Made by a program: the position numbers and the translations under genes
The notes under the pieces: generated by a model
The model's database searches: none
Seen by the model: only the letters and a program-made list of their open reading frames with translations
What the model was told of the DNA's origin: nothing
Shown here: piece by piece, positions 1 through 64,000 of the stretch
How positions within the stretch are numbered: the stretch's first letter is position 1
How the letters are laid out: each line of letters starts with the position of its first letter
Origin: Haliotis rufescens
Lineage: Eukaryota
Direction of reading: 5' to 3'
Length of the DNA: 64,000 nt
Assembly: GCF_023055435.1 (NCBI RefSeq)
Contig: NW_025964124.1
Location: forward strand, 1,984,001 to 2,048,000

Positions 1-3000
1 AGTATATACACTGGTGTGTGTGTTGTAGATGGATGGGGTAGTATATACACTGGTGTGTGTGTTGTAGATGGATTCGGTTGTATATACACTGGTGTGTGTG
101 TTGTAGATGGATGGGGTAGTATATACACTGGTGTGTGTGTTGTAGATGGATGGGGTAGTATATACACATCACTGTGGGTTGTTGTAGATGGATGCGGTAG
201 TATATACACATCACTGTGGGTTGTTGTAGATGGATGCGGTAGTATATACACTGGTGTGTGTGTTGTAGATGGATGGGGTAGTATATACACATCACTGTGG
301 GTTGTTGTAGATGGATGCGGTAGTATATACACTGGTGTGTGTGTTGTAGATGGATGCGGTAGTATATACACTGGTGTGTGTGTTGTAGATGGATGGGGTA
401 GTATATACACTGGTGTGTGTGTTGTAGATGGATTCGGTTGTATATACACTGGTGTGTGTGTTGTAGATGGATGGGGTAGTATATACACTGGTGTGTGTGT
501 TGTAGATGGATGGGGTAGTATATACACTGGTGTGTGTGTTGTAGATGGATGGGGTAGTATATACACATCACTGTGGGTTGTTGTAGATGGATGGGGTAGT
601 ATATACACTGGTGTGTGTGTTGTAGATGGATGCGGTAGTATATACACTGGTGTGTGTGTTGTAGATGGATGGGGTAGTATATACACTGGTGTGTGTGTTG
701 TAGATGGATGGGGTAGTATATACACTGGTGTGTGTGTGTTGTAGATGGATGCGGTAGTATATACACTGGTGTGTGTGTTGTAGATGGATGGGGTAGTATA
801 TACACTGGTGTGTGTGTTGTAGATGGATGGGGTAGTATATACACTGGTGTGTGTGTTGTAGATGGATGGGGTAGTATATACACTGGTGTGTGTGTTGTAG
901 ATGGATGGGGTAGTATATACACTGGTGTGTGTGTTGTAGATGGATGCGGTTGTATATACACTGGTGTGTGTGTTGTAGATGGATGCGGTAGTATATACAC
1001 TGGTGTGTGTGTTGTAGATGGATGGGGTAGTATATACACTGGTGTGTGTGTTGTAGATGGATGGGGTAGTATATACACTGGTGTGTGTGTTGTAGATGGA
1101 TGGGGTAGTATATACACTGGTGTGTGTGTTGTAGATGGATGGGGTAGTATATACACTGGTGTGTGTGTTGTAGATGGATGCGGTTGTATATACACTGGTG
1201 TGTGTGTTGTAGATGGATGTGGTAGTATATACACTGGTGTGTGTTGTAGATGGATGCGGTAGTATATACACTGGTGTGTGTGTTGTAGATGGATGCGGTA
1301 GTATATACGCTGGTGTGTGTGTTGTAGATGGATGCGGTAGTATATACACTGGTGTGTGTGTTGTAGATGGATGGGGTAGTATATACACTGGTGTGTGTGT
1401 TGTAGATGGATGGGGTAGTATATACACTGGTGTGTGTGTTGTAGATGGATGGGGTAGTATATACACTGGTGTGTGTGTTGTAGATGGATGGGGTAGTATA
1501 TACACTGGTGTGTGTGTTGTAGATGGATGGGGTAGTATATACACTGGTGTGTGTGTTGTAGATGGATGTGGTAGTATATACACTGGTGTGTGTGTTGTAG
1601 ATGGATGGGGTAGTATATACACTGGTGTGTGTGTTGTAGATGGATGGGGTAGTATATACACTGGTGTGTGTGTTGTAGATGGATGGGGTAGTATATACAC
1701 TGGTGTGTGTGTTGTAGATGGATGCGGTAGTATATACACATCACTGTGGGTTGTTGTAGATGGATGGGGTAGTATATACACTGGTGTGTGTTGTAGATGG
1801 ATGCGGTAGTATATACACTGGTGTGTGTGTTGTAGATGGATGGGGTAGTATATACACTGGTGTGTGTGTTGTAGATGGATGGGGTAGTATATACACATCA
1901 CTGTGGGTTGTTGTAGATGGATGGGGTAGTATATACACATCACTGTGGGTTGTTGTAGATGGATGGGGTAGTATATACACTGGTGTGTGTGTGTTGTAGA
2001 TGGATGGGGTAGTATATACACTGGTGTGTGTGTTGTAGATGGATGCGGTAGTATATACACTGGTGTGTGTGTTGTAGATGGATGGGGTAGTATATACACT
2101 GGTGTGTGTGTTGTAGATGGATGGGGTAGTATATACACTGGTGTGTGTGTTGTAGATGGATGGGGTAGTATATACACTGGTGTGTGTGTTGTAGATGGAT
2201 GGGGTAGTATATACACTGGTGTGTGTGTTGTAGATGGATGCGGTAGTATATACACATCACTGTGGGTTGTTGTAGATGGATGGGGTAGTATATACACTGG
2301 TGTGTGTGTTGTAGATGGATGTGGTAGTATATACACTGGTGTGTGTGTTGTAGATGGATGGGGTAGTATATACACTGGTGTGTGTGTTGTAGATGGATGG
2401 GGTAGTATATACACTGGTGTGTGTGTTGTAGATGGATGGGGTAGTATATACACTGGTGTGTGTGTTGTAGATGGATGCGGTAGTATATACACATCACTGT
2501 GGGTTGTTGTAGATGGATGGGGTAGTATATACACTGGTGTGTGTGTTGTAGATGGATGGGGTAGTATATACACATCACTGTGGGTTGTTGTAGATGGATG
2601 CGGTTGTATATACACTGGTGTGTGTGTTGTAGATGGATGCGGTAGTATATACACTGGTGTGTGTGTTGTAGATGGATGGGGTAGTATATACACATCACTG
2701 TGGGTTGTTGTAGATGGATGGGGTAGTATATACACATCACTGTGGGTTGTTGTAGATGGATGCGGTTGTATATACACTGGTGTGTGTGTTGTAGATGGAT
2801 GCGGTAGTATATACACTGGTGTGTGTGTTGTAGATGGATGCGGTAGTATATACACTGGTGTGTGTGTTGTAGATGGATGCGGTAGTATATACACATCACT
2901 GTGGGTTGTTGTAGATGGATGGGGTAGTATATACACATCACTGTGGGTTGTTGTAGATGGATGTGGTAGTATATACACATCACTGTGGGTTGTTGTAGAT

Positions 3001-5072
3001 GGATGGGGTAGTATATACACATCACTGTGGGTTGTTGTAGATGGATGCGGTAGTATATACACTGGTGTGTGTGTTGTAGATGGATGGGGTAGTATATACA
3101 CATCACTGTGGGTTGTTGTAGATGGATGCGGTAGTATATACACATCACTGTGGGTTGTTGTAGATGGATGCGGTAGTATATACACATCACTGTGGGTTGT
3201 TGTAGATGGATGCGGTAGTATATACACATCACTGTGGGTTGTTGTAGATGGATGCGGTAGTATATACACATCACTGTGGGTTGTTGTAGATGGATGCGGT
3301 AGTATATACACATCACTGTGGGTTGTTGTAGATGGATGGGGTAGTATATACACATCACTGTGGGTTGTTGTAGATGGATGTGGTAGTATATACACTGGTG
3401 TGTGTGTTGTAGATGGATGCGGTAGTATATACACTGGTGTGTGTGTTGTAGATGGATGGGGTAGTATATACACTGGTGTGTGTGTTGTAGATGGATGCGG
3501 TAGTATATACACTGGTGTGTGTGTTGTAGATGGATGCGGTAGTATATACACTGGTGTGTGTGTTGTAGATGGATGGGGTAGTATATACACTGGTGTGTGT
3601 GTTGTAGATGGATGCGGTAGTATATACACTGGTGTGTGTGTTGTAGATGGATGCGGTAGTATATACACTGGTGTGTGTGTTGTAGATGGATGCGGTAGTA
3701 TATACACTGGTGTGTGTGTTGTAGATGGATGTGGTAGTATATACACTGGTGTGTGTGTTGTAGATGGATGCGGTAGTATATACACTGGTGTGTGTGTTGT
3801 AGATAGATGTGGTAGTATACCCACTGGTGTGTGTGTTGTAGATGGATGTGGTAGTATACCCACTGGTGTGTGTGTTGTAGATGGATGTGGTAGTATATAC
3901 ACTGGTGTGTGTGTTGTAGATGGATGTGGTAGTATATACACTGGTGTGTGTGTTGTAGATGGATGTGGTAGTATATACACTGGTGTGTGTGTTGTAGATG
4001 GATGTGGTAGTATACCCACCAGTGTGTGTGTTGTAGATGGATGTGGTAGTATACCCACTGGTGTGTGTGTTGTAGATGGATGTGGTAGTATACCCACCAG
4101 TGTGTGTGTTGTAGATGGATGTGGTAGTATACCCACTGGTGTGTGTGTTGTAGATACATGGGGTAGTATACCCACTGGTGTGTGTGTTGTAGATGGATGG
4201 GGTAGTATATACACTGGTGTGTGTGTTGTAGATGGATGGGGTAGTATATACACTGGTGTGTGTGTTGTAGATGGATGCGGTAGTATGTACACTGGTGTGT
4301 GTGTTGTAGATGGATGTGGTAGTATATACACTGGTGTGTGTGTTGTAGATGGATGCGGTAGTATATACACTGGTGTGTGTGTTGTAGATGGATGTGGTAG
4401 TATACCCACTGGTGTGTGTGTTGTAGATGGATGTGGTAGTATACCCACTGGTGTGTGTGTTGTAGATGGATGTGGTAGTATATACACTGGTGTGTGTGTT
4501 GTAGATGGATGTGGTAGTATATACACTGGTGTGTGTGTTGTAGATGGATGTGGTAGTATATACACTGGTGTGTGTGTTGTAGATAGATGTGGTAGTATAT
4601 ACACTGGTGTGTGTGTTGTAGATAGATGTGGTAGTATACCCACTGGTGTGTGTGTTGTAGATGGATGCGGTAGTATAAACACTGGTGTGTGTGTTGTAGA
4701 TGGATGTGGTAGTATATACACTGGTGTGTGTGTTGTAGATGGATGTGGTAGTATATACACTGGTGTGTGTGTTGTAGATAGATGTGGTAGTATACCCACT
4801 GGTGTGTGTGTTGTAGATGGATGTGGTAGTATATACACTGGTGTGTGTGTTGTAGATGTATGTGGTAGTATATACACTGGTGTGTGTGTTGTAGATAGAT
4901 GTGGTAGTATATACACTGGTGTGTGTGTTGTAGATAGATGTGGTAGTATACCCACTGGTGTGTGTGTTGTAGATGGATGCGGTAGTATAAACACATGGCT
5001 GTAGACAGTTGTAGACACATGGGGTAGTATATACACATCACTGTGGGTTGTTGTAGATGGATGCGGTATATA
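1..5072. repeat. Minisatellite, 39-bp unit (AGTATATACACTGGTGTGTGTGTTGTAGATGGATGGGGT) with interspersed 42-bp variant (…ACACATCACTGTGGGTTGTTGTAG…)
   Basis: Directly visible tandem array running off the left edge; the long ORFs across it are artefacts of unit lengths divisible by 3 and are broken by TG slippage. Confidence 0.97.
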
Positions 5073-5100
5073 CACACGAGTGTAGAGTGTTGTACATATA

Positions 5101-5823
5101 CTGAGTCAAATCAAAAACCTTACATTTTAAAAGTAATCCCATATATGATATACTACGGACAAATGTAGAAGGTAATTTTTAATCATTAATGTCCAATGAA
5201 AGATTTTAATTAACGGTGGTAACCATAATTTGTTCCAAGCACCTACGGTATTCGGTGATAACATCAACAGTTTAAATCATATGTCCAAAGCACGAGAATC
5301 TGATGGCAGTAGCGTGTATGGCCACTATGTGCGTTGACAACTGCCACACAACGCCTCCGCATGGACCTTGTGATGCTTGTGAACACATGATTGGAAGGGC
5401 GACGCCATTGTTGCTGCAAAATGGTGCCAAGATCTTGCAAATTCTGTGGTTGGTTCTGGAGAGTGCGCAGACTTCTGCCAAGAGCATCCCAGACGTGTTC
5501 GTTGCACATTTGAAAGGCGTGGCATGACAAATTGCCGTAAAGACTTTTGTTTTCTTGTGTTTTTCTTTTTTTGTTAATGACTGCTAACAAGTATGGCTGA
5601 AAACACGTGCGGTATTATGGCCACTTGACCAGTTGCACTCGAAAAACCACTTTTGGCACTATAGTGCTGTGCACATGATTTTGATCGATTCACCTGCACA
5701 AAAACGGGTGTTATCTGAAGACAATACGTGGCCATTACTGTTTAAATACACAATAAGGGCCAACAATGATAACTGGTCAAAATGTTAAAATTTTAGGATT
5801 GTGAAGTTTTTAATTTGGTTCAG
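5101..5823 (-). mobile_element. Internally deleted (non-autonomous) Tc1/mariner element
   Basis: TA on both sides; imperfect TIRs CTGAGTCAAATCAAAAACCTTACA / revcomp CTGAACCAAATTAAAAACTTCACA; transposase start MPRLSNVQR joined directly to C-terminal EHVWDALGR…HSGHTRY. Confidence 0.88.
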
Positions 5824-7662
5824 TATACATACGGTTGAGGGGATACCTTGCGTTGTGTAGTGAGCCTCAGTCAAACATCTATCCCGCACTGAGAGACTTA
5901 GGGGGGGCATGTTCTCGAAGCTTACTCATTGATCCCACGACTAACACGTAATTGAAATGCCAGATCTGTAATCATCTCAGAAATTGAACCATGAACAATA
6001 TGAATCAAATCTCTCATGGAAAAATATATCATAATTTTTAAATGTTATAATAATAACCAATCTCAATTATTCACTTTCACAGATGCCATTGAGAGTAAAA
6101 GCAAAACAGCAGTGGAAAGTACATGAATAGACAACTGAAAATCAGTGATGACACCGAGTTGTCGCGAAAAGGGTAGACATTTCCTGCCTTAACAAATGTA
6201 TAATTGCAATATAGAATAAAAGCGACAGATCTCTTTGATCGAAAATCTCTGCTTAAAGCACAGTTGATCGAACGATGATGAATATATCATGAGCATGTGT
6301 TTATATATCACTTTCAAATAGCGACGTCCCCAGGTGTTCGCAAAACGGTGAGCGCATCATGCCCCACCTGGTGGCATCTGTCACAAACACTTGCAAAGGC
6401 AAGTCAGTTGTTCACTCGAAAAATAACACATTATATGGAGTAACGTTAGGTATCAATCACGTACATATAATAAATTGTAAATTGGGGCAGTGATCAGTAC
6501 AAAAACAAAGTCTGTATCATATCATATTACTAATTACTAATTACATATTTGACTACACAGACACAGCTGTCCAGGTCACAGCATGTCAACAACCAAACGC
6601 CGGAGTAATGAGCCATACAGTTCAACCAAAGGCAAACTCATCCGTGAACGCAAGTCAATATAAATGGCAAATCAAGAGGATTTCTTTTCTGATCATGGTG
6701 CAAAATAAACATATGATATCTAACTTATCAAACAGTTTATGTCTAAAACAACAAATCACAATCAGCAGTAAAACAGTATTTACCCCTGAGACGGCGCCTG
6801 GAAAAAATTATCGAGCCTTGCGCCTTGAGCCTTGATCAAACATTTCAGTGACAGAGCCTGGTTACTCCAAGACAGTGTATCAAATTGTCTTACAGCGATA
6901 AACATATGAGATGTGAGAAACAAGCTTGTATGGCGTTATTGCAACTTACTGAGATGGCTACATAGGACAAGATCCGTCCATCTCAGAACCCGTTTGACGT
7001 GATACTGTTTTATTTTTGGCTTTCACGATTCACGGGATATTTAGGGCATATGCTACACAAACACAAAACGAGGATGTGTATCTTGATACGCAAAAGAAAC
7101 AGTTCATCGCATCACAGTGGTATTTCGAGAAGTACATTTATGAAATGCATAACAAAACGATATTGCATGTACTTTGTAACCTAAACCTTGGTACATTCAG
7201 GCTTCATACATCCGTGAACCCCTGCTTTACAACCCCGACAGCATAACATCTTGTTATTTGATGCCGCCTGTCTGGGTCATGTTCCCCGTAACCATGAGGC
7301 TTCCAATGGCGCCAGTATTTCACAACAAGTGCACATGTTGACATACACAAATCAATGAAGCCTGTATCTGAAGTTAAATGAAGCGTGTACACTATTTGAT
7401 CTTTGAAACAAACTTACAACAAGTCTTGGAAAAAAGGTTACTGTGACATGTTTCAACAAAAGTATCACGTGTTAACCTAGGTTACAAAGTACATTCATTT
7501 CATTACTCCGAATATTGTTATCAACAATCCATTTCCTGTCAGGGAGTACAGACAATTATAGGAGTTCCCAAAGTGTGAGACATTATCCTGGCTGGGAAAG
7601 GTGTATATGTTCATCAGTGTATAATAACATTTGAACCATTTGGGGAATCCTGGTCTTTTGCA

Positions 7663-7946
7663 TGAGTGAGTGAGTGAGTTGGATTTAACGCCGCTTTTAA
7701 CATTATTCCAGTCACATCACGGCGTGTCAGCTTAATGTAGGAGGAAAGCCCCAAGTGACGCAGGTCTCAGACGTTTACCACTTCGGTGAAACCCACGAGC
7801 ACGGATATGGTGCTGACAAACCTAGAAGCATAATCGGGGCGAACCGGGATTCGAACCCACAATCATAGGTTTCTGGCGTGTCAAAGGGACGCAACTCTGC
7901 ACAGCGAATCGCGGCGACTTACACGACTGGGCCACCCGTGCCCCCT
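7663..7946 (-). mobile_element. tRNA-derived SINE (long family), (ACTC)n tail
   Basis: B-box GGTTCGAATCC, tail (GAGT)n on + strand, TSD TCTTT(T/G)GCATGA; near-identical inverted copy at 29402-29686. Confidence 0.85.
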
Positions 7947-10156
7947 CTTTGGCATGACAATCCGATCCCATTTCATGGCCTCTTCACAATCAGCTTTGAC
8001 ATACTTCCACCGATGTTACCTTTGGTGTTGAATAGTCACGTCCATTGAAGATTATTATATCATTGCGCCAAATCATTTGTATATTTTAAAGTTTTGACAA
8101 TAAGAATAATATACAATGTAAGCTCATATGTACGTTATAAAATCAAATCAAATCAATTCCGCACACTGGTGGGCCACACATTCAGGCCTGGAGGTGTAGC
8201 TTACTTATAACAATTGTTGATTCGTCCTAGTAATTTCCACTATCGATTCCCCCCCATCCTAATACTGCTTGGAAACGAATACAAGGGGCAAACGATATCG
8301 CCTCTGTAGGAACGTCACACCACTGTGTGCTAATCAACGGCAACCAGATCCAGAGAGTTGGGTGAGGCCACCCCCTTCCTTGAAAACCAAATGTAGCATC
8401 TTATCAATCGTTTCAATCAGTGGTTAATTACTTATATTATTTGTACATTATACAAGATTTTAAAAAATGTATCTCCCACACTGTGCATCTTCCATTACGT
8501 GTTATAATGATGTAATATAGGTGTGATATATGGTACGATGATATGTATGGTATGTTATGATATGATAATGGTATATGAAATAATACTATATAGTATGATC
8601 TTATAATAATGATACAATATGATATGATATTATAGAATATGTCGTATGTTATATGAAATTACAGGGTATGGTATTGTACTCTATGTGTGAAATTATGTGA
8701 CTGTGTTGAGATGCGAGGTGGAATGACGTGAGGTGATTTGGTGAGATATGTACATAAATTGTATAAAATTGTTTATTCTTCAAATTGTACTATAGGCCTG
8801 TTGCCTCTTCAGTACGTGAAATAAAGATTAGACATGTAAGATTAAAATATGTATCTCCCCCACTTAGTCGAATCCGGGGGAAAACATGCTGTGTATTCAG
8901 GATATTTGCAATGTGGCAAAACACAGCGTAACCATTTATGTTGTCGTATTCATAATCGTTTCAGCTGTATACAATTCAATTAATAGCCATAGATGCAACT
9001 GCCTACCCATGTCCACCGGTGCGTGAACAACACATCTTATTCACGCTCAACCAGAACGATCTAATAGTTCGACAGAATATCACCTCCCATGTTCCCTTGA
9101 AAACAACCCTGAACGAGAAATGTTAGAACGCAGTATCACGTGTGTGTAAATAGCCACTGCATTCAAGGGCGTCAGCTCGACCGAGATAATCCTGCACAGA
9201 TGGTAGGTTGCTTAACTACTATATAGACTGTTTGTTGTTGAGATATATTTTAGGTTTGGTTATGAATGAATATGTAGATTGTTAAATGTCAGTGTAATTT
9301 TTAAACAATGATTGCAACATTATTTCTGTTCCGATTCAGTAGTAGTTCACTGCTATTTGATGTAAGCAACGAAAGTCTCATCTCACATTTCACCGGACAT
9401 TACATAACGACCAGTTTTTGTGTGAACCACACATATCACCCCAGATGCAGTCATGTGTATTGATTACACCCAGTTAATTAGGAGATAAACATACTGTGTT
9501 TTCAATGTAGAGCTAGGTTACCTGTAGATTTAACCGCACCAAATTGAATTTGGAACTGAACGCGCAGCGTGAGGTTTCAAATGTTAATTTCAGCGCGCTT
9601 GAGACGAAGATGCATGTACATGCAACATATATTATTGGACAGTTTATCTCAATTCTACCATGGCGAAATTTGGAGCGAATCCATTTTGAAAGAAAAGGAT
9701 TGAGATGGCGAAAGAGGTGTTTCTGCCAATCTATGCAAAAGTATATTCACAGGTGATGGCCCAAGTCTGAAACCAACTGAAAGAAGTGGCACATTAGAGC
9801 CCTACTCTCTGGCATGCACACGAATTAATATGCTGAGAATCACAACCTACAAATACTTATATCATCACTTCAATTTATGTAATGGCTGTGAATCCTGTCT
9901 CATAAGTATAAGGTCTGCAATGCTGTTGCTGAAATAAACCATGTATTCAAATGGAGATATATTGTTATTTGAATCCTCTGACCAATCAACCACAATTGTT
10001 GTTTTCAAACACATGGAAGTTAGAAACTAAAATCAAACGATTTTACAATGTGTTCATTATACCATGCAATTTACCTCATCAGTTAGGAATATACGTAGCA
10101 CTGGTGTTTTTATATTCACGTTTGTCTTCCAGTTTTAAGAAATTGAAGAAATCAGT

Positions 10157-12560
10157 ATTCAATTCAATTCAATCCTTTATTGTTTGAAAAGCCACAGGCC
10201 CACATTCAGCGGAGTAACATAACATATTTTATAAGATACAAAGTCAAGGTATCAATTCACTTCGTAACAAAAACGCATGATGTATGTACAAAGCCAGTTG
10301 ATTTTGTGTTAGAAGATCCTTGCAGGACAGTAATGAAGGCAATGTTATATCATTAAAATGAGATAAAGACCACTGCAGTAAGTACTTGCTCCTTAGATTT
10401 TCGTATATAGAGCAAATAAACATAAAATGCTATTCAGCTTCGACAACACTGTCACAGAACGGGCATAACCTTAGGAATTTCTAAGATGAAAATCTCCTTG
10501 TGTTAATTTTTATTTCATTCAGGCCAAGTCTAAAACGAATAATGATGCTACAAAATTCCTGTACCGTAGGTTTGATGAATAAGATTATGTGTGAAGCAAT
10601 GACTTGAACTGGCGATAAGTATCATATCTTGAACTTTTGTAAATATCTGTATGTCATATCTGATGAAACATATCACTGGCACGCATGCGAAAGTGCTAAA
10701 TGAATACATTTGTGTTACCAATTGTCTGGGAGAGCTAAATGAAACCAAAGCAATATGTAAAAAGCAAGGTACATATACAAGAAGCCCATGTGTTCTTTCC
10801 AAGACTATCGAGATTTACAAGCATATCGTAGGCTTTGTTGTAAAGTTGTAAACGGTGTTCAGTCATAATTATTATTTTACACCAATACTTCTAGCAACGA
10901 GTGTAAGATATACTGTACAATGGGAACCTCCCGCATTCTCCATAAACCAAATTACTTGGTGTTGACATACCAACCTTCAAAAACGTTTTACAAGCGGGAA
11001 GATAAACCTTTTCAATTGAAAAGAACTCTTTACCCATATAGTTAAATAGGTTGTATTTGAGAATCAAATAATTTCAAATATGTGTTTGCAGTAGCTCCAA
11101 GCTTAGAGATAACAGAGTGGACTTGTAACAGAGCTTTCTTTGCGCTGTTTGTGAGATTAATTACAGACTTATTCAGATTCAGTGTATGGGTAAACAATAT
11201 GCCAAGGTATTTGTATTCATTCACAACATTAATACATTTACCTTTAAACAAACATTTCTCTCTTGCGGCCACTCGACCACCTCTACGAAATAACAGTATT
11301 TGTTTTATCAAGATTAACACTAAGTTTCCATTTATCTGAATATTGCGAAAGTATGTCAAGCTGCTTCTGTAGACCAATAACAGTACTAGACATCAAAATC
11401 ATATCATCTGCAAAAAGTAGCATGAAAAGTTCTACTATGTCAGGGAAGAGCTGGACGCCATGTCTACCAGACTGCATGATATCAACATATAACTCATTAA
11501 TGAAAAAATAAGAAAGTATAGGTCTTGAAACACATCCTTAGCGTAAGCCTTTTAGTATCACCATAGCGAAACACATGATTTTTACATTTGCATACATTGA
11601 TTTAACAATGACAAGCATTTTGCCTCCCAAACCCTTATTTTTCAAACAATTTAGCTCTATTTACAGGCGCAAAGGCCTTTTTAAAATCAACAAAGGGCAC
11701 TTACAACTTACATAAATATTTGTTCAAAAGTCGATTAATTCTTTCTAAGTCCCGCTTGAGTGTCAGGGATCAAAACTCCCATATTCCACCCCAGTGCTAA
11801 TCTATAATTGATGATAGACGTAAATGCTTTACCAAGAATACTAGTGAGAGATATACCCCTGTAATTGTCAGGATTGTTTACGTTTCCATTCTTGAATAAT
11901 GGCATAATAATAGAAGGAAAAGCACCTGTATAAAACATCTGATTGAAACATATGTCAGGCATATTGAGGCATAATATCAGGTAATCAGTCCTTAAACATT
12001 TCAGCTATAACACAATCAACCCCAGCAGATTTACGTGTTTTAAAGTGAGATATCGCATTAAATATTTCCGTTCCCGTGATTCCAACAGAAGCATGCCAAT
12101 ATCACTAAAAGTTTCAATGACGCCATTATTATCATGTTCAAAGGCCTCATTGTCTACAAAATATACAGAATCGTCATTTGAGAATAACTTCTTGAAATGA
12201 TATAACAATTCTGTTTGGGATATAGATCCTCTGGGGGTAGAATGTCTGTGAAGAGAACGTATAGTGTTCCAAAATAATTTCGGACTGTAAAGTGCTGTTT
12301 AGCCGAACTAACCGTGGCGATTTTAGATGATATTTGAACTTTCTACAAAAGGTTTTATACACATTTCTCAGTTTACAGTAGCTTTTTCTGTTGTGTTCAC
12401 TGTGACGACACCTACACCTTCTGAGAGCCTTTCTGGATTCACATCTTGCTGCCCTACATGCTATATTCAACTTTGGTTTATCGTGTTTATTTTTACCATA
12501 CATAGTTTGTTTCTTCATACAGGACGCCAAGTCCAGAACCTACCGTACCAAATATGTAAT
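10157..12560 (-). mobile_element. Degenerate non-LTR retrotransposon (CR1/L2-group-like RT)
   Basis: Fragmented frames NPDNYRGISLTSILGKAF, QAGLRKN, LLFADDMIL, EYKYLGILF, LFDSQIQPI; 3' end AATAAA plus (TTGAA)n tail at ~10157-10180. Confidence 0.85.
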
Positions 12561-12684
12561 CCCCTCCTCCACATTAGCTTCAATTTGATCGATCAAAGAA
12601 TTTTCATGAATATGCAAGGACCCTCTCAGTGTTGTGATAAAAATACTTTCCTTCGATTCGTTCCATGAAAATGTACTATTCATA

Positions 12685-12848
12685 GAGTGAGTGAGTGAGT
12701 GAGTATGGTTTTACGCCGCTTTTAGCAATATTCCAGCAATATTACGGCGGGGGACACCAGAAATGGGCTTCACACATTGTACCCATGTCGAACCCGGGTC
12801 TTCGGCGTGACGAGCGAACGCTTTAACCACTAGGCTACCCGACCGCCC
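12685..12848 (-). mobile_element. tRNA-derived SINE (short family)
   Basis: Head GGGCGGTCGGGTAGCCTAGTGGTTAAAGCG…GGTTCGA, (ACTC)n tail, TSD CTATTCATAGAG. Confidence 0.9.
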
Positions 12849-13022
12849 TATTCATAGAGACAGTATGTTGCCTGAAGTGTCTTCTGATAATGGCATGCAT
12901 TTATTATGATAGTTTTTAGTTTTCGATGACACCTTGATGATACGGTTTGAGTTAAGGTTGAAGAGCATTAATTTCTAAAAGACCGAAGATACGAGTGCAT
13001 ACATATTGGAATGGTCTTGCAT

Positions 13023-16000
13023 TCACTGGGTACACATATATACCATTGCCAAAAAACATAGCATGGCAGCGGATATGAATACTAGGACGTTTCGGTTGAC
13101 TGATGAATCATCATACATGTTCTTCTGAAGTTTAAAATCAATCATCTTCTCTACTTGGTCAGCTGTAGAGGTGAGGATTCTGTCAAGAGCTCTCAGGTGA
13201 AGCAGCTTGGTGTTGGTGTCTGTTTCTGTTTCCGTCACATAATTCTTGACGTAACTGATGGCGTATGCTGGAATGCCTGTTTGGTCTGACATCGTCTTCA
13301 CAGCTTCCTGTACTAGAGGTGATTTGTACAGGTTGGGGATGTTTCCTGGGTCCTTGAACTGCGGGTCACACTCATCCAGATGAGTCAGCACCAGGTGGTA
13401 GGACAGGGCTGAAGCAAAATACACCTGATCATTACCCAAATAAAGACTCTATAGTGTCTTGTACTGACCGTCAAAAGAACGTCCTCACTCATTTTCCATG
13501 GATCATTTTTGAAAACTTTTTATCTTTATATGAAGCCTCTTTTTATAGCTGGAATATTCTAGGTATGAAACAAGACGTAAATAACCTGAACAGTGATTTT
13601 GGTACATGACAGGTGTTGATGTTTTTTATAAACTGTTTACCAAAACGGCTTTACCTCTCACATACATATGAGGATTGAGACATTGTCAAGTGACAATAAG
13701 AAATCAAACAGTCAAATTCCAATACAAATGATTCAATGTTACACAGGTATTTTAAACCTTACCACAAACTCCAAATGACATTGACCTATAATAATATAAT
13801 AATATTATCTATTCATATGTTAGAAATTTTATCCCGTGGTATGTAGGAGGCATTACATATTCTGTGGTTTACAGCAGGTGCATCAGTCAGATGCAACCAA
13901 ACACTTAAGGAAACTCCCTTTACTGGATGCTGCCAAATTAGAAAGCCAGATTACCCACACAGTTTCACAATGGAAACAAAGTCAGTCTTTAAGGGCAACA
14001 TCAGTCTTAACTTACCACCTTCTCCCCCTCTTCGTATGATGGCATTTAGTTGACGCTTCAATTCGTCACCCAGAGCGAGTCCATGGTGGAGAACCAGCAC
14101 AACACATGATACGTCCCTTCGTGCCTCTTGCAGGTTGCCCTTCGCGTCAAGAGTTTTTGTTATCTTGAAACAAACAAATGGATATGAATCACAGTAGTAT
14201 AATGAAGGTTGATTACATAACTATATGTTGCTATATAAGTGCAATAAGAGCGCGACGTTAAACGACATTACAGCTCATTTCACATAAATATATATTTCAG
14301 TATTTACTTCGACCATATCCTTAATATTAAGCTAATGATGGTACTTAGTAGTGTTTACCTGGGCATCAAAGCGAACCCTGCCAGACACAATGTCTTCAAT
14401 ATTCTCCGTTTTGAGATCACTGGATTCAAATATTCCTGGCATGTCAATAATCCAGTGAGGTCCATATTGTGAAGCCTGAAACTGTAATTATGGTTGTTAT
14501 TCCAATGGACTAACAACACGGGCAAAACAAGTTAATGAAATGCTATTTCCAGTATGTGTTGGAATTCAAGTTCTGGACATGCTACAGGTGGGACAGGATA
14601 TGCTCACCTTTTCGTGAATACCATATATTTACACAGTCATGTTCATGTTATAGTCGGAATCAATCCTACAGTCAACTGTTGGAAGATATTTCTGATGAAT
14701 ATTGATCTTTTTTGGTCGCGAAATTTAGACCTACAGTGGAAGTGCATAAATAATTATAAAGTTTGGTGACAGAAATATCATTAGAACATAGTTGAACTCA
14801 ACACCAGGAATCAATAGTCACCTCAACACAGAATAGATTATGAAAGAAGAGGTATTTTATTGAATGGAATGGAAATGTTTATGAAATTACCAAGAGTAAT
14901 CAGTAAATGAACAGTTAGGATAATTTCAGACTTGTGGAAAAGGGAAAGTACACACACTGCCAGTAAGTGAACTGCCGATACTACCAACTGCGTAGTAGTT
15001 TGCAGGTGTGGCAGAATCCTTCAGTGCTGCTCTTAGGCCATTGCAGAAGGATGACTTTCCAGTACCGCTGGGACCAAATATCAGGATCTTCCCATGTATC
15101 AGCCTCCCTCCCTTGTCATACTTGTGTTCATGAAACTTGTCTCGGAGTCGTTGAACCTCCTGCAGGGTACATAAATGAAAGCAAGATAAGATAAGTATTT
15201 AAATATGTGTGACCTAAACAGAGGGCTGTTCAACCCTATGCAAGAGTTTGATTATGATATTTTGCTTTCTCTCATTTTTTCAAAGCAGGCAAATGTTTCG
15301 AAATTGATACCTGTGATGTCCAGACTGTTCTTTCAGTATTCTTTGGCCCCCATGCAAACTGCTGCAAATGTAAAAGCAAGAATCTAAGAACATGAAAATC
15401 ATCATTCTTCAAAGGTTCATGCGGATACATATGGCGTCGAACTCATGTATCACACAGTATATTTTAACATGACCTGTTCTTCCCCGGATCTTCATGGGTT
15501 CATCTGACTGAACCTTTTGGGGGCATCATATGAGTACTAGCCTCGGTGTTGGTCTTGACAATATTTAGGAGGAATCACTTACATCCCTGGAACATTACTT
15601 CCCAAATGAAGCTGCCACAGCAATGGACCTAGTGTATATATCATAATCTATAAGTCCTAAAACATTGCATGTTTATTGTAAGTATTTGTAACATTACATA
15701 GGAATTTTCAAATATTGAAAACACCGCGCATACAAACCACACATGTGGAACTCATGGCACACATGTATACTTGTTGTAAATACTCTCACATATATTATGC
15801 TGATTTTCATACAGTGAGCTGTTCATCTGGTTACATCGGTATTTCAAAGTTTTGATTGTCAGCGTTATTCAACTCTTGTGGCAAGCAAACAATTCCTTGC
15901 AATGTCTGGGGCGGTCGGGTAGCCCTGTGGTTAAGATGTTCTCTCAACACACCGAAGAAGCGGGTTCGATTCTCATCAAGGGTACAATGTGTGAAGCCCA

Positions 16001-17240
16001 TTTCTGGTGTGTGTCCTTGGCCAACATACTGTTTGAATGTTGCTAAAATCAGCATAAACCAAACTCACTCACATTGCAATGTCTGAGCCTCAAAGGAAGT
16101 TTGATAAGCATTAAAATATTCACAACTTTTCAATTTTTGAGGTCGGACGAAAATTGTCAAACATGACACATCAGTCACCACACAGTGTCAAATGCAAAGT
16201 CTCTATGTTGACTTGAACCATATATTCCCGTGTTTGTTTTCATGTGAACACTTTATTTGCCTTTGTGTGGTTTTCTAAAGGTTTCCACTGGTGGAGCAGA
16301 AGAAAAAATAAAGACGCTTAATATGATTATGGATAGGATTTTCTAGTATGGTAGTATATAACACACGTCTGTTTATATAGGCATCAACAATGTCTTTGTA
16401 AAGACTGTTCGAATATAACTCATAGAGGCCTACTTAACCTGTCGGACATCTGTTTAGGAATTGAGATTCATTTTGTTGCAATTTCACACTTACCATTAAA
16501 CATGCATCTCTCCTTTTCTTTTCCTCTCTCTCATCCTGAAGTCGTTGTTTTTCTTTCTGAACAGATTCCATCTTAAGATTCATCCCCTCAATCTGTCCTG
16601 CTGTAGTTGATGATTTTCTGGCTTCTTTTTCTGCACGTTCTATTGCCTTTTCTGCTCTCTCTCTGTGTCGCTTGGTCATTTCCAGCGCCTCAAGCGCTCT
16701 TAGGTGTTCCTCTTGGGCTTTTTCTTCAGCTTGGTGAGCTCTTTTCCCACTTACCATTGCCTCTTGCTTTAATTTTTCAGCGGCCATCCTTTCTGTTTCA
16801 GCACGTTCCCTTTCCATGTTTGCTCTTTGATTTTCCTTTTGGGCCTGTTGTTCAGCAAGTCTAGCTCTTGCTGAACTTATAGCTGCCTCTGCCTTTGCTT
16901 CTTCAGCAGCTCTCTTGTCCTTTTGGGCTTTTGCTTCAACTTCCGCAGCTCTTCTTGAAATTACATTTGCATCTGCCTTGGCTATAGCAGCATTCCTCCT
17001 TTCCTTTTCTGCACGTTCCCTTTCCTCATTTGCTCTTTGGTTGTCAATCCTGGCTTGTTCTTGCGCATGTCTAGCACTTATTGCACTTTCAATTGCTCCT
17101 GCCTTGGCTATATCAGCATCTCTCTTTTCCTGTGCTGCACGTTCCTTTTCCTCATTCGCTCGCCTGCTCTCAGCTCTCGCCGCCTCTTGTGCCTTGGCTA
17201 ACTGTTTTAATGCATTTTTATTCAACTCAACAGTAAGCAT
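13023..17240 (-). CDS. IFI44-like P-loop GTPase with N-terminal coiled coil and C-terminal hydrophobic anchor; exons 16494-17240, 14956-15159, 14359-14481, 14016-14163, 13023-13408 (~535 aa)
   Basis: All introns are GT-AG and phase-compatible (0,0,0,1). G1 ILIFGPSGTGKSSFCN, G3 IIDMPG, G4-like VLTHLD, IFI44-type tail YVKNYVTETETDTNTKLLHLRALDRIL, terminal VLVFISAAMLCFLAMVYM. A possible upstream non-coding exon has a donor near 17905. Confidence 0.85.
15908..16072 (+). mobile_element. tRNA-derived SINE (short family), intronic
   Basis: Same head and tail as 12685-12848; TSD TTGCAATGTCTG. Confidence 0.85.
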
Positions 17241-19486
17241 TAGTCCACCTATGTATCATAACGACCTATGATAGTAATACAACTACGTGACTGGTGCAAT
17301 ATGTCATGCCATTAAAGCATGCTATGATCTGGACCTAGTCTAACCCTAGTACAATTCAATTTCAGGAAGTGTTTTGTTGAATTTATCATTTTGCTTCACA
17401 ACTTTTATACATTACCATCTTGCTTTTTCATAAATCGCATGAAATACATTGTTTACAAGCAGCAGCTAATAGTTTGGGTATCAGTTGTACACAATTGATC
17501 ATATAGTTTCATTTTGCTTCATTGTGTTATTGAGTCAATTTCATGCTTTTAGGTGAAAAATTATGAAGTTAAACATTTTTTATACAGCTTGTTTATCAAT
17601 ATATACAGAATGGGTAGATAAGGTATTGCTTATTGTGAATTTTGAAAACCTAGAGGAGATTCCGGAGAAAAATATGTCCATAAACATCAGGTCAACAGTT
17701 CATGCAAGTTGAAATTGATGCCCTGTATAAAGAGTAAAAAAGCTGTTTAAATGCATTAAAACGCCCTGTGCATCAAACTCAACATATACCTTTACTTTGC
17801 TCATTTTTATATTAAATGAAAATGACAGAACTCGCATCTTTTGTGATTATCTTCCCTCACTGAACAAAATAAATGGTTTCGAAAGAAACCTTAACTGTTA
17901 CTTACCTCCTCGGCCGAAACTGCAAGGCAATCATATGGAAGTTGCAATTTGGTAAAGTGAGCACGTGTTATTTTTTTACATATTATTCACCACCAGTGTA
18001 AGTATTTTGGTTTCAAAAACTGTCAGTGAAATAAAAATCGGTTTTGAATTTCCATCGTTACCATCATATAGCCTGAAAGCGTCAATAATGATTGATAATA
18101 TCTGGTTAAGATGATATGAACTCGTTGGGTAATACTTCTTTTGTGAATGGCAAGACAAGTGCACAGTAGCAATGAGTCAAGATATCAGATAGTTGTAGTG
18201 AATCACACAGTAAAGGTAATACAGCTGGAGCTATATAAAAAAAGCCAGGGGTAGCATGTAGTCCCTAGGTCCATAGTTTTATGATTTGAGTGACATGAAA
18301 GTATATGTATATTTACCATAGCCAAACCAGCTCATGCTTTATTGATATGCTGAAAAAGAGGCAGAATCGTTATTTGTCATGAGTCTATGTATATTCATGG
18401 TCACGTCTCCAAATGGACGATTTTGTGTTACTGTTTGTAGCATGTCCACGTGGGCTGATAATGTGATTTTCAGCAAGCTGAGGCATTGTGTAAGCTTAAT
18501 TTATAGCTAAACAGTCACTGTTCAAATCAAAAACGACATGTGTGAGTATCATTCTCCCAACAAACACGAAAACATCCAAATTGGTCGCAATGCACATGCA
18601 CATGCACATGCAAATTGTGAATCACCATGAGGTTGAGATATCTTTGTGATTACATACTGACTAATGTTTAGTTTCAGAATAAATCTATTTTCAGTAAACT
18701 TTATATGAAGCACAGTTTCTTGTTTTCCGTTTATATGTTTACAAATTAACAGCTATTCAAAAGTATGTTATAATAATATCCATAGATAAAAACAAACTGT
18801 TGACATGAGAAACAATAAACCTTTCTGAAGATGGATCGAGGTAAAAGACAGGGTTACATCTATTCCTTTTTAACTTCTCCAATGAAGGACAAGTTCAAGT
18901 GATAAGTTAACTTACGTTGTGATGCGGCCTGCAGGGAATAACACGTCGTACCAGCTGGGTGAACACACATTTACTGAAACAGGTTTCCAGGGGCGGCGGT
19001 ATAATAGGACGATTTCTTCTATCTAGGTTGTATGCAGCACCTATCAAGCTGACAAACCTGATCGATGTGAAAGTTAAAGTCAACATCCAGTTGTTTCTGT
19101 TGCTTGGATGGTGAGTTGACGTAGTTGAGTTACATGCTTCAGTACTGTTTTTCATACAATCTATTAACTAAAAATGGTGGCTGAATATGTCACTAAGATA
19201 TATCAGATGGAATCATTACACATTTGCTTAGAAAATAGCCTTTGTTCTCAACCAAGCAAAGTTTCCTGTGAAGCTTTGGTGTCATTAATTTTTAAAGACA
19301 TAGTTGTCTCTAGTGCCTTTGTTGTCAACAGGGATGCATGAAGAAGCTCATGTTGTAATCCATAATACAATTTTATCTATAATCTGACATCTGTTAACTC
19401 TCATTGTACCCCAAGCAGCTGAAAGAACCTTTTACGTTCTCTTCATTGCATTTTTCGTTCTGCTTAAGTAACTGTGCATATATATA

Positions 19487-20985
19487 CTAGCCACATAAAG
19501 AAAATGTGCACGAAGAAAATATATTCTGGATTGAAATACAACACAGCAAGAACAAAATGATGCAGACGCTGTAGCAGCTGATAATCGGACCATAAGAAAA
19601 TGTCAACGGGACCTGAACAACATCTGTTATGATGACGCCAAAAGATCAAAATGGAGTAGGGGGTCAAACGACAAAGTCACAAAGTCAATAACAGGTATGA
19701 CCACCCTGTGCGTGAATCACAGCAGTGCATCGGTGACGCATGGAGTCCACCAAATGGGCATGGAAGGCCTGGGGAATGGCCTGCCATATCCTCCTCAAAT
19801 CCTGTGTCAAGTCATGGACGTTATCTTGAGGATGTGGAAGACGACGCAGACGGCGCTCCATTTCATCCCACAAATGCTCTATTGGGGAGAGATCTGGAGA
19901 ATTTGCAGGCCATGGCAGTAACATGACATTGTTATGGTGAAGGAAATCCATTGCGACCCTAGCCGAGTGAGGACGAGCGTTGTCCTGTTGAAATGTCAAT
20001 CCCGGGCCATGACGTCGCAGAAATAGGAAGGACCACAGGCCTCAGAATCTGATCGCTGTAGCCAACACCGGTGAGATTGCCCTGAGCAACCACCAAAGGG
20101 GTTCGGTGCCGTGCTGTTATCCCACCCCAAATCATCACAGAGCCACCTCCAAAACGATTCCTCTCCACAATACAGTTGCGTGCATAACGTTCTCCCGAAC
20201 GCCGGTAGGCACGTTGGTGCCCGTCACTGTGGTAAATGTTGAACCTTGATTCATCTGTAAAGACAACATTTCTCCACCATATTCTAGGTTGGCGAACATG
20301 ATTTCAACTCCATCTTAGAAGGTTGACTCGATGACGGTGTGTCAGGATGGGACGTATGGCAGGGCGTCGTGGTCGAATCCCGTACTGACGTAAACGATTC
20401 CTGACAGTGTTAGGATGGATACGGCGCAGTCCAGGAATTGTCTGGGACGTCGTTACTGCCGTTTGGAACCTGTGTCGGAGATGTGTAACTCGAATCCATC
20501 TGTCCTGTCTTGAAGTCGTTACTCGGTGGTCGGCAACGTCATTTGTGTTCTGATAACGCCTCACCAATGCCGATATCGTGTTGCGATGGCATTGGAAATG
20601 TGTTGCCACCTGTTGTTGCCTCGTTCCCGCTCGGATCATTCCAATGGCTTCATGACACTGTGCAGCTGTCAATCTTGGCATGATTTGCTTGTGATATGCT
20701 TGTGTCTGCGCCTGAGAAGTTTAGAATTTTTGAATGACCACAGATCATGCTTTCCAAAGTGACAGCGAATTTTGAGTTGCACATGATGTGTACAGCTGCA
20801 CAGGATGCACGTGCAGTAACACATTGCACGTCCATAGGCCCCAATCAATGACGTCATATCGCATGGCACGTGCATGAGCGTTTGAATGTCTCAAATAATT
20901 GCTGTGTTCAAACCTATATTTCATATATGGACAGTGTGCCCTTATATCTATATTTTCTCCGTGCACAGTTTCTTTATGTGGCTAG
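19487..20985 (-). mobile_element. Full-length Tc1 transposon with disrupted transposase
   Basis: TA flanks; ~35-bp TIR CTAGCCACATAAAGAAA(A/C)TGTGCACG(A/G)AGAAAATAT; MPRLTAAQ… HTH region, VVFTDESRF, FQQDNARPH, SPDLSPIEHLW; in-frame stop at 20304 and a frameshift near 20000-20040. Confidence 0.95.
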
Positions 20986-21007
20986 TATATATTGGGGGCG
21001 TTTTTAT

Positions 21008-21155
21008 TGAGTGAGTGAGTGGGTATGGTTTTACGCTGCTTTTTAGCAATATTCCAGCAATATCACGGCAGGGGAGACCAGAATGTCGGGAATCGCACCC
21101 GGGTCTTCCGCGTAATGAGCGAACGCTTTAACCTCTAGGCTACCCGACCGGCCCC
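21008..21155 (-). mobile_element. tRNA-derived SINE (short family)
   Basis: Family homology; TSD CGTTTTTATTGA. Confidence 0.85.
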
Positions 21156-21439
21156 GTTTTTATTGAAAGAAAATGATTAACTGTATATTCAGGAAAATGC
21201 ATTTCTGATGATATGAGGTCAATCATAAATTATTTTATCATGAAAAAACATTTTCTCAAACATGTTTACAACCTTCTTTGACTCTGAATGGCATGTAGAC
21301 TACAATACATAAAGTGACAAAACCTTTTCCATATCCAATATGAATGTCCTCATAAAAAAGAGTTTATACGACTCCTGCTATATATCGCAAGCATGTGTTT
21401 ATGCGTATGTGTGAATATGAAATAGTAATGATACCAGGT

Positions 21440-22110
21440 CTTCTTAAAATGGTGAGCGTATCCTACCCCAGCCGGTGAGCCACTCACAAACACTTGCAAA
21501 TGCAAGTCAATTGTTCACCTGAAATGTCCTCTACATGTCTACCAAAAAATGTTTACTTTGAATGTTGTAATCTTGATTAAACATCTACTGAGTAGCAGTC
21601 GGATGAATCTCTTTGAAATTTTGGTAGAAAGAGCACGCTCGATCGATCTCAAAAGTTGTGAATTGTGAGGATTTGGAGCTGATGGAATACTGCTCAGCAT
21701 GTAGGGAAAGTAAAAGTCATCCCTCTTGTCATTTAAAGTCTTGTCGACTCTCTCTGAATATGTATGCATTGATCTAAATATGAAACAGATGAGGCGGTCT
21801 CACTGGTCTCCTTTATTTCTCGTTCAGGTAGGTTAGGCAGTGGAAGGGCATAGACTATTTGATGGTAATTGAACGATATATAATCAGCGACATACCGAGG
21901 CCTAAGTTAAACTTCTTGGCAAAATTACCTTGTTTTGACTTAGCCAATCTAAACAGAAATTCCGATACATGAAGAAACAGATCCGCAAGAAGTGGTGACC
22001 ATGAGATCCCTACTCCTTGCCTAAATGTCTTATCCCCAAATTTTACGTAGTTATTATTAATAAAGAAGTCCACAAAAATATGCCAGAAAATGTTTCTGTG
22101 AAGTTATTCT
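21440..22110 (-). mobile_element. Penelope-like element RT remnant
   Basis: FFINNNYVKFGDKTFRQGVGISW, SPLLADLFL, DKRDDFYFPYMLSSIPSAP; its flank also recurs at ~6340-6420. Confidence 0.7.
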
Positions 22111-22248
22111 GTGAAACAAAACACTTTTAATTTTGATGATTTAATCAGCATACAGAGATGTCATTCATATTCCTAAACATGTTAACATGTCTCATGGTAT
22201 AAACATATGTAGCAAATTAATGTATGTCAAGACTTTTATGTTTCAGAT

Positions 22249-25200
22249 ATGTCACTGCCACTTCATGTTCTGCCTACCACTAGTTATGATGACAAACTCA
22301 AGAAGTCTTTCATGCACCAGCTGTCACTCCATGTTGAGCTGAACAGGGAACTGTCCGCCACTGTTTCGCCGCCGCACATTGTGATATTCCGGCCTCAAGG
22401 CAGACCGAACGATGAATTTGAAGGAATGGTTCTACCTTTCCTTCAGAAATGTAAGATTTGTTGTAAATGAAAACAAAAGATCAGCTACTCTGCCATGGCG
22501 GGTTTCGATTGTATCTAAATCTTATCTGAATGTGAAATGAAGGACTTTAAGACAAATATATTTTTTTAAACATGCGACTTTCGAAAAAGGAAGTTATGTC
22601 CTTCCATCGTTAATATGAAGATGATCTAAGATTAGGGAATACATCATAGGCATAGCTTCAAGATCCACAATGATACAAATGTAACAATTTGTAGATGAAA
22701 TAGATAAAGAGGCCTTTAGCCAATCAAACTTTCACTCTAATGGTTTTTTTTTTCATTTCAGGTGGTCCAAGTAGCGACATTATTCTCTTCACTGCCTTCA
22801 CAACATCACAGCAGTACCGACGTGGCTTCAGCCCAACTTGTGTATCAAGCTTCAAATACACGGACAAACTTTTTATCACGTCCGGACATCTTGATACACA
22901 AATTAACAAGTCCACATTTAAACGACTTGGGGATATCCTTATGACACAATATAGCTTCAAGGTATGTACAAGTCATAAAACATGTCCAGTATGTATAATT
23001 CAAGAGAGGTGACACTGTGGAACCAAATCACCACTTTCCATTATAAATGCATAGCAAGAGTTTATTGCTTCAAATACGAATATGATGTTTAATGTACTGG
23101 CAGATTTCTGATGATCAGTCGCAACTTGGAAGGGACGCGGAACCAGTACATCACACACGAGGCCAAGGTAATTGCATTTTGATATCGATATTCACACATA
23201 CGCATTTTTATGATGACAATGTTAGCAGTACTGGTGCAATAGACAACATTAACATTAACATTGCTCCGTCTGATTAACATATGGATGTCGAATTGTATTA
23301 ATAAAGGAAGATCTCTAATACATACAGATATGGAAAGCAATGCGAACAACCAAGTGGACAATGTCAGCTCTTCTTGTCGTGACGCGAACAATCGAGAGGA
23401 CAATGTCATTTATTCTCGTATTGATGACAACAGCCAAGTGGACAAAGGCATCTCTGCTTGTTTTGATGCCAACAGCCAAGTGGACAAAGGCAGCTCTGCT
23501 TGTTTTGATGCCCACAGCCAAGTGGACAAAGGCAACTCTGCTTGTTTTGATGCCCACAGCCAAGTGGACAAAGGCAGTTCTGCTTGTTTTGATGCCAACA
23601 GCCAAGTGGACAAAGGCAGCTCTGCTTGTTTTGATGCCCACAGCCAAGTGGACAAAGGCAGCTATGCTTGTTTTGATGCCCACAGCCAAGTGGACAAAGG
23701 CAGTTCTGCTTGTTTTGATGCCCACAGCCAAGTGGACAAAGGCAGCTCTGCTTGTTTTGATGCCAACAGCCAAGTGGACAAAGGCAGCTCTGCTTGTTTT
23801 GATGCCCACAGCCAAGTGGACAAATGCAGTTCTGCTTGTTTTGATGCCAACAGCCAAGTGGACAAAGGCAGCTCTGCTTGTTTTGATGCCCACAGCCAAG
23901 TGGACAAAGGCAGCTCTGCTTGTTTTGATGCAAACAGCCAAGTGGACAAAGGCAGCTCTGCTTGTTTTGATGCCCACAGCCAAGTGGACAAAGGCAGCTC
24001 TGCTTGTTTTGATGCCCACAGCCAAGTGGACAAAGGCAGCTATGCTTGTTTTGATGCAAACAGCCAAGTGGACAAAGGCAGCTATGCTTGTTTTGATGCA
24101 AACAGCCAAGTGGACAAGGACAACTCTGCTTGTTTTGATGCCCACAGCCAAGTGGACAAAGGCAGCTCTGCTTGTTTTGATGCCCACAGCCAAGTGGACA
24201 AAGGCAGCTCTGCTTGTTTTGATGCCCACAGCCAAGTGGACAAAGGCAGCTATGCTTGTTTTGATGCCCACAGCCAAGCGGACAAGGGCAGCTATGCTTG
24301 TTTTGATGCAAACAGCCAAGTGAACAAAGGAGACTCTACTCAAAGTCTTGTCAGCAGCAAAGTAGAGAACCTTGATTCCACTGCAGGTTTCGCTAACAGG
24401 CAAGAGGGAAAAGGCGGATATTCTGGTAGTGATGCCAAAAGCCAAATGTACAAAGGCAACTCTACTGGACATGTTGTCAATAGTCAGGTAGACGAAGGCA
24501 GACCTTCTTCTTCTTTTGATGCCATCAGCCAAATTGAGAAAGAAACATCTGTAAGAAGTAATGCCAACAGCCATGTGACCAAAGGCAACGCTACTAGATA
24601 CAGCAAAATTGAGAAAGCCATGTCTTCTGGTAATGATGTCAACAGGCAAGATGACAAAAGCAAAGTTACTGAATGTGAAATTGACAGCTTTGTGGATAAA
24701 CGCAACTTTGCTGGACACGTTGCCAACAGCCAAGAGGACAAAGATAGTTCTTGTAGTGATGCCAGGAACCAAGTGGACAAAGGCAGTTCTCCTTGCAATG
24801 ATGCCAACAGCTATGTGGACGAAGGGGTCTCTACTAAAAGTCAGGCCAGGAGCCAAGTAGAAAGCGGTAATTCTGCTGAAAGTGTTGCAAGCAGCCAGGG
24901 CGAGAAATGCAGAACTTCTGGAAGTGATGCCAACACCCAAGTGGACAATGGCAGATCTATTCTAGATTCCGAAACTGGAAGCAGGCAAAATGTCGATGAC
25001 ATTGGTGAGTTTTCAGGAACGTCAATTATTAGCCTTTGCATATGCTATGTAAAGCCCCATTAATCTTAGCTCTATGGCTCCCAGAAACTGTCCTGAGCAA
25101 AATATTTCCAGATTACAAGTGTTACGTGGTATGTATATGTATGTTATCAATGGTAATTATCATGAATATACAGTTTCTGATTCAATGTGTGCGACTGTAT

Positions 25201-28117
25201 CAAACATGTGTTCTGGGATATTTCAGAGAGATTACGGAGGATAAAGCAAGACATAGAGAGAGAGACAACTGCTTTGCAAGAGAGGGTGGAAAAAAAGTAC
25301 CACTTGCCACCAGGGAAGCTGCTGACAATACTTGATGAGGTGCTGATATTTCTTGACCACAGACAAGAGGTAATATATATCACATGATCTAGGATATTAT
25401 ACTTTTTCATTACCCATATCTTTCTTATTGTACAAGTCAAATGGACATACTTCCTCCGCTGAAATATAGCGTAACTCTGCACTCATGTGGGCATTGGGGT
25501 TCAGAGTACGCATATCACACCAGCTGTATGGACTGGGGATCTGAAAGCCAGGCTCTCTGATCATCATCCTCCTGCGATGGCATATGCTATTGCTCCAGGT
25601 TTCGGTTACAGTATTATCTGAATCAGATTCGATTATTTACAGGAAAAAGGTGACATAAATTGAAAATTGCTAATTAACACTGAAAGGTAAAAGTATGTAG
25701 GCACCATTTCAGGTTATAACCCAGAGGCTAGAAACGGTCTTCCTAACACCGACAAAACTTCAAAAGAAGCTGTTATTTCAGTAAAGATTAGACAGATACC
25801 ATTCATGTGTGGCTACCGACAAAGGGTTTAATGTTTATGTTGATGTTTATGATTATGTTGCAATTACAAAAGGTGACATCTGACTCAAAGGAAATTATGC
25901 AACTTTGAAGAACTACTTTGATTACAAGTAAAACATCAATTTAATGTTTCAAAGGCATTTCTCAGGGGTGTACTGATGACTAAGTCAGACACAATCAATG
26001 TAGAAATTATTACATCTATCACAGTAAAATAAAGAAGTTGTTACCCATAAATCATAATAATTTATATATTCTGTATATACTGATATATCAACAAGCAGCT
26101 ACAGCATCGAAGCAAGCCCACGCTAATATGTGCTGTCCCTGCCAATTAATTGAATAACACCAAATTCGAAACAATCGCGATGGTAAATGAAGATATCGCG
26201 ATGGTAATCATCATTTCCCTCTTACAATTCTGAAATGTTTTGGGGTTAACCTAAAACAGTCCTCCCATCTTGAAAACCATTGCTTTAGTTTTATCTAAAT
26301 TAACATGTAAATATTAGTCAATGCAATATTTCTCCAAAACATTCGTTTCTGCCAATATCTAACAGGATAATTCCTTCTGCCAATCATAAAGGTAACAATC
26401 GCGTCAGACGAGGGTGTTAGATTCCTGTTTAGAAATGGACTGACTCCAAGTGGACATGGAGTTATGAGTTATCAAATCTGACACAATATCTTACTGACTT
26501 ATGGATTGATTGAACACATCCTATGTTGGTTTTTGTTTCAGATACACGTTTTTCTTTTAGGACTATGCGCGGATTATTACGATTAATACTGGCGAGAATT
26601 GAAAAAATCCACAAACAGTTGATAAATAGACAGTAATTTTCGAGTGGAATGACGGATTAAATGTCCAGAGTGAAATTAAAGTTGTAAGTGCTGAGCCGTT
26701 TAATTAAGAAACTTTAAAGACAAGAAACATGAAGCGAAGTCGCATTTCATCATATTAATACGTGTGTGAAATGGCACCGAATTTGTGGAATTTTACCTGA
26801 TCATATAAAATAGACACTCAACACTAAGATTCCGCAAATGCGAAATAGTTCGCTTGAGAGGCATTAGTCCTTCGAAAATTAAAGCAATATGGTGGCGATA
26901 AATATACATTTTGATTCATGTATGATAGTACAAAAATGAATTCAAAATGAGTTGGCATTGTTGCTTGAGCTTGTGTCTTACGTTTTGAAACAACTGTCAA
27001 TGTCACTTTCTTTCGATCTCTCGCCCACTGTCATAGAATCCGTTTTATACTGCGACAAGATCTTCACAAGATTGTTCACTTTTATCGTGGATAGGAATAT
27101 TGACTTTTTTTAAATGCAAGGATAGCTGACGATTTAGTCAATCACATTTACTGTACTTAAATCTTTTTTTTTTATCTTTGTATAGTCCATTATTGTAAAC
27201 AACATGTGTTACTGATATGTTTTTGTCATTAATAAAAACAATATTTTTAGAACGAATTATGTTGTAGATATTAAAAGACAAAACTCAAACACTTGTTTTT
27301 TTAAAATCATGAATGAACATGGAAATGAGAAATAAGTAGTTCCGGCCATGCAGTATTAACCAATGAGGTTACAGGATTTTTTAAACAGCTGATCGGCTTT
27401 AAAGCGACTGTTTGAATGTAAGGGTACAGGAAAAAAAATACCCCGCATCTCCCTTCTGATATGGCTTATAAAGCTTTTGCTTACCTGGACATCATTCAAT
27501 TATGACTGTAATATCCAGACTGGGATTTTATAATGTGTGCATACGCAGTACACCAATATATTGATATTAAGGACAGACACGTTGAGTTTACAGTTTACAG
27601 TTGGATGGACATCTCCCTGCTTGTGTAATGGAACAGTTTACTGGCTCCCCAGGAGTATGCTTTTTCAGCATTAAATATAACTGTAAGGTGTGTGACAAGA
27701 ATATCACTGGCATATTTAAAGAATTCAGCAATTAATAAGTCATTGCCAGCTGATTTAGAATATTTGCGGGTATTAATACTACGGATTACTTCGTCTTGTG
27801 GTCCATGTCAACAGTGTCAATAAATTCTTGACACGATCCGTCAATATCCAAGATATTTAGGAAAAGCACCATCCATTGACTCATTGATTTCTGTCTCGTC
27901 GCACAATTTTAGATGATTCCAGTCATCAACATTCTTGCAATGTCAATATACTGCATTAACCCCATTCAAAATTGGTTTGGAAGCACGATCTAGGAGTCTA
28001 GAAGATTGTTGGCCCAAGTTGTACAAGAGATACTGCTACTCTTCATACAAGACTTTACAGGATCATTTTTCATATTTTACAGGCAGCTGCAACTTCAGAA
28101 ATAAAGGGGAAATGTAA
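22249..28117 (+). CDS. Uncharacterised multi-exon protein; exons 22249-22450, 22762-22961, 23104-23167, 23328-25004, 25227-25369 and a probable last exon 27923-28117 (alternative 27913-27993)
   Basis: Five consecutive GT-AG exons stay in frame (phases 1,0,1,1,0). The product has a globular N-domain, a 14-aa repeat tract and a helical C-terminal part. The last exon and true start are uncertain. Confidence 0.75.
23429..24310 (+). repeat. Coding minisatellite, 21 near-perfect 42-bp units encoding (N/H)SQVDKGSSACFDA, with degenerate units continuing to ~24960
   Basis: Direct count from the translation; no indels across the homogeneous array. Confidence 0.95.
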
Positions 28118-28183
28118 GTTTATGACGGAAGTATATTATCAGAGAATAACATCAGGAGTATTGTAACAGTTTCCCTCGTGATA

Positions 28184-28260
28184 GTGAGTGAGTGAGTAGG
28201 GTTTTACGCCGCCTTTAGCAATATTCCAGCAATATCACGGCGGGGGACCCCAGAAATTGG
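28184..28260 (-). mobile_element. 5'-truncated SINE
   Basis: Only the 3' tail part of the short family; TSD-like CCCTC(G/A)TGATAG. Confidence 0.75.
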
Positions 28261-29355
28261 CCCCTCATGATAGAGTGAATAATGATGGGGGATGTAATTT
28301 AACATTCATTGCAGGTGTAACTTGCAAGGTTCATAAAACGTTGTCATTATCAGTATTTTGCTAATGGCACACGTATATATTAGTCACCTTTAACGTTTGT
28401 AATATTATAAGAATATAATAGAAAGATTACATGCATACTAAGTGATGTTCAAATATACACCAAGAATGTTGAGCAAAATCAATACCATTAAGTTTCTGTA
28501 TGCCATCTTACTAACTTCCTAACAATGTGACGCCTATGCATTTACTGACAATTTGTTTTGTGGGTGTAGATGTGATTATAATGAAAGTTCTAAACTACTC
28601 CAGCTCTGCTCGGACACGAAATGGCCGGCACAATTGAGAACAGACTAGCGCTGGATACAGGGTCACTAAATAACATCTTACAAGCTGTGCTAAAGGTACC
28701 ATTCATGTCAGATCTGTTAATTTCTGAAAGTACACAACTCTGCACAGGTAATTCTGGCGAATTGGCGCTCCTTTGTTACAAGGACGATACATTACTGTAG
28801 TTCTATGTTTTCGACAACCCAGAGTTCAGTTTCATGTAAATGTAAATTGAATTCACATTTTTTCTACAGAAAATCAACTTATCTGAATTGATTAGAGTAA
28901 GCTGCTTGTCTTATTTCATATAATGTTTTGGAGCTTATCAGTGGTGGCCATATGGGAGAAACGCTACAGATGTCGCCATGATATGCACGTGTGACCTGTG
29001 TGTTGAATGTTTCAGGAACCGGTGAAGTGGTGGAAGAAGTTGTTCTTTTGGAGATGAAAGTGACACATGGCGCATCCACATGGGCAAACTGAAGATAACA
29101 GATACATGTACATGACGGAGGAACACAATGAATGTCAGTTTCAGATCTTGTAAAATCTGTAGGATGATAAATATCAACAACTTAACTACCAGCATAATTG
29201 AGGGATATTTGCAGCAAGTTAGGTCATTGTCAGCAATATTCCAGATATACCACGTCAAACTACACATGATTGAATCTTGGGCCAGGCAAACCAGGAGCAT
29301 CTCTGTTCCATTTAAGAATCAAAATTTGAGTCTGGGTCAAGCAATGCAGTAGCGA

Positions 29356-29940
29356 GTAAGGATAAGAATCATGGATGAACAACTTCTGTATTACAATTAG
29401 GAGGGGGCACGGGTGGCCCAGTCGTCTAAGGCGCCGCGATTCGCTGTGCAGAGTTGCGTCCCTTGGGCACGCCAGAAACCTATGATTGTGGGTTCGAATC
29501 CCGGTTCGCCCCGATTATGTTTCTAGGTTTGTCAGCACCATACCCGTGCTCGTGGGTTTCACCAAAGTGGTAAACGTCTGAGACCTGCATCACTTCGGGC
29601 TTTCCTCCCACATTAAACTGACACGCCGTGATATAACTGGAATACTGTTAATAGCGGCGTTAAACCCAACTCACTCACTCACTCACTACAATTAAGAGCG
29701 ACGTTTCGGTGTAGGTTATCAAGCAAGTGATTGGGAGAGTGGATGTACTTATTCTCAAGGTTGTTGAGTCGATTGATGGTTGAGATGCCACGTTCTCATG
29801 GAGACGAGGAAAAACCTCTTTGATAGGCATTTAGAAGTTCTAAGTTCTAAGTAAGGATAAGAATTTATGTATGAACAACTTCTTTATTACAATTAAGAGC
29901 GACGTTTCGGTGAAGGTTCTAACACCGTTATCGTGCAAGA
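29356..29940 (-). mobile_element. Penelope-like terminal direct repeats with hammerhead-like motif
   Basis: GTAAGGATAAGAAT…TACAATTAAGAGCGACGTTTCGGTG occurs twice (29356-29720, split by the SINE, and 29851-29940); homologous to 52853-52930. Confidence 0.55.
29402..29686 (+). mobile_element. tRNA-derived SINE (long family)
   Basis: A/B boxes, (ACTC)n tail, TSD TACAATTA(G/A)GAG; inserted into a Penelope-type terminal repeat. Confidence 0.88.
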
Positions 29941-31422
29941 GAATGCAGTATATCACGTCGGCAGTCTGTAAATTGTTTAGCAGTACAATCCATATACCAT
30001 GTCAGTCTGTAAATAATTGCGTAATATACTCTTTATAATGGTTCAGCAGTTGAATCTATATACCTTTTCAAGCTGTAAATATCTGATCAATAGAGTCTAT
30101 ATTAATGTCAGAGTGTAACCGATTTAGCAGTAGAATCTATATACCATGTCAGACTGTACATGATTGTGTCTGGGACTGACAAACCAGATATATCTATAAA
30201 CCATGACAGGCTGGAAACGAATTGATCTGTTGTTTTATATATATCCAGGTAAAGAAATCATTTGACCACTACCGCCATCATGGTTATATTCCCATAAAAA
30301 TTAACTTCAAAAAATCCTTTATTCTTTTTAAAGGCTCAATTAATGTAAAGGAAAACAAGCAATGCTAACAAACCGAATACAGCACAGAGTCTTGAGTTGC
30401 ACATAGGAAATCAGTTTGACTTCAAAATTACTCAGGTTTAAGAGATTACCGAACCTCAAACTCACGAATGTTGCGAGAACATATTACAATAGTAGCTGTG
30501 ATCAGTGACCATCTGATTCCTGTGAAAGTGGTGACAATATTACTGCAGCACGGCAACACAGCAAATAATTGATAATTTAGCCAGTATATGTTTTATCCCT
30601 CCGGCCATTGGACAATTTCGCCGCATCGCTGCATCGCTGCATCGCCGTATCCACCTTGTGATGCCGGCTATGTCATCATCGCGTGTTAATAAATCAGTAA
30701 CAATTAGTGCTGACAACATCTGTTCTCAAAAAGGTAAGAGTACCCTGTCCCATGCGGCATCCGTCACAAGCACCTGCAAAGCCAAGCTAGTCCTAATATC
30801 AGTGGAGAGCCTGTTTGGAGTGGGATGTGTCCTTGTATCAATGTGGAGCCAGTTAGGGTGGGTTACCCTGTTGTATCAGTTGAGAAGGGTCCTTCCTTCA
30901 ACATCATAAGGACAATACGTTTAAGACCTGAGAGACCCTGAGAGCATTTACATTGTTAAACGAATTAACTAACAGGCAAGTCATCAGCTACGATATGCTT
31001 TCAGCAGTATTCCAGCTACATGGCAGTGGCTGCTACATGAACCAGGTTCGATGGCAATATTGGCTTATATTAACATTGACCGTTTTGTCTTGTTGTGTAG
31101 GTATATTTACAACTTAGTGGCGAGACAGCCAGGCAGTATGCTTGTCACCCGCGTGTTCAGGATGAGTAACGCGGGCAACACCTGGAAACACACCATACCA
31201 CGCTTCACGGCGGCGTTATTCTCGGTGACAGTGGACACGCATGTCGTCCGTATATAAAGATATCTTCCCCGAGCGATTTAACTCTTCCCATTAAAGAACA
31301 GATCAACCATAGAAAGAGTATTTAGGTGGTTCAAACAAAGTTTCCATGTTCTGCACGGTGAAATCAGGATTAGCCCTGAGAGTCTGCACCATCATTGGTT
31401 AGCTTACTACGATAATAATGTA

Positions 31423-32821
31423 CTGAACCGCAAATGAACCGTCACCCCGAGTAACATTGCATGAAAAGTTGTCATTTAAATATCTGGGTAATTGTTGTCA
31501 AAGTTTCTAAAATTTAACATTACCTTACCCGGAAAAATGAATGTTGATGATCATAAAACAAAGCAGATGACAACAAAACCGATCGCCCAAACGCATCACG
31601 GCAACCGCCTTGGTAATCCGATGCACGTGAGTTTCGTGCAAATTGAAATGCATATGCGTTCCCCCATTTCTTGCCCTATAAAAATCCACCCAGATCAGAT
31701 AAGATTCATTCGTTATTGAATTGCTACCACATGCCAAGATTTACATGAAATCAGCGACACCAAGCCCCTGAACGCTTGCAAGCTGGACAAACCGCCCGAC
31801 AAGTAGACCAATGCATTTCAAGTCCACGTAAGGACCATATACAGGCTCCAGCAACGGTAAACTGCTCGACAGGCCATGGGGACACACCAGCCACACATTA
31901 GTGCGGACACCGTGCGTCGATGATTGACGAGCAGACAACTCCATTGTCACAGGCCACACCGAGGACCCATTCTGACACCACGTCATCTCCGTGACCGTCT
32001 TCAGTGGGCAACACAGCACCAGCATTGGCGCCACCAACAGTGCAGAGGAGTCCTCTTCTCAGACGAGAGCCGTTACGGTATCTCAGCAGCAGATGGCAGT
32101 GAGAGAGAGAGCGTCTGGCGACGCCATGGGGAACATTATTTGGATACTTGTGTTGTTGAGAGAGACTCGTGGGGTGGTCCGAGCATCATAGTGTGGGGTG
32201 GAATTGGTCTTGCACAGAAGGTCGGCCCTGTGGTCTTCCATAGAGGCAATGGTGTCACAGCAGCTCGGTACATTGAACAAGTCTAGATACCACACGCCAT
32301 ACCTCATTTGGCACGTTGCCACAACCATGAGTTTCAGCATGATAACGCCCGTGCCCCCACTGCGAGAGCAACAAGAGACTTCCTCCAGCAGAATGGTATC
32401 AAAACCATGCAGTGGCCTTCTCTCAGTCCCGATTTAAATCCCATTGGGGCGAAATTCAAAGACGTCTGAATGACGTCCGACCAAGGCCGACAACTGCAGC
32501 TGAACTGCGTCAGGCGTTCGTCAGAATGTGGGCTCAAGTACCCATGGCCTTCACAAACCGCCTCATCCATTCCATCTATCGACGTTGCACGGCAGTCATC
32601 AATGCACATAGCGGACACACGAGATACTGACTTGTGATGCAATTTTCTCAGAGACTAGCGTTGTGTTTCACTTTAAGAACATTTGGCACTTTAAGTTCAA
32701 CCTTGATCATCAGTTTTGCCAAGTTTCATCTTTTTAATATGTCTCAAAGTATGTTTACAGTGTTTGGACAAATAAGGTTCCTCATATATCTATGCATGGA
32801 GACGTTTCTTTTGCGGTTCAG
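31423..32821 (+). mobile_element. Tc1 transposon with degenerate transposase
   Basis: TA flanks; TIR CTGAACCGCAAA(T/A)GAA(C/A)CGTC; ATG at 31731 (MPRF), VLFSDESRY, WGGI, FQHDNARAP, SPDLNP, HSGHTRY; several frameshifts. Confidence 0.92.
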
Positions 32822-33059
32822 TATATAAAGATGACATCAATTTGAAACTGACCCATGTATAAGATCCGAAAAGTGTACCATAAAGAAAGTAACGAAGTAA
32901 AATGAATGACAATGTTTTAGGTTTGCAAGTACCCCCAAGCCGCATTTATAGCTTGAATAGGGCCAACAATGGCGGGAAACACACCCATTGTTACAGGAGA
33001 ATCGAATTATAACGATACTGTAAATAATATATACAGATGCATACGCAAAGAACACCCGG

Positions 33060-33560
33060 CAAGGTAACATTTCAAATATGGTGCATCATGCTATCCAGCT
33101 ACAATCGGAGCTGCTTGTTCATCAGTTCAAAGTAAGTACTTTGCTGAATAACTTTGTTTTTTTGTTCAGGCAAAACCTCATGCTGCAGTCGGGTGATGTC
33201 ATCGTGTTTGATCCTTTTCTTGGTGACACGATTCGATTTTGAAACAGTCGGGAACAAAGGCTTGAACAAAAACAGTTTTTGTAACTACCTCTAAAGCCTG
33301 AAGGCATGTACTGGATTCCAAAGCTCTCTAAAAATCCGTACAAAGACAGATATATTGCTGGGTCAAGCAAATGTACCACCAAATCCCTGTCTCAAAGATT
33401 AACCCATAGTCCTTAATACAAGCAAGGAAGGACATGTGGAATTAATACATGTGAATTCTGAAAAACTCAAAGAATTTCCTTTACTTTCAACAATCTCAAA
33501 AATGAAACAAGATCAATTCTGTGAAAGATTGGATATTTTAACTTTGCCTCAGTAGAGCTT
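33060..33560 (+). mobile_element. Penelope-like RT N-terminal remnant
   Basis: MYWIPKLSKNPYKDRYIAGSSKCTTK readable at ~33305-33385. Confidence 0.6.
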
Positions 33561-34986
33561 TTAAAACGTTTTATGGCTGACATCTGGAGGCAATTTCCAA
33601 ATTTGACATCAGTGACAAAAATGATGTCCGATGCAATTCCTATTTTTATCTTCTACTGTATGTTCCCTTGTTGGTTTTTTCATGTTAACCATTGGTTTGC
33701 CTTTGTATGTGTTTGTGACGGGTGCAACCGTTGGGGCAGGATATGCACACTTATTCGTAAACACCTTGTATCATTACGTTTTGATAGTGGTTCATAAACA
33801 CATGCTCATGATATCGATTCTGCTTTTGGCAGATATTTTTTTTATGAATTTAGAAAGAGTTGTGACACTTTAACTCCCATAGGTATCCCGTTCGCAATGG
33901 ACACGTTGATGTGACGCAAGTCAGGTCGCCGTCGTCTCACACTCATAAAAGTACAGCCTGCCTTCTAGAAACTGCTACCTCATAGAACAGCTCGACCAAT
34001 CAAGTTAGTCCCGGAAGCGGACCGACGACTGAAAACAATTACTAAGAGAGATAACTCTAAACTACTAGCTGTCAAGGTCCCTACAAGAGCCTCAATCAAA
34101 TTGTCTCAAACAATACTACTACCCATAACAAAACTACCGCCACATATCAACATGAAATATGCAAACGCCAATGTAGATAGTAGATAATGTAATAGATAAT
34201 GACACCCTGTAATCTACAAAACAATGACATTATACACAGAAGTACACATATATATTGATACAATACAAAGCGACCATTCATTTCATATAAACATACGCCT
34301 ATATTCTGTACATAAACATGAACTTAATAAGCAGTGATATATAAAATCATTATCTTATACAGTATTTACACAATTATAAGAAATCAACGCATTCACTCAA
34401 ACATTCACACACAGAAAGAAGAAGGATAAGAAGCATTTATAGTGTTTACTTAGCCTTATTTAATTATCAACAATCACCATACCAGAGATAAGCATGTTAA
34501 TCATACTGAAATAACATTCCACATAACTTAGATAGCATAAGTTATATATATTATACAAATACATACATAGATATAAGCTAGCAATTTTATAGATTACTAA
34601 CCTTAACAATCGAATTATTTATCTAAAGTATTGTTCAGCTCCAAAATGTTGACTGACTTCTAAAGTGGTGTTTGTGTCTAGCGGAAGATGGATGAAAAGT
34701 GAACAGTTTGAACAAGCCAATGAAAACAAGGCTTGGATTAAAACAAAAGAAGAAACAATGACACAAACATGGACTAACCCAACCACCCTCTTCATTATAA
34801 GTAAACTAATCTAGAAGCCCACAATAAATATTAAACTAGGAAACTACTTTACTAACAACTTAAAATAATATTACAGACTTATTTCAAATTGATAAAAAAG
34901 ATATGTACAACAAAACTGTATGTCAACACTTGTGTCTGCCACATCAAGAGGGAAGTGTGTCTCCTTCATTGACCGTGAAGTGATAT

Positions 34987-35142
34987 GAGTGAGTGAGTAT
35001 GGTTTTACGCTGCTTTTACCCATATCCAGCAATATCACGGACACCCGAAATGGGCTTCACACATTGTACCCATGTCGGAATCGAACCCGTATCATCTGCA
35101 CGACGAGCGAACGCTTTAACCACCAGGCTACCCGAGCGGCCC
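34987..35142 (-). mobile_element. tRNA-derived SINE (short family)
   Basis: Family homology; TSD TGATATGA. Confidence 0.85.
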
Positions 35143-36001
35143 TCAAATGATATGAATAGACCCCTGAAAAACATTGATGACACCAGATTTTCGCCAAATG
35201 GTAACATAAAGTGTTTGTTTGTTGCCTTACCCTTGCTATACTACGGAGGCATGTAAACCATCGAGCCTAGACCAGACAATCCAGTGATAGAGAATCTGCA
35301 CAAGGCAAACACTATATCACATCGCCATCGCTTGACGAGGTAGTTCATCTCACCATATTTGTGTTTTAATGAGTGTGGTATTTCCTAGGTTAAGCTGAAC
35401 AACAGCTAAATATGTTTAGACATATAAATACACTACTAGTCTACAATCTCTGTAGCCTTAAACATTACGGAAGTTGTTAACTGCACAACTCCATGAAAGG
35501 GTTACAGTGACCTGACTAACTCCGCCAAGAAATGCACTTCAATGCTGCGGTCATGTCCCACGTGTCAACCTTGGATATATGGTGCATGCATTCATTTCAA
35601 GGGGGGCTTGTTCTTTTGCTATCATCTTTGTGATCAGAGAGTATTGTGGTATCTCAATGGTGTCCTGTTGTGAAATTACCCTACATGTTTCTTCAAAAAC
35701 AGCTCAACCTTGAATGCATTGAATGTAGGTTGCCGAACTGTCTATTCCGTATAGTTATCATCATTGTCAGGTAGGGTGTGTGTGCGTGTTCTTTTATTAT
35801 CAGGGTATTATAGGATATGAAGAGGTGCATCTGCCTCACTTTGAACCAATGATTTGATGATTACCATACTTTGAATGTTAAGTCACCTTACGTTATGATT
35901 AGACGTTATTGTGATATCTCCAAGGAGACTATATCTCCTGCTGTGAGATTGTCTCACATGTTTCTTCCTCAACAACTTTACACAGAATATCTTTCGCTGA
36001 A

Positions 36002-36168
36002 AGTGAGTGAGTGATTTTGGTTTTACGCCGCTTTTAGCAATATTCCAGCAATAGCACGGCGGGGTACACCAGAAATGGACTTCACACATTGTACCCATGT
36101 CGGGAATCGAACCCGGGTCTTCGGCGTGACGAGCGAACGCTTTAACCAGTAGGCTACCCGACCGCCCC
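36002..36168 (-). mobile_element. tRNA-derived SINE (short family)
   Basis: Family homology; TSD TTCGCTG(A/C)AA. Confidence 0.88.
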
Positions 36169-37991
36169 TTCGCTGCAACTACAAGTTGTGTCCAGTCAAA
36201 CGGGTATGTGTGTGCCTCTGCCTAACTCGAACCCAGAGCAGGGATATTGTTGTGAAATCAATACATACAAACTCTCACCCCCATATTTAAGCCTGGACAG
36301 TGATAAGCCCATATGACAGACAGTCCTTGTTTTCCCCTTGAAATCAATTACTCATACTGTATATAATAGTTATATGGTTATGGTATGAATTCACATACTG
36401 TATTCCATATGCCTGCATGTGACTTGCTTGTTAAATACTTGACTCGTTCTCTTAAATTCTCCTCACAGGGACTTCCCAATCTTGATACCCTCAAACACAT
36501 CTGGCTTGAACATAAATAAAAAGATCTTTTTCATATCTCCTCAGGGTCGCACCAGCCAGCTGACTTGACAATCTCCATCACAGTATGTCAGTATATAGTT
36601 TTGTGTGGAACAATCATTCCTATAATGTGTATATGTTACACGGTGAAATATGCGTCTGCCAAACCCTTCACTCTTTGATACGTATTTACATATAGATCCA
36701 TTAATATTCATAGTTTATCGAAAACGAATGTAAACTTATAACCCCGCAGAAACAGACAGGAAAGTTCAGGACATCACAGCGGTGTTAGAATGAGTGGTGT
36801 ATTGGGTGTGTCATGATCCACCCACAGACGGGACAGAGGCAAAGTTGAGACCCCAGAGGACGACATACACACGACAACGCCAATACAATATTCAATGACA
36901 GTATCAAATACACAAACAATATGATGGCAGTGCTGATATTATGAGTAATGCACAACAGTGGTCAAGCTTCTAAGATAGGCGCTTGAAATTCGGGATGATA
37001 GGTGATCTTCACACAACCGCTATTCTTTATGTAATGTACGAAGAAATGTGAGATGAGACGGTGCCAGACCAGTCCAGTGTCACTTGAACCATGACAAAAT
37101 GTTCCACATTCTATAGTGTTCCATGTTTCTATGCTACATAATAACTTCCTCAGCACTGCTTACATTAAACAGTACTACATTCCTGACAACTAATCATTGT
37201 CCAAATACAATGCAATAAACTTCTACAATAACAATAAAATACACTGCCATATAACAATTTCGATCAGTGGAGGCTAATTGTTAAACTGTAGGATTAAATA
37301 GTTGTTACAATTTGTTATTACGATGATTTGTAAAAGTGTATTAAGATATTTCTGTTATATTTCTTGAAGGCTGGCGCAGGGACAATTCCCGACAGGGACA
37401 AATATCAGGGCATTTATCACAGGACTTGTTTTTCACTGCTGTTACCGATTGTGTTGCCTCCCGTGAATTTAAATCTGAGACGTTGTGTTTGAATATAATT
37501 TGTCAATCATTCATTGATCTTGTGTGGTAATTTACTGATTTCACAATTTAGTTCTTGTCTGGGTTAACGATCCCATTTCAATTATAGTAAATTATTTCGA
37601 GTGTTTTTGCCTGGCTGATAATCCTTACATAAGATGTTTTGATTTCAGAGTATCGCACACTCAACATGTGGTTTTAGTACATGTCAACCTATTTCTGATG
37701 TCATTAACACTTAAGCTTTTTCCCATTTATTTCAAAAGGTGTCGCTTAAAGGGACCTCCTTTAGCATTTGAAAGAACATTGGCTTAATCAACCAGACTTG
37801 AAATTGCTGGACTATAATTGAGTGGTATCTTTAGTTATCTGTTTTTGGTTATTATAAACAAACATGGCAGACTTGGTAAGACAGTTTCTCGAAGGCGGGC
37901 TGTACCCATACAAGTGCGACAAGAGGGCAATTCCAAGCCTTTTACAACTCATCGACAAGTTACTTGTTACCTCCTACTGGCATGTTTTCAT

Positions 37992-38251
37992 TGGTTGGTT
38001 TGTTGGCTGTTTAACGCCGCACTCAGCAATATTCCAGCTATATGACGGCGGTTTGAAAATATTCTGGACAAGACTATCCATTGATTGACATCAGGAGCAT
38101 CGATCAACGCAACTGGGATTGATGACATGCCTCAACCAAGTCAGCGAGCCTGACCACCCAATCCCTCTAGTCTCCTTTTACAACAAGCATAGTCACCTTT
38201 TACGGCAAGCATGGGTTGCTGAAGACCTATCTTACACCGGATCTTCACGGG
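37992..38251 (-). mobile_element. SINE-like repeat, third family (head CCCGTGAAGATCCG, (AACC/AAAC)n tail)
   Basis: Inverted homologue of 40444-40699; shares the …GCTGGAATATTGCTGAGTGCGGCGTTAAAC 3' end. Confidence 0.75.
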
Positions 38252-38394
38252 TATCATTTGCAGTGACAATGTCTCTGTTAAATGTAAATCAATATCCATT
38301 TACACTTAAAAGTAAATAGAAACAAATGTGCAAACTACATCTTGCATAATAATGATATTTATGTCTCGATAATTTATGGACAGTAAATGTAGTT

Positions 38395-39920
38395 ACAGGT
38401 GGTGGTGACGACCTCCGACGTGTCAGTCAGGTAAAGCCCCTCTCCAGCCCAACTGCAGGTTCCTGGACAACTCGACCCTGACGTCTTTGTAACATGGATC
38501 ATCAGCTCGGTTCCAGTTCTCCTCTGGATCTTTCGTATGGTCATAGAGTTCAACTCCCTGTAGTTGATCCCACATGGGTGTATAAATAGGCCTGCCTTTG
38601 AAGTTGATCCACTCTGTGTATCGATACATCTCTGTCCTCATGCTGTAACCCATGACAATGTCCCCCTCAAGTCCGTTGCCCCCTCTGGGGTATTGGGAGA
38701 ATGCTGCAGTTTTCCATGCTTCCAGTGTTGGGTTCGTCATAAGTGGCACCATACTTGTACCCTCTGTGCACAGACTGACATTCTGGGAGTCTGGTGGACA
38801 CTGCTCAAGTTTGGGAAGTCCTGCAGCCTCCACGAGGGTAGGGTAGAGATCAACAAATTCTGTAAGTTTCTCAGTGACAACACCATGATCGGTGACCCCA
38901 GGAACACGAATCATCATGGGGGCATGTGTTGCATCCTCAAAGTTTGTCTGCTTCGCCCATTCAGAATGTTCCCCCAACTGCCATCCATGATCCCCCCAGA
39001 AGGCTATTATTGTATTATTGGTCAAGCCCAGGTTATCCAGCTGGTCAATGACCCTACCAAGTTCGTAATCTACGTAGCTCACACAGCTGTAATAAGCCTG
39101 TCGCATTTCAAGAGTAAGTGTTGTTGGAAATGTAAAGTTAATGTTACCACAATTTTTCAAGTCGTAGGTTTGTAAGTCTTTAAAGTTAGCCATTTTACTG
39201 TAGTTATGCCATGCAATAGCAGGCATTCCTACTGGAGCATAGTAATTTGGTGGTAGCTTCAAACTTTCCAGAGGATAGTAGTCCTTAAACCGTGCGGGAA
39301 AGTTCCAGGTACTATGGGGTTTACGGAAACCCACAGCCAGAAAGAAAGGACGCTCACCTGACCTAGCTTCTGGGGCCACCTCCTTTTGTGGCCAAAAGCT
39401 GATCCTGTAGTGGCTGGGCCTTAGCTCTCTCCTCGGAGACTGCTTCAATAAGAAGATTGTTAGTTATGTACGCATCAGTAGAATGGGTGTAGGGATCAGT
39501 CCATGAAACAGGATCGTCACCTCCGGAGGATGCGCCTGGGTGAAATATTTTCCCCATTCCTATGGTTCTGTACCCATTTTGTTTGAAATACTGGGGCAGT
39601 GTAGTGAAATTACCTCCATACTGACGAAAGTAAGGTCCGATTAGCCAGATGTGGCTTGTGTCAGGGCGTCTGCTGGTCAGGAGGGCTGTCCTGCTTGGAC
39701 TGCATACTGCCACTGAGACGTAAGCTCGCTTTAGGAGGAGGGATCTAGCAGCAAGTGCATCAATATTTGGTGTATGCATCTTTGGATGAACTGGAGATGG
39801 CGCATCTGGTCCGTCATAGGCACCGAGATTGGGTCTCAAATCATCCGAAACTAAAAACAAAATATTCTTCCTTGCATGGACTATTCCTAGGAATAACAAG
39901 TGTGAGACAAATATTTTCAT
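38395..39920 (-). pseudogene. Iduronate-2-sulfatase-like sulfatase pseudogene (inverted copy)
   Basis: Collinear with the three + copies but has a 17-bp deletion (AGAGTCTGCCATTCAGG) at 39390/39391 causing a frameshift, and AGA>TGA at 38423-38425. Confidence 0.88.
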
Positions 39921-40443
39921 TCTCGAAGAGCTGCTCATTTTTGTTACTTGGACACCAGCTGAAATCTTCACTGAGGGCTCATTGTACTGTTCGGTATATA
40001 TATGCTACTTTCTTTCAAAATAGAACAGGTGTGTCTGTTTATCATTCTAAAGCAAAGCTTTGCATGTCTGCTTTTATCAGATGTGTTGACTTTAAAGTGG
40101 CCACCTGCAGTTTTCCAAATATTTCAGATTGTTTGATATATTTTATTCTCACCATTAACAACCTTGCCCCTTTTGACATTGTTTGGGGTGTTTTCCAGCA
40201 CTTATTTAGATCAGTTTACTGAGTTTGTAACATGGAGCAAAATATCCACAGTATCTGATGTTGGGGATAGATAGAGCTGACTAAATAGGATCAGGTGATC
40301 TCCCTCCGTGACTTGGCTGACCATGGATCTGTTGATTCACCTTCCCTATGCCGTGGAGTACTCGGCTGATCATGCTCCATCAGGAGTCGAAATTGGCGTC
40401 TACATTTCAATTTTCTTGAATTCTTTTATTACCATGTTGCAGA

Positions 40444-40823
40444 CCTGTGAAGATCCGCGGTAGAATAGGTCTTCAGCAACATGTGCTTGCGGTAAAAGGT
40501 GACTATGCTTGTCGTAAGAGGCGACTATCGGGATCGGGTCGTCATGTTCGCTGACTTTGTTGATGCATGTCATCGATTCCAATTGCGTGGATCGATGCTC
40601 ATGATGTCAATCACTTGATTGTCTGGTCGAGATTCGATTATTTACAGACCACCGTCATATATAGCTGGAATATTGCTGAGTGCAGCGTTAAACAACAAAC
40701 AAGACAATCACGTGGATCGATGCTCATGATATTAATCACACGATTGTCTGGTCGAGATTCGATTATTTACAGACTCTCGTAATATAGCTGGATTATTGCT
40801 GAGTGTGGCGTTAAACCAACCAA
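40444..40823 (+). mobile_element. SINE-like repeat, third family, with duplicated 3' half
   Basis: 40444-40699 full copy; 40710-40823 repeats its 3' portion. Confidence 0.75.
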
Positions 40824-41228
40824 CCTTAATTATCAAGGAAGACTTTCTTAATATTCACAGAAAGTATTTCAACAAACAAAACTGAAAACGAAGACTTCTC
40901 AAACTATGTGTGATCATTTTGAGTAATATTTGGTACCTATCTTTAAAGCATACTGGAAAACATCAATATATTTCATTAAAACAATACTATGCCACCAATC
41001 AAATATGTATAACTATATATCACATATGATTTGGGTTTTTTTAATTTGATTTTGTGAAAGAGTTGTTGCAATCACCACATTTCTTATGTTCAGTGTATCC
41101 TGATACTTTGATCTAACAAAAGTGTTAATATCAAATCAGTATACTTTTCAATTGTAAGGTGGCCAAACTATTTATACTCACTTAGATCCAACCCACTCAG
41201 CCACCGAGGCTTCCACAAAAATGAAAGT

Positions 41229-41365
41229 CCGACAAGACTCGGTTGCTGAGTGGGTTGGATCGCTGACTTTGTGTGCTGGCGATTAGGTGCCTCACTCTGG
41301 CTAGTGTGGGTTCGAATCCCAGGCGGGACTCAACCCCAAAAAGTACGAGAATCTGTACTTTACTA
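41229..41365 (+). mobile_element. tRNA-like SINE head
   Basis: A-box-like TTGCTGAGTGG and B-box GGTTCGAATCC; no canonical cloverleaf. Confidence 0.5.
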
Positions 41366-43697
41366 AGAAAGTGTTTTCCCAAACATCGGTTACATTCACT
41401 GAATTGCCATCCGCCACATCAACGCACTACAACATCATCACAGGAAATAAGTTTTGGGATCTGCGAGCAGCAGATTTGCCATGCAGAGTATGCGATATTA
41501 ACACGGAATTCTTAACAGGACGTAGTAGAAGAAGCATGGCAGCGAGGTGGACAGACCTCACAAAAGAACTTTCTAGAACAGTTTTAGGAGGATATTTACC
41601 ATTAAAGTAACACAGAATATAACAACAGCTATCTGTTATGCACCGGCTAACATTAATTACCAGAAACAAGACATGAAGAAAATTTGCATCTTGATACCTT
41701 CCGGAAACCCACCAGATGCTTTCAGCAACCTTCAAATTTCTTGATATTTTCAAGATAATTTTTTATGTGTTTCACACTTAAGTGAACAAAATGCACCCCT
41801 CTAAATTTTGACATTTTTTTTTAAAGGTATCCAGGCCGGATCCAAAATAGGTAGGTATCCGGAAGGTGTTTCCGGAAGGTTTCCGGAAGACGGAAACCTA
41901 CACTTTTTTTGCTGTGAACAGGAAGTAGTCGAAGAAGCATGGCAGCGAGCTGGACAGACCTCGCAAAAGAACTTTCTAGAACAGTTTTCACCCTGCGAGA
42001 AACGTATAAAAGAAATGTTTACAGGACGATAAAGTCAGGCCAGAACATCACTGTCTAGCCATTTGACATCGCAAAGATGGCTATGATATTTGATGTCACA
42101 TTCAGTACCTTCCCACTCAAGGACAAAGCAAGGAAAAACAAGAATGTGTATCAATCAATCAATCTTTATTGTATGAAAGGCCATTGGCCCATATACACAT
42201 ACAGATAAACAATATCGTTTACAGCTGTACAGCTTATTATATAATTATTGGATAACTAATATGATGCTTGACATGTATTAGAGGTATTGTAATAACAGTG
42301 GAAATAACCACAGTGGCAGTAGTAGTATAAAATACAAAAGGAAAAGCTATCAGTCAATTAAAACAAAGTTACGTGAACCTCAATGACAGTTGGATAGACG
42401 CAATCATTTTGCTGACACTCCAATAGTTTGAGAATGGGTAGTAAATCGTCCCACAGTTTTCCTTGAAAGGTTCCCCTCCCATAGTTAAACAAGAGCGGTC
42501 ACCCTCCCATAGTATAGCATAGTATAGTGGATATCAGTTGAAGATTAGTTTGCGGCATTACCTTGATCGGACTTTGTTTTAAGTAGGAGAAAGTCCTAAC
42601 GGCCTCGAACAAGCTTCACGTGCGAAAATAATAGCGAGATTTCGGACATTCTCCTACACGTAAACCGATACGTTACGGGTCGGCGAATAAAAGAAATTGA
42701 ACTTCCACCAATGATAATGTTACTTATCCTATCTATCTGCTGTTAATAATTCACAATTTTAAGTCTATTATCTTCAACCCTAGATCGTCACGATATGGCC
42801 CATGTGACGATAAATAATAACTCACTCATTCACTCATTCAACCCCAGACGAAAACAACTTTCAAAATGTGCAATATGTAGCGTCACGTTGGTTTTCAATG
42901 TCCATTTCTACCTATGTATAGATAAATATGCAGTAGCCTTTGAATATACAAGGTGGCCACTGTATGTGCAAAGGAGGGTGGGATTTTGCATATGCTATTT
43001 TCCATGCTAAATATATACATATATATATAAAGTTACTCTTAAATGCAAAAACATCAATACTCTCATGTTACATGCCAATACAAATGTATTTTAGTATGTC
43101 AGCTTTTCCCAGTATTCCGGTGTACATACTGTTCTTGTTAAAATTAATCCTTTTAAATCTGTCAGTTTTATTCGTCACTTTATGTAATAATGCCCGGTAG
43201 AGAGCACAGTCCATGAGAGAATGAACTTTCATTAACTGCCGTAAAACGTCATTGTCGCTTATTGGTCAACCTAAAGTGGCTAATGTGTTCATAAAAACTA
43301 ACCTTTTTGTAGTTTTTTTATCCTTTTGTTTTGTATCGACACATATTGGTGTCGCTAAACTATTTTTTATGTATAGCGCTTATTTTGTGCATGATATACG
43401 AAAATATAATGTTTGTCCATCTGTTAAAGTTCGTTTTTTTATTTCCATATCCTTATAGCAGAAACTACATTCATTTATTTAATCCCTGATCAACTGGAAT
43501 TCTTTTCCATTCACACCAAATAAAAAAACCTTGTGATTGCTACACAGCGCATGATATACATATCCATATCCTCAAACCTAAAACAGAAACTATGGTAACG
43601 TAGGTCAGCATATTATTCCTGGTACAATCATTAAGATGTTTTTTTATCAAAATGTTCACAAACTCACTGCTGTTATGATACTATATATGTGTAGCCT

Positions 43698-44665
43698 TTA
43701 CACGTAAGTGGTGAATCCTTTAGATCCTGTGTTAGCGACCCTCGTTAAAACAGCGCCATCTACTTCTATCACCCTTGGTAGAACTGTGTCGAGACTACGG
43801 ATAAGTTTGAAGCATGCTCCTGGATCAATCGTTGCCCAGAATGCATAGATGCCATTTATAAGTTCATTTTTTGTTTGTGAATTCACCCGACGTCTAATAT
43901 TCCATTTCAACGATGCCCAAGCTTTCTCGATTGGGTTGAGATATGGAGATTCTGGAGGTTTTGGCCTGTGATAAATCCCGTTTAAAGATAGCCACTGTGC
44001 TCCTACTGGTATGCTTAGGATCGTTGTCCTGCATTAGTCTATGACCATCTGGGTACTTGTCCTGAATGAAAGGCACTAAGAACTCCTTTAGAATATCTTG
44101 ATAGGCCTCGCTGTCCACAGTGCCTGTGAAGAGACAAATATCTGTTGCATACGTTGTGAAATCCCTGCACAAACATGTACTTGATATGGATGTTTGGGGC
44201 GGCTTTTAAATTTTCGTGGACTCCCTTTCTTTTGAAATCATTTGGTTAACGTTGACTCACTGTGCACTCATCCGTGAATATGACATCTTCAAATGTATCA
44301 TGCGACGTCATGACCTTCTCACAAAAGTGTTTTCGTTTCACTGTTACCGTTGTAACAGATTTACTGTTTTTACTTTTAAGTAGACGTTGTAACTCAGGAG
44401 AGGACGTTTCGTCATCTGACGGCACAACGCCGTCTATGTAGCTGATGTCAGAATCCGGCAAGATGCGAAGTCTGCCGCTCCTGGTCCTGTCACTAACACG
44501 ACCAGTTTCCTTGTATCTTCCTGAGGTCATCTGAAGTGATTTTATTGAGCCTTTCCACATATCCTTTTGTGACAATCTTGCTTGTATCACAGGATATGTG
44601 AGATGTTGCTGATGAAGAAGTATAATCTTGTGTCGCAAATAGATCGCAATCCTTGATCCTCGCAC
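43698..44665 (-). mobile_element. Degenerate Tc1/IS630-superfamily transposase (distinct family)
   Basis: SDRTRSGR, VIFTDECTV, LMQDNDPKHTS, PESPYLNPIEKAW across frameshifted ORFs; TIRs not identified. Confidence 0.85.
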
Positions 44666-45630
44666 AAACCTATCGATATCGATTATATCTGCTGCGCTTC
44701 TGTCCTGATGACCATGAGTATTTTTGTGTTCTTAAATGTAAAGACATCTTAACGCTGCTATTCAATTGTCTGCACAGCTGAACCTACCCTACTCCAATAT
44801 ACAAGCGTCTCTTTGAAAGGCATTATGAATACAATTTGCTGGAAGGTGGGTTTCATCCTCTATGTTTCTGATGCTATGTAACGCATGGCGCTTCCTGTTA
44901 TTTCGTGCACCTGCTTAGGATCGTGAGCAGACAACGTAATTAACTATCGGAGTTGTCTGGCTATACGTTATCATAAACTGTGGGTTTGTTTTTATTCAAG
45001 TATATATTCTGAGTATATTGTTCATTGTGAATAACTGTTTTCAGTCTGATTCGCAATCGAATGTCTAGAAAATAACGAATTCATTAAATCACAAATATAT
45101 CTAGCTCTAAAAGCTGCAGATCCCACGTATCTGAGACACTCGACATGTGTATACATGCATAATAAAGAAGTTGACATCATTAAATTCTCTTCCTCACATG
45201 TATGTAGCATCCGTGTATCATCTATTTATTACTTCGTTTTAAGGAAAGTTATTCAATTTTCAGTCTAAGACCCCAATAACAGAAGCATAAGCTTCATTAG
45301 CACATCAAACCGAAATGTTTTTTTGTATCCTTAATCTTGAATGCTAAATGAAACAGAGAATGTGATGGCCGCTGTTAACATTCAGCATTTCAGGCATTAT
45401 ACTGACGAACGCTGGTCCTTAGTGTGTATGAATCAGATGAGCCAAGGACCAGAAGCAGGGTGAATCTAGAAAAACACAATCAGTGTGTTCAGGCACCACT
45501 GGGAATTGCGTTCTCATACACTACTCCCCATTCTGAAGACTATTGATAACTGATACAAATGAGTTACACACATTAGCGAATATAAACATTTGTCTATGAA
45601 TTTCTTATTGATTAATATGGAATACGTCAT

Positions 45631-46300
45631 GCATCCTTGCGGAAAAAATACAGCTTTAACAACATATCCATGTAAAGCTTTATACTGTTAATTGACCTAC
45701 CACCTACACCTCTTGAAATATAACACGAGCAACAGGCTTAGATAGCTCCAGGTTAGATTGAACATACATCCGACATACATGGGAAGTAACGCACGACAGC
45801 ATTTCTGAAGTGTACATGCAGTGTACCAATATGGCGCCACTTTCTCGGCACTATTACCGACTTTTGCGGCACTATCAAGGCACTATCAAGGCACTTTTGC
45901 ACCACTTACGAGAAATTTCACGGCATTAGCGCGCAACTTTCGCTGCATTTTAGGTGTTGCATCCTTGCAGAAAAAATACACTTTTTAGGAACATGTCCAT
46001 GGAAAGCTTTGTAATGTTAATGGACGTAACCATCAACACCTCTCTAAATATGATAAGAGGAACAGGCTTTATATAGCTCCAGGTTCGATTGAACATACAT
46101 GTTCATGTATTTTCGCATCCAATATAAATGGGGAAGTAACACACGACAGCATTTCTGAAGTGTACTTGTAGTGTACCAATATGTCACTGTACTTTTACCC
46201 ACTTTTGCAGCACTATCCTGCCGCTATCACGTCACTTTTGCGCCACTAACGCGAAACTCAGGGTCACTTTTGCTAAACTTTTACGGTGCTATCACGAACG
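45631..46300. repeat. Imperfect direct duplication of ~330-350 bp
   Basis: GCATCCTTGC(G/A)GAAAAAATAC at 45631 and ~45959; shared GGAAGTAAC…GACAGCATTTCTGAAGTGTAC. Confidence 0.8.
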
Positions 46301-47299
46301 CATCGTAAAATAGTTTCACGATAGGGGAAGTGACTTTTGAAATGTAGTGTACCTTGATATCACTCTAAGACAGTGGGCTGTGTAGCGTTTTGAACACTTT
46401 GAATATTTGGACACATCAGCCATCCATAATGATTTACAAGTATGCCATTTTTCGTGACTCAAATTCCTGTTATTTGTAGACATTGAGGAATTCCCCTAAT
46501 GTAGTTCTGTATGTCTCCACTCGATCGACAACATAATCACGTGACATACTGACGCTTATCGGGAAATAAACAAAAGTCAGCTTGGAAGTGTTTATCTAGG
46601 TGAGGGCAATGGCTACTGTCAATATTAAACTATGAAACTACTGCAGGGCAAAACAGATTACATTGTGACCCAGAGTTATGACATTTTGTTAAACTGCATC
46701 CTTCACTTGCGCCTTTCAAAGCCTGGACATTTGCTCGCCACTTTCCTCAAATGAACCGTCGGTGTAAACTGTAAGTTCTTCTGTGTTCAATATGGCAGCC
46801 AGGATTGGGACAAGAAAAGTGCAATCTTTCTGACCTTGTTTCTCATATTGTGTGTTCTTATGATTGTGATAAGAATACAGCTGAACGAGACAGACTCTGG
46901 TTGAACATCAGCGCTACAACTATTGTAAGCCTATGTTAAAGTATGGGAGTTACGATCATCTTAGCGCTAAGATCGCTTTGTGCAAGTGGGCCCTGGTCCT
47001 ATCGAATGTTCTGCCACCCTCTTCTGTCCTTTCATGTGTCCCACTTGTCCTGCTTAACAACAGTGACACTGATATGTATACCAGTACTGTTATCAAAGGG
47101 TTGTACCACCCGTGCAAGGACGTAATCGCTACTTGCATAATAAAGCAATCTATGATTGCTGACATTGCCATACTCCTAACATAACTGTTTCCATTATAAT
47201 GTCCATCCAATCTTTATACATTCTCCCATGTCTCCCTGGTTCTAACTCTCCTATGGAGGAATAAACAATATATATCATCAAGCGTAATCAGTAATCCAC

Positions 47300-47684
47300 G
47301 GAATCGGAACATAATCGCAGTCAATCAGCCATGTCACCGAGCGTGAGCACCTGATTTAGTCAGCTCCCAAACATCAGATACTGTGGATATTTACTTATCT
47401 GCCTGTAAAGCACCTCCAACAATGTCAACAGGGCACGGTCGTTTATGGAAAAAATAAAAGACAACAATTTTAAATATTTGGAAAACTGCAGGTGGCCATT
47501 CTAAATTCCACTCAACTGATAAAAGTAGGCATGCAAAGCTTTGCTTCAGAATGATAGACGAACACACCCTGTTCTTTTTAGACAGAAAGTAGTATATATA
47601 TGCTGAACAGCACAATGAGCCCTCACTGAAATGTTCAGCTAATGTCCAAGTACGATAAATGAGCAGCTCTTTGAGAAGTATGAT
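47300..47684 (+). promoter_or_regulatory. Orphan copy of the sulfatase promoter ending at the start codon
   Basis: Homologous to ~54290-54699 (E-box, GATA, TATA, …GAGAAGTATGAT), then switches to SINE sequence. Confidence 0.75.
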
Positions 47685-48084
47685 CCCGATAGTCGCCTCT
47701 TACGACAAGTATAGTCGCCTTTACGCAAGCATGTGTTCCTGAAGACCTATTCTACCGCGGATCTTCACAGGTCTGCAACATGGTAATGAAAGAATTCGAG
47801 AAAATTGAAATGTAGACGCCAATTTTGAGCATGATCAACCGAGTAATCCACGGCATAGGGAAGGTGAATCAACAGATACATGGTCAGTCAAGTCACGGCG
47901 GGAGATCACCTGATCCTATTTAGTCAGCTCTATCTATCTCCAACATCAGATACTGTGGATATTTTGCTCCATGTTACAAACTCAGTAAACTGATCTAAAT
48001 AAGTGCTTGAAAACACCCCAAACAATGTCAAAAGGGGCAAGGTTGTTAATGGTGAGAATAAAATATATCAAACAATCTGAAATA

Positions 48085-48210
48085 TTTGGAAAACTGCAGG
48101 TGGCCACTTTAAAGTCAACACATCTGATAAAAGCAGACATGCAAAGCTTTGCTTTAGAATGATAAACAGACACACCTGTTCTATTTTGAAAGAAAGTAGC
48201 ATATATATAC
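48085..48210 (+). promoter_or_regulatory. Sulfatase proximal promoter: TGGAAAA-ctg-CAGGTG, TGATAA, TATA-like ATATATATA (also at ~54493-54617, ~61096-61221, and inverted ~39997-40120)
   Basis: Motifs are retained in all five promoter copies; the TATA-like run lies ~80 bp upstream of the ATG. Confidence 0.6.
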
Positions 48211-48286
48211 CGAACAGTACATTGAGCCCTCAGTGAAGATTTCAGCTCGTGTCCAAGTAACAAAAAAGAGCAGCTCTTCGAGAAGT

Positions 48287-49834
48287 ATGATGAAAATATT
48301 TGTCTTACACTTGTTATTCCTAGGAATAGTCGATGCAAAGAAGAATATTTTGTTTTTAGTCTCGGATGATTTGAGACCCAATCTCGGTGCCTATGACGGA
48401 CCAGATGCGCCATCTCCAGTTCATCCAAAGATGCACACACCAAATATTGATGCGCTTGCTGCTAGATCCCTCCTTCTAAAGCGAGCCTACGTCTCAGTGG
48501 CTTTATGCAATCCAAGCAGGACAGCCCTCCTGACCAGCAGACGCCCTGACACAAGCCACATCTGGCTAATCGGACCTTACTTTCGTCAGTATGGAGGTAA
48601 TTTCACTACACTGCCCCAGTATTTCAAGCAAAATGGGTACAGAACCATAGGAATGGGGAAAATATTTCACCCAGGTCCATCCTCCGGAAGTGACGATCCT
48701 GTTTCATGGACTGATCCCTACACCCATGCTACTGATGCGTACATAACTAACAATCTTCTTATTGAAGCGGTCTCCGAGGAGAGAGCTAAGGCCCAGCCAC
48801 TACAAGATCAGATTTTGGCAGAGTCTGCCATTCAGGCACTAAATGAGGTGGCCCCAGAAGCTAGGTCAGGTGAGCATCCTTTCTTTCTGGCTGTGGGTTT
48901 CCGTAAACCCCATATTACCTGGAACTTCCCCGCACGCTTTAAGGACTACTATCCTCTGGAAAGTTTGAAGCTACCACCAAATTACTATGCTCCAGTAGGA
49001 ATGCCTGCTATTGCATGGCATAATTTCAGTAACCTGGCACTCTACAAAGATATGCAAACCTATCACTTGACAAATGTTGGGAACATTAACTTTACATTTC
49101 CAACAACACTTACTCTGGAAATGCGACAAGCTTATTACAGCTGTGTGAGCTATGTAGATTACGAACTTGGTAGGGTCATTGACGAACTGGATAACCTGGG
49201 CTTGACCAATAATACAATAATAGCCTTCTGGGGGGATCATGGATGGCAATTGGGAGAACATGCTGAATGGTTGAAGCAGACTAACTTTGAGGATGCAACA
49301 CATGCCCCGATGATGATTCGTGTTCCGGGGGTTACCGATCATGGTATTGTCACTGAGAAACTAACAGAATTTGTTGATCTCTACCCAACCCTCGTGGAGG
49401 CTGCAGGACTTCCCAAACTTGAGCAGTGTCCACCAGACTCCCAGAATGTCAGTCTGTGCACAGAGGGTACAAGTATGGTGCCACTTATGACGAATCCGAC
49501 ACTGGAAGCATGGAAAACTGCAGCATTCTCCCAATACCCCAGAGGAGGCAACGGACTTGATGGGGACATTGTCATGGGTTACAGCATGAGGACAGATATG
49601 TATCGATACACAGAGTGGATCAACTTCAAAGGCAGGCCTATTTATAAACCCATGTGGGACCAACTACAGGGAGTTGAACTCTATGATCATACGAAAGATC
49701 CAGAGGAGAACTGGAACCGAGCCGATGATCCATCTTACAAAGACGTCAGGGTCGAGTTGTCCAGGAACCTGCAGTTGGGCTGGAGAGGGGCTTTACCTAG
49801 CAGACACGTCGGCGGTCGTCAACACCACCTGTAA
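48287..49834 (+). CDS. Iduronate-2-sulfatase-like formylglycine sulfatase, copy 1 (intronless, 515 aa from MMKIF)
   Basis: Signal peptide MMKIFVLHLLFLGIVDA; KNILFLVSDDLRP, CNPSRTALLTSRRP, GKIFH, GFRKPH, WGDHGWQLGEH, ELYDHTKDPEE. Confidence 0.93.
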   Translation: MMKIFVLHLLFLGIVDAKKNILFLVSDDLRPNLGAYDGPDAPSPVHPKMHTPNIDALAARSLLLKRAYVSVALCNPSRTALLTSRRPDTSHIWLIGPYFRQYGGNFTTLPQYFKQNGYRTIGMGKIFHPGPSSGSDDPVSWTDPYTHATDAYITNNLLIEAVSEERAKAQPLQDQILAESAIQALNEVAPEARSGEHPFFLAVGFRKPHITWNFPARFKDYYPLESLKLPPNYYAPVGMPAIAWHNFSNLALYKDMQTYHLTNVGNINFTFPTTLTLEMRQAYYSCVSYVDYELGRVIDELDNLGLTNNTIIAFWGDHGWQLGEHAEWLKQTNFEDATHAPMMIRVPGVTDHGIVTEKLTEFVDLYPTLVEAAGLPKLEQCPPDSQNVSLCTEGTSMVPLMTNPTLEAWKTAAFSQYPRGGNGLDGDIVMGYSMRTDMYRYTEWINFKGRPIYKPMWDQLQGVELYDHTKDPEENWNRADDPSYKDVRVELSRNLQLGWRGALPSRHVGGRQHHL

Positions 49835-51960
49835 CTACCTTTATTTTTCCATAACTTCTCATGACATAAATTGTCATTATGCAAAGAAGATATGATTAAA
49901 TATCATTGTTACCCAAGATGTGGTTTGCTCATTTTGTTTCCATTTACTTTTAAGTGTTAATGGATACATTGTCTCTGAAAATGAAGATTGGTTAGAGAAA
50001 TGTTCAACCAACATTGTCTCAAGTAACATAGATAACTTCTACCTCTTATGGCGTTGTGTGCGCAATCTGTTGGTTAAGTTTACATTTATAAATAGCAAAC
50101 CCAGCAGATGAACCTGTCCTATGTTGAACTGATTTGAGTCTTTATTGTATTTTTATTGTCAGTGGTTCCATTGTCGATGGTTTCGCAAACACCGGATATC
50201 ATCACTATTAGATAGTGGTTCATAAGTGGCCAGAATTGCTCATGATATAGCCAGAATCCAACTTTTCACAGAGATTTCCTATGTATATGGAAAGTGTTGT
50301 GTTGATTTTATTTTCTGGTGACATAGCTAATTATCACCGGATGTTAGGTAAAGCACATTGGATTTCATTTTCTGTGGTTTCAAGACAGGATTCGATCTAA
50401 TTGAATTCACAACACTAGTAGTAATACTGTTACGTGTCAATTCCCAAATTGAAACAATATATTAACGCAGAAATCTGTACGTAAATGAACTTAGTGTGAA
50501 ACCAACAAACAACCAACAAATGGTAAATACTTAACAAGTGTATTACAAAATTAGCCAGGTTTACACATCAATGCATCAAATACTCGCAAATTACGGAACA
50601 CCATTTGCAATGGCAGTACACAATAGGGTGGTAGTACAATATTCAATGACAGTATATAATATGCAGTGGTCAGTATCAAATGCAAAAATACGGTGATAAT
50701 CATAGATTCACCCAGGGGCAAGAGTGGTCAAGCTTCCGAGATGGACCTAAGCAGGGAATACAGGGTGATCTTCACATGGAAGCTGGTCTTGATGTATTAT
50801 CAGATGAAAATGTGTCATGACATGTGCGAGAGATGTTGTAAAGCTCTATACAATGCTGGGCGAATTTCGCTGTTTCCAGCAGTTACCACACCACCGTAGC
50901 ATCAAAATATAGTAACTTCCTGACGACTGTTTACAAAAATAGTACTATGTTCCTGACGCCTGACCACTGTCCAAATTTAATGCAATGAGCGTCAACCGAA
51001 TCGCAACAGAAACAATGCAGCACAGTTACATTCATTGTTCAATAATACAATACACTGGCATATAACAACAATAACAGGTTCTTGTATACATTTACATTTG
51101 TATGTGTCTGAAACAACTCGTTAAAGTAAATCATATTTAAATAAACTAAGCCAATGAGGTGACGCAAATAAACATGAAAGTGGGTGTTATTTAATGTCAC
51201 AGTATGTGTTACTGCTACAACACAGCAACCTCTGTATAATCAAATCTAGACAAGACAAGCCACTGAATGAAAGCATGTGCAACCCTCTACACCGTTGGAA
51301 TACGGAGACACAACACTAGCCACAGAGTCTGATAATATATTCCCAAGTACTGTCGGATCCTGCCATATGATGTCCTGCAACCGAACAAACTACACCATCA
51401 TGCATCAAGGTTAACTGGAGGCATTGATATACATATACAACTATAACTGAGGTATGGTCTCATAAAACGTCACAAAATGAGAAACGTGTCTTTTCAAACA
51501 AGGTATATTTGGCATAAATGTGGCATATTACGCCAGCTCACTGAGCTTAGTGTATCATCACAGCTCTAGTGGACAGACCGCTTGGCTGGAAAACGGAATG
51601 TCGTGGCTAGGTACACGGCCTCATCCTTCCAAAAGACGTTGAAAGATGACACTTGTTGGTTGCCTACCTGGCACTCGGTTGTCTAGGACTCGGGCCATCA
51701 GTTCGGACTAGTACACAGTGCCAGTGGCCATAAATAAAATGCAATGTAGTATAGACAGGCCCCAATTTAACGGTACACCATGTCGCAGAACAAAGATCGA
51801 GGTATCACAATGACTTCATTCACTATGAGGCCCAGTGAGTTTACTTTAATAAGAAATACTTCATTCTGAGAATGATTCAAGTTGTGATTTGGCTTGCACT
51901 TGTATAGATTGGCCACTTTCTTGTCTACAGGCAATCAAATCTAGCTCTTCACGTCATCCA

Positions 51961-52640
51961 TTTATTATCCCCCGCCACGAAGCGGAAGGGGGATATAGGA
52001 ATGGGTGCCGTCCGTCCGTCCTTCCGTTCTTCCGTCCGGCCGTCCTCCCTCCGTCCGTCACATTTCGTTTCCGGAGCAGATCTTGCAAACTGTACCATAT
52101 TCCTTCACCAAACTTGGCATATAGATCAATCTAGTGGTGAACTGGTGCCTTTTGATAGTTTGGGATTTTTAAAAAAAATATCTTTCGAGTTTCCATGGCA
52201 ACGACTTTGATTTAGAATGAAAATGGCAGTAGTCCTCGTTTCCGGGGCAGATCTTGAAAACCGTACTATATTTCTTCATCAAACTTGGCACATAGATAGA
52301 TCTGGTGGTGAACTGGTGCCTTTTGATAGTTTGGGATTTTTAAAATAGTTATTATTCGAGTTTCCATGGCAACAACTTTAATTTAGACTGAAAATGACGA
52401 TAGTCCTCGTTTCCGGAGCAGATCTTGAAAACCGTACTATATTTCTTCATCAAACTTGGCACATAGATAGATCTAGTGTTGAACTGGTGCCTTTTCATAG
52501 TTTGGGAATGTTTTAAAAAGGTATTTTTTGTTTCCATGGCAACGACTTTGACTTAGACTGAAAATGGCGATAGTCCTCGTTTCCGGAGCAGATCTTGAAA
52601 ACCCTACTATATTTCTTTACATAACTTGGCACATAACGTC
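51961..52640 (+). mobile_element. Helentron-associated (HINE/DINE-1-like) non-autonomous element with ~171-bp internal tandem repeats
   Basis: TTATTATCCCCC…GGGGGATAT inverted repeat, (CCGT)n microsatellite, then a repeat marker at 52071, 52242, 52413 and 52583. Confidence 0.7.
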
Positions 52641-53049
52641 ATCTCACAGTGTTGAATACATTTCCTTTCTTGTTGGTAAGTTCTGTATTGCTTGAGTGTA
52701 TGTACCTCCAAAAGTGTCATGGACACAGTTGTTGCATTCACTGACTAACTTCATACCGAAACACATTTTATTACAAATACAACAGTGAAACTGATCTTAA
52801 ACCTACTCAACTGTATAAACAATATATATTCTTGTCAACCATACTCTGTACTTCACTTGCTTGATAATGATGTTAGAACATACACCGAAACCATCGCTCC
52901 TAATTGTAATAAAGAAGTTGTTTGTCCATATGTCTCATCCTTTCTCATTACAAATTCAGTAACAAATTCTATCATAAACTGCAGATGGAAAAATAACACC
53001 AATAATAACTTTTTTTTAGTGCTGCAATTAGGCCATTTACAAAAAGGCC

Positions 53050-54167
53050 CAGTGAACATAGTTCACAGGAGCTAATGCATTGCACACACCCGACATGCTG
53101 GCCAATACGACATCGTCTTTTGCTGGTTGCCAGTCATGCTGGAATCACGGGTAACACTATGGCTGATGATGCAGCAAAGGCAGCTCTCAACAAATCTGTT
53201 GACACCACTTCTGCTACCATACAGTGACTACAAGACTGTCATTAGGTACTATATCAAAGATCTAATGCAAAAGAAGTGGGACAACCAAGTAGGTTCTAAC
53301 AAAGTACATGCAATAAAACCAACTATCGGTTACACTTACTTGGGTTGTCAGTCCAGATTTGAAGAGGTCATTATGCGACGATGTCGTATTGGCCATTCGC
53401 GTTATACACATGTGTATTTATTGCAAAGTGAATATCCTCCATTCTGTATCCCTTGTGATGAAAGAATCACAGTCAAGCATGTCCTGCTTGACTGTATAGA
53501 TTTTTCCATCACAAGGGATAATTATTTCCAGGTTTCATCCATAAAGGATCTTTAATGTAAGCTCTCATTTAATTCTTGGATTTTTTAATGAAATTGAATT
53601 ATTAGATAAATTTTGATTATATATATTGTAAAAAGTAAGTGATTTTAATTTTGGTAGAATGATTCGATAACTGTGATTGTTTATGACTTTACCTTCAAAG
53701 GGGGTTGAAGTAACGTAAAATAGTTGTCCCCCTGCAAGAGTATGTAAGTCCCAGTTCATGCAAAGTATGTTTCATTTCCATGTTTTTAATCGTAGAATTC
53801 TTATTGTTTTTAAATGATTTCGCTAAAAACTTTCTAACAATCACCAGTGGCCAGAGGGATGGTGTAAATCCTGCTTTGGTACCATGCAGAAAGCAGATGT
53901 ACCGTGGTCCCTTTTATAGTGACCTACCTTTGGTTATTGGTGATCTATAGCCCATTTTTATTGTGTACTGTTATGAATTGTTCAAATTTTATGATGATAT
54001 GCTAGTTTTAAATCTACATCTGAAATAGTCTAGTGCTATTACTGTCCTTTGTCGACAGATTTTAATGTCTATATGTATGTATTATTACCTTATAACTTGA
54101 TTTTGTCACTATATGGCTGAAATATTGCCGATGTGACTTTAAATTTTAAGTCACTCACTCACTCACA
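53050..54167 (+). mobile_element. 3' fragment of an I/Nimb-group LINE (RNase H + CCHC), (ACTC)n tail
   Basis: SHAGITGNTMADDAAK, RCRIGHSRYTH, CIPCDERITVKHVLLDC; 3' UTR ends in TCACTCACTCACTCA. Confidence 0.85.
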
Positions 54168-54673
54168 TAACTATTTCCATTATTAATTACCATCCAACCT
54201 TTATACATTCTCCCATGTCTCCCTCGTTCTTACTTTCCAATGGAGGGATAAACAATATATATCACTGGGCGTAATCAGTAATCCACGGCATCGGAGCATA
54301 ATGGCAGTCAATCAGCCATGTCACCGAGCGTGAGCACCTGATCCTATTTAGTCAGCTCCCCAACATCAGAAACTGTAAATATTTCGCTCCATGCTGCAAA
54401 CTCGGTGGACTTATCTGCCAGTAAAAGACCTCCAACAATGTCAACAGGGCAAGGGTGTTCATGGAGAAAATAAAATACAACAATTTGAAATATTTGGAAA
54501 CTGCAGGTGGCCACTCTAAATTCCACTCAACTGATAAAAGTAGGCATGCAAACCTTTGCTTCAGAATGATAGACGAACACACCCTGTTCTATTTAGACAG
54601 AAAGTAGCATATATATACCGAACAGCGAAGTGAGTCCTCGGTGAAGATTGCAGCTCGTGCCCAAGTGTGAGAA

Positions 54674-56242
54674 ATGAGCAGCTGTTTGAGAAGTATGATG
54701 AAAATATTGGTCTTACACTTGTTAATCCTAGGAATAGTCCATGCAAAGAAGAATATTTTATTTTTAGTTTCGGATGATTTGAGACCCAATCTCGGTGCCT
54801 ATGACGGACCAGATGCGCCATCTCCAGTTCATCCAAAGATGCACACACCAAATATTGATGCGCTTGCTGCTAGATCCCTCCTTCTTAAACGAGCCTACGT
54901 CTCAGTGGCTTTATGCAGTCCAAGCAGGACAGCCCTCCTGACCAGCAGACGCCCTGACACAAGCCACATCTGGCTAATCGGACCTTACTTTCGTCAGTAT
55001 GGAGGTAATTTCACTACACTGCCCCAGTATTTCAAACAAAATGGGTACAGAACCATAGGAATGGGGAAAATATTTCACCCAGGCGCATCCTCCGGAGGTG
55101 ACGATCCTGTTTCATGGACTGATCCCTACACCCATGCTACTGATGCGTACATAACTAACAATCTTCTTATTGAAGCGGTCTCCGAGGAGAGAGCTAAGGC
55201 CCAGCCACTACAGGATCAGATTTTGGCAGAGTCTGCCATTCAGGCACTAAAGGAGGTGGCCCCAGAAGCTAGGTCAGGTGAGCGTCCTTTCTTTCTGGCT
55301 GTGGGTTTCCGTAAACCCCATATTACCTGGAACTTTCCCGCACGCTTTAAGGACTACTATCCTCTGGAAAGTTTGAAGCTACCACCAAATTACTATGCTC
55401 CAGTAGGAATGCCTGCTATTGCATGGCATAATTTCAGTAACCTGGCACACTTCAAAGATATGCAAACCTATCACTTGACAAATGTTGGGAACATTAACTA
55501 TACATTTCCAACAATGCTTACTCTAGAAATGCGACAGGCTTATTACAGCTGTGTGAGCTACGTAGATTACGAACTTGGTAGGGTCATTGACGAGCTGGAT
55601 AACCTGGGCTTGACCAATAATACAATAATAGCCTTCTGGGGGGATCATGGATGGCAATTGGGGGAACATGCTGAATGGGCGAAGGAGACGAACTTTGAGG
55701 ATGCAACACATGCCCCGATGATGATTCGTGTTCCCGGGGTCACCGATCATGGTATTGTCACTGAGAAACTAACAGAATTTGTTGATCTCTACCCAACCCT
55801 CGTGGAGGCTGCAGGACTTCCCAAACTTGAGCAGTGTCCACCAGACTCCCAGAATGTCAGTCTGTGCACAGAGGGTACAAGTATGGTGCCACTTATGACG
55901 AACCCGACACTGGAAGCGTGGAAAACTGCAGCATTCTCCCAATACCCCAGAGGAGGCAACGGACTTGAGGGGGACATTGTCATGGGTTACAGCATGAGGA
56001 CAGAGATGTATCGCTACACAGAGTGGATCAACTTCAAAGGCAGGCCTATTTATAAACCCATGTGGGATCAACTACAGGGAGTTGAACTCTATGATCATAC
56101 GAAAGATCCAGAGGAGAATTGGAACCGAGCCGAGGATCCATCTTACAAAGACGTCAGGGTCGAGTTGTCCAGGAACCTGCAGTTAGGCTGGAGAGGGGCT
56201 TTACCTGACAGACACGTCGGAGGTCGTCAACACCACCTGTAA
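54674..56242 (+). CDS. Iduronate-2-sulfatase-like sulfatase, copy 2 (intronless; start 54674 or 54695)
   Basis: Intact ORF, signal peptide, CSPSR motif and all catalytic motifs. Confidence 0.93.
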   Translation: MSSCLRSMMKILVLHLLILGIVHAKKNILFLVSDDLRPNLGAYDGPDAPSPVHPKMHTPNIDALAARSLLLKRAYVSVALCSPSRTALLTSRRPDTSHIWLIGPYFRQYGGNFTTLPQYFKQNGYRTIGMGKIFHPGASSGGDDPVSWTDPYTHATDAYITNNLLIEAVSEERAKAQPLQDQILAESAIQALKEVAPEARSGERPFFLAVGFRKPHITWNFPARFKDYYPLESLKLPPNYYAPVGMPAIAWHNFSNLAHFKDMQTYHLTNVGNINYTFPTMLTLEMRQAYYSCVSYVDYELGRVIDELDNLGLTNNTIIAFWGDHGWQLGEHAEWAKETNFEDATHAPMMIRVPGVTDHGIVTEKLTEFVDLYPTLVEAAGLPKLEQCPPDSQNVSLCTEGTSMVPLMTNPTLEAWKTAAFSQYPRGGNGLEGDIVMGYSMRTEMYRYTEWINFKGRPIYKPMWDQLQGVELYDHTKDPEENWNRAEDPSYKDVRVELSRNLQLGWRGALPDRHVGGRQHHL

Positions 56243-58389
56243 CTACATTTACTGTCCATAACTTCTCATGTCATAAATTGTCATTATGCAAATAAGATAT
56301 GATTAAATATCGTTATAACCAAAGATGTGATTTGCTCATTTTGTTTCCACTTACTTTTAAGTGTGAATGGATATTGATTTACATAAAACAGAAACATTGT
56401 CTCTGAAAATGTAGATTGGTTAGAGATCTGGTCAACCAACATTGTCTCAAGTAACATAGATAACTTCTGCCGCTCATGGCGTTGTGTGCGCAATCTGTTG
56501 GTTAAGTTTACATTTATAAAATAGCAAACCCAGCAGATGAACCTGTCCTATGTTGAACTGATTTGAGTCTTTATTTTATTTTTATTGTCAGTGGTTCCAT
56601 TGTCGATGGTTTCGCAAACACCGGATATCATCACTATTAGATAGTGGTTCATAAGTGGCCAGAATTGCTCATGATATAGCCAGAATCCAACTTTTCACAG
56701 ATATTTCTTATGTATATGGAAAGTGTTGTGTTGATTTTATTTTCTGGTGACATAGCTAATTATCACCGGATGTTAGATAAAGCACATTGGATTTCATTTT
56801 CTGTGGTTTCAAGACAGGATTCGATCTAATTGAATTCACAACACTAGTAGTAATACTGTTACGTGTCAATTCCCAAATTGAAACAATATATTAACGCAGA
56901 AATCTGTACGTAAATGAACTTAGTGTGAAACCAACAAACAACCAACAAATGGTAAATACTTAACAAGTGTATTACAAAATTAACCAGGTTTACACATCAA
57001 TGCATCAAATACTCGCAAATTACGGAACACCATTTGCAATGGCAGTACACAATAGGGTGGTAGTACAATATTAAATGACAGTATATAATATGCAGTGGTC
57101 AGTATCAAATGCAAAAATACGGTGATAATCATAGATTCACCCAGGGGCAAGAGTGGTCAAGCTTCCGAGATGGACCTAAGCAGGGAATACAGGGTGATCT
57201 TCACATGGAAGCTGGTCTTGATGTATTATCAGATGAAAATGTGTCATGACATGTGCGAGAGATGCTGTAAAGCTCTATACAATGCTGGGCGAATTTCGCT
57301 GTTTCCAGCAGTTACCACACCACCGTAGCATCAAAATATAGTAACTTCCTGACGACTGTTTACATAAAATAGTACTATGTTCCTGACGCCTGACCACTGT
57401 CCAAATTTAATGCAATGAGCGTCAACCGAATCGCAACAGAAACAATGCAGCACAGTTACACTCATTGTTCAATAATACAATACACTGGCATATAACAACA
57501 ATAACAGGTCCTTGTATACATTTACATTTGTATGTGTCTGAAACAACTCGTTAAAGTAAATCATATTTAAATATAAATAACCCAATGAGGTGACGCAAAT
57601 AAACATGAAAGTGGGTGTTATTTAATGTCACAGTATGTGTTACTGCTACAACACAGCAACCTCTGTATAATCAAATCTAGACAAGACCAGGCCACTGAAT
57701 GAAAGCATGTGCAACCCTCTACACCGTTGGAATACGGAGACACAACACTAGCCACAGAGTCTGATAATAAATTCCCAAGTACTGTCGGATCCTGCCATAT
57801 GATGTCCTGCAACCGAACAAACTACACCATCATGCATCAAGGTTAACTGGAGGCACTGATATACATATACAACTATAACTGAGGTATGGTCTCATTAAAC
57901 GTAACTAAATGAGAAACGTGTCTTTTCAAACAAGGTATATTTGGCATAAATGTGGCATATTACGCCAGCTCACTGAGCTTAGTGTATCATCACAGCTCTA
58001 GTGGACAGACCGCTTGGCTGGAAAACGGAATGTCGTGGCTACACGGCCTCATCCTTCCAAAAGACGTTGAAAGATGACACTTGTTGGTTGCCTACCTGGC
58101 ACTCGGTTGTCTAGGACTCGGGCCATCAGTTCGGACTAGTACACAGTGCCAGTGGCCATAAATAAAATGCAATGTAGTATAGACAGGCCCCAATTTAACG
58201 GTACACCATGTCGCAGAACAAAGATCGAGATATCACAATGACTTCACTCACTATGAGGCCCAGTGAATTTCCTTTAATAAGACATACTTCATTCTGAGAA
58301 TGATTCAAGTTGTGATTTGGCTTGCACTTGTATAGATTGGCCACTTTCTTGTCTACAGGCAATCAAATCTAGCTCTTCACGTCATCCAT

Positions 58390-59238
58390 TTATTATCCCC
58401 CGCCACGAAGCGGAAGGGGGATATAGGAATGGGTGCCGTCCGTCCGTCCTTCCGTTCTTCCGTCCGGCCGTCCTCCCTCCGTCCGTCACATTTCGTTTCC
58501 GGAGCAGATCTTGCAAACTGTACCATATTCCTTCACCAAACTTGGCATATAGATCAATCTAGTGGTGAACTGGTGCCTTTTGATAGTTTGGGATTTTTAA
58601 AAAAAATATCTTTCGAGTTTCCATGGCAACGACTTTGATTTAGAATGAAAATGGCAGTAGTCCTCGTTTCCGGGGCAGATCTTGAAAACCGTACTATATT
58701 TCTTCATCAAACTTGGCACATAGATAGATCTGGTGGTGAACTGGTGCCTTTTGATAGTTTGGGATTTTTAAAATAGTTATTATTCGAGTTTCCATGGCAA
58801 CAACTTTGATTAAGACTGAAAATGACATTAGTCCTCGTTTCCGGAGCAGATCTTGAAAACCGTACTATATTTCTTCATCAAACTTGGCACATAGAGAGAT
58901 CTAGTGGTGAACTGGTGCCTTTTGATAGTTTGGGAATGTTTTAAAATGTTATTTTTTGTTTCCATGGCAACGACTTTGACTTAGACTGAAAATGGCGATA
59001 GTCCTCGTTTCCGGAGCAGATCTTGAAAACCGTACTATATTTCTTCACCATACTTGGCGCATAGATAGGTCTAGTGGTGAACTGGTGTCTTTTGATAGTT
59101 TGGGAATTTTTTAAAATGGTATTTTTTGTTTCCATGGCAACGACTTTGACTTAGACTGAAAATGGCGATAGTCCTCGTTTCCGGAGCAGATCTTGAAAAC
59201 CCTACTATATTTCTTTACCAAACTTGGCACATAACGTC
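58390..59238 (+). mobile_element. Duplicate HINE-like element with one extra ~170-bp unit
   Basis: Repeat marker at 58499, 58670, 58841, 59011 and 59181. Confidence 0.7.
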
Positions 59239-59647
59239 ATCTCACAGTGTTGAATACATTTCCTTTCTTGTTGGTAAGTTCTGTATTGCTTGAGTGTATG
59301 TACCTCCAAAAGTGTCATGGACACAGTTGTTGCATTCACTGACTAACTTCATACAGAAACACAACTTATTACAAATACAACAGTGAAACTGATCTTAAAC
59401 CTACTCAACTGTATAAACAATATATATTCTTGTCAACCATACTCTGTACTTCACTTGCTTGATAATGATGTTAGAACATACACCGAAACCATCGCTCCTA
59501 ATTGTAATAAAGAAGTTGTTTGTCCATATGTCTCATCCTTACTCATTACAAATTCAGTAACAAATTCTATCATAAACTGCAGATGGAAAAATAACACCAA
59601 TAATAACTTTTTTTTAGTGCTGCAATTAGGCCATTTACAAAAAGGCC

Positions 59648-60770
59648 CAGTGAACATAGTTCACAGGAGCTAATGTATTGCACACACCCGACATGCTGGC
59701 CAATACGACATCGTCTTTTGCTGGTTGCCAGTCATGCTGGATTCACGGGTAACACTATGGCTGATGATGCAGCAAAGGCAGCTCTCAACAAATCTGTGAC
59801 ACCACTTCTGCTACCATACAGTGACTACAAGACTGTCATTAGGTACTATATCAAAGATCTAATGCAAAAGAAGTGGGACAACCAAGTAGGTTCTAATAAA
59901 TTACATGCAATAAAACCAACTATCGGTTACACTTACTTGGGTTGTCAGTCCAGATTTGAAGAGGTCATTATGCGACGATGTCGTATTGGCCATTCGCGTT
60001 ATACACATGTGTATTTATTGCAAAGTGAATATCCTCCATTCTGTATCCCTTGTGATGAAAGAATCACAGTCAAGCATGTCCTGCTTGACTGTATAGATTT
60101 TTCCATCACAAGGGATAATTATTTCCAGGTTTCATCCATAAAGGATCTTTAATGTAAGCTCTCATTTAATTCTTGGATTTTTTAATGAAATTGAATTATT
60201 AGATAAATTTTGATTATATATATTGTAAAAAGTAAGTGATTTTAATTTGGTAGAATGATTCGATAACTGTGATTGTTTATGACTTTACCTTCAAAGGGGG
60301 TTGAAGTAACGTAAAATAATTGTCCCCCTGCAAGAGTATGTAAGAGACAGTTCATTCAAAGTATGTTTCATTTCCATGTTTTTAATCGTAGGATTCTTAT
60401 TGTTTTTAAATGATTTCGCTAAAAACTTTCTAACAATCACCAGTGGCCAGAGGGATGGTGTAAATCCTGCTTTGGTACCATGCAGGAAGCAGATGTACCG
60501 TAAGTCCCCATGGTCCCTTGTATGGTGACCTACCTTTGGTTATTGGTGATCTATAGCCCATTTTTATTGTGTACTGTTATGAATTGTTCAAATTTTATGA
60601 TGATATGCTAGTTTTAAATCTACATCTGTGATAGTCAAGTGTTTCACTGTCCTTTGTCGACAGATTTTAATGTCTATATGTATGTATTATTCCTTATAAC
60701 TTGTTTAGTCACTATATGGCTGAAATATTGCCGATGTGACTTTAAATTTTAAGTCACTCACTCAATCACA
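59648..60770 (+). mobile_element. Duplicate I/Nimb-group LINE 3' fragment
   Basis: ORF 59673-60152 with RNase H and CCHC motifs; same tail as 53050-54167. Confidence 0.85.
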
Positions 60771-61276
60771 TAACTATTTCCATTATTAATTTCCATCCCA
60801 CCTTTATACATTCTCCCATGTCTCCCTCGTTCTAACTCTCCTATGGAGAAATAAGCAATATATATCACCAAGCCTAATCAGTAATCCACGGAATCGGAAC
60901 ATAATGGCAGTCAATCAGCCATGTCACCGAACGATAGCACCTGATCCTATTTAGTCAGCTCCCCAACATCAGAAACTGTAAATATTTCGCTCCATGCTGC
61001 AAACTCGGTGGACTTATCTACCAGTAATGCACCTCCAACAATGTCAACAGGGCAAGGTTGTTCATGGAGAAAATAAAATACAACAATTTGAAATATTTGG
61101 AAACTGCAGGTGGCCACTCTAAATTCCACTCAACTGATAAAAGTAGGCATGCAAAGCTTTGCTTCAGAATGATAGACGAACACACCCTGTTCTATTTAGA
61201 CAGAAAGTTGCATATATATACTGAACAGCACAGTGAGTCCTTGGTGAAGATTGCAGCTCGTGCCCAAGTGTGAGAA

Positions 61277-62845
61277 ATGAGCAGCTGTTTGAGAAGTATG
61301 ATGAAAATATTGGTCTTACACTTGTTAATCCTAGGAATGGTCCATGCAAAGAAGAATATTTTATTTTTAGTTTCGGATGATTTGAGACCCGATCTTGGTG
61401 CCTATGACGGACCAGATGCGCCATCTCCAGTTCATCCAAAGATGCACACACCAAATATTGATGCGCTTGCTGCTAGATCCCTCCTTCTTAAGCGAGCTTA
61501 CGTCTCAGTGGCTTTATGCAGTCCAAGCAGGACAGCCCTCCTGACCAGCAGACGCCCTGACACAAGCCACATCTGGCTAATCGGACCTTACTTTCGTCAG
61601 TATGGAGGTAATTTCACTACACTGCCCCAGTATTTCAAACAAAATGGGTACAGAACCATAGGAATTGGGAAAATATTTCACCAAGGCGCATCCTCCGGAG
61701 GTGACGATCCTGTTTCATGGACTGATCCCTACACCCATGCTACTGATGCGTACAGAACTAACAATCTTCTTATTGAAGCGGTCTCCGAGGAGAGAGCTAA
61801 GGCCCAGCCACTACAGGATCAGATTTTGGCAGAGTCTGCCATTCTGGCACTAAAGAAGGTGGCCCCAAAAGCTAGGTCAGGTGAGCGTCCTTTCTTTCTG
61901 GCTGTGGGTTTCCGTAAACCCCATGTTACGTGGAACTTCCCCGCACGCTTTAAGGACTACTATCCTCTGGAAAGTCTGAAGCTACCACCAAATTACTATG
62001 CTCCTGTAGGAATGCCTGCCATTGCATGGAATAATTTCAGTCGCCTGGCACGCTTCAAAGATATGCAAACCTATCACTTGACAAATGTTGGGAACATTAA
62101 CTTTACATTTCCAACAACACTTACTCTGGAAATGCGACAAGCTTATTACAGCTGTGTGAGCTACGTAGATTACGAGCTTGGTAGGGTCATTGACGAGCTG
62201 GATAACTTGGGTTTGACCAATAATACAATAATAGCCTTCTGGGGGGATCATGGATGGCAATTGGGGGAACATTCTGAATGGGAGAAAGAGACGAACTTTG
62301 AGGATGCAACACATGCCCCGATGATGATTCGTGTTCCCGGGGTCACCGATCATGGTGTTGTCACTGAGAAACTAACAGAATTTGTTGATCTCTACCCTAC
62401 CCTCGTGGAGGCTGCAGGACTTCCCAAACTTGGGCAGTGTCCACCAGACTCCCAGAATGTCAGTCTGTGCACAGAGGGTACAAGTATGGTGCCACTTATG
62501 ACGAACCCGACACTGGAAGCGTGGAAAACTGCAGCATTCTCCCAATACCCCAGAGGAGGCAACGGACTTGAGGGGGACATTGTCATGGGTTACAGCATGA
62601 GGACAGAGATGTATCGCTACACAGAGTGGATCAACTTCAAAGGCAGGCCTATTTATAAACCCATGTGGGACCAACTACAGGGAGTTGAACTCTATGATCA
62701 TACGAAAGATCCAGAGGAGAATTGGAACCGAGCCGAGGATCCATCTTACAAAGACGTCAGGGTCGAGTTGTCCAGGAACCTGCAGTTAGGCTGGAGAGGG
62801 GCTCTACCTAGCAGACACGTCGGACATCGTCAACACCACCTGTAA
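61277..62845 (+). CDS. Iduronate-2-sulfatase-like sulfatase, copy 3 (intronless; start 61277 or 61298)
   Basis: Intact ORF, signal peptide, CSPSR motif and all catalytic motifs. Confidence 0.93.
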   Translation: MSSCLRSMMKILVLHLLILGMVHAKKNILFLVSDDLRPDLGAYDGPDAPSPVHPKMHTPNIDALAARSLLLKRAYVSVALCSPSRTALLTSRRPDTSHIWLIGPYFRQYGGNFTTLPQYFKQNGYRTIGIGKIFHQGASSGGDDPVSWTDPYTHATDAYRTNNLLIEAVSEERAKAQPLQDQILAESAILALKKVAPKARSGERPFFLAVGFRKPHVTWNFPARFKDYYPLESLKLPPNYYAPVGMPAIAWNNFSRLARFKDMQTYHLTNVGNINFTFPTTLTLEMRQAYYSCVSYVDYELGRVIDELDNLGLTNNTIIAFWGDHGWQLGEHSEWEKETNFEDATHAPMMIRVPGVTDHGVVTEKLTEFVDLYPTLVEAAGLPKLGQCPPDSQNVSLCTEGTSMVPLMTNPTLEAWKTAAFSQYPRGGNGLEGDIVMGYSMRTEMYRYTEWINFKGRPIYKPMWDQLQGVELYDHTKDPEENWNRAEDPSYKDVRVELSRNLQLGWRGALPSRHVGHRQHHL

Positions 62846-64000
62846 CTACATTTACTGTCCATAACTTCTCATGTCATAAATTGTCATTATGCAAAGAAGA
62901 TATGATTAAATATCATTGTTAACCAAGATGTGGTTTGCTCATTTTGTTTCCACTTACTTTTAAGTGTTAATGGATATTGATTTACATATAACAGGAACAT
63001 TGTTACTGAAAATGAAGAGTGGTTAGAGATATGGTCAACCAACATTGTCTCAAGTAACATAGATAACTTCTACCTCTTATGGCGTTGTGTGCGCAATCTG
63101 TTGGTTAAGTTTACATTTATAAAATAGCAAACCCAGCAGATGAACCTGTCCTATGTTGAACTGATTTGAGTCTTTATTTTATTTTTATTGTCAGTGGTTC
63201 CATTGTCGATGGTTTCGCAAACACCGGATATCATCACTATTAGATAGTGGTTCATAAGTGGCCAGAATTGCTCATGATATAGCCAGAATCAAACTTTTCA
63301 CAGATATTTCTTATGTATATGGAAAGTGTTGTGTTGATTTTATTTTCTGGTGACATAGCTAATTATCACCGGATGTTAGATAAAGCACGTTGGATTTCAT
63401 TTTCTGTGGTTTCAAGACAGGATTCGATTTAATTGAATTCACAACACTAGTAGTAATACTGTTACGAGTCTATTCCCAAATTGAAACAATATATTAACGC
63501 AGAAATCTGTACGTAAATGAACTTAGTGTGAAACCAACAAACAACCAACAAATGGTGAATACTTAACAAGTGTATTACAAAATTAACCAGGTTTACACAT
63601 CAATGCATCAAATACGCGCAAATTACGGAACACCATTTGCAATGGCAGTACACAATAGGGTGGTGGTGCCATATTCAATGACAGTATATAATATGCAGTG
63701 GTCAGTATCAAATGCAAAAATATGGTGATAATCATAGATTCACCCAAGGGCAAGAGTGGTCAAGATTCCGAGATGGACCTAAGCAGGGAATACAGGGTGA
63801 TCTTCACATGAAAGCTGGTCTTGATGTATTATCAGATGAAAATGTGTCATGACATGTGCGAGAGATGTTGTAAAGCTCTATACAATGCTGGACGAATTTC
63901 GCTGTTTCCAGCAGTTACCACACCACCGTAGCATCAAAATATAGTAACTTCCTGACGACTGTTTACATAAAATAGTACTATGTACCTGACGACTGACCAC

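What the first reader, a model, noticed from the sequence alone, without database searches (positions are those of the whole stretch)
38395..62845. Expanding array of intronless secreted IDS-like sulfatases diversifying at the substrate pocket
Seen: four close paralogues whose differences cluster beside catalytic motifs (order: inverted copy, copy 1, 2, 3). These are AVCSPSR/ALCNPSR/ALCSPSR/ALCSPSR; FHPGA/FHPGP/FHPGA/FHQGA; KPHST/KPHIT/KPHIT/KPHVT; HNYSKMANF/HNFSNLALY/HNFSNLAHF/NNFSRLARF; EHSEWAKQ/EHAEWLKQ/EHAEWAKE/EHSEWEKE. The catalytic Cys, His, Lys and Asp are invariant, and long intergenic stretches are almost identical. Known: in formylglycine sulfatases these His/Lys residues bind sulfate, and neighbouring residues set sugar specificity; vertebrate IDS is a multi-exon lysosomal gene. 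Inference: a host-encoded, neofunctionalising enzyme set for desulfating dietary (e.g. algal) sulfated polysaccharides.
Basis: partly seen in the sequence, partly recalled or inferred. Interest (0 to 1): 0.8.

Follow-up and report, generated by a model that had tools for sequence, protein, structure and literature searches.

The report
Abalone tandem IDS-like sulfatase genes
Three working copies and one broken copy of an intron-free sulfatase gene lie side by side in an abalone genome and differ mostly next to the catalytic site; they are one small, young branch of a very large sulfatase gene expansion whose substrates are still unknown.

Summary
Three intact tandem genes (c1, c2, c3; 94-96.5% identical proteins) and one inverted copy are present, and all five quoted motif series are exact. 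The inverted copy, however, is broken by a 17-bp frameshifting deletion.

The genes are single-exon, signal-peptide-bearing formylglycine sulfatases of the IDS clade (SulfAtlas S1_7). The genome is Haliotis rufescens or a very close relative. It also keeps a separate multi-exon true IDS orthologue and two FGE loci.

Contigs from three runs guessed to be RNA cover only 54653-56311, which fits a compact unspliced mRNA.

Within the array, amino-acid changes concentrate within one residue of positions homologous to human IDS catalytic or substrate-contact residues: N14:S2 there against N29.5:S38.5 elsewhere (p=0.002). Local omega is 1.66 and not significantly above 1, so positive selection is not shown.

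The proteins lack two human IDS cleft loops and replace R273, Y348 and H226, so they are not iduronate-2-sulfatases of the human type. A dietary (algal) substrate is plausible but untested, because run tissues were coded.

The array is one of many. The genome has at least 49 IDS-like matches and at least 76 Sulfatase-domain matches. This scan already noted seven other sulfatase arrays on other pieces of this genome.

Verdict: a new member of a known kind, of moderate interest.

The parts
38395..39920 (-). Inverted copy ('inv'): IDS-like sulfatase gene broken by a 17-bp deletion (junction 39391/39390), with an early TGA at 38425-38423; probable recent pseudogene or null allele
   Evidence: terminal-branch N18.5:S22.5, similar to the intact copies
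40011..40535 (-). Upstream segment of the inverted copy, 97-100% identical to the upstream segment of c1 (47682-48232); inv and c1 lie head to head
48287..49834 (+). Copy 1 (c1): intact single-exon CDS, 515 aa from MMK; FGly motif CNPSR
54674..56242 (+). Copy 2 (c2): intact single-exon CDS, 522 aa (515 aa from the conserved MMK at 54695); FGly motif CSPSR; five N-x-S/T sequons
54653..56311 (+). Extent of contigs from three runs guessed to be RNA on c2: a compact unspliced transcript. Flanking unique bins are empty in those runs but covered in the DNA-like run
   Evidence: tables 2 and 8
54610..54618 (+). TATATATA, a TATA-like box about 35 nt upstream of the first transcript contig base
   Evidence: read from the sequence; function inferred
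56291..56308 (+). AATAAG and ATTAAA poly(A)-signal-like hexamers just before the last transcript contig base (56311)
   Evidence: read from the sequence; function inferred
61277..62845 (+). Copy 3 (c3): intact single-exon CDS, 522 aa; the most diverged intact copy (P136Q, I160R, N256R, H259R, A336E)
47884..64000 (+). Three direct repeat units of about 6.4-6.6 kb (47884-52635 / 54312-59063 / 60915-window end), 93.8-96.5% identical. Closest pair changes along the unit: c2+c3 upstream, c1+c2 downstream
55427..55486 (+). Hypervariable loop in c2 (codons 252-271, WHNFSNLAHFKDMQTYHLTNVGN region), aligned to the human IDS loop 264-273 that holds D269 and R273
   Evidence: the inv version of the patch has no other donor in the genome
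52065..52635 (.). 171-bp tandem repeat in the c1-c2 spacer (3.3 copies); its counterpart at 58493-59233 (4.3 copies) lies in the c2-c3 spacer

Best explanation
This is a young, lineage-restricted tandem array of single-exon genes for formylglycine-dependent sulfatases of the IDS clade (SulfAtlas S1_7), in the genome of Haliotis rufescens or a very close relative.

Shown here:
- There are three intact copies and one frameshifted inverted copy.
- All catalytic and metal-binding residues and the C-x-P-S-R motif are intact.
- The genome encodes FGE, and it keeps a separate multi-exon true IDS orthologue.
- c2-type sequence is present in runs guessed to be RNA, as an unspliced message of about 1.66 kb.
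- Amino-acid differences between copies are enriched next to catalytic and substrate-contact positions.
- Compared with human IDS, the cleft is remodelled: the K479 loop and the C171-C184 loop are absent, and R273 becomes F/Y, Y348 becomes E/Q and H226 becomes R.

Inferred:
- The proteins enter the ER through an N-terminal signal peptide and are converted by FGE.
- They act as Ca2+-dependent sulfatases on sulfated glycans other than the human IDS substrate.
- The copies have begun to differ in substrate or subsite preference.
- The array evolves by unequal crossing-over and gene conversion with birth-and-death turnover.

The most likely physiological role is desulfation of ingested algal sulfated polysaccharides in the digestive gland, either in the lumen or in lysosomes. 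That last step is the least certain.
For: Identity:
- Pfam Sulfatase 1.7e-46 to 6.6e-46 plus SGSH_C, in 3 of 3 intact copies.
- Best solved relatives are human IDS 5fql at 6.2e-90 and P18_S1_7 6hhm at 1.2e-54; the next is 5e-29. 6HHM and IDS are both S1_7.
- His at the IDS-specific H335 position.

Species: two paralogues are 100% identical over 505 aa to proteins named H. rufescens.

True IDS elsewhere: C583 has at least 7 exons and keeps the KY, FHKPH, D..R and DKP features.

FGE: two multi-exon loci.

Expression: in 3 of 3 runs guessed to be RNA, contigs cover 54653-56311 only, with depth 0 in bins 54419-54609 and 56329-56710. The DNA-like run covers 30 of 30 bins. TATA-like and poly(A) signals bracket this span.

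Divergence pattern:
- Near sites N14:S2 against far sites N29.5:S38.5, OR 8.9, p=0.002.
- Omega 1.66 near against 0.22 far, and 6 of 497 circular shifts reach the observed N count.
- A similar contrast in one C35 pair, L013-L014 (10:2 vs 73:74, p=0.034).

Mosaic history: which two copies are closest changes along the unit.

Context: abalone hepatopancreas fucoidan-degrading and sulfatase activity was reported in 1967. As of 2018 no fucoidan sulfatase sequence was known from any organism, and invertebrate activities were known only from activity reports (passage and reference list of PMC6315715).
Against: - Omega at cleft-adjacent codons is not significantly above 1 (binomial p=0.38).
- Whole-gene pairwise dN/dS is 0.24-0.38.
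- Sites variable in the array are the family's generally variable sites, so relaxed constraint explains them equally well.
- In the sister C90 clade and on the stem branch the contrast is weak (OR 1.75, p=0.12; OR 2.2, p=0.33).
- In the C35 cluster, 2 of 5 informative pairs go the other way (OR 0.38 and 0.65).
- 'Near' is defined in 1-D by my hand-mapped alignment to human IDS, not by 3-D distance.
- The RNA label of the runs is the tool's guess, and tissues are coded, so no link to the digestive gland is shown.
- The same intronless family occurs in bivalves, annelids and sponges. A 35-member IDS family is reported in the vent worm Alvinella, so expansion is not tied to macroalgal grazing.
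- One of the four copies is already dead.
Confidence: 0.55

Rival explanations
1. Neutral birth-and-death turnover. The array is an ordinary product of unequal crossing-over in a very large sulfatase family. The differences next to the catalytic residues sit in tolerant loops under relaxed constraint and carry no functional divergence between copies.
For: Omega near is 1.66 and not distinguishable from 1. Array-variable sites have high family-wide entropy, 2.28 vs 1.25 bits, p=2e-6. One copy is a pseudogene. An earlier follow-up in this scan called another abalone sulfatase array 'ordinary gene turnover' (not checked here). Replication in the C35 cluster is mixed.
Against: The positions concerned are homologous to residues named as substrate contacts, or as flexible cleft residues, in human IDS: D269, R273, Y348 and the neighbours of K135, H229 and K347. 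At position 259 there were three successive replacements, at 256 two and at 336 two within a very young clade. A run from another organism label carries a further loop variant, R256/R259/Y260.
Confidence: 0.27
2. Endogenous role. The enzymes degrade or remodel the animal's own sulfated glycans (mucus, extracellular matrix, lysosomal turnover) rather than food polysaccharides.
For: The clade derives from a lysosomal GAG enzyme family. Expansions occur in non-herbivores: 35 IDS-family genes in Alvinella, discussed there with sulfotransferases and tube glycans. Mussel and scallop papers treat digestive-gland sulfatases as lysosomal.
Against: A true IDS orthologue that keeps the human substrate-contact residues already exists at C583. 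The array proteins have lost those contacts. Dozens of rapidly turning-over copies fit a varied external substrate better than a fixed endogenous one (inference).
Confidence: 0.13
3. Artefact or foreign DNA. The copies are assembly duplicates or haplotigs, or a bacterial contaminant or recent horizontal transfer.
For: The genes are intronless. The exact proteins are absent from the 15-billion-protein collection (0 of 6 look-ups).
Against: The copies differ by 3-6% in protein and have distinct flanks on one 4.05-Mb contig. Independent runs under six organism labels hold the sequence, and the DNA-like run covers gene and spacers. The proteins are closer to human IDS (305 bits) than to the bacterial S1_7 enzyme (189 bits). 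Paralogues lie on at least 7 other contigs, and homologues occur across molluscs, annelids and sponges.
Confidence: 0.03

Closest known systems
Human iduronate-2-sulfatase (IDS, PDB 5FQL; SulfAtlas S1_7)
   Same: Best solved relative (6.2e-90). Same two-subdomain sulfatase architecture by Pfam. All ten active-site residues are kept, including the IDS-specific His335; the CxPSR motif is present; an N-terminal signal sequence is present.
   Different: Single exon rather than multi-exon. The 9-residue K479 loop and the 11-residue C171-C184 loop are absent, and there is an 8-residue insertion after the DD motif. R273 becomes F/Y, Y348 becomes E/Q, H226 becomes R and D269 becomes N/K/R. The genome has its own multi-exon IDS orthologue elsewhere, so this is a paralogous clade and probably has another substrate.
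'Iduronate 2-sulfatase-like' gene models of other Haliotis species (e.g. P0001/P0002 H. cracherodii, P0003 H. asinina, P0004 H. rubra)
   Same: Same intronless IDS-like family, 80-85% identical. The C90 array of this genome and H. cracherodii P0001/P0002 form the sister clade.
   Different: The window's three proteins are not in the collection (0 of 6 exact look-ups; nearest 85%). They form a separate, younger clade with its own loop variants.
Bacterial S1_7 algal-polysaccharide sulfatases (P18_S1_7 ulvan endo-xylose-2-sulfatase, 6HHM; kappa-carrageenan 4-sulfatases)
   Same: Same SulfAtlas subfamily by best hits. Second-best solved relative (1.2e-54). They show that S1_7 enzymes can act on algal polysaccharides.
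   Different: Much more distant than human IDS; prokaryotic and encoded in polysaccharide utilisation loci. No substrate can be transferred by homology.
IDS-family expansion in the annelid Alvinella pompejana (PTHR45953, 35 genes)
   Same: A lophotrochozoan genome with a strongly over-represented IDS family (passages of PMC12403961).
   Different: A different phylum and ecology. That paper links the expansion to sulfated glycan chemistry, tube formation or symbiosis, not diet. The passages read report no array structure or site analysis.
Glucosinolate sulfatase of Plutella xylostella (S1_10, from an ARSB-like duplicate)
   Same: An animal-encoded sulfatase paralogue recruited to act on a dietary sulfated compound (passage of PMC5066984). 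This is the kind of neofunctionalisation proposed here.
   Different: A different subfamily, a small-molecule substrate, and biochemically proven; nothing is proven for the abalone genes.

Membership tests
Type I formylglycine-dependent sulfatase (Pfam PF00884; SulfAtlas family S1) | Sulfatase domain above the curated cut-off | tested here: met
   159.4, 157.4 and 159.1 bits against a cut-off of 25, in 3 of 3 intact copies
Type I formylglycine-dependent sulfatase (Pfam PF00884; SulfAtlas family S1) | C-x-P-x-R formylglycine motif | tested here: met
   CSPSR (c2, c3, inv) and CNPSR (c1); Cys and Arg are invariant in 138 of 138 family sequences
Type I formylglycine-dependent sulfatase (Pfam PF00884; SulfAtlas family S1) | Metal-binding and catalytic residues (human IDS D45, D46, R88, K135, H138, H229, D334, K347) | tested here: met
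   All are present at the aligned positions 34, 35, 85, 132, 135, 216, 324 and 337 in the four copies
Type I formylglycine-dependent sulfatase (Pfam PF00884; SulfAtlas family S1) | A formylglycine-generating enzyme available in the same organism | tested here: met
   PF03781 matches over the cut-off at two multi-exon loci, C35:3.12 Mb and C390:2.91 Mb
Type I formylglycine-dependent sulfatase (Pfam PF00884; SulfAtlas family S1) | FGly actually formed, and sulfate-ester hydrolysis | not testable with these tools
   Needs protein chemistry
SulfAtlas subfamily S1_7 (IDS clade) | Closest characterised or solved relatives are S1_7 members | tested here: met
   5fql/6ioz (IDS) at 6e-90 and 6hhm (P18_S1_7) at 1.2e-54; the next, non-S1_7, chains are at <=5e-29. 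Subfamily labels come from PMC5066984, PMC9096561 and PMC9825549
SulfAtlas subfamily S1_7 (IDS clade) | His in place of the usual Asn after the second metal-binding Asp (human H335) | tested here: met
   D324-H325 in all copies; 138 of 138 in the family alignment
SulfAtlas subfamily S1_7 (IDS clade) | Assignment by the SulfAtlas HMM or tree | not testable with these tools
   SulfAtlas HMMs are not among the libraries offered
Orthologue of iduronate-2-sulfatase (EC 3.1.6.13) | Substrate-contact residues from the IDS docking study (N167, H226, R273, Y348, K479) | tested here: not met
   Only N167 (N162) is kept, 1 of 5. H226 becomes R, R273 becomes F/Y, Y348 becomes E/Q, and the K479 loop is absent
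Orthologue of iduronate-2-sulfatase (EC 3.1.6.13) | It is the genome's conserved multi-exon IDS locus | tested here: not met
   A separate gene of at least 7 exons at C583:5178101-5191787 keeps the EWSKY, FHKPH, WNPWTDLRER and SDKP features (compared exon by exon, exons not joined)
Orthologue of iduronate-2-sulfatase (EC 3.1.6.13) | Lysosomal targeting and activity on IdoA-2S of heparan or dermatan sulfate | not testable with these tools
   Five N-x-S/T sequons exist, but mannose-6-phosphate tagging cannot be predicted

The most novel reading that the evidence does not exclude
The intronless IDS-like (S1_7) family, of which this array is a young branch, encodes the long-unidentified molluscan 'glycosulfatases'. 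In particular it may include an alpha-L-fucose-2-O-sulfatase acting on brown-algal fucoidan. Alpha-L-fucose-2-sulfate resembles alpha-L-iduronate-2-sulfate in ring configuration and sulfate position. On this reading the loop 252-260 and the residues flanking K132, H216 and K337 are the specificity switch that lets duplicates track different algal polysaccharides. Invertebrate fucoidan-sulfatase activities (abalone 1967, Patella 1971, Pecten 2001) are cited in PMC6315715, which states that fucoidan sulfatase sequences were unknown. The stereochemical argument is my own inference.
Probability: 0.15. Interest if true: 0.7.

Novelty: new member of a known kind. Interest (0 to 1): 0.4.

Why it matters
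Abalone and other grazing molluscs digest heavily sulfated algal polysaccharides. Abalone, limpet and scallop digestive glands have long been known as sources of sulfatase activity. The open-access literature I could search names no gene for these activities and does not describe the abalone IDS-like arrays.

This locus gives three near-identical, apparently transcribed genes. They differ at about 18-30 of 515 residues, and a third of the changes lie next to the catalytic centre. That makes them a natural mutagenesis series for finding what sets specificity in S1_7 sulfatases.

The locus also shows that an animal genome can hold more than 70 single-exon sulfatase genes beside its conserved lysosomal set.

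The finding itself is an ordinary young tandem duplication in a family already annotated in other Haliotis genomes. Its value lies in enabling experiments, not in a new principle.

Tried and rejected
Gene conversion from a distant paralogue as the source of the divergent loop patch in the inverted copy. A 131-bp search of the whole genome gave 7 matches. The best non-self matches were the array's own copies at 83-87% and the C90 copies at 77-79%, so no donor was found. An older coalescence of that patch remains possible.

Positive selection. Pairwise NG86 gave 0.24-0.38. The partitioned count gave omega 1.66 near the functional sites, not significant. No codon-model software (codeml, HyPhy) was available, so site models were not run.

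3-D mapping. The tools give no model coordinates, so I mapped by hand from the HMMER alignment to 5FQL onto residues named in PMC5472762. I did not run structure prediction or fold search.

Spacer ORFs. Six ORFs of 96-159 aa gave no Pfam family at E<=0.01, apart from a sub-threshold HTH_32 hit at 0.0071. My first impression that 59673-60152 is a retrotransposon RNase H piece is therefore unsupported.

Replication in the C35 cluster was mixed.

Tissue of expression could not be determined, because run, organism and study names are coded.

Literature. Seven searches found no paper on abalone IDS-like or intronless sulfatase arrays. Subscription journals and supplements were not visible. Supplementary tables of PMC12403961 and Supplementary Fig. 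3 of PMC5472762 may bear on family counts and on the residue alignment.

I read passages only (find mode) of PMC5549309, PMC5159873, PMC12403961, PMC5472762, PMC6315715, PMC5870069, PMC5066984, PMC5700196, PMC9096561 and PMC9825549. I read no paper in full.

Full report
WHAT IS THERE

The region holds four homologous genes. Three are intact single ORFs on the + strand: c1 at 48233/48287-49834, c2 at 54674-56242 and c3 at 61277-62845. One inverted copy on the - strand is split into ORFs of 202 aa (39363-39971) and 341 aa (38423-39448).

A self-comparison shows three direct repeat units of about 6.4-6.6 kb:
- 47884-52635 vs 54312-59063: 95.6% over 4781 columns.
- 52065-57397 vs 58664-64000: 96.5% over 5346 columns.
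- 47907-50967 vs 60938-64000: 93.8%.

It also shows an inverted segment, 38349-40535 vs 49880-47682, at 93.8% over 2214 columns.

The nucleotide alignment explains why the inverted copy is split. A 17-bp deletion (junction 39391/39390) lies between two GGCA repeats that are present in the intact copies. There is also an AGA>TGA change 10 codons before the normal stop.

From the conserved MMK start, the intact proteins differ at 18 (c1-c2), 20 (c2-c3) and 30 (c1-c3) of 515 residues.

WHAT THE GENES ARE

All three intact proteins carry Pfam Sulfatase (1.7e-46 to 6.6e-46) and SGSH_C. Against solved structures, 83 distinct sequences matched at E<=0.001:
- Human iduronate-2-sulfatase 5fql/6ioz: 6-7e-90.
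- 6hhm: 1.2e-54.
- Everything else: <=5e-29.

6HHM is the S1_7 ulvan xylose-2-sulfatase P18_S1_7. IDS defines S1_7, a large and polyspecific subfamily (passages).

Mapping the alignment onto the residues named in the IDS structure paper (passages) gives the following.
- All ten active-site residues are kept, at c2 positions 34, 35, 81, 85, 132, 135, 216, 324, 325 and 337. This includes the IDS-specific His335.
- Of the substrate contacts proposed by docking, only N167 is kept.
- H226 is Arg, R273 is Phe/Tyr and Y348 is Glu/Gln.
- The 9-residue loop carrying K479 and the 11-residue C171-C184 loop are absent.

The N-terminus (MMKILVLHLLILGIVHA|KK) looks like a cleavable signal peptide. That is my reading; no predictor was run. 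c2 has five N-x-S/T sequons.

WHOSE GENOME, AND THE FAMILY AROUND IT

The window is C346:1984001-2048000 of a 1.33-Gb, 615-contig assembly. Two paralogues from contig C35 are 100% identical over 505 aa to proteins that the database names Haliotis rufescens. The C90 copies are 96.5-97.6% identical to H. cracherodii proteins. The genome is therefore red abalone or a very close relative.

A six-frame search with c2 gave 49 matches at E<=1e-10 (83 of 163 candidates scored). Of the 30 loci fetched, 18 hold an uninterrupted ORF of >=480 aa. The matches comprise:
- this array;
- a three-copy array on C90 (about 85% identical);
- a cluster of about 20 on C35 (27.54-27.74 Mb);
- singletons on C42, C556, C1 and C534.

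A search with PF00884 gave 76 matches at E<=1e-20 (81 of 264 candidates scored), nearly all as single open frames, including a very large array on C112. Both counts are lower bounds.

A different, multi-exon homologue lies at C583:5178101-5191787. It has at least 7 exon matches. Examined exon by exon, it keeps the human-like EWSKY, FHKPH, WNPWTDLRER and SDKP features. That gene is the true IDS orthologue, and the window genes belong to a paralogous, intronless clade.

FGE is present at two multi-exon loci.

In a protein tree of 44 selected sequences, the array is sister to the C90 copies plus H. cracherodii P0001/P0002, with H. rubra and H. asinina proteins outside. I chose the rows: 18 own-genome copies and 26 of the 120 listed hits. 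The array clade therefore arose within the North Pacific abalone lineage.

The word search found 7964 proteins at E<=0.001 among 8000 candidates. The best 120 include gastropods, bivalves, annelids and sponges at 54-61% identity. None is closer than 85%. The exact window proteins are absent from the collection in 0 of 6 look-ups.

IS IT EXPRESSED?

The one run search listed 24 runs, of which 19 hold the c2 CDS or part of it. Fourteen of these are small contig sets that the tool guesses to be RNA, and they span six coded organism labels.

I laid four runs on 52700-58400.
- In the three runs guessed to be RNA (X1, X4, X6; three organism labels, three studies), contigs on unique sequence lie only between 54653 and 56311.
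- Depth is 0 in bins 54419-54609 and 56329-56710.
- The large DNA-like run X16 covers 30 of 30 bins.
- X1 pieces match c2 with 0-2 differences.
- No joint (intron) was reported inside the gene.
- The remaining covered bins are high-depth repeats.

A TATATATA lies at 54610-54618, and AATAAG/ATTAAA at 56291-56308. These bracket the span as expected for a 1.66-kb unspliced mRNA.

There are three caveats. The RNA label is a guess. Contigs cannot give expression levels. Tissues are hidden by the coding.

One X6 contig carries R256/R259/Y260, a loop variant not present in the window (table 3).

DO THE DIFFERENCES CLUSTER AT THE POCKET?

Whole-gene pairwise dN/dS is 0.24-0.38, with dS of 0.05-0.14.

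I built a codon alignment of the four array copies and the three C90 copies, and an ML tree: (c1,((c2,c3)87,inv)51), with C90 as outgroup. I then counted changes by codon parsimony.

I took as functional positions all 16 mappable residues named in the passages of the IDS paper: ten active-site residues plus W337, Y348, N167, R273, H226 and D269. Branches inside the array clade, excluding the inverted copy's tip, gave:
- 41 codons within +-1 of those positions: N14/S2.
- The other 457 mature codons: N29.5/S38.5.
- Fisher OR 8.9, p=0.002.
- With +-2, +-3 and +-4: OR 4.1, 3.7 and 5.4 (p=0.012, 0.015 and 0.001).

Omega is 1.66 near and 0.22 far, and the near value is not significantly above 1 (p=0.38). 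Only 6 of 497 circular shifts of the N vector reach 14.

The changes include repeated replacements at 256 (N>R, N>K), 259 (N>L, N>H, H>R) and 336 (A>L, A>E). They also include P136Q, S82N, I217V/S and Q338E.

Results against the reading:
- The C90 clade (OR 1.75, p=0.12) and the stem branch (OR 2.2, p=0.33) show only weak trends.
- Among C35 pairs, L013-L014 repeats the pattern (10:2 vs 73:74, p=0.034) and L015-L018 leans that way (7:0 vs 28:14, p=0.17). L018-L023 is flat, L015-L023 and L016-L015 go the other way, and L020-L021 is uninformative. These pairs overlap and are not independent.
- The array-variable sites are the family's most variable sites (entropy 2.28 vs 1.25 bits, p=2e-6).
- About two thirds of the replacements lie elsewhere: in the signal peptide, in helix 190-204 and in the C-terminal tail.
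- Proximity is 1-D only.

HISTORY OF THE ARRAY

Flank divergence is 1.9% (c1-c2, 2775 bp), 3.3-3.8% (c2-c3) and 3.2% (c1-c3). This is lower than the synonymous divergence of the CDS, 0.072, 0.052 and 0.092 respectively.

The closest pair changes along the unit.
- Upstream 400 bp: c2 and c3 are closest (15 mismatches, against 62 to c1).
- First downstream kilobase: c1 and c2 are closest (14 against 27-28).

c1's upstream 400-550 bp is 97-100% identical to that of the inverted copy. This mosaic fits unequal crossing-over and gene conversion.

The inverted copy's loop patch is 13-17% different from its siblings, with synonymous changes as well. It has no better donor elsewhere in the assembly. 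Either it escaped homogenisation or it evolved fast.

The inverted copy's own branch has N18.5/S22.5, like the working genes. Its inactivation is therefore recent, or it is a null allele.

COMPARISON WITH WHAT IS KNOWN, AND NOVELTY

The genes are members of the S1 formylglycine sulfatases and, by best hits and the His335 hallmark, of S1_7. They are not IDS orthologues.

'Iduronate 2-sulfatase-like' models are already annotated in several Haliotis genomes. An over-represented IDS family has been reported in Alvinella. Arylsulfatase B expansion in molluscs has been linked to algal diets.

My seven literature searches found no description of abalone IDS-like or intronless sulfatase arrays. A 2018 paper states that fucoidan sulfatase sequences were then unknown, with invertebrate activities known only from activity reports, and cites abalone, Patella and Pecten activities. 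A study of the European abalone gut microbiota reports low sulfatase content in the dominant bacteria, which leaves room for host enzymes.

This scan's notebook lists seven other first-reader notes on sulfatase arrays on other pieces of this genome. One was followed up and judged ordinary turnover. I did not check those notes, beyond finding the C35 and C112 arrays myself.

VERDICT

This is a real tandem array of three working genes and one broken gene from a large, already annotated family, and it appears to be transcribed. Replacements are enriched next to the catalytic centre to a statistically supported degree, which fits incipient substrate divergence but does not prove positive selection. 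The dietary function is a reasonable hypothesis that remains untested.

Noticed in passing
window 1-5094: A 39-bp satellite of 128.7 copies at 94% match, strongly G-rich on the + strand (GC skew 0.63-0.70 in the first 4 kb).
   Followed up: no
window 23346-24330: A 42-bp minisatellite of 23.5 copies at 92% match, with a more diverged continuation to about 24950.
   Followed up: no
window 52065-52635 and 58493-59233: A 170/171-bp tandem repeat (3.3 and 4.3 copies) inside the spacers of the sulfatase array; copy-number change here accounts for part of the difference in unit length.
   Followed up: partly
window 59673-60152 (+): A 159-aa ORF in the c2-c3 spacer, absent from the c1-c2 spacer. It looked like a retroelement fragment by eye, but Pfam found nothing at E<=0.01.
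   Followed up: partly
window 52891-53081 and 54037-54227: Spacer segments with very high contig depth in all four runs laid (up to 180,000 in the DNA-like run), with many loose ends. These are interspersed repeats that are also present in the runs guessed to be RNA.
   Followed up: no
G000:C583:5178101-5191787 (L033, L036): The genome's multi-exon true IDS orthologue, with at least 7 exons. It keeps the human-like substrate-contact motifs that the intronless family has lost.
   Followed up: partly
G000:C112:62.47-62.73 Mb; also C13, C615, C24: Very large arrays of single-ORF Sulfatase-domain genes of another subfamily: at least 27 matches on C112 alone, among 76 matches genome-wide at E<=1e-20.
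   Followed up: no
window 55439-55452 (c2 codons 256, 259, 260): A contig from run X6 (organism label D) carries R256/R259/Y260, a fourth combination in the hypervariable loop that is not encoded in the window (table 3).
   Followed up: no
window 13023-17240: The scan's notebook lists a first-reader note on an IFI44-like GTPase here; I did not examine it.
   Followed up: no
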